Source: Candidatus Eiseniibacteriota bacterium
Lineage (GTDB): Bacteria > Arandabacterota > Arandabacteria > Arandabacterales > Arandabacteraceae
Assembly (NCBI GenBank): GCA_043810925.1
Contig: JBDRNT010000011.1
Span: 1 to 33,578, forward strand
Reading direction: 5' to 3'
Length of the DNA stretch: 33,578 nucleotides
Below are positions 1 through 33,578 of this stretch, piece after piece; positions within the stretch are counted from its first letter, which is position 1, and each line of letters begins with the position of its first letter. Made by a program: the position numbers and the translations under genes. Below the pieces are notes generated by a model that was not told where the DNA came from, ran no database searches, and worked only from the letters and a program-made list of their open reading frames with translations.

Positions 1-656
1 GCTTGTAAGTACCGGCGGATCAAGCGCAGTACGCGCCTGTCCTTCACCTTCCGGGCGATCCGCGACATCAGAATGTCGTGGTTCACGCGGTCAAAGAACT
101 CCGCAAGGTCAATATCTACAACCCATCGGTAGCCCTCCACTACATACTTCCGCGCCTGCTCCACAGCCTGATGTGCGCTACGCCCTCGCCTGAATCCGTA
201 ACTCGACTCCGAAAAACTTGGGTCAAATATCGGCTCCAGAACCTGATGTAAAGCCTGCCCGATCAGACGATCCACCACTGTGGGAATCCCAAGTTTGCGG
301 ACTCCGCCTCCCGGCTTCGGTATCGCTACCTGCCTCACCGGCTGTGGCATGTAACCGCCTGCGAGCAACTCCGACTTGATGCGCTCCCAATGCGCGTTGA
401 GGTACGGCTTCATCTCATCGACGCTCATGCCATCGACTCCTGCACTGCCCCTGTTACCTACAACTCGATTATAGGCCGCTATCATGTTCTCGCGTCCGAC
501 CACTGCTTCCATCAATCCTCCGCCATCCCCGCAGTCGTGATCTCTCCTTGCCGTGACGCTTGACGCTCCAACTCCGGTACCTCGCGACTTCCGGCCGCTA
601 TCTCCCGGCTTGGAATCCGGCATCTCAGCCATTCTACTCCACGTCTCCTTCGCCAT
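1..656 (-). CDS. ltrA: Group II intron reverse transcriptase/maturase, N-terminal part (missing from the ORF track because it has no stop in the window)
   Basis: Manual translation: ...LMEAVVGRENMIAAYNRVVGNRGSAGVDGM...PQPVRQVAIPKPGGGVRKLGIPTVVDRLIGQALHQVLEPIFDPSFSESSYGFRRGRSAHQAV...WVVDIDLAEFFDRVNHDILMSRIARKVKDRRVLRLIRRYLQA (RT0-RT3 motifs). In-frame ATGs at 656, 632 and 512, so the start is uncertain. Confidence 0.95.
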   Translation of the reverse strand, partial: MAKETWSRMAEMPDSKPGDSGRKSRGTGVGASSVTARRDHDCGDGGGLMEAVVGRENMIAAYNRVVGNRGSAGVDGMSVDEMKPYLNAHWERIKSELLAGGYMPQPVRQVAIPKPGGGVRKLGIPTVVDRLIGQALHQVLEPIFDPSFSESSYGFRRGRSAHQAVEQARKYVVEGYRWVVDIDLAEFFDRVNHDILMSRIARKVKDRRVLRLIRRYLQ

Positions 657-1065
657 CGAAATTCAAGGCGACTGCATCTACCTCACGTTCGGCCCTTCGG
701 CACCGTCGGCGTGCCTTAATATGGCCTCTGCTGACTTCTGCCAACCCATCCCACAACCTCTCGATCGCGGTAGCACGCAGGCAGGTTGACAGACCTCCCC
801 GGGTAATGCGCACCCGCTTTCACGCCTATGCCTGCCACATATACGTACGTACTCTCCGTACAGGTATTGGACTTTGACGACATATGCCGCCTCATCCAGT
901 ACGCACGCCTCTTATGCAATTCCTGTTCGTCAGGCCGGCGCTTTGCCTGCGGCTTCCTTCAGATTCCACCTCACGGTGGACACCCTTGCCGTCCGGCTAA
1001 CACTTCCCCCTGTCGGGTGTGTAGAGGACTTGCACCTCCAAGCAAGTGCGCCCTGCCGGGCGCAC
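1..1065 (-). mobile_element. Group II intron, class IIC (5' portion; runs off the left window edge)
   Basis: The minus strand begins GTGCGCCCGGCAGGGCGCACTTGCTTGGAGGTGCAAGTCCTC at 1065 (GUGYG 5' consensus, IIC-like start). About 410 nt of non-coding ribozyme sequence follows, then an RT ORF. The 5' end lies immediately downstream of a terminator hairpin. Confidence 0.92.
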
Positions 1066-1103
1066 AAATGGGAAAGGCCCCGTCTCAAAACGAGACGGGG
1101 CCT
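1066..1103 (-). terminator. Rho-independent terminator of the 1145-1852 gene; intron target site
   Basis: Perfect 12-bp stem AGGCCCCGTCTC (1075-1086) / GAGACGGGGCCT (1092-1103) with a 5-nt loop. On the minus strand it is followed by TTCCCATTT and then the intron GTGCG. Confidence 0.85.
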
Positions 1104-1144
1104 CGAAAAACCTCTGCTACGCTATGATTCTCTTACGAGAAACT

Positions 1145-1852
1145 CTAGCGATACAGCGCCTTGATGCTGCCCCAGCTGCCGCTCTCAACAGCCGACGGAC
1201 CGAAGTCCGGGAAGCGAACACTGGCGTAATCCGGAACATGGACTTCAATCAGGTCAAAATAGAAGTCCGAATAGCAGGTATCACAGGTCGAAGGCGAACT
1301 GTACATACGTGCCTGGATCACCAGGGAGGTCCATGTCGGGTCACCCACGGCATTGAACTCCCAGCTCGCCTGCATCTGGTCCCAGCCCAAGCCAGGGCTG
1401 TAACCACTGTTGTAGTAGCCGCTGCCGGCCGAACTGACATAGACCCCGGGACAGTCGATGCAGGTAACCGCATCATGATAGCCGCCCCAGAGCCTGCCTG
1501 AAGGCGACAGATCCGGAGAGACATCGTAGCACAGGAGTTCCGCATGAACGGTGTCGCCATAGGCAAGGCCTGTTATACACGCGACCATTACATAAGGCGT
1601 GCTGGAATGCGGAGCTTCCTGCGTGTGCAGGTAATACATTCCATCGCCGGCACCCGGACACGTGTAAGGTGTTCCCGGAGGTCCGGTATTACCCGTATGC
1701 GGACCCGAGATGTTCTCGGACACAGATACGTTGCCGTACTGGCCCATGTCGGTCCCCGTACCGTCTTCCCAGCTGTAGGTATGCGTTGTTATCGCATAAG
1801 CTGCAGGCACCATAAGACACACTGCGAATGCTACCAAGAGCAACTTCTTCAT
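1145..1852 (-). CDS. Secreted Cys/Gly/Ser-rich hypothetical protein with C-terminal '[10 protein letters not shown]' tail
   Basis: Likely start is [20 protein letters not shown] (signal peptide) at 1852, behind AAGGAGGT; the ORF-track extension to 1975 overlaps the upstream gene. The protein ends [17 protein letters not shown]. Confidence 0.85.
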
Positions 1853-1961
1853 TTCCTCACTACCTCCTTCCGAAGTTCTCGTTACCACCTTGTGGTAACG
1901 CCACCTCCCATACCCCGTTTTCAACTTTGCTCTGCCCTCAATCACCCCCTTCTTGGTTAGA

Positions 1962-4871
1962 TTACCTCGATACAACCACCTTGTTTACCAGAGACCCTCG
2001 AGTAGTCTCCAGTTTCACGAAATAAATCCCTGAGCTCACCCTGCCGCCATGCGTGTTGGTCCCGTCCCACTCATGCTTGTGGGCACCGGCATCCAGGTAC
2101 TTGTCGGTCAGGGTGCTTACGAGTTCGCCCTTGACGTTGTAGATCTTAAGGGCAACATGTCCCGATGTGGGGAGTGCGAAGTTAACGACTCCGCCGTTCA
2201 TCATGGGATTGGGCTTAACCAGCATCGCGAGATTCTGAGGGGCAACCGGTATGTCACCCGCCCCGGCCCTGCCGGCGGCGCAGATATCATCTATGTTCCG
2301 GGGCTCAATCATATGCTTGCTGTAGGAGAACATCATGACGCCTCGGACAAAGAGCACGCTCTCACTGAGTGTCGGGTCATAGTCATACCAGGAGTTATCA
2401 CCAACCGTGCAAGACGTGTCGGGCACCGTGTTACTGAGTTCCCACTCGCCGTAAGTGTTCTTCTCCGCGGTAACTGTGCCGTTGTTGACCTCAACCAGCA
2501 CGCCTTCATAGACTTCATTGCTGTCGATCATACCTGAGGTTACGGCGTAAGGTGCAGGGACCGTGTTGCCGGTCGAATGAACCGTGATGGCCTCCGGGAA
2601 AAACATGGCGATCTCGGTCTCCGTGTAGTACTCCCACACACCCCCCGATACCGTGACACTGTCGCCGCGCTCAAGCGTCACGCTACCCGTTCTTTCATAT
2701 ACCTTTACACCGTCGAAGTCAGGCTTATCCGCACCGCCGTAGGAGTTCTGGATGAAGAAGTAATACGGGTTGAGCTCACCCGGTGCGGCAGTGACAATAC
2801 CCGACACGTTGACCGGCTCGCCGGCATAGGTCGAGCTGTCGGCGGGCGGCGTGACGTTCTGGACCTGGTAGATCGTATTCATTCCCACACGGAAATCATA
2901 CGATCCCCCGGCCGGTTTGCGGGCGGAGAACCCATCCGCGTTCCAGGCCTCGACGTAGTAATCCACAACTGTCTGGTCAACTGCATACGGACCTATGTTC
3001 GCTGTATAGACGCTGTCCGGAGAGGTCATCACCGTGCTGTCCCAGTTGGCACCATTGTCAGTGCTGTGGAAGAGCTTGACTGAGAGTATACCGGCGTCAC
3101 TCAGTACCGTACCGCTCACCGTTATGACATCGGTCGTGGTCGGTACGTGGGGCGTATACCTGACCTCATAGATCCTGACCGGGCCCACGATGTCATCGTC
3201 ACTCCTGGGCTCAATCTTGTAAGTAGTGAACGAGTAGTAGCCGATGCCCTGGATCGAATCCAGTGAGTCTCCATCCTGAGGTACATAAGCATAATAAGCA
3301 GCATCATCGACGATGCACGAGCCTGAGCCGTCGTTTATCTCCCACTCGCCGTTTCCGAGGCTGTCTTCCGTGACGATTGCGCCTTCGATTCTTACCAGCA
3401 CACCCTCATAGCGCTCGGCAGTGGCCGAAGCCGTGTTAAGATCGCCGGTTGTGATAACGAAAGGATCGGGCAACCGGGCGCCGCTCTTGTGTTCCTGGTA
3501 GCAGTCGGTGAACATGTAGAGCTCCGTGACGTTGTAGTACTCACTTACAAAGCCGGAGATGGTAACACTGTCGCCCACCTCAGCCTGAACCGAATAGCTG
3601 GGATCGTATACGAAAATCCCCGACCACGGACCGCCATTGGGATCCTCGACCACAAAAATAGCATCGCTCAGGGGATAACCGAATCCCCCCCGGCTCACGG
3701 TCACGATGCCCTCGATGTTCTTAGCCTGGCCAAGAACGTAAGAAGAATCGTCAGCACCAAACACCTGCTGGATGCTGCTTATCGCCGTGGTACCGACCGA
3801 GTAGCCGTAGTCGTTGTTCGGGGCATCATCCGGTTCGTAGCCTGTCGCTCCCAGGTCATCGGTGATACGAACATAGAACCTGACCTGGTACTCGTCACCC
3901 TGCGCCGGCAGGTCGACTTCCCACTGGTTGGGTTCGGCCACAACCGGAGTCATGGCAACGCTGTCAAACGGTGTATCCAGGAAGTCGGGCGGAACCCGCA
4001 CGCTGTAAAAGCACTTGACCGCAGCGACCGTTCCGTCATCATCCTCCCCGTAGACGGTGATGGTGACCTGGTCGGTGTTTGACGGCACGCAAGGACTGTA
4101 CTGAAGACTGTAGCCATACGGGGGCAGGTTCGAAGTATTCTGGGCGCGCGGCGTAGGAGCCTGCTCTTCAAAATCGACCGAGCAGTCATCGGTGTCGGTA
4201 CCGACCGGAATCCGGCCCAGACTCACGCCTTCATCAGGATACCTTGGATAGGCATCATTGGTGCCGTTGACCCCCGCGCACGCGTCGGACGTGCAGCTTG
4301 ACTGGCGGTATTCGACCGCATCGATGAGATTGCTTCTCGTAGGCTCGTCATAAAGCCACAGGGCCTCGTAGCCGGTGAAGGTGCTCGGACACTTCATGCC
4401 ATAGTCACTCGTACCCGGGAAGAGCCTTATCTGATCGTCATAAGCATCCGGGTTCTGGCAGATCGTATCATCGACCCGCGGGTCCTGCGGTTCATAGACC
4501 TGGCTGCCATCATACATCTCGAGATCGGGCAGGAAACCGAATCTGGCCTCAAAGCCATCAACCTCAAGCACGTCCCTTGCTATTACGAAATAGCCGTAGG
4601 CGTCAATACCCTTGCCAGCCGGTATCTGATGATGATGCTCACCGCAAACCGCGTCATATTCGGTTCCCGAAAGCACCCATCCCGAGAGATCGATGTAACT
4701 GCCTGTTGTGTTATAGAGCTCGATAAACTCGGCATCGTCATAGTAGTCCGGGCTGTTGACCCAGATCTCGTTGATGACGACGTCACCGGCGCTTGCACCT
4801 AGCGCAACACCGGCTGAGAGACATACGACGAGCAAGGATAAGAATACCGCTGATGCACCACGACCGTACAT
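1962..4871 (-). CDS. Secreted multidomain protein: lamin-tail domain, Ig-like spacers, two double OB-fold (YhcR/ExeM-like) modules, FlgD-Ig/T9SS type A-like CTD
   Basis: Signal peptide. LTD motif VVINEI..N...EFIELYN...DLSGW. OB motifs GDSVT.SG.V.EYY..TE and YEGVLV...IEPR..DDI each occur twice. CTD reads KPNP...LKIYNVKGELV..L...WDGTN..G.RVSSGIYFVKL. Preceded by SD AAGGAGG. Confidence 0.85.
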   Translation of the reverse strand: MYGRGASAVFLSLLVVCLSAGVALGASAGDVVINEIWVNSPDYYDDAEFIELYNTTGSYIDLSGWVLSGTEYDAVCGEHHHQIPAGKGIDAYGYFVIARDVLEVDGFEARFGFLPDLEMYDGSQVYEPQDPRVDDTICQNPDAYDDQIRLFPGTSDYGMKCPSTFTGYEALWLYDEPTRSNLIDAVEYRQSSCTSDACAGVNGTNDAYPRYPDEGVSLGRIPVGTDTDDCSVDFEEQAPTPRAQNTSNLPPYGYSLQYSPCVPSNTDQVTITVYGEDDDGTVAAVKCFYSVRVPPDFLDTPFDSVAMTPVVAEPNQWEVDLPAQGDEYQVRFYVRITDDLGATGYEPDDAPNNDYGYSVGTTAISSIQQVFGADDSSYVLGQAKNIEGIVTVSRGGFGYPLSDAIFVVEDPNGGPWSGIFVYDPSYSVQAEVGDSVTISGFVSEYYNVTELYMFTDCYQEHKSGARLPDPFVITTGDLNTASATAERYEGVLVRIEGAIVTEDSLGNGEWEINDGSGSCIVDDAAYYAYVPQDGDSLDSIQGIGYYSFTTYKIEPRSDDDIVGPVRIYEVRYTPHVPTTTDVITVSGTVLSDAGILSVKLFHSTDNGANWDSTVMTSPDSVYTANIGPYAVDQTVVDYYVEAWNADGFSARKPAGGSYDFRVGMNTIYQVQNVTPPADSSTYAGEPVNVSGIVTAAPGELNPYYFFIQNSYGGADKPDFDGVKVYERTGSVTLERGDSVTVSGGVWEYYTETEIAMFFPEAITVHSTGNTVPAPYAVTSGMIDSNEVYEGVLVEVNNGTVTAEKNTYGEWELSNTVPDTSCTVGDNSWYDYDPTLSESVLFVRGVMMFSYSKHMIEPRNIDDICAAGRAGAGDIPVAPQNLAMLVKPNPMMNGGVVNFALPTSGHVALKIYNVKGELVSTLTDKYLDAGAHKHEWDGTNTHGGRVSSGIYFVKLETTRGSLVNKVVVSR

Positions 4872-4931
4872 TACACCCTCCTTATATAGGGGTAGTTAAC
4901 CCCAGTGTTTACCCTTTCTGGCTTTTGTTAA

Positions 4932-4960
4932 ACTATACCATATCCCCGATTCTATTTCAA
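4932..4960 (-). promoter_or_regulatory. Putative sigma70 promoter for the 4871 gene
   Basis: TTGAAA-17 bp-TATAGT with an extended -10 TGn. Confidence 0.55.
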
Positions 4961-4996
4961 CCAAAATCCAAGCCGTATCACAAGCGGGGCACAAGC

Positions 4997-5307
4997 GGGG
5001 TCAGATCTTGAAATTAAGCGTTTTCGACCACGGCAAATCCTGCTCAAGATTTGCCAGAATTGCCTGAACGATGCACCTGTAAGGGCCGGTGCCGAAATCC
5101 TTTGAAACGAATCTGACCATGAGGAGCAAGATTCACCAAGCCCATAAGAATTCGCTGGTGCGACGTTTTGCCCCGCAAGCGAATGCCTTTCTTGAGCAAG
5201 GCGGGGCGAAAGGAGCACCAGCGTTCGGCCCCCGAAATGGGCAACCTGAGCGCACGAAGGCTACTTGAGCAACTTACCTGAAACACCTAGTTTCAAGACC
5301 TGACCCC
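4997..5307. mobile_element. Non-coding MITE/REP-like element bounded by inverted repeats
   Basis: Left end GGGGTCAGATCTTGAAA (4997-5013) and right end TTTCAAGACCTGACCCC (5291-5307) match at 16/17 and extend imperfectly to ~27 bp. No credible ORF inside. Confidence 0.65.
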
Positions 5308-5318
5308 CGGGGTAGGGT

Positions 5319-7001
5319 TTAGTGAGTGAGGTTTTCCAGGGGTATGAACCTCGGCAGTGCGTCCGTCAGTTCAGGAGTTACGGCGCGATCGTCATCCCTC
5401 ACTAACCTTCCCTCGATTCGGGGGGCAAGCGGGGAGTGACGCCTTACATAATCGATCACGGCCTCCTTGACCTGGATATCAGTACGGTGGACATACTCGG
5501 GATCGATCTCGGTCAGGATCTGAAGCCCTATGTTGCCGGCCGCAATGAAGTCCGTTGTGGCCACGCGGTAGATGCGGTCGGGATCCCAGGGTTCACCACC
5601 GACAGCAAGTGCGACGAGCCTGTCGAAGTCCGGGCGGGCCCGGCTGTAGGCCGCCTCTATCCCGGAGACATAGGCACCCTGTCTCATCCCCTTCACCCGC
5701 CACTCAAGCACGTGCTTAAGATACGAGCCGGTCATCTCGAAATAGACAAGTGTGTTCTCAAAAGGCACCGCCCGGAAAACATCCCGGGGTGTTATCACAC
5801 CCATTGCCAGGTTGGATCTTATACCGCCCAGGTTGGTGAACGCCACATCGGCGTCCACCGCTTCCCTCATCGCATCGGTGATCATGTTGCCCAGCTGCGA
5901 CTCACCGACACCGACCCTCGTGATATCAATCAGCGCCCTGCCTATCGGTTCATCCATTCCCACTTCAGCCGTATCGACCCATTCTTCGATAAACTCGGCC
6001 ACCTCGGCATCCGGCCAGTATTCATCCTCAAAGAGGCTTACTATCGAACCCCCGGATTCCGCAAGGTTATAGCCGACGATCTTCTTGGACCCGGGATCCA
6101 CCAGGATCTCGTACACCCCGACCCCGGTACCTCTGCCGTATGTCTGAAGGCAGATCGTATGGGTCAACGGGTCTTCCCAGCCTTGCTCCAAGCCCACATG
6201 TATGTGACCGCCGACCAGGAGATCGATACCGGGAACGTGATGAACGAGTTCCATGGCGTTCATTCCGTACCTGATTCTCTGCTCGACCCCGGTCTCGATC
6301 ATCTCCTTGTAGGCCGAGCGCACATCGTAGGGAATCCCGAGATGGGATATTACGAATATCAGATCAACCCGGCCCTTAAGCTCGGCGATGTATTTTTCGG
6401 TGACCGGCTTGACCTCAAGGAACTCCACGCGGCTCACCGTCTCCGGCAGCGAGTAGTACTCGGTCTCCTCGGTTATAAGACCGATGATGCCGATCCTCAC
6501 TCCTGCCACTTCCTTTATTATATAGGGTGTGGCCGGCGGGGGCAGACTACCGGTCTGTCTGTCAAGCAGGTTGGCGGCTACAACCGGGAACTCGGCCATC
6601 TCGATGAGTTTGAAGGCATTTTCGAGCCCCGCGTCGAACTCGTGGTTACCCGGCGCCCAGGCATCGTAACCCAGCCGGTTCATGAACTCGATCACGACCT
6701 CGCCGCCCTTGTAGTTCCCGACAGGGGACCCCTGCCAGATATCACCGGTGTCGAATAGGAGGAAGCCGTTTCCCTCCTTCTCGGCCTTCGCTCGCTGCGT
6801 CTTCACAAGCGTTGCCAATGATGCCCCCCCACCCAGCTGCGGCGGGAATTCCTCGTCCATGAAGGTCGCACCCTGCCTGTCGATGCCCCCGTGGACGTCG
6901 TTGGTATGCATAATCGTTATGTGTATGGGCTCGGCCCCGAACCCCACCGAGGCCAGAGCGGCAGTCAAGCACAGAGCCAGAATCATTACGTGTCTCATCA
7001 T
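5319..7001 (-). CDS. Periplasmic/secreted 5'-nucleotidase / 2',3'-cyclic phosphodiesterase (UshA/CpdB family)
   Basis: Signal peptide. Calcineurin-like motifs HTNDVHG, DTGD, GNHEFD, SHLG and GGHIH. C-terminal 5'-nucleotidase domain (ESQLGNMITDAMR..N.GGIRS..PFEN..YRVATTDF). Confidence 0.93.
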   Translation of the reverse strand: MMRHVMILALCLTAALASVGFGAEPIHITIMHTNDVHGGIDRQGATFMDEEFPPQLGGGASLATLVKTQRAKAEKEGNGFLLFDTGDIWQGSPVGNYKGGEVVIEFMNRLGYDAWAPGNHEFDAGLENAFKLIEMAEFPVVAANLLDRQTGSLPPPATPYIIKEVAGVRIGIIGLITEETEYYSLPETVSRVEFLEVKPVTEKYIAELKGRVDLIFVISHLGIPYDVRSAYKEMIETGVEQRIRYGMNAMELVHHVPGIDLLVGGHIHVGLEQGWEDPLTHTICLQTYGRGTGVGVYEILVDPGSKKIVGYNLAESGGSIVSLFEDEYWPDAEVAEFIEEWVDTAEVGMDEPIGRALIDITRVGVGESQLGNMITDAMREAVDADVAFTNLGGIRSNLAMGVITPRDVFRAVPFENTLVYFEMTGSYLKHVLEWRVKGMRQGAYVSGIEAAYSRARPDFDRLVALAVGGEPWDPDRIYRVATTDFIAAGNIGLQILTEIDPEYVHRTDIQVKEAVIDYVRRHSPLAPRIEGRLVRDDDRAVTPELTDALPRFIPLENLTH

Positions 7002-7011
7002 GCTACCTCGT

Positions 7012-8319
7012 TCAGAGCCCCCTCGTGATCGATATCATGCCGCTGAAGGTCGTCTCTTCAACCAGATCCGCGAAGCCGCGCGACTCTGCACAGAAGAGGC
7101 CGTCATCAAAGAGGTCGAAGTGTCTGTATTCTCTCCACCCAACCCTGACAGATGCCTCTATACCCAGTCCGTATGTCGCGAAGCCACTTCCTATCGTGAA
7201 GGCCGTCTCACTGATCTCGTCATCGACGGGGCAACCCTTGTAGATAAAGCCAAAGCGTAGCGGCTGCTGATTGTAGAATACATGCTCCACGCCGATGTGC
7301 CACTCGTATATGTCCTCCAAACCGGCATCAACAAGAGCCTCATTACCGGCATCACTCCAGGTGGTGCACTTTACATCAGCCTCGATTACCGTCATGAGTT
7401 CGTTCCTCGGCCGGAATGTCACACCCAGCGCGTAGGAAGCCGGATACTTGACCTTGAACTCCCCACCCTCATCAGTAGCCCTGGGCAGGAACTCAAGCAG
7501 TCCCCCGACAGAACTCGTGCTGTAGTCGCCCGTAAGCTCACAGCCGGTCACCACCGATGCACCCATCTCAACCCTCTTGTTGATCTCGTAAGTCCCCCCT
7601 ACTCTCACCCTTATCCCATCTATATTGGATGACGTAAAGGTATCGGAGGTTTCCGTCCGGGGTTCGTCCCAGCACTGCACTTTGATCGTATCCACATCCG
7701 AGAGCCGGCCCGTAAGATCGAAATCGCCGAAGAGGTAATCAATACCGGCACCGATCGAGAACCCGTCTCCCACCGACGCGCCCATCCCAAAGGCCAGCGA
7801 GCTGATGCTTCCGCTGTCTTCGATAAATGCCTGTGCGATCACTTTGTCGGTCGGGACCGATGAAGTGCTCCTGTCCCGTACCTCCTCGTAGAAATCATAT
7901 GTGAAATCATAGACAGGTGCATAGGCACATCCAAACGATATCCCGAGGCCCTGGGGAACCACTCCCGAGCATAAGCCTATCGCACCACGGTGGTAGAGGT
8001 TGGAGTTTCTCGAGTACGTCGTGTACCCTAAGAGAGCGTCGAAGCTGTCATGCGCCGGGAACGACCAGTCCTCCTCGATCGAGTAGAAACGGTAGGTGCC
8101 CCCAACCATGGGGCGCCCGATCTTGCTCAGCAAAGCGGGGTTCTGAAGCACCGCAAACGGTGTCTCCTCACAGAGGAGCGCGACCTCTCCCATACCGGCA
8201 CATCTGCCCGATCCCGGAAAGACCTCCGACCCGAGACCGAGGTCGAGAAAGGTGTAACCCCACGAACACGTCGCCAACGCAAGAATCAGCAGCACACCTC
8301 CTGTTCCACCTCTCCTCAT
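7012..8319 (-). CDS. Outer-membrane beta-barrel, FadL/OmpP1/PorV superfamily
   Basis: Signal peptide. N-terminal hatch-like motif SGRCAGMGE...AVLQNPALL. Amphipathic beta-strands and the KYPASYALGV motif. Confidence 0.7.
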   Translation of the reverse strand: MRRGGTGGVLLILALATCSWGYTFLDLGLGSEVFPGSGRCAGMGEVALLCEETPFAVLQNPALLSKIGRPMVGGTYRFYSIEEDWSFPAHDSFDALLGYTTYSRNSNLYHRGAIGLCSGVVPQGLGISFGCAYAPVYDFTYDFYEEVRDRSTSSVPTDKVIAQAFIEDSGSISSLAFGMGASVGDGFSIGAGIDYLFGDFDLTGRLSDVDTIKVQCWDEPRTETSDTFTSSNIDGIRVRVGGTYEINKRVEMGASVVTGCELTGDYSTSSVGGLLEFLPRATDEGGEFKVKYPASYALGVTFRPRNELMTVIEADVKCTTWSDAGNEALVDAGLEDIYEWHIGVEHVFYNQQPLRFGFIYKGCPVDDEISETAFTIGSGFATYGLGIEASVRVGWREYRHFDLFDDGLFCAESRGFADLVEETTFSGMISITRGL

Positions 8320-8335
8320 AGCTTAGTACCCCCTT

Positions 8336-10777
8336 CTACCACATGTAGTCGATTTGGATTCTGAAGTACTTCTCTTTGTTCATGATGTTCTCGGCATCGA
8401 TTTCACCGCCGTAATACTGGTTGTAACGTCTGACATCTGTATTGGTAACGGGGAGTCCCCTGTCATATGCAGCCTTGAGTTCAATCCAGAGGTTATCGGA
8501 AAGCCGGTCCTGTACCGAAACCCAGAACCTCATCGAATTCCTTTTATCACTGGCCACGAAATCGCTCTCCTCGAAGAACCAGAGAAAGCCGTTGTAGGAG
8601 AGCGCCCCGACGCTCACATTGAACTTGTCGGTGAAGTTGTGTATGGCGTGGAGAAGCAGTGCCCACGAGGGTTGGAACGCCTGGCCGGAGGCCGGGTGGT
8701 CACCGTCGGGTTCGACTCCGCCGACGAGCCTGGGTCTAGGCGGCCATTCGGTTCCACCTTTCAGATAAGTGAATTCAATCATGTCGTAATTGGACAGCCT
8801 CATCTCGAGCTCGAGCCGTGTGTCGGCCAGGCTGTAGCTCGTGGCCGTCAGTTCATCTGCCCGGTTCCGCCCCTGGTACTGCTGTCTTATCTTGAACCTG
8901 AGCGGATAGAGCAATCTGACTTCAAGATTGCCGACAAACCTGCTGTAGGTCGCCCCGTCGGATACCCTGGTCCAGCGGTCATACTCGATCCGCGGTATTA
9001 TCGAGGTGGTGAGCCTGTAACGGGTCGACAGGTATACGCCCCGTTCGGCCTGAGGGGCGACGCCATTATCAAAGATCAGGCCGTAAAGCGGATCGGTGAG
9101 ATAGTAGTGGTCCTCGAGAATCGTGCCCTTGAACCGTGCGTAGTTTGAAAACCCCCGGCAATAGGGATTGTCGAAACCCAGGTCATAGTCCCTGTAGAGC
9201 ACCAGGAAACTGAGGTTGTTGTACTGGGCCCACAGTGAGGAGACAAAAGCAGCAGGATCGTCACCAACCTTGAGCATGTTGCCGTTCACGTCCATCTCGG
9301 CGTACTCGGCCTGCACACAGTAGTTGTTGAACACGCTCTGCATCTCGACCCCAAAGACACGCCGGAACTTACCCGGACTCCGGTAGGACCGGAGGAACTC
9401 ATTGTCGGCCTGGATGATCCGGTCGGGCCTATCTATGATGGTCTCTCCACCCATAGGATCGAAGCGCCGGTTGTAGCGGCTTTCGTAACCCGTTACACCT
9501 ACATGCGAACCCGGGCGCAGAAGATAGCGGAGATTGCCCCCATAGGTCCTCTCATGGAGGGCGTCACGCATGGGGGGAAGTCCGTATTGGACCAGGGTTT
9601 CATTCTTTATAGCCGGGTTGAGCGAGATATAGGCGGCGGCAGAACCGTCCTCGTTGAGGACCACATCCTTCTCGTCGTCCGAATAAAAGCCGATTCCTTT
9701 GAAGTCCCGCCAGGTGGCCTGAACCGCGACGCCTGAGAGCTTGTACTCCTCAGACCGTGAGATATCGCCGAGTACGCCGTAGTAGCGCTTGTCCCAGGAG
9801 TAACCGGACTTCCTCGGCTTGAAGTAATCGCTGTTCTCCATCACGAGCCCCTGGCCGAACCCGACAAGATAGTCACCGACATAGACCTTGTCTATCAGCA
9901 CAGGGCCGAGCTTCAGTCCCTCCACACCCGCAAAGCCCTTCATGTGTTCGCCAAGGCTTTCCTCACCGCTTTGCCTCCACCCGAGCATGCCTCCCCTCAG
10001 AGTGACATCCCCGGTAAGATAGTACTTAAGGTAGAGTTTCTGGCTGACCTCGGGTCGCGACGCATAAAGACCGAGCCTGTCATACCATGAGTCATAGACA
10101 TTCTGAGCCGAGTACACATCCTCCTGCAGAAGCTCCACAACGTCCGAATGAAATTCTGTGCTCCTCGCCCTGACTTGATACCGGCCGTGAAGCTCACCCT
10201 TTTGCTCGGTACTCTGGTACTCGACAAGCGATCTCGCGTTCATGTAGCCCCAGCCTGAAAGACCGGGTGTATATCTCAGGTCCCGCCGGCTCCTGTAAGT
10301 CCCGATAGCAGTGCGATGCTTGAAGATTGCCACGGCGTCCACGGGTGAGACATTCTGGAGATTCATCAGGTCGTATACACCCGCGGTGTTTATGTTGGGC
10401 GGGTCCTTGGCTATGTCTATCCAGAGATCGATCAGACCCTCGTTGCTTCCCTCCGATGAGCCCCAGCTTCTGACGTTTCGCTGGGCGACGTTCATACGCT
10501 CGGCGAAGTAATCGATATCGACCGGCTCAATCCTGACAAGGGGTTTTAATATCTCAAGTTTGCCGGCATCGATTCCCGGGACCTTCATAAGATCATAAAC
10601 GCTCCCGAAGTATGATCTGAATTCCCTGTATTCATATACGGCCTGCGCATCCTCTGCGGAAAGCGGGAGCTCCATTATGTCCGCAAGCGGCGCAGAATTA
10701 AGATCGATGGGAAACTCAGCTGCCGACAGACCGCCGGCCGTTACCGTGAAAACCAATAAGAGCAACCATCGTCTCAT
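8336..10777 (-). CDS. Tandem ComEA-like helix-hairpin-helix domains fused to a predicted outer-membrane beta-barrel
   Basis: Signal peptide. HhH1 IDLNSA..DIMELP...A.AVYEYRE....FGSVYDLMKVPGI and HhH2 NINTAGVYDLMNL...AVAIFKHR....YRS..DL.YTPGL. Strand-rich remainder containing GDYLVGFGQGLV. Terminal FRIQIDYMW resembles a BAM beta-signal. Confidence 0.8.
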   Translation of the reverse strand: MRRWLLLLVFTVTAGGLSAAEFPIDLNSAPLADIMELPLSAEDAQAVYEYREFRSYFGSVYDLMKVPGIDAGKLEILKPLVRIEPVDIDYFAERMNVAQRNVRSWGSSEGSNEGLIDLWIDIAKDPPNINTAGVYDLMNLQNVSPVDAVAIFKHRTAIGTYRSRRDLRYTPGLSGWGYMNARSLVEYQSTEQKGELHGRYQVRARSTEFHSDVVELLQEDVYSAQNVYDSWYDRLGLYASRPEVSQKLYLKYYLTGDVTLRGGMLGWRQSGEESLGEHMKGFAGVEGLKLGPVLIDKVYVGDYLVGFGQGLVMENSDYFKPRKSGYSWDKRYYGVLGDISRSEEYKLSGVAVQATWRDFKGIGFYSDDEKDVVLNEDGSAAAYISLNPAIKNETLVQYGLPPMRDALHERTYGGNLRYLLRPGSHVGVTGYESRYNRRFDPMGGETIIDRPDRIIQADNEFLRSYRSPGKFRRVFGVEMQSVFNNYCVQAEYAEMDVNGNMLKVGDDPAAFVSSLWAQYNNLSFLVLYRDYDLGFDNPYCRGFSNYARFKGTILEDHYYLTDPLYGLIFDNGVAPQAERGVYLSTRYRLTTSIIPRIEYDRWTRVSDGATYSRFVGNLEVRLLYPLRFKIRQQYQGRNRADELTATSYSLADTRLELEMRLSNYDMIEFTYLKGGTEWPPRPRLVGGVEPDGDHPASGQAFQPSWALLLHAIHNFTDKFNVSVGALSYNGFLWFFEESDFVASDKRNSMRFWVSVQDRLSDNLWIELKAAYDRGLPVTNTDVRRYNQYYGGEIDAENIMNKEKYFRIQIDYMW

Positions 10778-10790
10778 TTGTCGCGCCTTC

Positions 10791-11660
10791 CTAGAATACC
10801 GCTCTCAGGGACATGTGGTGTGTGCCCGGCAGAACCGTATGACTTGAGTACGAGTAGTCTACGGCTAATGGCTCAACACCGACCGTGAAGCCCCCCGTCA
10901 GCGAGTTGGGTTCGGTCTGGAAGCCGAACCTCATATCCAGAAATTCCGTCACATTAAACTGCATCCCCATGTGTATCTCGACGTCTTCCCCTCTTACACT
11001 TCTGATATCCAGCTCGGTAATTACACCGTAGTAGGGTTTGTATGCGATACCAGCGGTCAACCACTGAGGAAGCGGTTCCCTGTCGACCTTCCCCAGCGAC
11101 GGCTCATTAACATTCTTAAGAAAGAACCCCAGCATGGTCCGATCCCTTAAGATTGCGAGCATGCCGATGTCGATCCCGAAGGTCGTCTGGCTCCCGAGAT
11201 CCATCGTACCCGTTGATCCGAAATCAAGTGAGTAGATGTTGAGGCCGTAGCCGACATGAAGCGACGAGTGGATGTCCTTCATAAGTACCATCCCGTGCGC
11301 CACACTGAATGTCGACTCGCCCATGAGATCCTGACCGCCGAATTCGACACCAAAGCTGCGGTAGCTGACCGCGACGCCGTGCGACGGCCTGACAGGCATG
11401 CTCGCAGCAAGAAAGGTCAGGGATTCGAAGCTCTGAGAATTCGGCTTCAAGTACGACGCGCACACACTTCGGCCCGACACTCCTACCAGGCAAGCGGGGT
11501 TGTAGAATATCGCGGTGGCATCATCCGCACTGGCTATCCATGCTCCCGCCATACCCCTTGCCTTGCTGCTCACATCCACGGAATCGAAGACATAGGCAGT
11601 CGCCATACCTGCAATAAGAAACACCAAAACGGGCCAGAGAATTAGTCTAATGACTCGCAC
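10791..11660 (-). CDS. PorV/PorQ/PorP-like outer-membrane beta-barrel (T9SS-like accessory)
   Basis: Signal peptide. Motif SKARGMAGAWIASADDATAIFYNPACL. C-terminus DYSYSSHTVLPGTHHMSLRAVF with terminal Phe. 289 aa. Confidence 0.75.
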   Translation of the reverse strand: MRVIRLILWPVLVFLIAGMATAYVFDSVDVSSKARGMAGAWIASADDATAIFYNPACLVGVSGRSVCASYLKPNSQSFESLTFLAASMPVRPSHGVAVSYRSFGVEFGGQDLMGESTFSVAHGMVLMKDIHSSLHVGYGLNIYSLDFGSTGTMDLGSQTTFGIDIGMLAILRDRTMLGFFLKNVNEPSLGKVDREPLPQWLTAGIAYKPYYGVITELDIRSVRGEDVEIHMGMQFNVTEFLDMRFGFQTEPNSLTGGFTVGVEPLAVDYSYSSHTVLPGTHHMSLRAVF

Positions 11661-11672
11661 CTGAGTCTCCTC

Positions 11673-14597
11673 CTACTTTAGCTCGATACCCACGACGATC
11701 GGTACGCTTTCAGTCGTCCTTCTGCCGGTAACTGACTCCGTGACCTCAAGGAAACAGATGTAAAGACCCGGGGCGACCATCCTGCCCTCATCGTCTTTAC
11801 CATCCCATCTGATCTCACGGTCCCCGAGGCTCGTACCACTATAGAGCGTTGCCACACTTCTGCCGGCCGCGTCAAACAGCCTCAGGACGACATCGCTCAA
11901 TGATTCTCCACCAAACCGTATACTGAATCCATCCTCTCCGCAAGACGGACAGAACACGCGCGCATCGACATCGAGTCTTGCCTCATCGGGAAATGCACCT
12001 TCGATTATCTCGATGTCACTGTCATACCTGGGGACGAGCTCGTAGCTCTCGAGGAATGGACGTGTGTAGTCGTACTGAAGAACGACACCTTTGACTCTCG
12101 CATACATTCCCACTTTGAAGCGGGTGAAGTCTATCGGCAGGTAGTTCTGGTAAACCTGTATGCCGCCTGTCCCATCGTCAATGAAGAAGTCGAAGTCGGA
12201 GGTGCTAATGATCGCTCCCTCCGTCTGGACAAGTCTCCCCTCATTTATCTCACGTCCGACATCACCGGTCTTCAGGATCACGGGATCCGGTTCCGGATAG
12301 CCACGCGAAAGAATTGTGACCCGGGGACTGGGTGACATGTAAATCTCGGTGGTACTACCCGCGGTACCCACGTATTCCGTTACATCTCCGCTGACCGTGA
12401 CGAAATCACCAATGACCGGAGCAGGGTTGGGTACGTCATAGGAAAACACATTGACCCCACATCCGTCCAGGCCCTGGACGTAAAGTGAGGAGTACTCCTC
12501 CTGGAACACACCTGGCGGTACGGTGATAAAACCCATCGTGAACACGGCAGTGTCCCTCACGGGTGAGAATCCGTACTCGTCGTATGCCTGTATCGTGCAC
12601 ACTCTCATGGCGGCGCTGGATGTGATCGATAGGGTGACCACCGTATCTTCCATGGCCTGATTGAACTTGCTTTTCAGGTTCGCAACTTCAAGCCTCGCAG
12701 CACCGGGCAGGACATCATCGAACAGAAGAAGCACCTTCTCCCCCGATGCCGAAGGATAGGCCTTTACGGCAGCCGGACAGCCCTCGTGCCGCCCACACAA
12801 CTGGAAATTCCCCGGATCGGCGAGCGCCGACACAGCCATGCCTTCGCTGAAAAAGACCTCCACAATGTCTGTCGCGTGGGACATCACCTTGTCAACAACC
12901 GGGGCCCTGTAATCAAAGATGTTCTCCGCACCGGGAGTTGGAACCGCCGTCAGCGAAGCCGGCGGATTCTCCGGTATATGGTCCAGGCCGGTCGCCAGTG
13001 CGTAGCCTGCAGGCGGGATCTGGGGAAAAGCGCTCGCCATAAAATCATCACACATATCCGTGGGGCATGCTACTCCATCCTTATACTCGATATAGTCTAC
13101 AAGATCGCTCAGCGAGGCGTCCCGCCAGAACGAGATCACCTCGTATGTTTCGGCACCGCCGCACAGCCCCCCATCGCCCCCCACTCTCCCGAGCGGGCTT
13201 ATGGCCGCTTCAATCGCCCCATCATAATCGAACCGCTCACCGAAGCCGGCAGATGATTCGACCAGGACAAGATATTCATCCGGAGCGAGCGTGTCGGCCG
13301 GCCCGAACACGTGACGCACATCCGTGTCGCATATGGAAACAGCCCGCTGTTCACAAATGGCATAACCCTCGAGATAGGCTGTCGAGCTGCCCGTGTTGTG
13401 AAGCTCGATAAACGCATTACTCCCCGAGGTCGTCCCGTCATCCGGAAAGACCTCGGTGATATAAACACCAGGAATGGGGTAGACTGCCTTAAGCGCGGGC
13501 AGAAGGCTGATGTCCTTAAATGTTGTCCCATCGACCGAGGTTCTCACCGTTACCTGCGAGGATACAAGACCTGCGGGCGGGGCCACGTTTTTAAGAGTAA
13601 CCGAACCGTATGAAACATCCCCGTCCCAGACAGCGCATGATTGCACTGCTACGCCGCTTGCCGTTACATCATACGTGGCACCCGACAACCCCGGGCCTGA
13701 GAGCACAACATTCCCGGCCCCACCTTCCCAGCTCCACCCGTCTGCGAGCGGGAGGTCGACGGAAAACGCCGTAATGGTATCCTGCTCATTACCCGCAAGC
13801 GTCACGACGAGATCGAATGACGGCAGATCGTTATCGACCGACGAAGGCTCCAGAACCACGATTCCGCTTCCACTTCCCACGGCGAGCACGTCCTCATATC
13901 TCGATCGCGGCCAGACGGTATAGTCGGACAGGTACGGGTACTTCCGGTCGTTCTGGACGACAACGCCGATCACGGTAAATGGGCCGTCCGGTTCCGGGGT
14001 GCCGCCGATATCTGTGTCTCCGTCTATCCTGAGGGTGAAACTGCCGGTCGCATCCTCCACGGTGAGGTCCCGATTGGTACCCGGACTCGTCGGCCAGTCG
14101 CCGCCTGTAATTCCAACATTTTGGACTCTCACGAGGGCACCCTCGTAAGGTTCAAACGGCGGTGCGGAAGTCGCAGTAACCTCACTCGCGGTGAGCAGAA
14201 CGGGCTCAGGAACGGTGCCCTTTCCAACAACCTTTATGTCTTCGAGACGACCGACATTGAGGCGTATCGTACCCGCGTTGGGACTGCTGAAACTCAAACT
14301 GACCGCCCCGGTCACGACCACGCTGTCACCAAGTCTTAACCTGATGCCTTTAAGAGTGCGGGTGTACAGATTGATCCCGCCGGTCTTATCCTGGATGTAA
14401 GCATCAAGTGAACTCAACTCGCCGCTGAAGATACCGCTCCCGGTCGTTACGACTCCCGTGACTGTAACGGTCGTGCCGTCCAGTTCGGAATCTCCCCCGC
14501 TGTCTATCTCTTTGGCCTCTTCTATCGTGATCACCGCACCGTTCGCGGTGAACGCAACAAGCAAGAGCACAAGCCAGGCACCACAAACACGCATCAC
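11673..14597 (-). CDS. Secreted protein: double OB module, Ig-like region, lamin-tail domain, Ig-like domain, double OB module, variant FlgD-like CTD
   Basis: Signal peptide. GTTVTVTGVVT..YIQD.TGGI..LGDSVVVTG and YEGALVRV..VWPR. LTD VYITEVFPD..FIELHN. Second OB pair ends LVPRYDSDI. CTD reads FCPSC...LRLFDAAGRSVATL...WDGKD..G....PGLY. Confidence 0.82.
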   Translation of the reverse strand: MMRVCGAWLVLLLVAFTANGAVITIEEAKEIDSGGDSELDGTTVTVTGVVTTGSGIFSGELSSLDAYIQDKTGGINLYTRTLKGIRLRLGDSVVVTGAVSLSFSSPNAGTIRLNVGRLEDIKVVGKGTVPEPVLLTASEVTATSAPPFEPYEGALVRVQNVGITGGDWPTSPGTNRDLTVEDATGSFTLRIDGDTDIGGTPEPDGPFTVIGVVVQNDRKYPYLSDYTVWPRSRYEDVLAVGSGSGIVVLEPSSVDNDLPSFDLVVTLAGNEQDTITAFSVDLPLADGWSWEGGAGNVVLSGPGLSGATYDVTASGVAVQSCAVWDGDVSYGSVTLKNVAPPAGLVSSQVTVRTSVDGTTFKDISLLPALKAVYPIPGVYITEVFPDDGTTSGSNAFIELHNTGSSTAYLEGYAICEQRAVSICDTDVRHVFGPADTLAPDEYLVLVESSAGFGERFDYDGAIEAAISPLGRVGGDGGLCGGAETYEVISFWRDASLSDLVDYIEYKDGVACPTDMCDDFMASAFPQIPPAGYALATGLDHIPENPPASLTAVPTPGAENIFDYRAPVVDKVMSHATDIVEVFFSEGMAVSALADPGNFQLCGRHEGCPAAVKAYPSASGEKVLLLFDDVLPGAARLEVANLKSKFNQAMEDTVVTLSITSSAAMRVCTIQAYDEYGFSPVRDTAVFTMGFITVPPGVFQEEYSSLYVQGLDGCGVNVFSYDVPNPAPVIGDFVTVSGDVTEYVGTAGSTTEIYMSPSPRVTILSRGYPEPDPVILKTGDVGREINEGRLVQTEGAIISTSDFDFFIDDGTGGIQVYQNYLPIDFTRFKVGMYARVKGVVLQYDYTRPFLESYELVPRYDSDIEIIEGAFPDEARLDVDARVFCPSCGEDGFSIRFGGESLSDVVLRLFDAAGRSVATLYSGTSLGDREIRWDGKDDEGRMVAPGLYICFLEVTESVTGRRTTESVPIVVGIELK

Positions 14598-15664
14598 TTG
14601 AGTCTTCTCCCTATTACGATCGGTACCGTTTCTTCTGTCTTATCACCGGTCACAGGATCCGTTGCGGTCGCGACCACGTGATAAAGTCCCATCGGCAGGC
14701 GCTCCATGAGCTCATTTCGCCCGTCCCACTCGAAATCAGCTTCGCCGCATGCGGTTATATGGTCTTCAAGCGTTGCCACACATCTGCCCGAGACATCGAA
14801 GATCCTCAATTTCGCCCGCCCGCCGTTCGGGCCGTTGAATCTGATCTTCACTTTGTTGTAGGGCCGGGGACACTCCGGACAGAAAATGTTGGCTCTATCA
14901 CCGTTGATGTCGGTTATCTCAAGCAGAACTCGCGCTGTCACGGTATCGGGAGTACAGCGTGGTCCCACGACATCGTCGTACGGCGGAGCGGGACTTCTGG
15001 GCCAGATGCTGTAATCACTCAAGTAGGGAGGCGAGGGATCGTACTGCGAGACGACTCCACGCGCGGTCACCTTATCCCCGAAGAAGAGCTCCTGCCAACC
15101 TGGGCTCGTGGTAAACGTCCCGGCCCGATCATGGATCTCTATCTGGCCTGTCCCATCATCGACGAATATCGATTCAAGTCCATCCTTACCTACGACCCTG
15201 CCCGTAACCTGTACAAACATCCCTTCATGCTCTTCGCGGCCCACCGCACCGGTCGACATAAGTGTGGGCTCGGGAAATATGTCCGAATTCCGGACGATGA
15301 TTTCACCCGTAAGCTCGGCGATCTCCGTGGTCGCTCCCGCGGTCCCGGCATACTCAAGAACGTTGCCGGTCACGGTTATCGTATCGCCCAGAGACAGCCC
15401 GGGAATGGGATCAAACGAGAACACATTGATCCCGCAGGAGTCACTACCGAGACCCCGTATGAAGATCGATGTGAAGTCAGGTACAAAGAACCCCGGCGGG
15501 ACGGTCACAATACCTGTGACGGTGACCCTGCTGCCGGTCAGAGGCGAGAATCCCGATGCATCATAGGCCTGTACTTCACAGATCGTTGTCGCCCGGGCGG
15601 GTTGGAATATCAAGATCACCAGAAATAGCGACAAAAAAACGAGTCCTGCCTGATGACTCCTCAC
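14594..15664 (-). CDS. Secreted protein: one double OB module plus variant FlgD-like CTD (paralogous to the C-terminal third of the 11673-14597 protein)
   Basis: Signal peptide. ICEVQAYDASGFSP..G..TVPPGFF matches VCTIQAYDEYGFSP..G.ITVPPGVF in the neighbour. CTD reads FCPEC...WDGRN...VPIVIGRRLK. GTG start after AAGGAG; ATGA overlap with the downstream gene. Confidence 0.82.
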   Translation of the reverse strand: MRSHQAGLVFLSLFLVILIFQPARATTICEVQAYDASGFSPLTGSRVTVTGIVTVPPGFFVPDFTSIFIRGLGSDSCGINVFSFDPIPGLSLGDTITVTGNVLEYAGTAGATTEIAELTGEIIVRNSDIFPEPTLMSTGAVGREEHEGMFVQVTGRVVGKDGLESIFVDDGTGQIEIHDRAGTFTTSPGWQELFFGDKVTARGVVSQYDPSPPYLSDYSIWPRSPAPPYDDVVGPRCTPDTVTARVLLEITDINGDRANIFCPECPRPYNKVKIRFNGPNGGRAKLRIFDVSGRCVATLEDHITACGEADFEWDGRNELMERLPMGLYHVVATATDPVTGDKTEETVPIVIGRRLK

Positions 15665-15689
15665 GCGACATGCTCCTTCGTTTTGTCAG

Positions 15690-15718
15690 ATGCTACTATA
15701 AACGATGGTACAAGTCAA
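15690..15718 (-). promoter_or_regulatory. Putative internal sigma70 promoter for the 15664-5319 sub-operon
   Basis: TTGACT-17 bp-TAGCAT in the only 50-bp gap of the operon. Confidence 0.45.
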
Positions 15719-17052
15719 CTACTGGTGCCAAGACCCAGCTTCTGTTGAAGCCGCTTGAGCCGTCCGATTTCTGCGTTACCCTTTGCCGCCGCCCTGTCAA
15801 GCGCCTCCCCAATATCAGCATCACCCCTGAGCACCGCTTCGACCGCCCGCTCCGCAAGATATCTCCTGCCGGCATACCAGCCCGCAATCTTGGGCTCGAA
15901 GCTTGCGTACTCGAGTTGATTGAATGCATCTCTTAAGCCCGGGAATTCCTCAAACCTGGCCATCAGCGTATCCGTTTCAAAAGCGCTCCACCTGACCGGC
16001 GCGTAGAAAGTACCGGCGGCCCAGCGCGCCGTCTGGTCCGTGTCGGTGAACCACTTGATGAACTCCCACGCTGCTTCCTGTTCCCGCCTGGTTGACTCTG
16101 AGAAGATCACGACATTGGTACCCGCAATCGTCACACCGTCGATCTTGCCCGCCGGCAGGGGTGCAACGCCGAGCTCAAAATCGTATTTGCCCTGTACGAA
16201 CGCAAGCGAGACCGTTGAGCCTTCCATCATTCCGACCTTCTCGGCAAGGAAGTCGTTCTGATATTCATAGCCCGCCGCAATGAAGCCGACGCTGTCGGCA
16301 AGCAGTTTCTTCATAAAAGCGAGTGCCTCGACGCCCTCGCGCCGGTTAAAGATGACTTCCTGCGTCGCAGGGTCAAGGAAGCGGCCGCCGTTTTGAAGCA
16401 GGAGGTTCCCGAACATCCAGACGTTGACCTGCCCCGCCGTTCCCCAGATCTCCGGGAACCCGTCACCGTCATCATCCCGGGTGATCTTTCTGGCGAATCC
16501 TATGTAGTCGTCCCAGGTGCGGGGCGGTGTGTCGCGGTCAAGACCCGACCGCTCGAAAAGGTCCTTGTTGTAGAAAAGGGTTCTCACGCTCTTGTTAAAT
16601 GGAAATGACCATATCACACCGTCCCACTGGTTGTTCCTGATGAAGACCGGCAGTATGTCCGCCAGACTCTCTTCACTCAGTCCGTTGGGTCCCCTGACGA
16701 AGTCTTCGATCGGCACTATGCTGCCGCTTATGATCAGTTCCACCGTCCAGTTTTCGTAGGCCTGGGCCATCACGGGCGGCTTTCCGGCCGCAACCGCGGC
16801 CATTATCTTCTGGCTGAGTGCGTTGTACTGCCCCATCGACACAGAGACAATCTCTATGTCCGGATGTGTGGCGTTAAACTCATCTATCAGACTGGTAAGC
16901 ACCCTGCCCAGTGGTCCACCCATCCCATGCCAGAACGTTACCTTGACGACGCCGCTGTCATCCGTGCTTCGCGAGCACGTCACCAGCATGAGAAGGCAAG
17001 CGACGAGGATTACCCTCGCCGACACGCTATCCCTTAATCCCGCTCTTAGCAT
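15715..17052 (-). CDS. CUT1 ABC transporter substrate-binding lipoprotein (UgpB-like)
   Basis: Lipobox-like LVTC. Motifs VTFWHGMGG, FPFNKS..LFYNKDLF, PPRTWDD, AAWEFIKW and WAAGTFYAP. The true start may be the GTG near 17025. Confidence 0.9.
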   Translation of the reverse strand: MLRAGLRDSVSARVILVACLLMLVTCSRSTDDSGVVKVTFWHGMGGPLGRVLTSLIDEFNATHPDIEIVSVSMGQYNALSQKIMAAVAAGKPPVMAQAYENWTVELIISGSIVPIEDFVRGPNGLSEESLADILPVFIRNNQWDGVIWSFPFNKSVRTLFYNKDLFERSGLDRDTPPRTWDDYIGFARKITRDDDGDGFPEIWGTAGQVNVWMFGNLLLQNGGRFLDPATQEVIFNRREGVEALAFMKKLLADSVGFIAAGYEYQNDFLAEKVGMMEGSTVSLAFVQGKYDFELGVAPLPAGKIDGVTIAGTNVVIFSESTRREQEAAWEFIKWFTDTDQTARWAAGTFYAPVRWSAFETDTLMARFEEFPGLRDAFNQLEYASFEPKIAGWYAGRRYLAERAVEAVLRGDADIGEALDRAAAKGNAEIGRLKRLQQKLGLGTSS

Positions 17053-17863
17053 AGCTTTCGATCACCTGTTTCTGAGCGATGAAGTATATCACCACAACCG
17101 GCGCGACACAGAAGGTCGCAGCCGCCATCATCAATCCGTACTCCGTCCCCTGTTCCTGGGCAAAATAGGAGAGCCCGACCTGGATCGGACGCAGTTTGTC
17201 GCTGTTTGTCATGATCAACGGCCAGATGAAGCTGTTCCACGAACCAAGCAGCGCGAAGAGGCCTATCGTGATCAGCGTGGGCTTGGAGAGCGGAACCAGG
17301 ACCCTCCACAGGAAGCCCATCCGGCTGCACCCGTCAATCAGGGCGGCGTCGTAGTAGTCGTCCGGAATCGTCCGGAACTGCTGCCTGAGGAGAAAGATGC
17401 TGAAAATCTGTGCAAGCCACGGAACGATCTGTGCCATGTAGGTGTCAACCCATCCCAGCCTGGACATTATTATGAAAGACGGCACGAGATAGACGGCCTG
17501 AGGCACTATCATCATGCTGAGGAAGAATATGAACAGCGTCTCCCGGCCTGGGAAGTCGAACTTGGCAAAAGCGTAGGCGGCAAGACACGAGGTTATCACC
17601 ACCCCGCCCACGATGCATATGGCTATGAAGATCGTATTGAGGAAGTACCTTGGAAACGGGACTTCGCTCCAGGCCTCGATGTAGTTGTCCAGGATTACCT
17701 GGTTCGGTACCCACGTGGGTCTCAGGTGAGTAAGATCGGGCGGAATGAAGGTCTCCTGCGGAGACTTGAGCGAGGTCGATACCATCCAGATAAACGGCAT
17801 GACCATACTGATCGCCCCCACGATGAGAATAACGTGGATCGGGATCTTCCTCAATATCCGCAC
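17027..17863 (-). CDS. CUT1 ABC transporter permease (MalG/UgpE-like)
   Basis: MPFIWMVSTSLK, EAA loop DAALIDGCS, WNSFIWPLI. Confidence 0.93.
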   Translation of the reverse strand: MRILRKIPIHVILIVGAISMVMPFIWMVSTSLKSPQETFIPPDLTHLRPTWVPNQVILDNYIEAWSEVPFPRYFLNTIFIAICIVGGVVITSCLAAYAFAKFDFPGRETLFIFFLSMMIVPQAVYLVPSFIIMSRLGWVDTYMAQIVPWLAQIFSIFLLRQQFRTIPDDYYDAALIDGCSRMGFLWRVLVPLSKPTLITIGLFALLGSWNSFIWPLIMTNSDKLRPIQVGLSYFAQEQGTEYGLMMAAATFCVAPVVVIYFIAQKQVIESYAKSGIKG

Positions 17864-17876
17864 CGAGCAGGTCCTC

Positions 17877-18854
17877 CTAGTAGTAATGCACCTTCTTTTC
17901 GATCAGTCTCCGCTGTACGAGCGTGAGCGTAAGCACGATGGCAAAAAGCACCAGCGCAACGCAACTGGCGTAACCCATGTCTCCGCCCGATTCAAATGCT
18001 TTCTCAAAAATGTAATAGACAAGCACCTTGGTTGTGCCGAGCGGCCCGCCTACGGGTGATCCGGTCATCAGATATACGAGCGTAAAGACCTGGAAGGATA
18101 CAATGGTGGTCATGATCACGACATAGAAGGTCGTAGGCGAGATCAGCGGCCAGGTTATCTTCCAGAACGTCTGGGTACGCCCCGCACCGTCTATCTTGGC
18201 CGCTTCGTAGTACTCGTTGGGTATGTTCTGGAGCCCCGCAAGGAATATCACGATGTTATACCCTATCCCCCTCCACAGGTTGGTTATCGTAATCGCAACC
18301 AGCGCAAGGCTGGGGCCGCCCATCCAGGAGGGCAGAGACAGTCCTACTCGTCCTGCCAGAAGCGAGAAGATCCCCTCCGGTTCCTCAAGCCACATCAGCG
18401 GGTTAAGCCCGATCAGGCTTACAAAGGAATTCAGGAGACCCAGCCTGGGGTGGTAGATCCATTTCCACACGATCGCCACCGCTACGAGCGACGTTACCAC
18501 GGGAAGGAAATAGATGGTCCTGTATGCCCCCAGGGCCTTGATCTTCTGGTTTAAGAGGATGGCAATGAAAAGCGACAGGAAAAGACTCACCGGGACCGTT
18601 CCGATTACGAAATAGGAGGTGTTGACAAGCGAATTCCAGAACTCACTGTCGGAGAGTAGCATCCAGTACTGGGAAAGGCCGGCGAAGCCGACGATCTTCC
18701 CCATCATCACGTAGTAGAAACTGACTGTAAATGCGGCGATGATCGGGAGCACCCGGAAAACAACTATGATCGTCCCGGCAGGAGCTATATAGGCAAGGGC
18801 ACGCAGTAAGTTCCCCAATCGCTTGGTCCTTGCCTGGCTTCCGGGACTACTCAA
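17877..18854 (-). CDS. CUT1 ABC transporter permease (MalF/UgpA-like)
   Basis: RTIYFLPVVTS, FLAGLQNIPNEYYEAAKIDGA and FWKITWPLISP. Probable TTG start at 18854 after AAGGAG (the ORF track gives 18908). Confidence 0.92.
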   Translation of the reverse strand: MSSPGSQARTKRLGNLLRALAYIAPAGTIIVVFRVLPIIAAFTVSFYYVMMGKIVGFAGLSQYWMLLSDSEFWNSLVNTSYFVIGTVPVSLFLSLFIAILLNQKIKALGAYRTIYFLPVVTSLVAVAIVWKWIYHPRLGLLNSFVSLIGLNPLMWLEEPEGIFSLLAGRVGLSLPSWMGGPSLALVAITITNLWRGIGYNIVIFLAGLQNIPNEYYEAAKIDGAGRTQTFWKITWPLISPTTFYVVIMTTIVSFQVFTLVYLMTGSPVGGPLGTTKVLVYYIFEKAFESGGDMGYASCVALVLFAIVLTLTLVQRRLIEKKVHYY

Positions 18855-18876
18855 CGGGGCCTTGCTCCTTGGCAAA

Positions 18877-20130
18877 TCATTTCCAGGTCCACACAGTGAA
18901 AGTCTCACCGTCTGTGGTGACGCTCACATGTCCATCCTGCGCCTCATCGGTCCTGCCGGCGTTTCTGTAGGCCCTGTCTGAGACGAAGTAATCCACATTA
19001 TACTCTCTGAGCAGGTTTATCACGGACTGGTCAAACACACCAGGGTTTTCCTCAAGCGAGTTGGGAATCAGCCCGACACGCGGCGTCGCGACTGCAAGGA
19101 ACTCCTCAGAGCTTGCGTCATTATTGGCGTGGTGGCCTACCTTGAGAACATCACAGTCCAGCTCGCTGCCGTAGGTCTTGAGCATCCGCTGCTCGACAAA
19201 TGCCTCAGCATCAGCGTTCAGCATGATATCAACCTGGCCGTAGGACACCTTGATCACGGGTGAATCACAGTTGGTCGGGTCACCGTCCTGCTCCGGCGCG
19301 AAGAGGCGGCCGGCCCCTGCGCTAAAGACCTTTACGCGCACTCCATGCTCCTCATCCCACCTGAGAAAGTCGGTATTCGCGTTTGTCTGCCCCTCAATCA
19401 GGCTGTCCACAGGCACACCCGCTTCCGCCAGCTTGGCGCCGAGAGTCTCAAGCACGCGTGAGTACGGCATGGCCGGAGTCAGGAGTGTCGTATTGGTGTA
19501 GAACCCGAGAAGATTCAGGAAACCACCGTAGTGGTCCCCATGATTGTGCGTTGCGATCATGTAGTCTATGCCCGCGGGCCGCGGGACGCCACGGGTGTCA
19601 AGGAAGCCGAACACGTCGTTAGAATGAGGAAAGTCCCCCAGGTTGCCATAGCCGGCATCCACGATCACGTTTGTGCCGCCCGGAAACTCAAGAAAATGGC
19701 AGTCTCCCCAGCCCACGTCCACCATGGTGTACACCAGGTTCTCCGTCTCGGGGGTTTCCTCAACAAGGAAGATCATCTCATCACCGGTTGATGTGTTGCC
19801 CGCACGGTCGGTAGCCACTATCCTCATACGGTACTCGGTCGGACCGACATCTATAAGGTCAACATAATGGCTCCTGCCGCCATCGGAGACATGATAGCCA
19901 TGGTGATCATAGACACCTGTGCGTGTGCCGTAGAGAAGTACGCAAGTGGCGTCTTCGTTGGTTGTCCAGGACACCCGCCCATTGCTCTCGCTGGCCGATG
20001 GAACCCACGGCGCAGTAGTATCAGGTTCGAAAACAGAGGTGTCCTTTTCGGCACACCCGCCAAGTATGAAGCATGCAACGATGACCAGGAGCCCCACGAA
20101 CCTCAATCTCGCATCAAACCGCATCACCAA
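18877..20130 (-). CDS. Lipoprotein: FN3-like domain plus ComEC/Rec2-type metallo-beta-lactamase-fold hydrolase
   Basis: Lipobox LGGC. FN3-like VSWTTNE...YG...H.V.L. MBL motifs DVGWGD, VDAG, THNHGDHYGG, NADAE and LKVGHHA. No ComEC membrane domain. Confidence 0.85.
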   Translation of the reverse strand: MVMRFDARLRFVGLLVIVACFILGGCAEKDTSVFEPDTTAPWVPSASESNGRVSWTTNEDATCVLLYGTRTGVYDHHGYHVSDGGRSHYVDLIDVGPTEYRMRIVATDRAGNTSTGDEMIFLVEETPETENLVYTMVDVGWGDCHFLEFPGGTNVIVDAGYGNLGDFPHSNDVFGFLDTRGVPRPAGIDYMIATHNHGDHYGGFLNLLGFYTNTTLLTPAMPYSRVLETLGAKLAEAGVPVDSLIEGQTNANTDFLRWDEEHGVRVKVFSAGAGRLFAPEQDGDPTNCDSPVIKVSYGQVDIMLNADAEAFVEQRMLKTYGSELDCDVLKVGHHANNDASSEEFLAVATPRVGLIPNSLEENPGVFDQSVINLLREYNVDYFVSDRAYRNAGRTDEAQDGHVSVTTDGETFTVWTWK

Positions 20131-20156
20131 TCCCCCTCTCTTTGGAGCTGTCCCTC

Positions 20157-20188
20157 TTGACTATGGCCCAAAGCCCCCCTAAAATCAA
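20157..20188. promoter_or_regulatory. Overlapping divergent sigma70-like promoters
   Basis: Plus strand: TTGACT (20157-62)-17 bp-TAAAAT (20180-85). Minus strand: TTGATT (20188-83)-17 bp-CATAGT (20165-60). Confidence 0.5.
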
Positions 20189-20221
20189 TTGAAAAGTTGG
20201 ATTCCTGATGAAGGAGGAAAC

Positions 20222-22921
20222 ATGGTCTCTGTATCCAAGCGTGCCGCAGCGGCAGCGCTCCTTGCAGTGCCGCTATTGGTGGTACCCACGGCGATGCTCT
20301 ATGCCGCCAGGTCGGTAGTACTCGAAAACGGTCTTCAGGTGATAGCAGAACAGATGCGTGTATCGCCCCTGGTTGCGGTATCGGTCATGTACAGGGTGGG
20401 GTCACGAAACGAGGTCACCGGAAAGACGGGGGTTTCGCATTTCGTAGAACATATGCTCTTCAATGGGACGGAGAAATACCCCGAAGATGCGGCCGGCAAG
20501 GAGATCCTGAAAAGCGGAGGGATTCCGGCCGGTGAGACCTACTGGGATTACACCCATTTCGGCGGAGTGATGCCGAGCGACAAGGTTGACAACCTTCTCG
20601 ACATCGAGGCGGACCGCATGGCGAACGCCATTGTTGACTCGCAGGGTGTGGAAGACGAGCGGGACATAATACTGGAAGAACTGGCAATGAGGGGTGAGGC
20701 CCCCATTATGGTCATGCTGGAAGATCTGTTTGCTACGGCCTTTAAGATCCACCCATACCACCACTGGTGGCCGGGCGGTTACTTCACCGATGTCGATCAT
20801 ATGGAAGCCGAATATGTGCGTGAGTTCTACGAAACCTATTACCGGCCCGCCAACGCGGTTGTATCTGTCGTGGGTAATATAGATGAAGAGGAGGCCATCG
20901 AAAAGGTCAGGCAACACTTCGAGGGCATCCAGGGCGGGCACCCTCCGGCGTGGACACCGCCGGCAGAGCCGAGGCAGCAAGGCTTGAGACGGGCCACCGT
21001 CCGTGGAGACGCCTCAGAGGGACGGATAATGGTCTTTTTCAAGGGGCCCGCATATGGAACCAGGGATTTTGAGGTGGGTACAGCGCTGTCGACCTTACTT
21101 GGAGGTGGTAGGTCGAGTGTGCTCACCCGGGAGGTGGTCGATGCCGGCATGGCCACTGAGGCGGCCCTTGTTCAGATCCCGACCATGGACCCATTCGGGT
21201 TCCTGCTCATAACGTCGGTTGAAGAGGGCGGTGACCTTAAGGCCAGCGAGAAGGCAATCTATGACGCCATCGAGGGATTCAAGGCCGGCGTTCCGGATGA
21301 GGACAGAGTGAGAATGGCGAAAACCAGGATCGAAGGAATGACCGTTCTCAGCCGCCAGACGCCCCGTGCAAGGGCCTTCGAGCTTGCCTCTGCAGCCGCT
21401 ATGGGCGATTGGACATACGCCGACAATGTCCTCGCAAACTTAAAGTCGGTAACACCCGAGGAAGTCGCTGAGGTCGCCCGTGAATATCTGGACTGGGAGA
21501 CGGCCACAATCGGGTGGCTGATACCCCGGGCATCGAAGCTCGAAGTAGATGACCTGATAGGCCTTGCACCACCTGTCGTGGCGCCGGCCTGCGGCCTGAT
21601 GGACGAGTCCGCATTCGCTTCGGCGGGTTTCGCCATGACTTTCGCGGATGCAGTCTTAGAGGAGCTGCCCAATGGTGTAAGAGTGATTCTCAAGGAGGAT
21701 CATACTCTTCCCGTGGTCGGCGTAAGAGCATACACGCTTGCCGGATCAGCGTACGAACCGCCCGGCAAATCGGGGCTGGCCAGGCTTACAGCCAAGACGC
21801 TGGCAATGGGATCGAGCGACTTCCCGTATGAGTACCTCTATGAAAAGATCGAGAGCCTTGGCAGTGATGTATCGGCGAGCACCGACATCGAGCGGGCCTA
21901 CCTGGGAACATCGGTGCTGTCCGCGTACGCTGACGAAGCCTGCCACATCATCTGTGATCTCCTCACCTCACCGTCCTTCAGATCAAAGGACTTTGAGCGC
22001 GCCAGGCGGGAGCTTCTCTCGGATATCAGCCAGATTGAGGAGGATGCTGCGGACCTGGGTCTGATCAAGTTCCGAGAGTACTTCTACTCCGGGCATCCGT
22101 ACTCAAACCCGGAGGCGGGGTCCAGGGTGGAAGCCGGGGGCCTCGGGGTACGGGATGTAAAGACCTTCTACTCAAAGCAATGGTCCCCGCGGGGGACGGT
22201 TGTGGCTGTGGTCGGGGATTTCGACACGCCTGAAATGCTTGCGACTCTGCGAACTCATCTTTCAGGATGGGAGAGCAAGGGCACTCCGAATTTTGACATC
22301 TCCCCTACTCATGTTGAGCCCGGTTTCTCTCAGTACGTGGAGACGTTGCCTCAGAAGAGGCAGATCAAAATCTATTGGGGAATGCAGGGCCCGGGTATGA
22401 AGGACCCGGACTTCGAGGCTTTTCAGGTGATGAACTTCATCTTCGGCGCCGGCGCATTCGGCTCGCGGCTCTTCGACAGAATCCGAGAGGATGAGGCGCT
22501 GGCCTACGTGGTCAATTCAGCGGTCGACGTCACAAGCCGACCGGGTGCAATGTACATCCATCTCGGGACGAGACCCAAGAATGTGGGTGCCGCAATCAAA
22601 GCCGTCAGGGAAGAGGTCGAGAAAATGTCGAGTGAGGATGTCACTGACGAAGAGATGGAACTGACGAAGAACTTTCTCAAGTCCATCCTTCCCTTCAGGA
22701 TGCAGACATACTCCCAGATAGCGGCACAGCTGGGGGACCTCGTTTTCTTCGATCTCCCGATGGACTACTACGACACGCAGGCCGACAGGTTCGAGAAGAT
22801 CACCAAGCAGGATGTCCTCGACGCAGCCGGGAAGTATCTTGATCTCGACAACTCCTGCATGGTCATAGTGGGCGCGGTCGACGAGAACCTCAAACCGGTC
22901 AAACCATCCTATGGAAGGTGA
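20222..22921 (+). CDS. Secreted M16 (pitrilysin/PqqL-like) zinc peptidase, fused active + inactive halves
   Basis: Inverzincin motif HFVEH in VGSRNE..GKTGVSHFVEHMLFNGT. The second half (LPNGVRVIL..AGS..EP.GK.GLA) lacks HxxEH and contains SRLFDRIRE..LAY. ATG at 20222 after AGGAGG; signal peptide present. Confidence 0.93.
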   Translation: MVSVSKRAAAAALLAVPLLVVPTAMLYAARSVVLENGLQVIAEQMRVSPLVAVSVMYRVGSRNEVTGKTGVSHFVEHMLFNGTEKYPEDAAGKEILKSGGIPAGETYWDYTHFGGVMPSDKVDNLLDIEADRMANAIVDSQGVEDERDIILEELAMRGEAPIMVMLEDLFATAFKIHPYHHWWPGGYFTDVDHMEAEYVREFYETYYRPANAVVSVVGNIDEEEAIEKVRQHFEGIQGGHPPAWTPPAEPRQQGLRRATVRGDASEGRIMVFFKGPAYGTRDFEVGTALSTLLGGGRSSVLTREVVDAGMATEAALVQIPTMDPFGFLLITSVEEGGDLKASEKAIYDAIEGFKAGVPDEDRVRMAKTRIEGMTVLSRQTPRARAFELASAAAMGDWTYADNVLANLKSVTPEEVAEVAREYLDWETATIGWLIPRASKLEVDDLIGLAPPVVAPACGLMDESAFASAGFAMTFADAVLEELPNGVRVILKEDHTLPVVGVRAYTLAGSAYEPPGKSGLARLTAKTLAMGSSDFPYEYLYEKIESLGSDVSASTDIERAYLGTSVLSAYADEACHIICDLLTSPSFRSKDFERARRELLSDISQIEEDAADLGLIKFREYFYSGHPYSNPEAGSRVEAGGLGVRDVKTFYSKQWSPRGTVVAVVGDFDTPEMLATLRTHLSGWESKGTPNFDISPTHVEPGFSQYVETLPQKRQIKIYWGMQGPGMKDPDFEAFQVMNFIFGAGAFGSRLFDRIREDEALAYVVNSAVDVTSRPGAMYIHLGTRPKNVGAAIKAVREEVEKMSSEDVTDEEMELTKNFLKSILPFRMQTYSQIAAQLGDLVFFDLPMDYYDTQADRFEKITKQDVLDAAGKYLDLDNSCMVIVGAVDENLKPVKPSYGR

Positions 22922-22977
22922 ACGAGCCGGCGTGGCAATCCGGCCTGAAGGGGTCGTTGTGAGGCTCGGGAGGAGCC

Positions 22978-23715
22978 GTGGCAATCCATAGAAATCGCAT
23001 CGCTTCGCCCGCGATGACGATGCGACGTAAAGGATGGCAGCTGGCACTTGCGGGGATACTCCTGCTTGCCGGATGTCACTCCGCGCTTTTCCAGACGGCC
23101 AAGATAAGGAACGGCACGAATGCAACATTGGGGATCACAAAAATAGACGCCGCCGAAAACCCCGATATATCGGATTACTCGATCTTCATAAAAGGCGAAG
23201 TCGGCAGGGAAGCACGACGGTCCCGACCAGGTTACAGTCTCGGTCTGACGTTCGTGGTACCGGTAAGAAACAGGTACCGCAGTACATTCACAAGCCGTGA
23301 TCGCGAGATTGAGATGTTCCCCAATGAATGGGCGGGTATCTTCCCGGAGTTCAAGTTTCAGATGCCGCGGGTTCTGCCGGTTGACGCTGCTGCTGATTTC
23401 AGGTTTATCGGGTATCTGCCCGAGAGAGCGGCGTTGCTTCTGAGCTACGATCTCGTGGATTTTGTCACCCTCTACGGGAGCCTGTCATACAACGTTGCGG
23501 TCGCTCCGCAGATGGCCCTGGGTACCGAGGTGACCTTCACCCGGAGGTTTTCGGTGCTCTTCGAATACGCATCGTGGCTTGCCGACCACGACTATCCGGA
23601 TGACTTTACCGGTTCGGTCATGAAGCGTCCGTACTCGGTAGGGATCGCCGTGGCGTACAATTGGCCCAGAGCCATAGAGCCATACGACTCCCGCAGATTC
23701 ACCTCCGTCCCCTAA
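22978..23715 (+). CDS. Hypothetical lipoprotein, beta-strand rich (possible outer-membrane protein)
   Basis: Lipobox LLAGC followed by FQTAK. GTG start after GGAGGAG, with alternative ATGs at 23014 and 23020. Confidence 0.65.
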   Translation: MAIHRNRIASPAMTMRRKGWQLALAGILLLAGCHSALFQTAKIRNGTNATLGITKIDAAENPDISDYSIFIKGEVGREARRSRPGYSLGLTFVVPVRNRYRSTFTSRDREIEMFPNEWAGIFPEFKFQMPRVLPVDAAADFRFIGYLPERAALLLSYDLVDFVTLYGSLSYNVAVAPQMALGTEVTFTRRFSVLFEYASWLADHDYPDDFTGSVMKRPYSVGIAVAYNWPRAIEPYDSRRFTSVP

Positions 23716-23732
23716 CCCCCATCGGAGCCCTC

Positions 23733-23760
23733 GGGGTCAGATCTTGAAATCGAGCGTTTT
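23733..23760 (+). repeat. Solo copy of the GGGGTCAG repeat end
   Basis: GGGGTCAGATCTTGAAATCGAGCGTTTT is 26/28 identical to 4997-5024. Confidence 0.8.
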
Positions 23761-23868
23761 CCGCGGTGGTTGACGAGGTGCTTCAAGTGGATTTTGCTTC
23801 CATTTCGCGGTGTCCCGGCATACAATCAGTGAGATTGAGATGACCACAGTGTCGAGACAAGGGGTATC

Positions 23869-24354
23869 GTGATGAGCGCATTTAAGATTGTACCTCTGGA
23901 GGATCAGTATCGGATGTGGGCCAAGAAACTGATTGAGGATAACTGGGGTTCAACGAAGATCGTGACACGGGGCAAGGTCCACGACACAGCGGAGCTCCCC
24001 GGGTTCGTGGGGATATGGCGGCACGGGCCTGCCGGGCTTGTCACGTATCGTATCGACGGCGACCAGTGTGAGATCACAAGCCTCGACAGCATCGTTGAGG
24101 GTGTCGGTATCGCGACCGCACTTATCGATGCCGTGCGAGAGGTCGCGATCGAGAAGAAGTGCAAGCGGCTCTGGCTGATCACTACTAACGACAACCAGGC
24201 AGCCGTGGACTTCTATCAGGGCCGTGGATTCGAGGTGGCTGCAGTCCACAAGGATGCGCTCGTGGAGACCCGGCGACTCAAACCGGAACTCCCTCAAACC
24301 GGAATCGACGGGATTCCCCTTAAAGATGAGATAGAGCTCCAGTCGACGCTGTAA
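23869..24354 (+). CDS. GNAT family N-acetyltransferase
   Basis: EITSLDS..EGVGIATALI (motif A) and LWLITTNDNQAAVDFYQGRGF. Confidence 0.9.
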   Translation: MMSAFKIVPLEDQYRMWAKKLIEDNWGSTKIVTRGKVHDTAELPGFVGIWRHGPAGLVTYRIDGDQCEITSLDSIVEGVGIATALIDAVREVAIEKKCKRLWLITTNDNQAAVDFYQGRGFEVAAVHKDALVETRRLKPELPQTGIDGIPLKDEIELQSTL

Positions 24355-24406
24355 CCGCAAGACCGACCGGAGTTCCACCACCCGGGTCGCTTACAGGAGA
24401 CGGAAG

Positions 24407-25255
24407 ATGCCTCCAGTCAAGGTACGCGACATGAACCAGGATGATGAGTACTTTGTAAGCACCTGTACACATATCAACGAGACGGATGAGATTGACGCCT
24501 GCGCACGAACGCGTCTCGCGTGGCTCAAAGGCATGCATGCAAAGGGATTGAGAGCGAAAGTCGCAGTCATGGACGGCGATCACGCCGGTTTCATCTATGT
24601 CATGCCTATAGAAGTATCACCCTGGGGACCGGTCGGGAAGGACCTGCTGGCAATCACCTGTCTCTTTGTGAAGGAAGACCTGAAGGGCCGGGGTGCGGGA
24701 CGGGCCCTGCTTAAGGCCGCTGAGGACGAAGCCCGTCACCAGGGTAAGAAGGCCCTGGTTGTGACGGGTTACTACCATGACTTCTGGTTCATGCCGGCAA
24801 AGTACTTCGATGAGTCCGGTTTCACGCTTGTCGCGGCCATAGCCGGTGACGGCAATCCGATCAGTGAAGGAAGGCTCAAGGACAGTGACATCCTCAAGGG
24901 CGAGGCTATCTTGTGGAAGGTCCTGGACCCATCTGCCGAAGCCCCGGACTTCCTCCGGAGGAACTGCGAATTCCGGCGGGTGCAGGGCAAAGTCGTGGTC
25001 GACCTCTTCTACAATACATTCTGCCAGACAAGCAATATCGAAGCCCGGCGGGTCCGGGAGGTTGTCTGTGAATTCGAGGATCGGGTGAGACTCAACGAGT
25101 ATCCGGCCGAAGACAGCACGGCTCTTATGTCTCACCAGACACCTCGCGGCATCTTTGTCGATGGTAAGGAAATATCCTGGGGCTACGAGGCTCCCAGAGA
25201 CGGCATCCGCGAAGCAGTTTCGGAGGCCCTGCGGCGTGGCGCGGATAAGGCCTAA
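24407..25255 (+). CDS. GNAT family N-acetyltransferase with C-terminal thioredoxin-like (YoaP-like) domain
   Basis: ITCLFV.EDLKGRGAGRALL (acetyl-CoA motif) and a C-terminal FYNTFCQT...GIFVDGKEI. Confidence 0.8.
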   Translation: MPPVKVRDMNQDDEYFVSTCTHINETDEIDACARTRLAWLKGMHAKGLRAKVAVMDGDHAGFIYVMPIEVSPWGPVGKDLLAITCLFVKEDLKGRGAGRALLKAAEDEARHQGKKALVVTGYYHDFWFMPAKYFDESGFTLVAAIAGDGNPISEGRLKDSDILKGEAILWKVLDPSAEAPDFLRRNCEFRRVQGKVVVDLFYNTFCQTSNIEARRVREVVCEFEDRVRLNEYPAEDSTALMSHQTPRGIFVDGKEISWGYEAPRDGIREAVSEALRRGADKA

Positions 25256-25260
25256 TCCCT

Positions 25261-25289
25261 TTGACTTTGGGTCGCCCGTGGGATAGCCT
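25261..25289 (+). promoter_or_regulatory. Putative sigma70 promoter for cupin/EIIA
   Basis: TTGACT-17 bp-TAGCCT in the intergenic gap. Confidence 0.35.
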
Positions 25290-25324
25290 CTTCAGAAGGA
25301 ATCATCCTATCAGGAGGTAGACAC

Positions 25325-25663
25325 ATGGTAGTGGGCAGGGTCGGCGATGTGGCTCCGGCTGAGATACTCGAAAAGGGCATAAAAGGCGTCGGCATGAAAG
25401 TCCTGATATCAGACATGGACGGTGCGCCCAACTTCGTGATGCGGGTCTTTGACATCGAACCCGGTGGGAACACGCCTTACCATACTCATGATTGGGAACA
25501 CGAGATCTATGTGGTCGAGGGCACAGGAGCCGTCAAACAGGGAGACGAGGAACACCCTCTTGAGAAGGATTCATTTGCGCTGATAGTCCCGGGCGAGGAG
25601 CATCAGTTCCTTAACAAGGGAGAAGGGGTATTCCGGTTCATTTGCGTTGTTCCCAAACTGTAG
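25325..25663 (+). CDS. Cupin domain protein
   Basis: PGGNTPYHTHDWEHEIYVVEG...PGEEHQF metal-binding cupin motifs. SD AGGAGGT. Confidence 0.9.
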   Translation: MVVGRVGDVAPAEILEKGIKGVGMKVLISDMDGAPNFVMRVFDIEPGGNTPYHTHDWEHEIYVVEGTGAVKQGDEEHPLEKDSFALIVPGEEHQFLNKGEGVFRFICVVPKL

Positions 25664-25690
25664 CGAACCGGACGGACGGCGGAGAAGGAC

Positions 25691-26140
25691 ATGAAAATCT
25701 CGAGCATGGTAGTCCCCGAGAGAATCATAGATCTGAAGTCACGTACCAAGAACGAAGTCTTAAGAGAGCTCTTCCGTGTCCTTGAGAAGGCCCCCGAGAT
25801 CACCGACGGGAAGGATCTCGAGCAATCGATCATCGAACGGGAGAATGTCCTCACAACGGGTATAGGTTTTGAGATTGCAATTCCCCATGTCCAGCTTCAT
25901 TCGGTCAGCAACTTCGTGATGGCCATTGGAAGGTGCGAGGAAGGCATCGATTTCGATTCCCTCGACGGTAAACCCGTCAGACTGGTCATCATGATAGCCT
26001 CATCCGACAAGCAGGCACGCAATGAATTCCTCAAGGTGCTCGGAAAGGCGGTTCTGCTCTTTAAGGACGAGTCATTCCGTAAGAAGGTCCTCCGGGCATC
26101 GACTCCGGAGCAGGTGATGGCGGTTCTCAGGGGCAGCTAG
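25691..26140 (+). CDS. PTS EIIA domain protein (Ntr/fructose type)
   Basis: ERENVLTTGIG.EIAIPH (phospho-His) and GIDFDSLDGKPVRLV. Confidence 0.9.
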   Translation: MKISSMVVPERIIDLKSRTKNEVLRELFRVLEKAPEITDGKDLEQSIIERENVLTTGIGFEIAIPHVQLHSVSNFVMAIGRCEEGIDFDSLDGKPVRLVIMIASSDKQARNEFLKVLGKAVLLFKDESFRKKVLRASTPEQVMAVLRGS

Positions 26141-26146
26141 CCCGCA

Positions 26147-27043
26147 TCAGTCTTTCACTTCCCTCGTGTAGTGTTTGCCCACCGCGGCCGGTGCCACCGA
26201 TCTGCCGATTACGCCGGCGAGAGCCACTATCGTGAGGACATAGGGTATTACCTGGAAGAGCTGCGGCGGCAGCCCTCCTCTCCCCTGCAAGGTCTCCTGG
26301 AGCGCGTCTGCAAACCCGAAGAGCAGGGACGCCGCCATCGCGCCGAGGGGATTCCACTTGCCGAATATGAGGGCCGCAAGCGCAATGAAACCCTGCCCCG
26401 ATGTCATGTTTTTCGCAAACGAACCCGAGAAGAATGGAAGATACGCGCCGCCGAGCCCGGCGCACACGCCGCTTATTATCACCGCGATGAACCTCGTCCG
26501 GTTGACGTCGATGCCCTGAGTGTCGGCCGCCCTCGGGTGTTCACCGACGGCACGCAGCCTCAAGCCCGGAACCGTGAAGTATGCGAAAACATAGGCGAGA
26601 CCGACCACCAGAAACGCCATGTAGACCAGCGGAATGAAAGACCCCCAAACCGGAAGCCGGTCGGCGGGGCCGAGTGAAAACGACCGTTCACCACTCACAC
26701 ACACTTGGCAGAGAAAGATCGTACCACCGACACCGAGCATGTTTATGGCCACACCGGATATGATCTGATTTGCCCGCAGCGTGATCGTGGCAATTGCGTG
26801 GAGGTAACCCACGAGCCCACCGACAATCGCCGCTCCCAATACTCCAAGCCAGGGATTATGTGTGAAGACTGAGATTATCGCTCCGCTGAAGGCACCGAAG
26901 AGCATCATGCCTTCGAGTCCTATGTTGATCACACCTGCCCGCTCGCTGAAAAAGCCGCCGGTGCTCGCAAAGATCAGAGGTATGGATTTCCTTATCGTCG
27001 CCAGAAAAAGCGAGACACTGAAAACCGACAGGAACTCATTCAC
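26147..27043 (-). CDS. Nucleoside-type CUT2 ABC transporter permease 2
   Basis: SERAGVINIGLEGMML, GLRLRAVGEHPRAADT.GI, GQGFIALAALIFGKWNP and PYVLTIVALAG. Confidence 0.93.
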   Translation of the reverse strand: MNEFLSVFSVSLFLATIRKSIPLIFASTGGFFSERAGVINIGLEGMMLFGAFSGAIISVFTHNPWLGVLGAAIVGGLVGYLHAIATITLRANQIISGVAINMLGVGGTIFLCQVCVSGERSFSLGPADRLPVWGSFIPLVYMAFLVVGLAYVFAYFTVPGLRLRAVGEHPRAADTQGIDVNRTRFIAVIISGVCAGLGGAYLPFFSGSFAKNMTSGQGFIALAALIFGKWNPLGAMAASLLFGFADALQETLQGRGGLPPQLFQVIPYVLTIVALAGVIGRSVAPAAVGKHYTREVKD

Positions 27044-28097
27044 CTGGTACTGCCCCTCTCAACCTTATGCCCATCTTTGTCACGAGGTAGTCGCACGCCA
27101 CAAAGATGATCACGATGGCCTGAATAACCGTCACCAGCTCACGCGGCACATTGGTCTCCATGTCGATCTGCGCCCCTCCGCTTGCCAGGGCACCGAAGAA
27201 GATCGCAGCCAGAAGCACCCCGAAAGGCTTGTTACGTCCGAGCAGTGCAACTGCTATCCCGGCGAATCCGTATCCGAACGGAAACGGACTTATGAAGTGC
27301 TTGTGCACCCCGAGAACGCGCTCCGCGCCTCCGAGCCCGGCCAGAAAACCGCCTATAGCCATTGCGATGATCGTGTTCCTGAATACGGATATACCGGATG
27401 CGCGGCTCGCCAGCGGATTCAGTCCTACGCTCCTGATCTCGAATCCCAGTTTGCTCTTTTCGAGAATCAGGAAGACGACGATTACCGCAACAACGGCCAG
27501 GACGAAACCGACGTTAAGCCTGGTATAGATATAGATGAAGTCCAGTCTTGGCAGAAGCGCAGTTCCCGCCACGTCCTCAGTCTGCGGGATCTGACCGGGT
27601 TTCTTGAAGTAAGCCAGATTGACCAGGTAGTTGGTCACGATGAAGGCTACGTAGTTGAGCATTATCGTGTTTATCACTTCGTGCGCACCGAACCTTGCCT
27701 TGAGCACTCCCGCAATGAGCGCCCACAGAGCCCCGGCCATACCCGCGACCACTATGCAGACGGCCACGTGCGTCAGCGGATCGAGTCCCGCCAGTCTGAC
27801 TCCGACCCAGGCGGCCGCAAACGCACCCATGACGAGCTGGCCTTCACCGCCTATGTTGAAAAGCCCGCACTTCATCGCAACCGCGACACAAAGACCCGTG
27901 AATATGAGCGGGGTTGCCTCCTCAAGCGTGTTGGCAAGACTGCGGAGACTTCCGAGTGAGCCCGACAGCATCACCCGGCCAATGTTGAGCGGGTCTTCCC
28001 CCAGAGCGAGTATGACAACTGCGGAGACGGCGGCAGCGAGAAGAAGCGAGATCAGAGGTGGAGCGAAACCGGCCAACTGTGACCTGGTCGCCTTCAT
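27036..28097 (-). CDS. Nucleoside-type CUT2 ABC transporter permease 1
   Basis: PLIFTGL..GLFNIGGEGQ, HEVINTIMLNYVA and GYGFAGIAVALLGRNKP. Confidence 0.93.
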   Translation of the reverse strand: MKATRSQLAGFAPPLISLLLAAAVSAVVILALGEDPLNIGRVMLSGSLGSLRSLANTLEEATPLIFTGLCVAVAMKCGLFNIGGEGQLVMGAFAAAWVGVRLAGLDPLTHVAVCIVVAGMAGALWALIAGVLKARFGAHEVINTIMLNYVAFIVTNYLVNLAYFKKPGQIPQTEDVAGTALLPRLDFIYIYTRLNVGFVLAVVAVIVVFLILEKSKLGFEIRSVGLNPLASRASGISVFRNTIIAMAIGGFLAGLGGAERVLGVHKHFISPFPFGYGFAGIAVALLGRNKPFGVLLAAIFFGALASGGAQIDMETNVPRELVTVIQAIVIIFVACDYLVTKMGIRLRGAVPGE

Positions 28098-29602
28098 GCC
28101 TTCGCACCCGCCATCATGAGTCCCAGGTTTTCTTCGGTTGCCTCGGCCCTCTTCACAACACCGACGATCATGCCTCTATACATCACGCCGATCCTGTCGG
28201 CCAGTTTCATTATCTCGGACAGGTCGGCAGAGATGAGAAGAACCGACCTGCCTGAGTCAGCCTGTCCAACGAGCAGGTCGTGAATCATTCTTGCTGCACC
28301 TATGTCAAGTCCTCTTGTGGGTTGCGCCACTATGAGGAGAGCCGGTTTTCGGCTCAGTTCCCTTGCCGCGATCACCTTCTGCTGGTTACCCCCCGAGAGA
28401 AGTCCGGTCTGCATCTCGGGCATCGGAGGCTCTATCCCGAAGTCTCTGACCAGAGTATCAGCCGACTCAGCGACCGCACGGGCTTTAAGAAACACCCTTC
28501 CGGAGAAACGCTCGTCGGTGTGTCTTCCCAGTATGAGATTCTCTTTGACAGTGAAGTCAGCGACAAGACCCATCCTTGCCCTGTCCGGCGGGATATGGGC
28601 CATTCCGGCTTTAAGCCTGCGGGACGTGGGATCGTGAGTGATGTCCCTTCCGAGAAATGTCACTTCGCCCCGTGTCGGCCGACTGAGACCTATAAGCACT
28701 TCGAAGAGATCATCCTGACCGTTACCGTCGACACCGCAGATTCCGAAGATCTCACCGCCATAGACTTCAAGCGAGATGTCGGTCAGAAGACTTTGTCCCT
28801 TCTTGGACCTGAGCGAAACACCTTCGACTTTGAGCACCGGCCTGGCCGAGATCTCCACTTTCCTGTGCACCATGTCTTCGATTCTTCGCCCGACCATCTT
28901 CTCGGCAAGATCGGCGACATCGGTTTCACATATCGGCATGGTCCCGATCATGCTGCCTGCCCGCATCACCGTGACCGTGTCGGCAATCGCCATAACCTCT
29001 TCGAGCTTGTGGGTTATGAAGACTACCGTCCTTCCACTGCGCGTAAGCATCTTGAGCGTAGAGAACAGGCTACGCGTCTCCTGAGGTGTCAGGACAGCGG
29101 TCGGTTCATCCATTATGATCATGCTTGCGTCCCGGTAAAGCACCCTCAGAATCTCAACCCGCTGCTCCTCACCAACGGAAAGAGCGTCTATCCGGGTATC
29201 GAGGTCGACCTCGATGCCGTACTCCTGCATCAGGCGCTCAACCCGGCCCCGGGCCTTCCGCATATCAAGCATGGGGCCCAGTCTGGGTTCGGCTCCGAGG
29301 ATTATGTTCTCAAGCGCCGTGAACTGTCCAATCAGCATGAAGTGCTGGTGAATCATGCCGATTCCATAGTCCAGTCCGAGGAACCCCGTCTCGGCGGGAA
29401 GCCTGTCCCCCCTTATAAAGAGGTCGCCCCCATCGGGTTTCGTAAGCCCGTAAAGGACATTCATCAGCGTGGACTTGCCGGCACCGTTTTCGCCGACCAG
29501 GGCGTGGATCTCGCCCTCTTTTATGTCGAGGTTGACCCGGTCGTTTGCGACGACCCTTGGAAACCGCTTGGTAATGTCTTTCATCCGGACTACGTATTCC
29601 AC
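28094..29602 (-). CDS. Nucleoside-type CUT2 ABC transporter ATP-binding protein (tandem NBDs)
   Basis: GENGAGKST, GMIHQHFML, LSVGEEQRVEI, DEPTAVLTPQE, LSGGNQQK and QPTRGLD. Confidence 0.95.
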   Translation of the reverse strand: MEYVVRMKDITKRFPRVVANDRVNLDIKEGEIHALVGENGAGKSTLMNVLYGLTKPDGGDLFIRGDRLPAETGFLGLDYGIGMIHQHFMLIGQFTALENIILGAEPRLGPMLDMRKARGRVERLMQEYGIEVDLDTRIDALSVGEEQRVEILRVLYRDASMIIMDEPTAVLTPQETRSLFSTLKMLTRSGRTVVFITHKLEEVMAIADTVTVMRAGSMIGTMPICETDVADLAEKMVGRRIEDMVHRKVEISARPVLKVEGVSLRSKKGQSLLTDISLEVYGGEIFGICGVDGNGQDDLFEVLIGLSRPTRGEVTFLGRDITHDPTSRRLKAGMAHIPPDRARMGLVADFTVKENLILGRHTDERFSGRVFLKARAVAESADTLVRDFGIEPPMPEMQTGLLSGGNQQKVIAARELSRKPALLIVAQPTRGLDIGAARMIHDLLVGQADSGRSVLLISADLSEIMKLADRIGVMYRGMIVGVVKRAEATEENLGLMMAGAKA

Positions 29603-29670
29603 ACAGTCTCCTCCCCGGCATTATGAAGGTGGAGACATCGTATCACGTTGCCCGGGTGACGTAAAGGCCT

Positions 29671-29734
29671 GGGGTCAGAGCTCGAAATGTGCACGCGGCG
29701 CTTTCGCCGCGTGCACATTTCGAGCTCTGACCCC
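29671..29734. repeat. Perfect 30-bp inverted repeat (64-bp palindrome) of the GGGGTCAG family
   Basis: GGGGTCAGAGCTCGAAATGTGCACGCGGCG-CTTT-CGCCGCGTGCACATTTCGAGCTCTGACCCC. Confidence 0.9.
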
Positions 29735-29791
29735 CTGAGAATTGCGAAGTCTCTGCGCCCGACGGAATTACTAAGCCGTCACCGAATTCCG

Positions 29792-32700
29792 TTACTTCTT
29801 GCTCTTATCAGGAAATGCCGGGAGATCGGGTGTCCCCTTGGGATCCTTCTCGAGGAGACCGTTTAAGAGCGCAGTCGCTCGCTCAAGCTGGGTGTCGTGT
29901 CCGCGAAGCACTTCGCCCGGCATATTCTCTACCTCTATATCAGGAGTCGCTCCCCAGTTCTCAAGTGTCCAACCACCTTCGCTCTCCCACCATGCGAACT
30001 CGGGAATTGTCATCATGCCGCCGTCGACAAAGGGCTTGTCCATCCTTATACCGACCACACCACCCCACGTACGCATGCCTATTACCGTACCGAGTTCCGC
30101 AAGTTTGAAGGCGCGCGTAAAGATATCGCCGTCCGAGCCCGCCTGCTGGTTACAGAGTGCCACCCTGTGCGCATTGACGGCTTCATCCGGATACCTGTAA
30201 GGTTTGCCTTTGCGCGCCTTGCCGTAAGCGAGCACATCGACCGACAGTCTCTTGAGGATCAGGTCGGATACGAAGCCGCCGCCGTTATAGCGGGCGTCAA
30301 TGATCAGCCCCGACTTCTCCAACTGCGGGTAGAAGGTCCTCGAGAACTCGATCAGACCCGCAGTACTCATATTGGGTATGTGGATGTAACCGACCCGCCC
30401 ACCTGTCGCTGCTTCAACATACTCGCGGTTGGAACGGACCCAGTCGAGATAGCGGAGGGCTTCATCACTGCCGATCGTTTTCACGATCACATCTCTTGCC
30501 CCATCGAGGGTGGGCTTGTCGTTTACTGTGAGAAGCACCTCGTCATCGGCGAGATTCAAGAACACCGAATAGAAGTTGGTAGTTGTGTCAAGCGGCCGGC
30601 CGTTCACTGCGAGCACATACTCGCCCGCCTCAACACCCGCGTGAGACAGGGTCAACGGTGAAACTGCATCCGGGCTCGATGGCTCCTGCGGATAGACCTT
30701 GCCCAGTTTGTAGCGACCGGTACGTTTCTCCGCCACGATCTGGGCACCAAGCAAACCCACCGGGATCCGCTCGGGCCTCTGCTCGTCACCACCCCAGATA
30801 TAAGTGTGTGACGTGGACAGCTCCGCTATCATCTGTCCTATGAGATCGCTCAGCTCGGCACGCGTCGCGATCTTGGGCAGGAGCTTCCCGTACTTTGTCT
30901 TGATCCCGGCCCAATCGATACTGGCCATGTTCGGGGCCCAGTAGAAGTCGCGCTGAAGCCGCCAGGCCTCGTTAAACATCTGGTCCCATTCCTGCCTGGG
31001 ATCGAGCCTGATGTTCCACTTCGACAGGTCGACGCCCGAATCGTCATCACCCTCACCCGACTGCTTGGCTGCATCGACGACGGAGAAATCGTTCCTCTGT
31101 CTGTAAACGATCTTCTCCCCGTCATGGGATAGCCTGTAGGAATTGATCCCGGAGATGATGACTTCGTCTTCCTTATCTTCGAGATCGAACATGTGAACGC
31201 TGTGCATCGGCTCGGACTCACTCCCCCGCCGCTGACCCTCCGCCATCCCGACCGACGGACGCGAACGATAGAAGATCTTGCCTTCCGCAGCCGCGAGCAA
31301 CGAGTAGTGACCGGCATCGACCGGGAACTCGACGACCCTGTCCATAAGCCCGTCAAGATCGATCTCGACGTCTTTGGTCTCCTCCTCGTCACCGTTCTTG
31401 TCCTTTTCGCCTTTCTTGTCATCGCCGTTTTCCGTGTCACCGTCAAGCTCCTCAGGCTCTTTGGCAAAGAACGGGGACTTCTCACCCTTCTTGAGTATGA
31501 CGAGATAGGGTTTTGAAGTCTTATCGAGGATCGTTCCGAAGGCGATCTTGCCAAGCACGGGGTTGATCGTACGGTCACTCAAGAAATAGAGATACTTGCC
31601 GTCGGGATCCCACACGGGTTCAGTATCGTTGGTGTAGGGGTCGGTCACCCGTATCACCTTCGACGTCTTGGTATCGAAAACGAATACCGAATTGAAATGG
31701 TGGTTTTCGGGCTTATCATAAGCCAGCCACCTGCTGTCCGGTGACCACGAGTAGTTTCTTATCTCCCAGTAGTCGCTGCTGTCGGCACGCGTCACCTTGC
31801 CTGTCTCCCTGTCGACGACATAGATAGTCTGGGATCCATCCGCATAGGCGAGCTTCTTGCCGTCCGGGGACCATAACGGCTGGTACTTCCAGCCGCGGGT
31901 ATCCTTCGTTATCTGCTCGGGATCCCCCTTTCCGAGTATGTCGGCAACATAGATCTCTTCTTCGCCCGTTGCCTCGGAGACATAGGCGATCGACTTGCCG
32001 TCCGCCGACCATCTCGGGAACTTCTCTCTTATACCGGATGTAGCGCAGAGCTCGATCAGCCGCCCTTCCTCGGCGGGTATCAGAGCGAGTTCACCGCGTG
32101 CGCAGAAGGCGACCCTGCGGCCCTTCGGAGAAATCTCAAAGTCCGTAACATACTCGGCAGGATTGACGAAGCGTTCACGCTCCCCCACCCTGTCCGATGG
32201 TACTTCGATATCCACCATGCTGTACTCGCCCGAGGCGATGTTGAAGAGCCAGATCTCCCCGCCATTGTGGTAGACGATAGAGTTCCCGTCTGAAGACGGC
32301 CAACGAATATCATACTCCTCATGAAATGTATGCTGGGTTACGTCGCCGCCCCGGGGGTTCATGCTGTATATATTCATCGTATTATCGCGGTCGGAGACAA
32401 AGTAGATCCTCTCACCTACCCACATCGGGAAAGCGTCTGTACCGTCATAGTCGGTTATCTTCTCAAACTCGAGCGTCTCAGGGTTGCCGACCCAGACGTC
32501 CTGGGCGAGTCCGCCCGTATATCGCTTCCAGGTTCTGAATTCCCTCGAGAAGCGGTTGAATGCCACGCGCTTGCCGTCGGGCGCATAACTGATCAGCGAG
32601 ACCTCGTCGAGCGGTAGTTCCTCCGGGAAACTGCCGTCCTTAGAGACCGAAAAGACCTTATAGGTGTAATGGGCAGAGTGGCGCATTGAGCGAAATACAA

Positions 32701-33100
32701 TGCCTTCGCCGTCCGGCAGCCAGGTGAGCACATAGTCGGACCAGGGATGATATGTCAGCCTTTTCGGTGTGCCGCCCTGTGCGGGTATTACGTACACGTC
32801 GTTACCGCCGTGATCATACTCACCTGTAAAAGCTATGTGTTGGCCATCGGGTGAGAACTGCGCCATGTATTCGAGACCATCGGCCTGTGTAAGTCTCTCG
32901 GCAATCCCGCCGTTCGCGGAAACCGTCCAGAGATCGCCTTCACACGAAAACACAATGGTATTGCCGTGTATCGCAGGGAAGTTGAGATAGCTCTCGCCCG
33001 CCACACAGGCACACGAAAGAACGGCAAGAAGAACAGGTACCATCACGGCTGTAGAACAGACTCTCGCCCTACGGGGTCGCATCAGAATCCTCCTCTCCAC
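29792..33100 (-). CDS. Tricorn protease homolog (S41B), secreted/periplasmic
   Basis: PD40/beta-propeller repeats (FSPDG, WSPDG), WKRYTGG, STSHTY, PDZ region, IDARYNGGG, catalytic AGSDGD and RTWGGVVG. Signal peptide; the start may be a downstream Met. Confidence 0.95.
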   Translation of the reverse strand: MERRILMRPRRARVCSTAVMVPVLLAVLSCACVAGESYLNFPAIHGNTIVFSCEGDLWTVSANGGIAERLTQADGLEYMAQFSPDGQHIAFTGEYDHGGNDVYVIPAQGGTPKRLTYHPWSDYVLTWLPDGEGIVFRSMRHSAHYTYKVFSVSKDGSFPEELPLDEVSLISYAPDGKRVAFNRFSREFRTWKRYTGGLAQDVWVGNPETLEFEKITDYDGTDAFPMWVGERIYFVSDRDNTMNIYSMNPRGGDVTQHTFHEEYDIRWPSSDGNSIVYHNGGEIWLFNIASGEYSMVDIEVPSDRVGERERFVNPAEYVTDFEISPKGRRVAFCARGELALIPAEEGRLIELCATSGIREKFPRWSADGKSIAYVSEATGEEEIYVADILGKGDPEQITKDTRGWKYQPLWSPDGKKLAYADGSQTIYVVDRETGKVTRADSSDYWEIRNYSWSPDSRWLAYDKPENHHFNSVFVFDTKTSKVIRVTDPYTNDTEPVWDPDGKYLYFLSDRTINPVLGKIAFGTILDKTSKPYLVILKKGEKSPFFAKEPEELDGDTENGDDKKGEKDKNGDEEETKDVEIDLDGLMDRVVEFPVDAGHYSLLAAAEGKIFYRSRPSVGMAEGQRRGSESEPMHSVHMFDLEDKEDEVIISGINSYRLSHDGEKIVYRQRNDFSVVDAAKQSGEGDDDSGVDLSKWNIRLDPRQEWDQMFNEAWRLQRDFYWAPNMASIDWAGIKTKYGKLLPKIATRAELSDLIGQMIAELSTSHTYIWGGDEQRPERIPVGLLGAQIVAEKRTGRYKLGKVYPQEPSSPDAVSPLTLSHAGVEAGEYVLAVNGRPLDTTTNFYSVFLNLADDEVLLTVNDKPTLDGARDVIVKTIGSDEALRYLDWVRSNREYVEAATGGRVGYIHIPNMSTAGLIEFSRTFYPQLEKSGLIIDARYNGGGFVSDLILKRLSVDVLAYGKARKGKPYRYPDEAVNAHRVALCNQQAGSDGDIFTRAFKLAELGTVIGMRTWGGVVGIRMDKPFVDGGMMTIPEFAWWESEGGWTLENWGATPDIEVENMPGEVLRGHDTQLERATALLNGLLEKDPKGTPDLPAFPDKSKK

Positions 33101-33164
33101 ACAGGGGATGTGGTATCAGGTCGGCGCTCAGGCCCACCGCAATTGGTGGGGAGTAATCTCAGAA

Positions 33165-33193
33165 AAGATACCTCAAGACCAAGGTAATGTCAA
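33165..33193 (-). promoter_or_regulatory. Putative sigma70 promoter for tricorn protease
   Basis: TTGACA-17 bp-TATCTT. Confidence 0.5.
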
Positions 33194-33205
33194 GACGGGG
33201 AAAAG

Positions 33206-33578
33206 CTGTGGAGTTTCCCCAAAAATCTCATGGGTCAAAGAGGTTAGGTTGCACTTGTGCATGTCCTGACACCAATCGAGCAACGAATGGCCTTCTGAGG
33301 ACCTCTAAGAGCCTCTTTATCCCGTCGGCAAGAGCGTAGTATCTGAAGTCCGGTATCCCGAAGAGACGGCGTGCCGCCCTCAGCGCGTGATACGCAAGGA
33401 TCCGCACCCGCGCTCGGTCACCAAGATAGACACAAGCAAAGTACATCGCACACAAGGCCAACACCATCATGTTCTGAAGACGCCCGTAACTCAACAGCCG
33501 TACATTCTCCACATCGTAACTCTGTTTCATGCACCGTATCGTGTCTTCTATCTGCCACCGTCTGAGGTATGAGTCCAA
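33206..33578 (-). mobile_element. IS4-family insertion sequence, right end (boundary approximate)
   Basis: The transposase stop is followed by ATTTTTGGGGAAACTCCACAG, a candidate terminal repeat. The partner end lies outside the window. Confidence 0.6.
33228..33578 (-). CDS. IS4-family DDE transposase, C-terminal fragment (runs off the window)
   Basis: YREK signature YLRRWQIEDTIRCMKQ, followed by ENVRLLSYGRLQNM. Confidence 0.85.
   Translation of the reverse strand: MDSYLRRWQIEDTIRCMKQSYDVENVRLLSYGRLQNMMVLALCAMYFACVYLGDRARVRILAYHALRAARRLFGIPDFRYYALADGIKRLLEVLRRPFVARLVSGHAQVQPNLFDP

Follow-up and report, generated by a model that had tools for sequence, protein, structure and literature searches.

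A conserved envelope gene block linked to nucleoside uptake and purine catabolism in an uncultured bacterium, with a probable role in feeding on nucleic acid

Gene content of the locus

The window, meaning the whole stretch of 33,578 nucleotides analyzed here, contains eleven minus-strand open reading frames, designated K to A in their 5' to 3' order, and all of them are present where the first-pass annotation had placed them. Ten (K to B) run from 20130 to 5319 with the gaps of 50 bp or less described previously, measured as -32, 13, -26, 50, -4, 12, 13, 16 and 10 bp. The related 969-aa gene beyond this run, A, is likewise real, and a 447-bp gap sets it apart, so it is probably its own transcription unit. 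Nine of the eleven products begin with a hydrophobic signal, and the other two are CUT1 permeases. The earlier domain calls were upheld (MBL, SBP_bac_1/8, two BPD_transp_1, OB/DUF5689/LTD/FlgD-Ig, two HHH_3, Toluene_X, and Metallophos with 5_nucleotid_C), as was a PorV-family call that is weak. On the 3' side of A, and found within the host's order only, lies a minus-strand gene for a small secreted protein with a C-terminal WGSIKALYR (1145..1975), whose real start is probably the Met at residue 42. A promoter scan (10 sites against 9.8 expected) and a terminator scan (20 against 14.2 ± 3.7 expected) were uninformative. The host is uncultured.

A, F and G are the secreted OB-fold proteins of the locus. 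G (14594..15664, 356 aa) combines two OB folds with a T9SS-CTD-like Ig tail. Its predicted structure (AF2 pLDDT 82.9) gives OB matches at Z 11-12, a match of the tandem OB folds to p204 HIN at Z 11.0, and a match of the PorU CTD region at Z 10.5. The proposal that the surface proteins bear OB folds is borne out in this predicted structure by two of nucleic-acid type, which also match the non-nucleic-acid protein YgiW (Z 10.1). In domain models, F (11673..14597, 974 aa) reads as a DUF5689-like OB-pair (28.7 bits, cut-off 28.6), an LTD, a further OB-pair and a CTD-like tail, and these models found no catalytic domain in it. A (1962..4871) has an LTD, two OB-pairs and a type A T9SS tail, with similarity to the N-terminal part of ExeM. 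The type A tail model TIGR04183 scores 37.7 bits for A (cut-off 23), 14.4 for G and nothing for F, and the type B model TIGR04131 matches neither F nor G. LTD and OB-pair modules of the same kind precede Endonuclease I in two proteins encoded elsewhere in the genome.

The small barrel E (10791..11660) belongs to the PorV/PorQ family at 48 bits, below the PorV_fam cut-off of 90, and the PorP/SprF model TIGR03519 does not match it. Single-sequence searches of the PDB with E and C gave no match, whereas family profiles did; that of E reached PorV (6h3i_F) at E 7.5e-8. According to the accessible parts of two reports, a T9SS type B CTD pairs with a cognate PorP/SprF shuttle (PMC12618676; PMC9143113). 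Here too a gene for CTD-bearing cargo directly precedes a small PorV-clan barrel, although F, G and E fall under the family cut-offs and the host lies outside Bacteroidota. E may be the shuttle or anchor of F and G.

D (8336..10777, 813 aa) is predicted to join two ComEA-fold HhH modules to a barrel of about 24 strands (AF2 pLDDT 85.3), making it a candidate entry pore. In fold comparisons the barrel matches usher pores best (Z 14.9, rmsd 5.0, 373 residues aligned, 10% identity). It resembles chaperone-usher ushers in size, with 8-10% identity and no usher Pfam match, and neither a POTRA domain nor the chaperone-binding domain of ushers was seen in D. No solved homologue of the barrel appears among the matches listed, which does not in itself prove a new fold, and the Atlas look-alikes of D are unnamed HhH clusters only. 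The HhH region shares the (HhH)2 fold of ComEA (Z 11.9, rmsd 1.2, 64 residues aligned), yet D scores 38 bits against a comE cut-off of 152. ComEA is a small soluble periplasmic protein having GIG hairpins followed by a basic residue, and the small ComEA of this genome has GIG. D is barrel-fused and its hairpins read LP[IL]S.E.A, PG[IM]D, QNVSPVDA and PGLS.WGY. Because D has altered hairpins and an acidic module 1 (median net charge -3), the dsDNA binding that had been carried over from ComEA is not transferable to D.

Toluene_X matches C (7012..8319), a FadL-family barrel, over its cut-off, and the nearest relatives of C are BamG-type accessory barrels. The BamG model NF053685 gives 70 bits (cut-off 250), and the family profile prefers the BAM chain 9hiv_F (71.7 bits) to TbuX (48.6 bits). 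C therefore lies nearer a BAM accessory barrel than FadL transporters and, contrary to its earlier assignment to outer-membrane passage, a scaffold role is more probable for it than that of a second pore. As far as the accessible text on BamG-BamH anchoring goes (PMC12611786), a FadL-family barrel there, as here, has a large barrel and a lipoprotein as neighbors; the differences are that C is under the family cut-off and that D is neither SprA nor BamA. No BamA gene is found in the locus.

Two genes encode candidate or recognizable hydrolases. K (18877..20130, 417 aa) is a lipoprotein with a ComEC/Pce-type metallo-beta-lactamase fold and an HxHxDH motif, a candidate nuclease or phosphodiesterase. 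In the PDB it is most closely related to the MBL domains of ComEC (E 5e-18), with a weak match to the phosphorylcholine esterase Pce/CbpE (E 0.003), and 18 of 26 homologues have a lipobox-like Cys. K corresponds to the MBL part only and lacks the Competence (PF03772) channel domain; the true ComEC is on contig C68. B (5319..7001, 560 aa) is a secreted UshA/CD73-type 5'-nucleotidase with Metallophos and 5_nucleotid_C both over cut-off; its family keeps GNH(E/D)xD in 56 of 57 rows and the base-stacking PFxN in 54. The metal motifs of both are intact, which supports the proposed hydrolysis by the MBL protein and the nucleotidase, but no member of a known nuclease family that cleaves polymers lies in the locus. 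The ComEC-like MBL is its sole candidate secreted nuclease, and Endonuclease I genes lie elsewhere in the genome.

The ABC importer consists of the UgpA-like permease J (17877..18908, under the UgpA cut-off), the UgpE-like permease I (17027..17863, by domain models) and the lipoprotein substrate-binding protein H (15715..17052). The locus has no ATPase for it, and a UgpC search found one UgpC/MalK-type ATPase on contig C151. The best NCBIfam models for all three proteins are Ugp models, under cut-off (H, 145 bits against 411 for UgpB). In a structure-database comparison H is closest to 7C0F, identified in the accessible supplement of PMC12718374 as a U3G dinucleotide-binding protein, by a modest margin over UgpB (151 versus 133 bits; by profile, 209 versus 186). 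The profile gives far less, 127 bits, to the glycerophosphocholine (GPC)-binding 6R1B. H and 7C0F have PFNKS, GTN and FEPxxxxW..R motifs in common, as judged by eye, although the similarity of this closest solved relative is moderate and positions Q274 and Y246 are not matched. The UgpB phosphate ligands (two Tyr and two Ser; Y76, S155, S279, Y350) are conserved in 27-29 of the 29 SBPs from these loci. Of the two Trp residues that form the glycerol clamp (E. coli positions 192/195, with numbering transferred from Phaeobacter residues), the first occurs in 25 of 29 and the second in none. The earlier call of ABC import thus stands, with a phosphodiester as the probable substrate and a dinucleotide binder as the nearest likeness, and on these sequence features H-I-J is likely a dinucleotide importer.

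Conservation of the locus

Synteny, which had been suggested as a check, proved to be conserved. D occurs in all 15 other genomes of the host's order at 63-93% identity, and gene order is the same to the contig ends in 11 loci of that order, indicating that the arrangement is not due to chance. A core of five genes, for the cargo, the PorV-like and HhH barrels, the FadL/BamG-like barrel and the 5'-nucleotidase, reaches further, into several FCB-related phyla. Among 78 barrel-anchored loci, counting those with enough contig room, we found the PorV-like barrel in 71/72, CTD cargo in 66/67, the FadL-like barrel in 59/66, the 5'-nucleotidase in 53/60, the SBP in 25/46 and the MBL protein in 24/39 (one of these 24 a ComEC-like protein), with the caveat that kin loci are not independent and that the HMMs were made from these very loci. 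Cargo, E and D form the most constant unit, and one barrel clade of 7 loci lacks both C and B. K lies either before the ABC genes or between C and B, so its linkage survives rearrangement. A paralogous module of LTD cargo, PorV-like barrel and HhH barrel that lacks the nucleotidase is present throughout the 15 other genomes of the host's order and more widely, suggesting that the barrel may serve something more general. H-like genes stand apart from the module or from permeases in 35 of 80 SBP-anchored metagenome loci, counted by eye, and those in G039 and G040 adjoin no nuclease.

Some apparent variants were rejected. Long open reading frames suggestive of E-D fusion are explained by upstream in-frame starts, and the one long fusion inspected, P0181, carries TPRs. 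A 410-450 aa gene 3' of B in eight loci, considered as a NupC transporter, reads as a Clp-type AAA protein. Genes of housekeeping type (RarA, tricorn, MurJ) also fall within the conserved block.

Linkage to nucleoside uptake and purine catabolism

The true locus exceeds the region first flagged. It is a supercluster that has the flagged block at its distal end and also contains a Bmp/Nup-type nucleoside ABC and genes for anaerobic purine catabolism, and this holds in two distant lineages. In the window the syntenic partner is a minus-strand CUT2 ABC of Nup/Bmp type with an ATPase and two permeases (26147..29602), presumably a nucleoside importer. It lies upstream on the same strand in five of six regions of the host's order (the sixth contig ends) and 0.3-2.3 kb from K in 5/5 genomes of more distant lineages, three of which continue with adenine deaminase, carbamate kinase, XdhB, YqeB and MocA. 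Upstream genes over cut-off in the host's order are Ade, YgeY, YqeB, YqeC, SsnA, dihydropyrimidinase and PreA; the YgeW and YgfK models gave no match in the linked stretch, and in this genome the purine set is partly on other contigs. DeoC is present in 16 and DeoB in 14 of 18 genomes, and both also occur in the two relatives from the same class that do not have the locus. The idea that purine auxotrophy is the driver was rejected because the hosts keep PurF (over cut-off in 16 of 18).

A 2,8-dioxopurine anaerobic purine pathway has been described (10.1101/2025.04.24.650524). Judged by the accessible part of that report, relatives of our host have its SsnA, HyuA, YgeY, carbamate kinase, carbamoyltransferase, Xdh parts and YqeB/YqeC upstream, and the difference is that here they are coupled to an envelope capture module.

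Discussion

Receptors, barrels, phosphoesterases and an importer beside nucleoside uptake and purine breakdown point to probable feeding on DNA or RNA by an undescribed entry route. From its genes, we consider it quite likely that the block serves to feed on environmental nucleic acid. For the whole explanation, in which a supercluster serves nucleic-acid foraging and this block forms its envelope half, we estimate a probability of about 0.6.

Two known systems offer comparisons, each to the extent of its accessible text. The ddbABCDEF locus for DNA utilization in Bacteroides thetaiotaomicron (10.1101/2025.03.18.642099) shows a comparable PUL-like logic, with a surface DNA binder with DUF5689 and HIN-like OB folds, an outer-membrane transporter, secreted hydrolases and downstream purine deamination. 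Our locus differs in having no TonB-dependent DdbC, its barrel being an unrelated HhH-tipped 24-strand protein, and no EEP or NUC nuclease. Its receptors have T9SS-like tails and are not lipoproteins, and it adds PorV- and BamG-like barrels, a 5'-nucleotidase and two ABC importers. The label "PUL-like" is apt as an analogy only: the DUF5689/OB binding partner is present, but a TonB-dependent SusC/DdbC is not. Candidatus Izemoplasmatales, sediment DNA degraders with "DNA-degradation loci" (PMC8289736), resemble our host by gene kind in grouping LTD and nucleic-acid-binding proteins, phosphohydrolases and an ABC importer, and also have purine deaminase and xanthine dehydrogenase clusters; those hosts lack an outer-membrane module, and their loci contain recognizable nucleases. 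A published description of our module was not found in the largely open-access literature searched.

Feeding could also be kept while D, E and C are read as a platform for export, assembly or display of the OB/LTD cargo and the lipoprotein hydrolase, with entry through porins or TonB receptors. The 24-strand usher secretion pores found as best fold matches of D, the resemblance of E and C to known accessories of protein-handling machines, the constancy of the cargo-E-D unit and the non-canonical HhH motif are all consistent with such a platform. We regard it as unlikely, however, since the likeness to ushers is confined to the size of the barrel (8-10% identity, rmsd about 5), the POTRA and chaperone-binding domains were not seen in D, the genome has its own SprA translocon, and export needs no ComEA-fold domain (34% identity).

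The first-pass annotation had favored feeding over competence on the ground that SusC/TonB, type IV pilus, ComEC and DprA genes are absent. That is true of the window (the TonB receptor family has no match among its 23 ORFs, and PF00593 matches only on other contigs) but not of the genome, which encodes ComEC, DprA, PilT, ComEA, SprA and TonB receptors elsewhere. The conclusion is instead sustained by linkage of the locus to nucleoside uptake and purine catabolism. A competence accessory, with D as a pilus-independent DNA channel whose built-in ComEA ratchet feeds ComEC, would fit the ComEA fold of D, the ComEC-like MBL of K and the ComEC and DprA genes of the genome. It would also fit Riemerella, whose transformation needs DUF5689 and HhH proteins according to the accessible text of PMC8459023 and whose system is akin to the ddb loci. 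We nevertheless judge it very improbable: a small ComEA beside pilB/pilT/pilC is already in the genome, and the locus includes a nucleotidase as well as an ABC for small molecules. Its linkage is with purine catabolism rather than with comEC, dprA or recA, the one ComEC-like neighbor being in L114, which belongs to the side clade. Scavenging of glycerophosphodiesters, phosphocholine or other envelope phosphoesters from necromass, with nucleic acids incidental, seems to us the least probable reading. The top-scoring Ugp models, the weak Pce/CbpE match of K and the hydrophobic compounds carried by FadL-family barrels favor it, but the second clamp Trp and the 6R1B score do not, no UgpQ-type GDPD was read among the clustered neighbors, and the OB, HhH, nucleotidase and purine genes would be left unexplained.

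Under the nucleic-acid feeding explanation, T9SS-like secretion would place the non-catalytic OB/LTD set (F, G and A) on the surface, with the cognate PorV-like E holding F and G. F, G and A would tether DNA or RNA for cutting by secreted Endonuclease I from elsewhere in the genome and possibly by K. Least certain is the following step, in which the 24-strand D would let oligonucleotides across the outer membrane, with the HhH modules at its N-terminus trapping or gating them, and C, as a BamG-like scaffold, may anchor K. We see the chances that D is an entry pore for oligonucleotides as evenly balanced. Periplasmic B, whose motifs are present, would then strip phosphate. Judging from nearest structures and synteny, leftover dinucleotides would be taken up by H-I-J with a shared MalK-type ATPase and nucleosides by the Bmp/Nup ABC. 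The genes present would allow bases to enter the linked adenine deaminase, Xdh and YgeY pathway and deoxyribose to enter DeoB/DeoC. More tentatively, and with the odds against it, D could represent a previously undescribed class of outer-membrane channel for oligonucleotides that works independently of TonB and pili. OB receptors displayed by the T9SS would feed this channel and a dinucleotide ABC would drain it, and D and its paralogue would bracket about 55 kb coding for the complete path from nucleic acid outside the cell to the anaerobic breakdown of purines and pyrimidines.

Extracellular DNA is a major source of P, N and C in sediments, and its known degraders are few, according to the accessible text of PMC8289736. 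The locus points to candidate degraders in uncultured phyla, for which D is a marker gene. Three possibilities become directly testable through it in ordinary laboratory hosts: a new type of outer-membrane channel, a role in physiology for ABC proteins that bind dinucleotides, and T9SS-like surface display outside Bacteroidota. If the reading of D as a channel and of the 55-kb stretch as a complete path is true, these uncultured FCB-related lineages would be specialist recyclers of nucleic acid in anoxic habitats.

Conservation of the locus

The host genome is 3.85 Mb in size and 91.7% complete, and the window is its contig C11. All eleven flagged open reading frames (1962..20130, minus strand) are present. 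From first to last they encode K (MBL protein), J and I (permeases), H (SBP), G and F (OB cargo), E (PorV-like barrel), D (HhH barrel), C (FadL-like barrel), B (5'-nucleotidase) and A (LTD/OB protein). K to B lie close together, separated by -32 to 50 bp, whereas A comes after 447 bp. We also observed that 139 bp (928-1066) recur unchanged at the start of contig C114, and that an IS4 remnant lies at the contig end (33228-33578), with copies on other contigs.

A search for the HhH barrel D matched 23 of 41 genomes, several only weakly. D is present in all 15 other genomes of the host's order (63-93% identity) and, over parts only, in three distant genomes (34-40% identity); two barrels from loci titled Ca. 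Eisenbacteria are 71% (L060) and 75% (L101) identical to it. Scanning genome contigs gave 223 D-related stretches, from which 79 loci were retained, with titles including Eisenbacteria, Zixibacteria, Krumholzibacteriia, Gemmatimonadota, Calditrichaeota, KSB1, Ignavibacteria and 'Fibrobacteraceae'. L101 was left out of the locus counts because its barrel is cut. The first-pass annotation held that a lack of conserved synteny would refute its reading; gene order is the same in the 11 loci of the order as far as their contigs extend.

Counting only loci with room on the contig, using HMMs built from the same loci and including kin that are not independent, we found the PorV-like barrel E as a neighbor in 71 of 72 barrel-anchored loci, CTD cargo in 66 of 67, the FadL-like/BamG-like barrel C in 59 of 66, the 5'-nucleotidase B in 53 of 60, the binding protein H in 25 of 46 and an MBL protein in 24 of 39, one being ComEC-like (L114). 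The position of K, the MBL protein of the window, depends on lineage: before the ABC genes in some, between C and B in others. Seven loci lack C and B and form one clade where placed in a FastTree tree, from which L109 is missing. The barrel of this side-clade locus (10001-12557) is broken, its gene split into parts encoding 630 and 202 aa, and the cargo there is also fragmented.

The HhH barrel

The model of D (pLDDT 85.3) has two helical modules and, by our count, 24 long strands. The best fold matches of its barrel are usher pores (Z 14.9, rmsd 5.0, 373 aligned, 10% identity), a likeness that in the model is one of barrel size only. The helical modules, placed before strand 1, would be periplasmic. 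They had been read as ComEA-type HhH domains that bind dsDNA. The fold is as claimed, with module 1 overlaying ComEA (Z 11.9, rmsd 1.2, 64 aligned, 34%). However, the hairpins in 94 aligned sequences read LP[IL]S.E.A, PG[IM]D, a near-invariant QNVSPVDA and PGLS.WGY, unlike the GIG-type hairpins of the small ComEA of the host genome, and module 1 is acidic (median charge -3); module 2 is mildly basic (+3). Thus, dsDNA binding is not transferable from ComEA. One other protein, P0181, is an HhH barrel of 1251 aa with an N-terminal TPR region.

Surface cargo and the binding protein

The model of the cargo protein G contains two OB folds, which resemble tRNA-synthetase anticodon domains, MCM, RPA and the p204 HIN domain (Z 11-12), and an Ig tail that matches the end of PorU (Z 10.5). 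A Pfam scan found no catalytic domain in F, G or A. Nor did a scan of 34 proteins find one in the cargo directly preceding E at other loci; its catalytic matches were to other neighbors, an MBL-OB fusion (L061) and peptidases (L063 and L065). Two host-genome proteins carry the same LTD and OB-pair modules followed by Endonuclease I and a T9SS tail; of the 15 other genomes of the order, 13 encode Endonuclease I. Further secreted OB-pair proteins lie at C13 3282-5297, L031 474-2498 and L061 20583-22073. They comprise a type that joins a PHP-like N-terminus, by motif reading, to an OB pair and in G001 is encoded just downstream of the locus, and the MBL-OB fusion.

The tail of A scores as type A over the cut-off. 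That of F and G is distinct, fitting no type A or type B model, and rare in the host genome (5 vs 155 type-A-like matches). The family profile of E matches PorV. Cargo adjoining its cognate shuttle is reported as a type B pattern (PMC12618676), so F and G may fairly be supposed to be displayed on E. The host appears from its sequence to carry a large T9SS-like secretome outside Bacteroidota: 155 ORFs have a type-A-like tail, 44 end in [ST]WGx[IVL]KxxY, 19 match the PorV family, and there is one SprA.

The nearest structures to H are the 7C0F series (151 bits, vs 133 for E. coli UgpB; by profile, 209 vs 186). 7C0F binds uridylyl-3'-5'-phosphoguanosine and has a pocket volume of 1291 vs 315-320 for UgpB (PMC12718374 supplement). 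The mark of UgpB is reportedly a Trp clamp, and Tyr/Ser phosphate ligands are common to the group (PMC12718374). H keeps the phosphate ligands, and the second clamp Trp is absent in 29 of 29 locus copies. An H-anchored metagenome search gave 80 loci, counted by eye: 30 have module genes, 8 only permeases on short contigs, 11 a PorV-family neighbor alone and 24 neither module genes nor a PorV-family neighbor, with 7 too short. The H-like genes outside the module count against specificity. In low-GC lineages the H-like SBP has no permeases beside it (L161, L168, L170-L176, L217, L218; L177, L209-L212); it either immediately follows a PorV-family barrel or precedes a cargo with three OB pairs and a small barrel.

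A larger cluster with purine genes

The locus is larger than the eleven flagged genes. A CUT2 ABC system lies on the same strand at 29602-26147; it is syntenic in G001, G002, G005, G006 and G013 (the G007 contig ends) and is 0.3-2.3 kb from K in the more distant G041-G045, where D is ~44-45% identical. In NCBIfam it matches 'putative B6 ABC' models, with scores below the cut-off. Since this Bmp-type system adjoins adenine deaminase, we take it to be Nup-type and a candidate nucleoside importer. Upstream in G041-G043 are Bmp, adenine deaminase, carbamate kinase, carbamoyltransferase-like genes, XdhB, YqeB and MocA, and in G045 Bmp, carbamate kinase and YqeC; the G044 contig ends.

On a single contig of G005 a paralogous module of PorV-like, phosphoesterase and HhH-barrel genes is followed by PreT/PreA, dihydropyrimidinase, SsnA, Xdh parts, YgeY, carbamate kinase, adenine deaminase, Bmp, Nup ABC and K to B. 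SsnA, HyuA and YgeY are reported among the 2,8-dioxopurine pathway enzymes. The paralogous module also heads the cluster in G002, G007, G008, G013 and G014, and was not at its head in the distant G021. The host copy (L129; contig C15, 704-6239) encodes LTD cargo whose tail is the rare one of F and G, a PorV-like barrel, a metallophosphoesterase and a 645-aa one-module HhH barrel. All 15 other genomes of the order have this HhH barrel, which also gives weak matches in G016, G017, G019 and G021. Host pieces of the cluster lie on C15, C166, C78 and the window, and PreTA, HyuA, SsnA and carbamate kinase are on other contigs. One gene split over C166 and C78 joins these two; the remaining joins are putative, from synteny. 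RarA, tricorn and MurJ also lie in the conserved block, so part of the linkage may be inherited gene order.

Between K and the Nup genes is a plus-strand insert (20189-26140) of M16 peptidase, lipoprotein, two GNAT, cupin and PTS IIA genes; its gene content differs within the order, and the second lineage lacks it. In G002, G005 and G006 the gene for a secreted tricorn-type protease (29792-33100 in the window), an unexpected member of a putative nucleoside operon, separates Bmp from the Nup ATPase. In the second lineage a MurJ flippase gene is between the two Nup permeases (L182 1649-3301; L237, L238, L240).

The FadL-like barrel and the candidate hydrolases

C had been proposed as a FadL-like transporter, and the family likeness stands; its profile, however, scores higher against the FadL-like chain of the Bacteroides BAM complex (71.7 bits) than against TbuX or TodX (48.6 or less). 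BamG is reported to dock on a large barrel and anchor a surface lipoprotein (PMC12611786), a lipobox-like Cys marks 18 of 26 K homologs as lipoproteins and K directly follows C in six loci, which makes it attractive that C might hold K beside D. No catalytic or base-stacking motif has been lost from B, whose nearest solved relatives are 5'-nucleotidases, and the HxHxDH motif of K is intact in 27 of 29 rows.

Proposed feeding model and its alternatives

The analysis shows the genes, their synteny, the motifs and, in the form of models, the folds; display of the cargo, binding, passage through D, the ligands and the flux are inferred. We favor a full model of nucleic-acid feeding, at a probability of roughly 0.6; that D is the pore is, by itself, an even bet. 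A less likely competitor is that D, with E and C, forms a display platform and not a nutrient pore.

Feeding had also been argued from the absence of competence and TonB genes. This argument fails, as the host genome has SprA, DprA, ComEC, two PilT, ten TonB receptors and a small ComEA beside pilB. These genes elsewhere can be argued in either direction. The host has a canonical route for transformation of its own, and it is to catabolism that the locus is linked. An accessory role in competence is improbable, and scavenging of envelope phosphoesters slightly more so.

The locus works like ddbABCDEF but is outside ddb-type systems because their defining TonB-dependent transporter is missing here. 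It also works like, but does not belong to, the Izemoplasmatales DNA-degradation loci. A literature search found no published description of the module; an excerpt on one Eisenbacteria genome notes several secreted nucleases and nothing further (PMC11495043), and one on P. gingivalis leaves outer-membrane DNA entry open (PMC11532111). By that search the outer-membrane machine of the locus is undescribed, and the locus probably serves nucleic-acid or oligonucleotide feeding.

Follow-up and report, generated by a model that had tools for sequence, protein, structure and literature searches.

In sediments and in the ocean, much phosphorus, nitrogen and carbon is stored in extracellular DNA. To our knowledge, two routes for DNA across the outer membrane have been described so far, the pilus/secretin route and the TonB-dependent transporter of the Ddb and Riemerella systems (2021−2025). 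In a study of DNA-degrading sediment bacteria, nucleases and periplasmic nucleotidases were listed, and the accessible part of that text left the outer-membrane step unnamed and contained none of the terms 'ComEA', 'helix-hairpin' and 'outer membrane' (PMC8289736).

The described systems closest to the present locus are ddbABCDEF of Bacteroides and RA0C_RS04915/04920 of Riemerella. According to the accessible parts of the two reports, a surface protein of the DUF5689 type and an outer-membrane protein are encoded there together with exported nucleases or phosphoesterases and importers, an application of polysaccharide-utilisation-locus logic to DNA (PMC12478041, PMC8459023). The outer-membrane conduit of the ddb system is given as the TonB-dependent transporter DdbC, capped by the lipoprotein DdbD (PMC12478041). 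DdbD and RA0C_RS04920 both belong to DUF5689, a family that has been tied to DNA use and transformation (PMC12478041, PMC8459023); in the sections available, its members are described as essential for transformation in Riemerella (PMC8459023). The transformation of Riemerella anatipestifer likewise needs an HhH-domain protein, which is a separate protein there.

A window of 33,578 nucleotides was analysed, which is the whole stretch of contig JBDRNT010000011.1 from a Candidatus Eiseniibacteriota bacterium. It encodes an 813-aa protein with two HhH modules and a large beta-rich domain. With a confidence only a little above even, we propose that this protein serves as the conduit through the outer membrane in a DNA-scavenging locus that has no TonB-dependent transporter gene and is analogous to the Bacteroides ddb loci. 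The conserved cluster around it probably serves the capture, cutting and import of environmental DNA as food. Owing to the conserved neighbours, the link of the protein to DNA is much stronger than could be seen in the initial annotation, which was made from the letters of this DNA and their reading frames. The genes of the locus were as follows:

18877..20130, minus strand: 417-aa lipoprotein (lipobox present) whose MBL domain resembles the nuclease domain of ComEC and has the motif HNHGDH
15715..18908, minus strand: UgpB-like binding lipoprotein and two ABC permeases
11673..14597, minus strand: 974-aa surface protein with DUF5689, LTD, an OB-fold and a FlgD_ig-type T9SS C-terminal domain
14594..15664, minus strand: 356-aa paralogue with one OB/ExeM-N-like module and a T9SS C-terminal domain
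10791..11660, minus strand: PorV/PorQ-like small barrel of 289 aa (NCBIfam PorV_fam, 48.4 bits against a cut-off of 90)
8336..10777, minus strand: open reading frame of the 813-aa HhH/outer-membrane protein (stop codon at 8336−8338)
7012..8319, minus strand: FadL/BamG-like barrel of 435 aa (Pfam Toluene_X, 35.9 bits)
5319..7001, minus strand: exported UshA-like 5'-nucleotidase of 560 aa (Pfam 5_nucleotid_C and Metallophos; DVH and GNHE motifs)
1962..4871, minus strand: 969-aa surface protein that combines LTD and a T9SS C-terminal domain with the N-terminal, non-catalytic portion of ExeM/NucH

All ten genes between 20130 and 5319 share one strand and are spaced by −32 to +50 bp, and a gap of 447 bp precedes the gene of the 969-aa surface protein. 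Rfam models revealed no regulatory RNA in the locus, and the promoter and terminator scans remained at or below the shuffled expectation. Among public sequencing runs, none was listed that covers 5319−14597, and none with RNA. The PADLOC defence models matched neither the 813-aa protein nor its neighbours, except for generic MBL similarities at 18877−20130.

The surface proteins and the MBL lipoprotein are linked to known proteins of DNA handling. The gene of the 974-aa protein is located two genes upstream of the 813-aa gene, and its DUF5689 match stood just above the cut-off (28.7 against 28.6 bits; 30.8 bits in a second scan). The OB-like modules of this protein were aligned to the module preceding Endonuclease_1 in a 926-aa secreted nuclease of the host (E values of 1e-8 and 9e-5). 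The secreted, LTD-type Endonuclease I proteins of the host are encoded outside the locus and carry the same OB, DUF5689 and LTD modules as the surface proteins of the locus. The 969-, 974- and 356-aa proteins matched ExeM/NucH in its non-catalytic N-terminal part only, and no recognisable DNase was found in the host locus besides the MBL lipoprotein. The latter covered positions 434−655 of TIGR00361 with 76.9 bits and kept the HxHxDH motif; nuclease activity of the ComEC MBL-type domain is reported in the accessible text of PMC8579336. A third DUF5689-like protein was noticed on a short contig (C13).

Compared with the ddb systems, the Pfam domains of a TonB-dependent transporter of the DdbC type (plug and carboxypeptidase-regulatory) occurred in none of the proteins of the cluster; instead, a Pfam-less family with fused HhH modules stands between two FadL-type barrels. 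T9SS C-terminal domains are found on the surface proteins, which are not lipoproteins, and the hosts belong to FCB-type phyla other than Bacteroidota.

The arrangement of a large outer-membrane protein encoded with small FadL-type barrels also recalls SprA-PorV (PDB 6h3i) and, in the part of the report available, BamA-BamG (PMC12611786), although no similarity of the 813-aa protein to SprA or BamA was detected. The profile of the 289-aa family matched PorV (6h3i_F) with an E value of 4e-4. The 435-aa barrel scored 70 bits against the BamG model, under the cut-off of 250, while its family profile matched 9hiv_F at 1e-15, followed by TbuX, TodX, FadL and BamG (9n2d_B). The locus would also be a testable case of FadL-type barrels acting as adaptors in a machine other than BAM or T9SS. 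The initial annotation had considered that homologs could be general structural parts of T9SS, and this was not supported: the SprA of the host (SprA_N) is encoded on another contig (C37), only the 289-aa neighbour resembles PorV, at a score under the cut-off, and the 813-aa gene travels with nucleotidase and nuclease genes and not with the T9SS core.

The open reading frame annotated at 8336−10777 on the minus strand was present as described. In an ungapped comparison of 813 codons with its relative in locus L001, 566 codons were identical, 187 differed synonymously only and 60 changed the amino acid; the row of L002 was left out, since an indel shifts its register. At E ≤ 0.001, 181 relatives were found in one protein collection and 734 in another. 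Because the codon changes were mostly synonymous and the relatives numerous, it was concluded that this is a real gene under purifying selection. Members were found in 16 of the 18 genomes of the host phylum, and the earlier description of the family as FCB-wide and uncharacterised held: it is widespread in FCB-type phyla, and no paper on it was found in a literature search. Feature look-alikes of the 813-aa protein in the ESM Atlas came from clusters of WOR-3, Cloacimonadota, Fidelibacterota and Bacteroidota.

The 79 loci in which synteny was followed represent six or more FCB-type phyla and come from genomes titled Eisenbacteria, Zixibacteria, Gemmatimonadota, KSB1, Marinimicrobia, Calditrichota and Ignavibacteria; the conservation of the family across the first five of these and their allies includes abundant marine and sediment lineages. 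The PorV-like gene stood directly upstream of the large-protein gene in 62 of 64 loci and the FadL-like gene directly downstream in 61 of 67, with the 5'-nucleotidase gene within 3.5 kb downstream (49/53) and the UgpB-like gene within 8 kb upstream (28/44). In all nine host-phylum genomes that had both genes on one contig, the gene of the MBL lipoprotein heads the operon, on the strand of the large-protein gene and about 8 kb upstream of it.

When 11 distant loci were scanned, the genes upstream of the PorV-like gene contained OB-fold, LTD or DUF5689 in ten; there was none in L071, and in L030 and L058 the adjacent gene was unmatched or matched LTD only. Some of these upstream genes, or their neighbours, also matched a T9SS C-terminal domain. 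Locus L053 encodes an Endonuclease_1 protein with a T9SS domain, and both L053 and L065 encode Metallophos-EEP fusions and a further EEP gene. One clade (L046, L050, L057, L063 and L070) had no FadL-like gene; the nucleotidase was missing as well from L046, L050 and L063, the downstream flanks of L057 and L070 being too short to judge. Locus L071 had none of the partners. If it acts on DNA as proposed, the HhH/outer-membrane family would be a third type of component for DNA in the outer membrane.

The 813-aa protein itself was divided into the following parts:

10718..10777, minus strand: signal peptide, aa 1 to about 20 (by eye; N-terminus MRRWLLLLVFTVTAGGLSAAEF)
10523..10711, minus strand: HhH module 1 (HHH_3), aa 23−85, with a degenerate hairpin 1 containing Glu/Asp
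10406..10522, minus strand: acidic linker conserved in the family alignment, aa 86−124
10214..10405, minus strand: HhH module 2 (HHH_3), aa 125−188, the most conserved stretch of the N-terminal region
8339..10195, minus strand: beta-rich domain like that of outer-membrane proteins, a presumed barrel, aa 195−813, without a Pfam family
8339..8368, minus strand: C-terminal signal of the outer-membrane protein type, with alternating hydrophobic residues and a terminal W

The initial annotation had placed two HhH/ComEA repeats at about 10717−10530 and 10400−10210 behind a signal peptide, and both elements were recovered. The N-terminus looked like a signal peptide by eye, and by a simple hydrophobicity rule 39 of the 42 aligned relatives (taken from the 181) began with a basic and then hydrophobic stretch. 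Pfam HHH_3 was matched with 64.7 bits (cut-off 27) in two stretches, at 10532−10711 and 10256−10396, and two such modules were present in all 42 aligned members. In the same alignment, the linker had a mean net charge of −4.6, an invariant E109 and near-invariant G110, L115 and D121, and in module 2 the residues N130, A132, Q141, P145, D147, A148, A150, L167, G177, Y178, N180, R182 and Y187 were invariant. One relative had TPR repeats of a periplasmic type fused ahead of an HhH module.

Both modules resemble ComEA (TIGR01259/TIGR00426; PDB 8dss, 8dfk, 2duy), being 32−34% identical to the HhH domain of the host ComEA (32% for module 1, E value of 3e-8). However, the scores were under the NCBIfam cut-offs of TIGR01259 (37.8 against 152.35 bits) and TIGR00426 (28.6 against 53.1 bits), and whereas ComEA is a small protein, free or membrane-anchored, the modules here are tethered to a predicted membrane domain of about 620 aa. 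Beyond HHH_3 and ComEA, nothing in Pfam or NCBIfam matched the protein. Among solved structures, the family profile was best matched by the eukaryotic EEPD1 (PDB 9yi2), which has tandem HHH_3-type modules (E value of 1.8e-13, two stretches). In EEPD1 the modules are joined to an EEP nuclease domain; in the 813-aa protein they precede the predicted membrane domain, and the partner nucleases or phosphoesterases have genes of their own.

The hairpins of the modules were found to be degenerate. The canonical hairpin model PF00633 was matched by none of the 42 members at E ≤ 0.001; in controls, it matched the host ComEA at 1e-13 and canonical multi-HhH proteins at 3e-43 to 4e-61. Alignment to the host ComEA showed that hairpin 1 has no G-x-G turn in either module and that the T-R positions of ComEA are occupied by E42-D43 in module 1 and by V146-D147 in module 2, with D147 invariant. 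By the motif register given in the accessible part of PMC3879209, these pairs would correspond to K62/K63 of Vibrio cholerae ComEA, where K63E abolishes transformation. Due to this degeneration, DNA binding by both modules is uncertain. The built-in ratchet suggested by the initial annotation found no support in such hairpins, and the host owns ComEA, ComEC, secretins and a pilus ATPase besides; moreover, two tethered modules would not be able to coat DNA as free ComEA does. The net charge of the modules (−4 and +3) was tried as an indicator of DNA binding and dropped, as canonical ComEA-type domains were equally acidic in the control (+1, −4, −6 and 0). Folds like HHH_3 also occur in proteins whose role is not in DNA binding, such as PsbU and the T2SS protein K. 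The canonical ComEA of the host weakly matched the Pfam models of these two proteins.

The region following the modules had been described as a barrel of about 620 aa built of amphipathic strands. This was confirmed in part: the region has a beta-rich character and features of an outer-membrane protein, whereas only about half of the beta segments were clearly amphipathic. A crude propensity scan of the alignment gave 21 beta segments after residue 190, and no hydrophobic helix followed the signal peptide (the maximum Kyte-Doolittle mean over 19 residues was 1.03). Residues 195−813 contained 14.5% aromatic residues and 8.9% Gly. The protein ends in ...FRIQIDYMW, in agreement with the aromatic end (IQIDYMW) noted initially; of 245 family sequences, 235 end in an aromatic residue (W in 135, F in 97 and Y in 3).

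Mean-field coevolution was computed from 225 sequences (effective number of 138) over 624 columns; the addition of 64 metagenome sequences raised the effective number to 140. Among short-range ladders, antiparallel ones outnumbered parallel ones (28 against 8 at scores above 12, and 12 against 0 above 14). The map was noisy, with local hairpins visible and a signal of barrel closure absent. At E ≤ 10, the beta domain had no match in a Pfam scan, and its profile, used by itself, matched the sequence of no solved structure; no internal duplication was found within the domain (hhalign probability of 0.1%). Two long, very conserved and non-amphipathic blocks (aa 306−345 and 525−580) could plug or narrow the presumed pore. 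In the proposed reading, aa 195−813 would form a closed barrel with a passable lumen, and the HhH modules would be periplasmic and bind nucleic acid.

The following path of scavenging was proposed from the gene content. The T9SS-secreted surface proteins with OB, DUF5689 and LTD modules (974, 356 and 969 aa) would capture DNA at the cell surface, where their probable anchors are the PorV-like and FadL/BamG-like barrels that flank the large protein, in an arrangement modelled on PorV with SprA and BamG with BamA. The DNA would be cut by secreted nucleases, which in the host would be the LTD-Endonuclease I proteins encoded elsewhere and in other phyla the Endonuclease I or EEP nucleases encoded within the locus. 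The large beta domain would then let fragments or nucleotides across the outer membrane, and the N-terminal HhH modules in the periplasm may receive the incoming chain or dock enzymes. The ComEC-type MBL lipoprotein and the 5'-nucleotidase would break the material down, with hydrolysis giving direction to the uptake, and the products would be taken up by ABC importers. Domain content, synteny and shared modules were observed directly, whereas we infer which barrels touch each other and what the substrate is.

A bolder version, to which we assign low confidence, is that the 813-aa protein is a TonB-free translocon for DNA polymers. In it, a wide barrel would be gated by its own conserved inner loops, a canopy of OB-fold proteins delivered by T9SS would rest on the two FadL-type barrels, and, on the periplasmic side, the tethered modules derived from ComEA would hand the chain over to a free-standing nuclease of the ComEC type and to the nucleotidase. 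If true, this would be a second, pilus-free route for DNA chains across the outer membrane of diderms, widespread in uncultured FCB-type phyla and feeding catabolism and, in some lineages, ComEC.

An unlikely alternative to the conduit is that the large protein is a scaffold, a hub that anchors the canopy of T9SS-secreted DNA binders and enzymes through the two FadL-type barrels, with the HhH modules as periplasmic docking sites; digestion would take place outside and the products would enter through ordinary porins. In solved FCB complexes, FadL-type barrels indeed serve as adaptors of surface proteins (BamG-BamA-BamH, in the text available of PMC12611786), and the PorV-like and BamG-like neighbours are near-fixed partners. 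The combination of degenerate hairpins with an invariant surface of module 2 suggests a protein partner, and the conserved non-amphipathic blocks could fill the lumen. However, the exported 5'-nucleotidase and the MBL lipoprotein have ordinary signal peptides without a T9SS tail, which points to arrival of the substrate in the periplasm. In addition, a barrel of about 620 aa is big for a mere anchor, and no other dedicated outer-membrane transporter was identified in the 12-gene cluster.

It is quite improbable that the protein is a competence channel, passing transforming double-stranded DNA into the periplasm for ComEC with the HhH modules as a receptor or ratchet. The modules are of the ComEA type, a copy of the ComEC nuclease domain is present in the locus, transformation of Riemerella requires DUF5689 proteins, and L071 has a ComEC gene on the same strand, 4.4 kb further downstream. 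This was, however, the sole ComEC adjacency among the 11 distant loci scanned, hairpin 1 is acidic at the DNA-binding positions of ComEA as given in the accessible part of PMC3879209, and the constant partners are catabolic (nucleotidase, nucleases) and would destroy transforming DNA. Furthermore, a canonical ComEA with a neighbouring PilB-like ATPase is encoded elsewhere in the host genome, as are a ComEC and three secretins, and secretins were found in all five other family-carrying genomes. The 813-aa protein is thus an extra system and not a stand-in for a missing route, and the pilus-independent route proposed at first was not upheld.

A role outside nucleic acids, be it for another phosphorylated or anionic polymer or metabolite (nucleotide sugars, glycerophosphodiesters, lipid A-related compounds) or in envelope biogenesis, was considered very unlikely. 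In its favour, the ABC binding protein is UgpB-like (glycerol-phosphate type) rather than of a nucleoside-binding type, UshA-type enzymes split UDP-sugars too (by their NCBIfam name), a paralogous barrel is paired with a YaeI/LpxG-like phosphoesterase and the Pfam LptD barrel model had no match in the host genome. Against it, the OB-fold, DUF5689, ExeM-N and LTD modules also occur in true DNases of the host, and Endonuclease I and EEP nucleases are encoded within distant loci. As the LptD barrel model matched only 2 of 14 control genomes, its silence in the host means little, and the idea of an LptD analogue was set aside because of a 1171-aa LptD_N frame elsewhere in the host (C151).

The paralogous barrel belongs to a distant system of the host that echoes the logic of the 813-aa locus. 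It consists of an LTD-CTD protein, a PorV-like barrel (hhalign 97.7%), a metallophosphoesterase and a barrel with a single HhH module (hhalign 96.9%). Since the phosphoesterase is YaeI/LpxG-like, it need not act on nucleic acid. Its gene was found directly upstream of the single-HhH barrel in 15 of 15 genomes.

The gene of the HhH protein, which carries two HHH_3 modules followed by a beta domain (residues 195-813), was found within a row of ten minus-strand genes running from 20130 to 5319 with intergenic gaps of -32 to +50 bp. On balance, it was considered somewhat likely that this protein is the outer-membrane conduit of a DNA-scavenging locus. The genes are given below in operon order, followed by two that lie past a 447-bp gap.

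18877-20130, minus strand: MBL lipoprotein, 417 aa, matched by TIGR00361 (positions 434-655, 76.9 bits)
next, minus strand: two ABC permease genes
next, minus strand: UgpB-like binding lipoprotein
next, minus strand: proteins of 356 aa and 974 aa with DUF5689/ExeM-N-like OB modules, LTD and a FlgD_ig-type T9SS C-terminal domain
next, minus strand: PorV/PorQ-like barrel, 289 aa
8336-10777, minus strand: HhH protein, 813-aa ORF
next, minus strand: FadL/BamG-like barrel, 435 aa
next, minus strand: exported UshA-like 5'-nucleotidase
past the gap: 969-aa protein with LTD, an ExeM/NucH N-terminal part and a T9SS domain
also past the gap: 276-aa exported protein

The gap (4872-5318), between the nucleotidase and 969-aa genes, contained the region's top-ranking promoter-like site (10/12 matches, minus strand, 4960-4932); overall, such sites were no more frequent in the region than in shuffled sequence.

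The HhH family comprised 181 relatives at E <= 0.001 when 8000 candidates of one collection were scored, nearly all of 810-880 aa, and a library clustered at 50% identity yielded 734 at E <= 0.001 and 102 at E <= 1e-30. Close relatives came from genomes labelled Candidatus Eisenbacteria. Within the phylum of the window the family was present in single copy in 16 of 18 genomes, two matches in one of them (G018) being counted once as halves of a gene split across two contigs; the remaining two genomes, which lacked the family, were 96% complete and came from a different taxonomic family of the phylum. Purifying selection is acting on the HhH gene. In an ungapped comparison of its 813 codons with the relative at L001, 566 were identical, 187 differed synonymously only and 60 changed the amino acid, the corresponding numbers against L010 being 247, 364 and 202. 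The relative at L002 was excluded because an indel shifted its register. A literature search found no paper on the family.

With each species represented by a single genome, 315 pattern matches were obtained, of which 305 were relatives, and the 79 best loci were analyzed. They were labelled Eisenbacteria, Zixibacteria, Gemmatimonadota, KSB1, Neomarinimicrobiota/Marinimicrobia, Calditrichota and Ignavibacteria, with a few other automatic labels. Neighbours were counted only at those of the best 79 loci of 305 that had enough flanking DNA. A PorV-like gene was located directly upstream of the HhH gene in 62 of 64 loci, the misses being one split alignment and the Calditrichota locus L071. A FadL-like gene was the immediate downstream neighbour in 61 of 67 loci. 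In 49 of 53, a 5'-nucleotidase followed within 3.5 kb, and in 28 of 44 a UgpB-like binding protein was encoded no more than 8 kb upstream. The missing partners were distributed non-randomly: the FadL-like gene was absent from a clade of five loci (L046, L050, L057, L063 and L070), as was the nucleotidase from the three of these that could be assessed (L046, L050 and L063; the flanks of L057 and L070 were too short), and all five kept the OB-fold surface protein and the PorV-like gene. In the phylum of the window the MBL lipoprotein is the fixed head of the operon, encoded ~8 kb upstream in the same orientation in each of the nine genomes with both genes on one contig (own genome included); in 2 of 5 more distant genomes it was found 3-4 kb past the end of the locus. 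Its MBL domain is similar to the nuclease domain at the C-terminus of ComEC, with HNHGDH intact. The lipoprotein represents a free-standing copy of this domain with a beta-rich N-terminal extension.

The signal peptide proposed in the initial annotation appeared likely by eye and was found by a simple rule in 39 of 42 aligned relatives. The aromatic ending noted there also held, as the C-terminal signal F-R-I-Q-I-D-Y-x-W closed with an aromatic residue in 235 of 245 family members. Residues 195-813 had no Pfam match even at E <= 10 and, searched as a profile alone, no relative by sequence among solved structures at E <= 10. A propensity scan placed 21 beta segments in this region, very few indel sites were observed, and the composition of the region was 14.5% aromatic and 8.9% Gly; no hydrophobic helix was present beyond the signal peptide. 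These features fit an outer-membrane protein. The ~620 aa of amphipathic strands of the initial annotation were confirmed in part; the long, highly conserved blocks at residues 306-345 and 525-580 were non-amphipathic and may be loops folded into the lumen. The coevolution analysis was underpowered, with 138 effective sequences for 624 columns. Even so, antiparallel ladders outnumbered parallel ones at short range (28 vs 8 at a score >12, 12 vs 0 at >14), and long-range ladders showed no such excess (22 vs 20). This pattern agrees with an up-and-down beta meander and does not demonstrate a closed barrel. A scaffold that transports nothing was regarded as the best of the alternatives and still unlikely. 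It was also observed that one relative, P0180 (1251 aa), carries ~400 aa of TPR repeats fused N-terminally to the HhH module, an arrangement that agrees with a periplasmic N-terminal region.

The two HhH/ComEA repeats were recovered where they had been placed, as two HHH_3 matches at 10532-10711 and 10256-10396 (64.7 bits against a cut-off of 27), and HHH_3 matched 42 of 42 aligned family members. Among solved structures the family profile matched HhH-domain proteins only, namely EEPD1 (9yi2) and ComEA (8dss, 8dfk, 2duy). The protein fell far short of the NCBIfam ComEA cut-offs, and none of the 42 aligned members matched the classical hairpin model PF00633 at E <= 0.001; as controls, the 126-aa ComEA of the own genome scored 1e-13 and canonical multi-HhH proteins 3e-43 or better. 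By BLASTP the modules were 32% and 34% identical to this ComEA, whose hairpin LPSIGPTRAGAI had LP-LSAEDAQAV (module 1) and LQNVSPVDAVAI (module 2) as its aligned counterparts. In both modules the G-x-G turn was gone and Glu/Asp stood instead of Thr-Arg; D147 was invariant in the family alignment. By motif register, the Glu/Asp sites would correspond to K62/K63 of Vibrio cholerae ComEA, in which K63E or K62/63A is reported to abolish transformation and K62/63A to abolish DNA binding in vitro (PMC3879209). A glycine was kept in hairpin 2 (PGID in module 1, PGLSGWGY in module 2), and module 2 had arginines on its flanks and was extremely conserved. By these comparisons, the modules are not ordinary ComEA domains. 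The net charge of the modules was dropped as an argument against DNA binding because canonical control domains were just as acidic.

A recognisable catalytic nuclease domain was absent from all three surface proteins (356, 974 and 969 aa). Elsewhere in the own genome Endonuclease_1 gave four matches, on contigs C178 and C70 and in two proteins composed of LTD, an OB-like module, Endonuclease_1 and a T9SS sorting domain:

G000:C89:2784-5564 (locus L171): secreted nuclease, 926 aa
G000:C49:342-3080 (locus L172): secreted nuclease, 912 aa

In the 926-aa protein, the stretch preceding the nuclease domain could be aligned with each of the two OB-like modules in the 974-aa protein (E 1e-8 and 9e-5); therefore, the surface proteins of the locus are built from modules that the organism attaches to true secreted DNases. 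A Pfam scan of 51 flanking proteins from 11 distant loci found OB-fold, LTD or DUF5689 in genes upstream of the PorV-like gene at 10 loci, L071 excepted; at L030 and L058 the gene directly adjoining it had no match or LTD only. An Endonuclease_1 protein with a T9SS domain was among the flanking genes at L053, and Metallophos-EEP fusions followed by a second EEP gene occupied the nucleotidase position at L053 and L065. A substrate other than nucleic acid was considered very unlikely.

A second, parallel system was found on another contig of the own genome (G000:C15:1-6239, locus L088). Upstream of its barrel gene lie the first three of the following:

576 aa: LTD protein with a T9SS tail
292 aa: PorV-like protein (hhalign 97.7%)
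263 aa: membrane-anchored YaeI/LpxG-like metallophosphoesterase
645 aa: a single HHH_3 module plus a beta domain remotely related to the HhH family (hhalign 96.9%, E 1.3e-10)

The phosphoesterase gene was directly upstream of the single-HhH barrel in all 15 phylum genomes where both were found. A paralogous locus thus repeats the set of T9SS LTD protein, PorV-like barrel, metallophosphoesterase and HhH barrel, which speaks for their being a functional unit. The subfamily has distant relatives as far as a Gracilimonas protein (23% identity), and a look-alike cluster of 664 aa in the Atlas was commonest in Bacteroidota.

A competence channel was also judged very unlikely. In its favour, ComEC is encoded 4.4 kb downstream of the HhH barrel (14931-17237) and in the same orientation at locus L071, where a SPOR-domain gene lies upstream and the usual partners are all absent. 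The own genome encodes a canonical ComEA adjoining a PilB-type ATPase, ComEC and three secretins, and all 5 of the other family-carrying genomes examined had secretins as well; hence the HhH protein is no stand-in for a missing pilus route. Nor is it the T9SS translocon, since SprA is present, and it is probably not LptD, an LptD_N frame of 1171 aa being present as well.

Among systems described so far, the nearest are the ddb loci of Bacteroides and the transformation genes of Riemerella, where a TonB-dependent transporter is capped by a DUF5689 protein and accompanied by nucleases (PMC12478041; PMC8459023); only these two papers were found linked to DUF5689. A DUF5689/OB surface binder, exported hydrolases and importer logic are common to both, whereas the HhH cluster lacks a TonB-dependent transporter and has the HhH protein and two FadL-type barrels instead. 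In the main text of a study of DNA-degrading sediment bacteria the terms ComEA, helix-hairpin and outer membrane did not occur (PMC8289736). In solved FCB machines the FadL-type barrels PorV and BamG bind the main barrel and hold surface proteins (PMC12611786). We proposed by analogy that the two small FadL-type barrels would hold T9SS-delivered DNA binders over the HhH protein as the conduit. The direction of uptake would be set by periplasmic hydrolysis rather than by the built-in ratchet of the initial annotation, because two tethered, degenerate HhH modules cannot coat DNA like free ComEA.

Other features of the window were a group II intron running off its start (3-980, minus strand; RVT_1 reverse transcriptase ORF 3-656, Rfam group-II D1-D4 RNAs at 692-773 and 809-980), a fused M16 peptidase of 910 aa divergent from the MBL gene (20189-22921, plus strand) and an ABC importer of two BPD_transp_2 permeases and a double-ATPase subunit (26147-29602, minus strand), beside which no binding-protein gene was seen. 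Such an architecture is usual in sugar or nucleoside uptake. A tricorn-type protease of 1102 aa was located at 29792-33100 on the minus strand.
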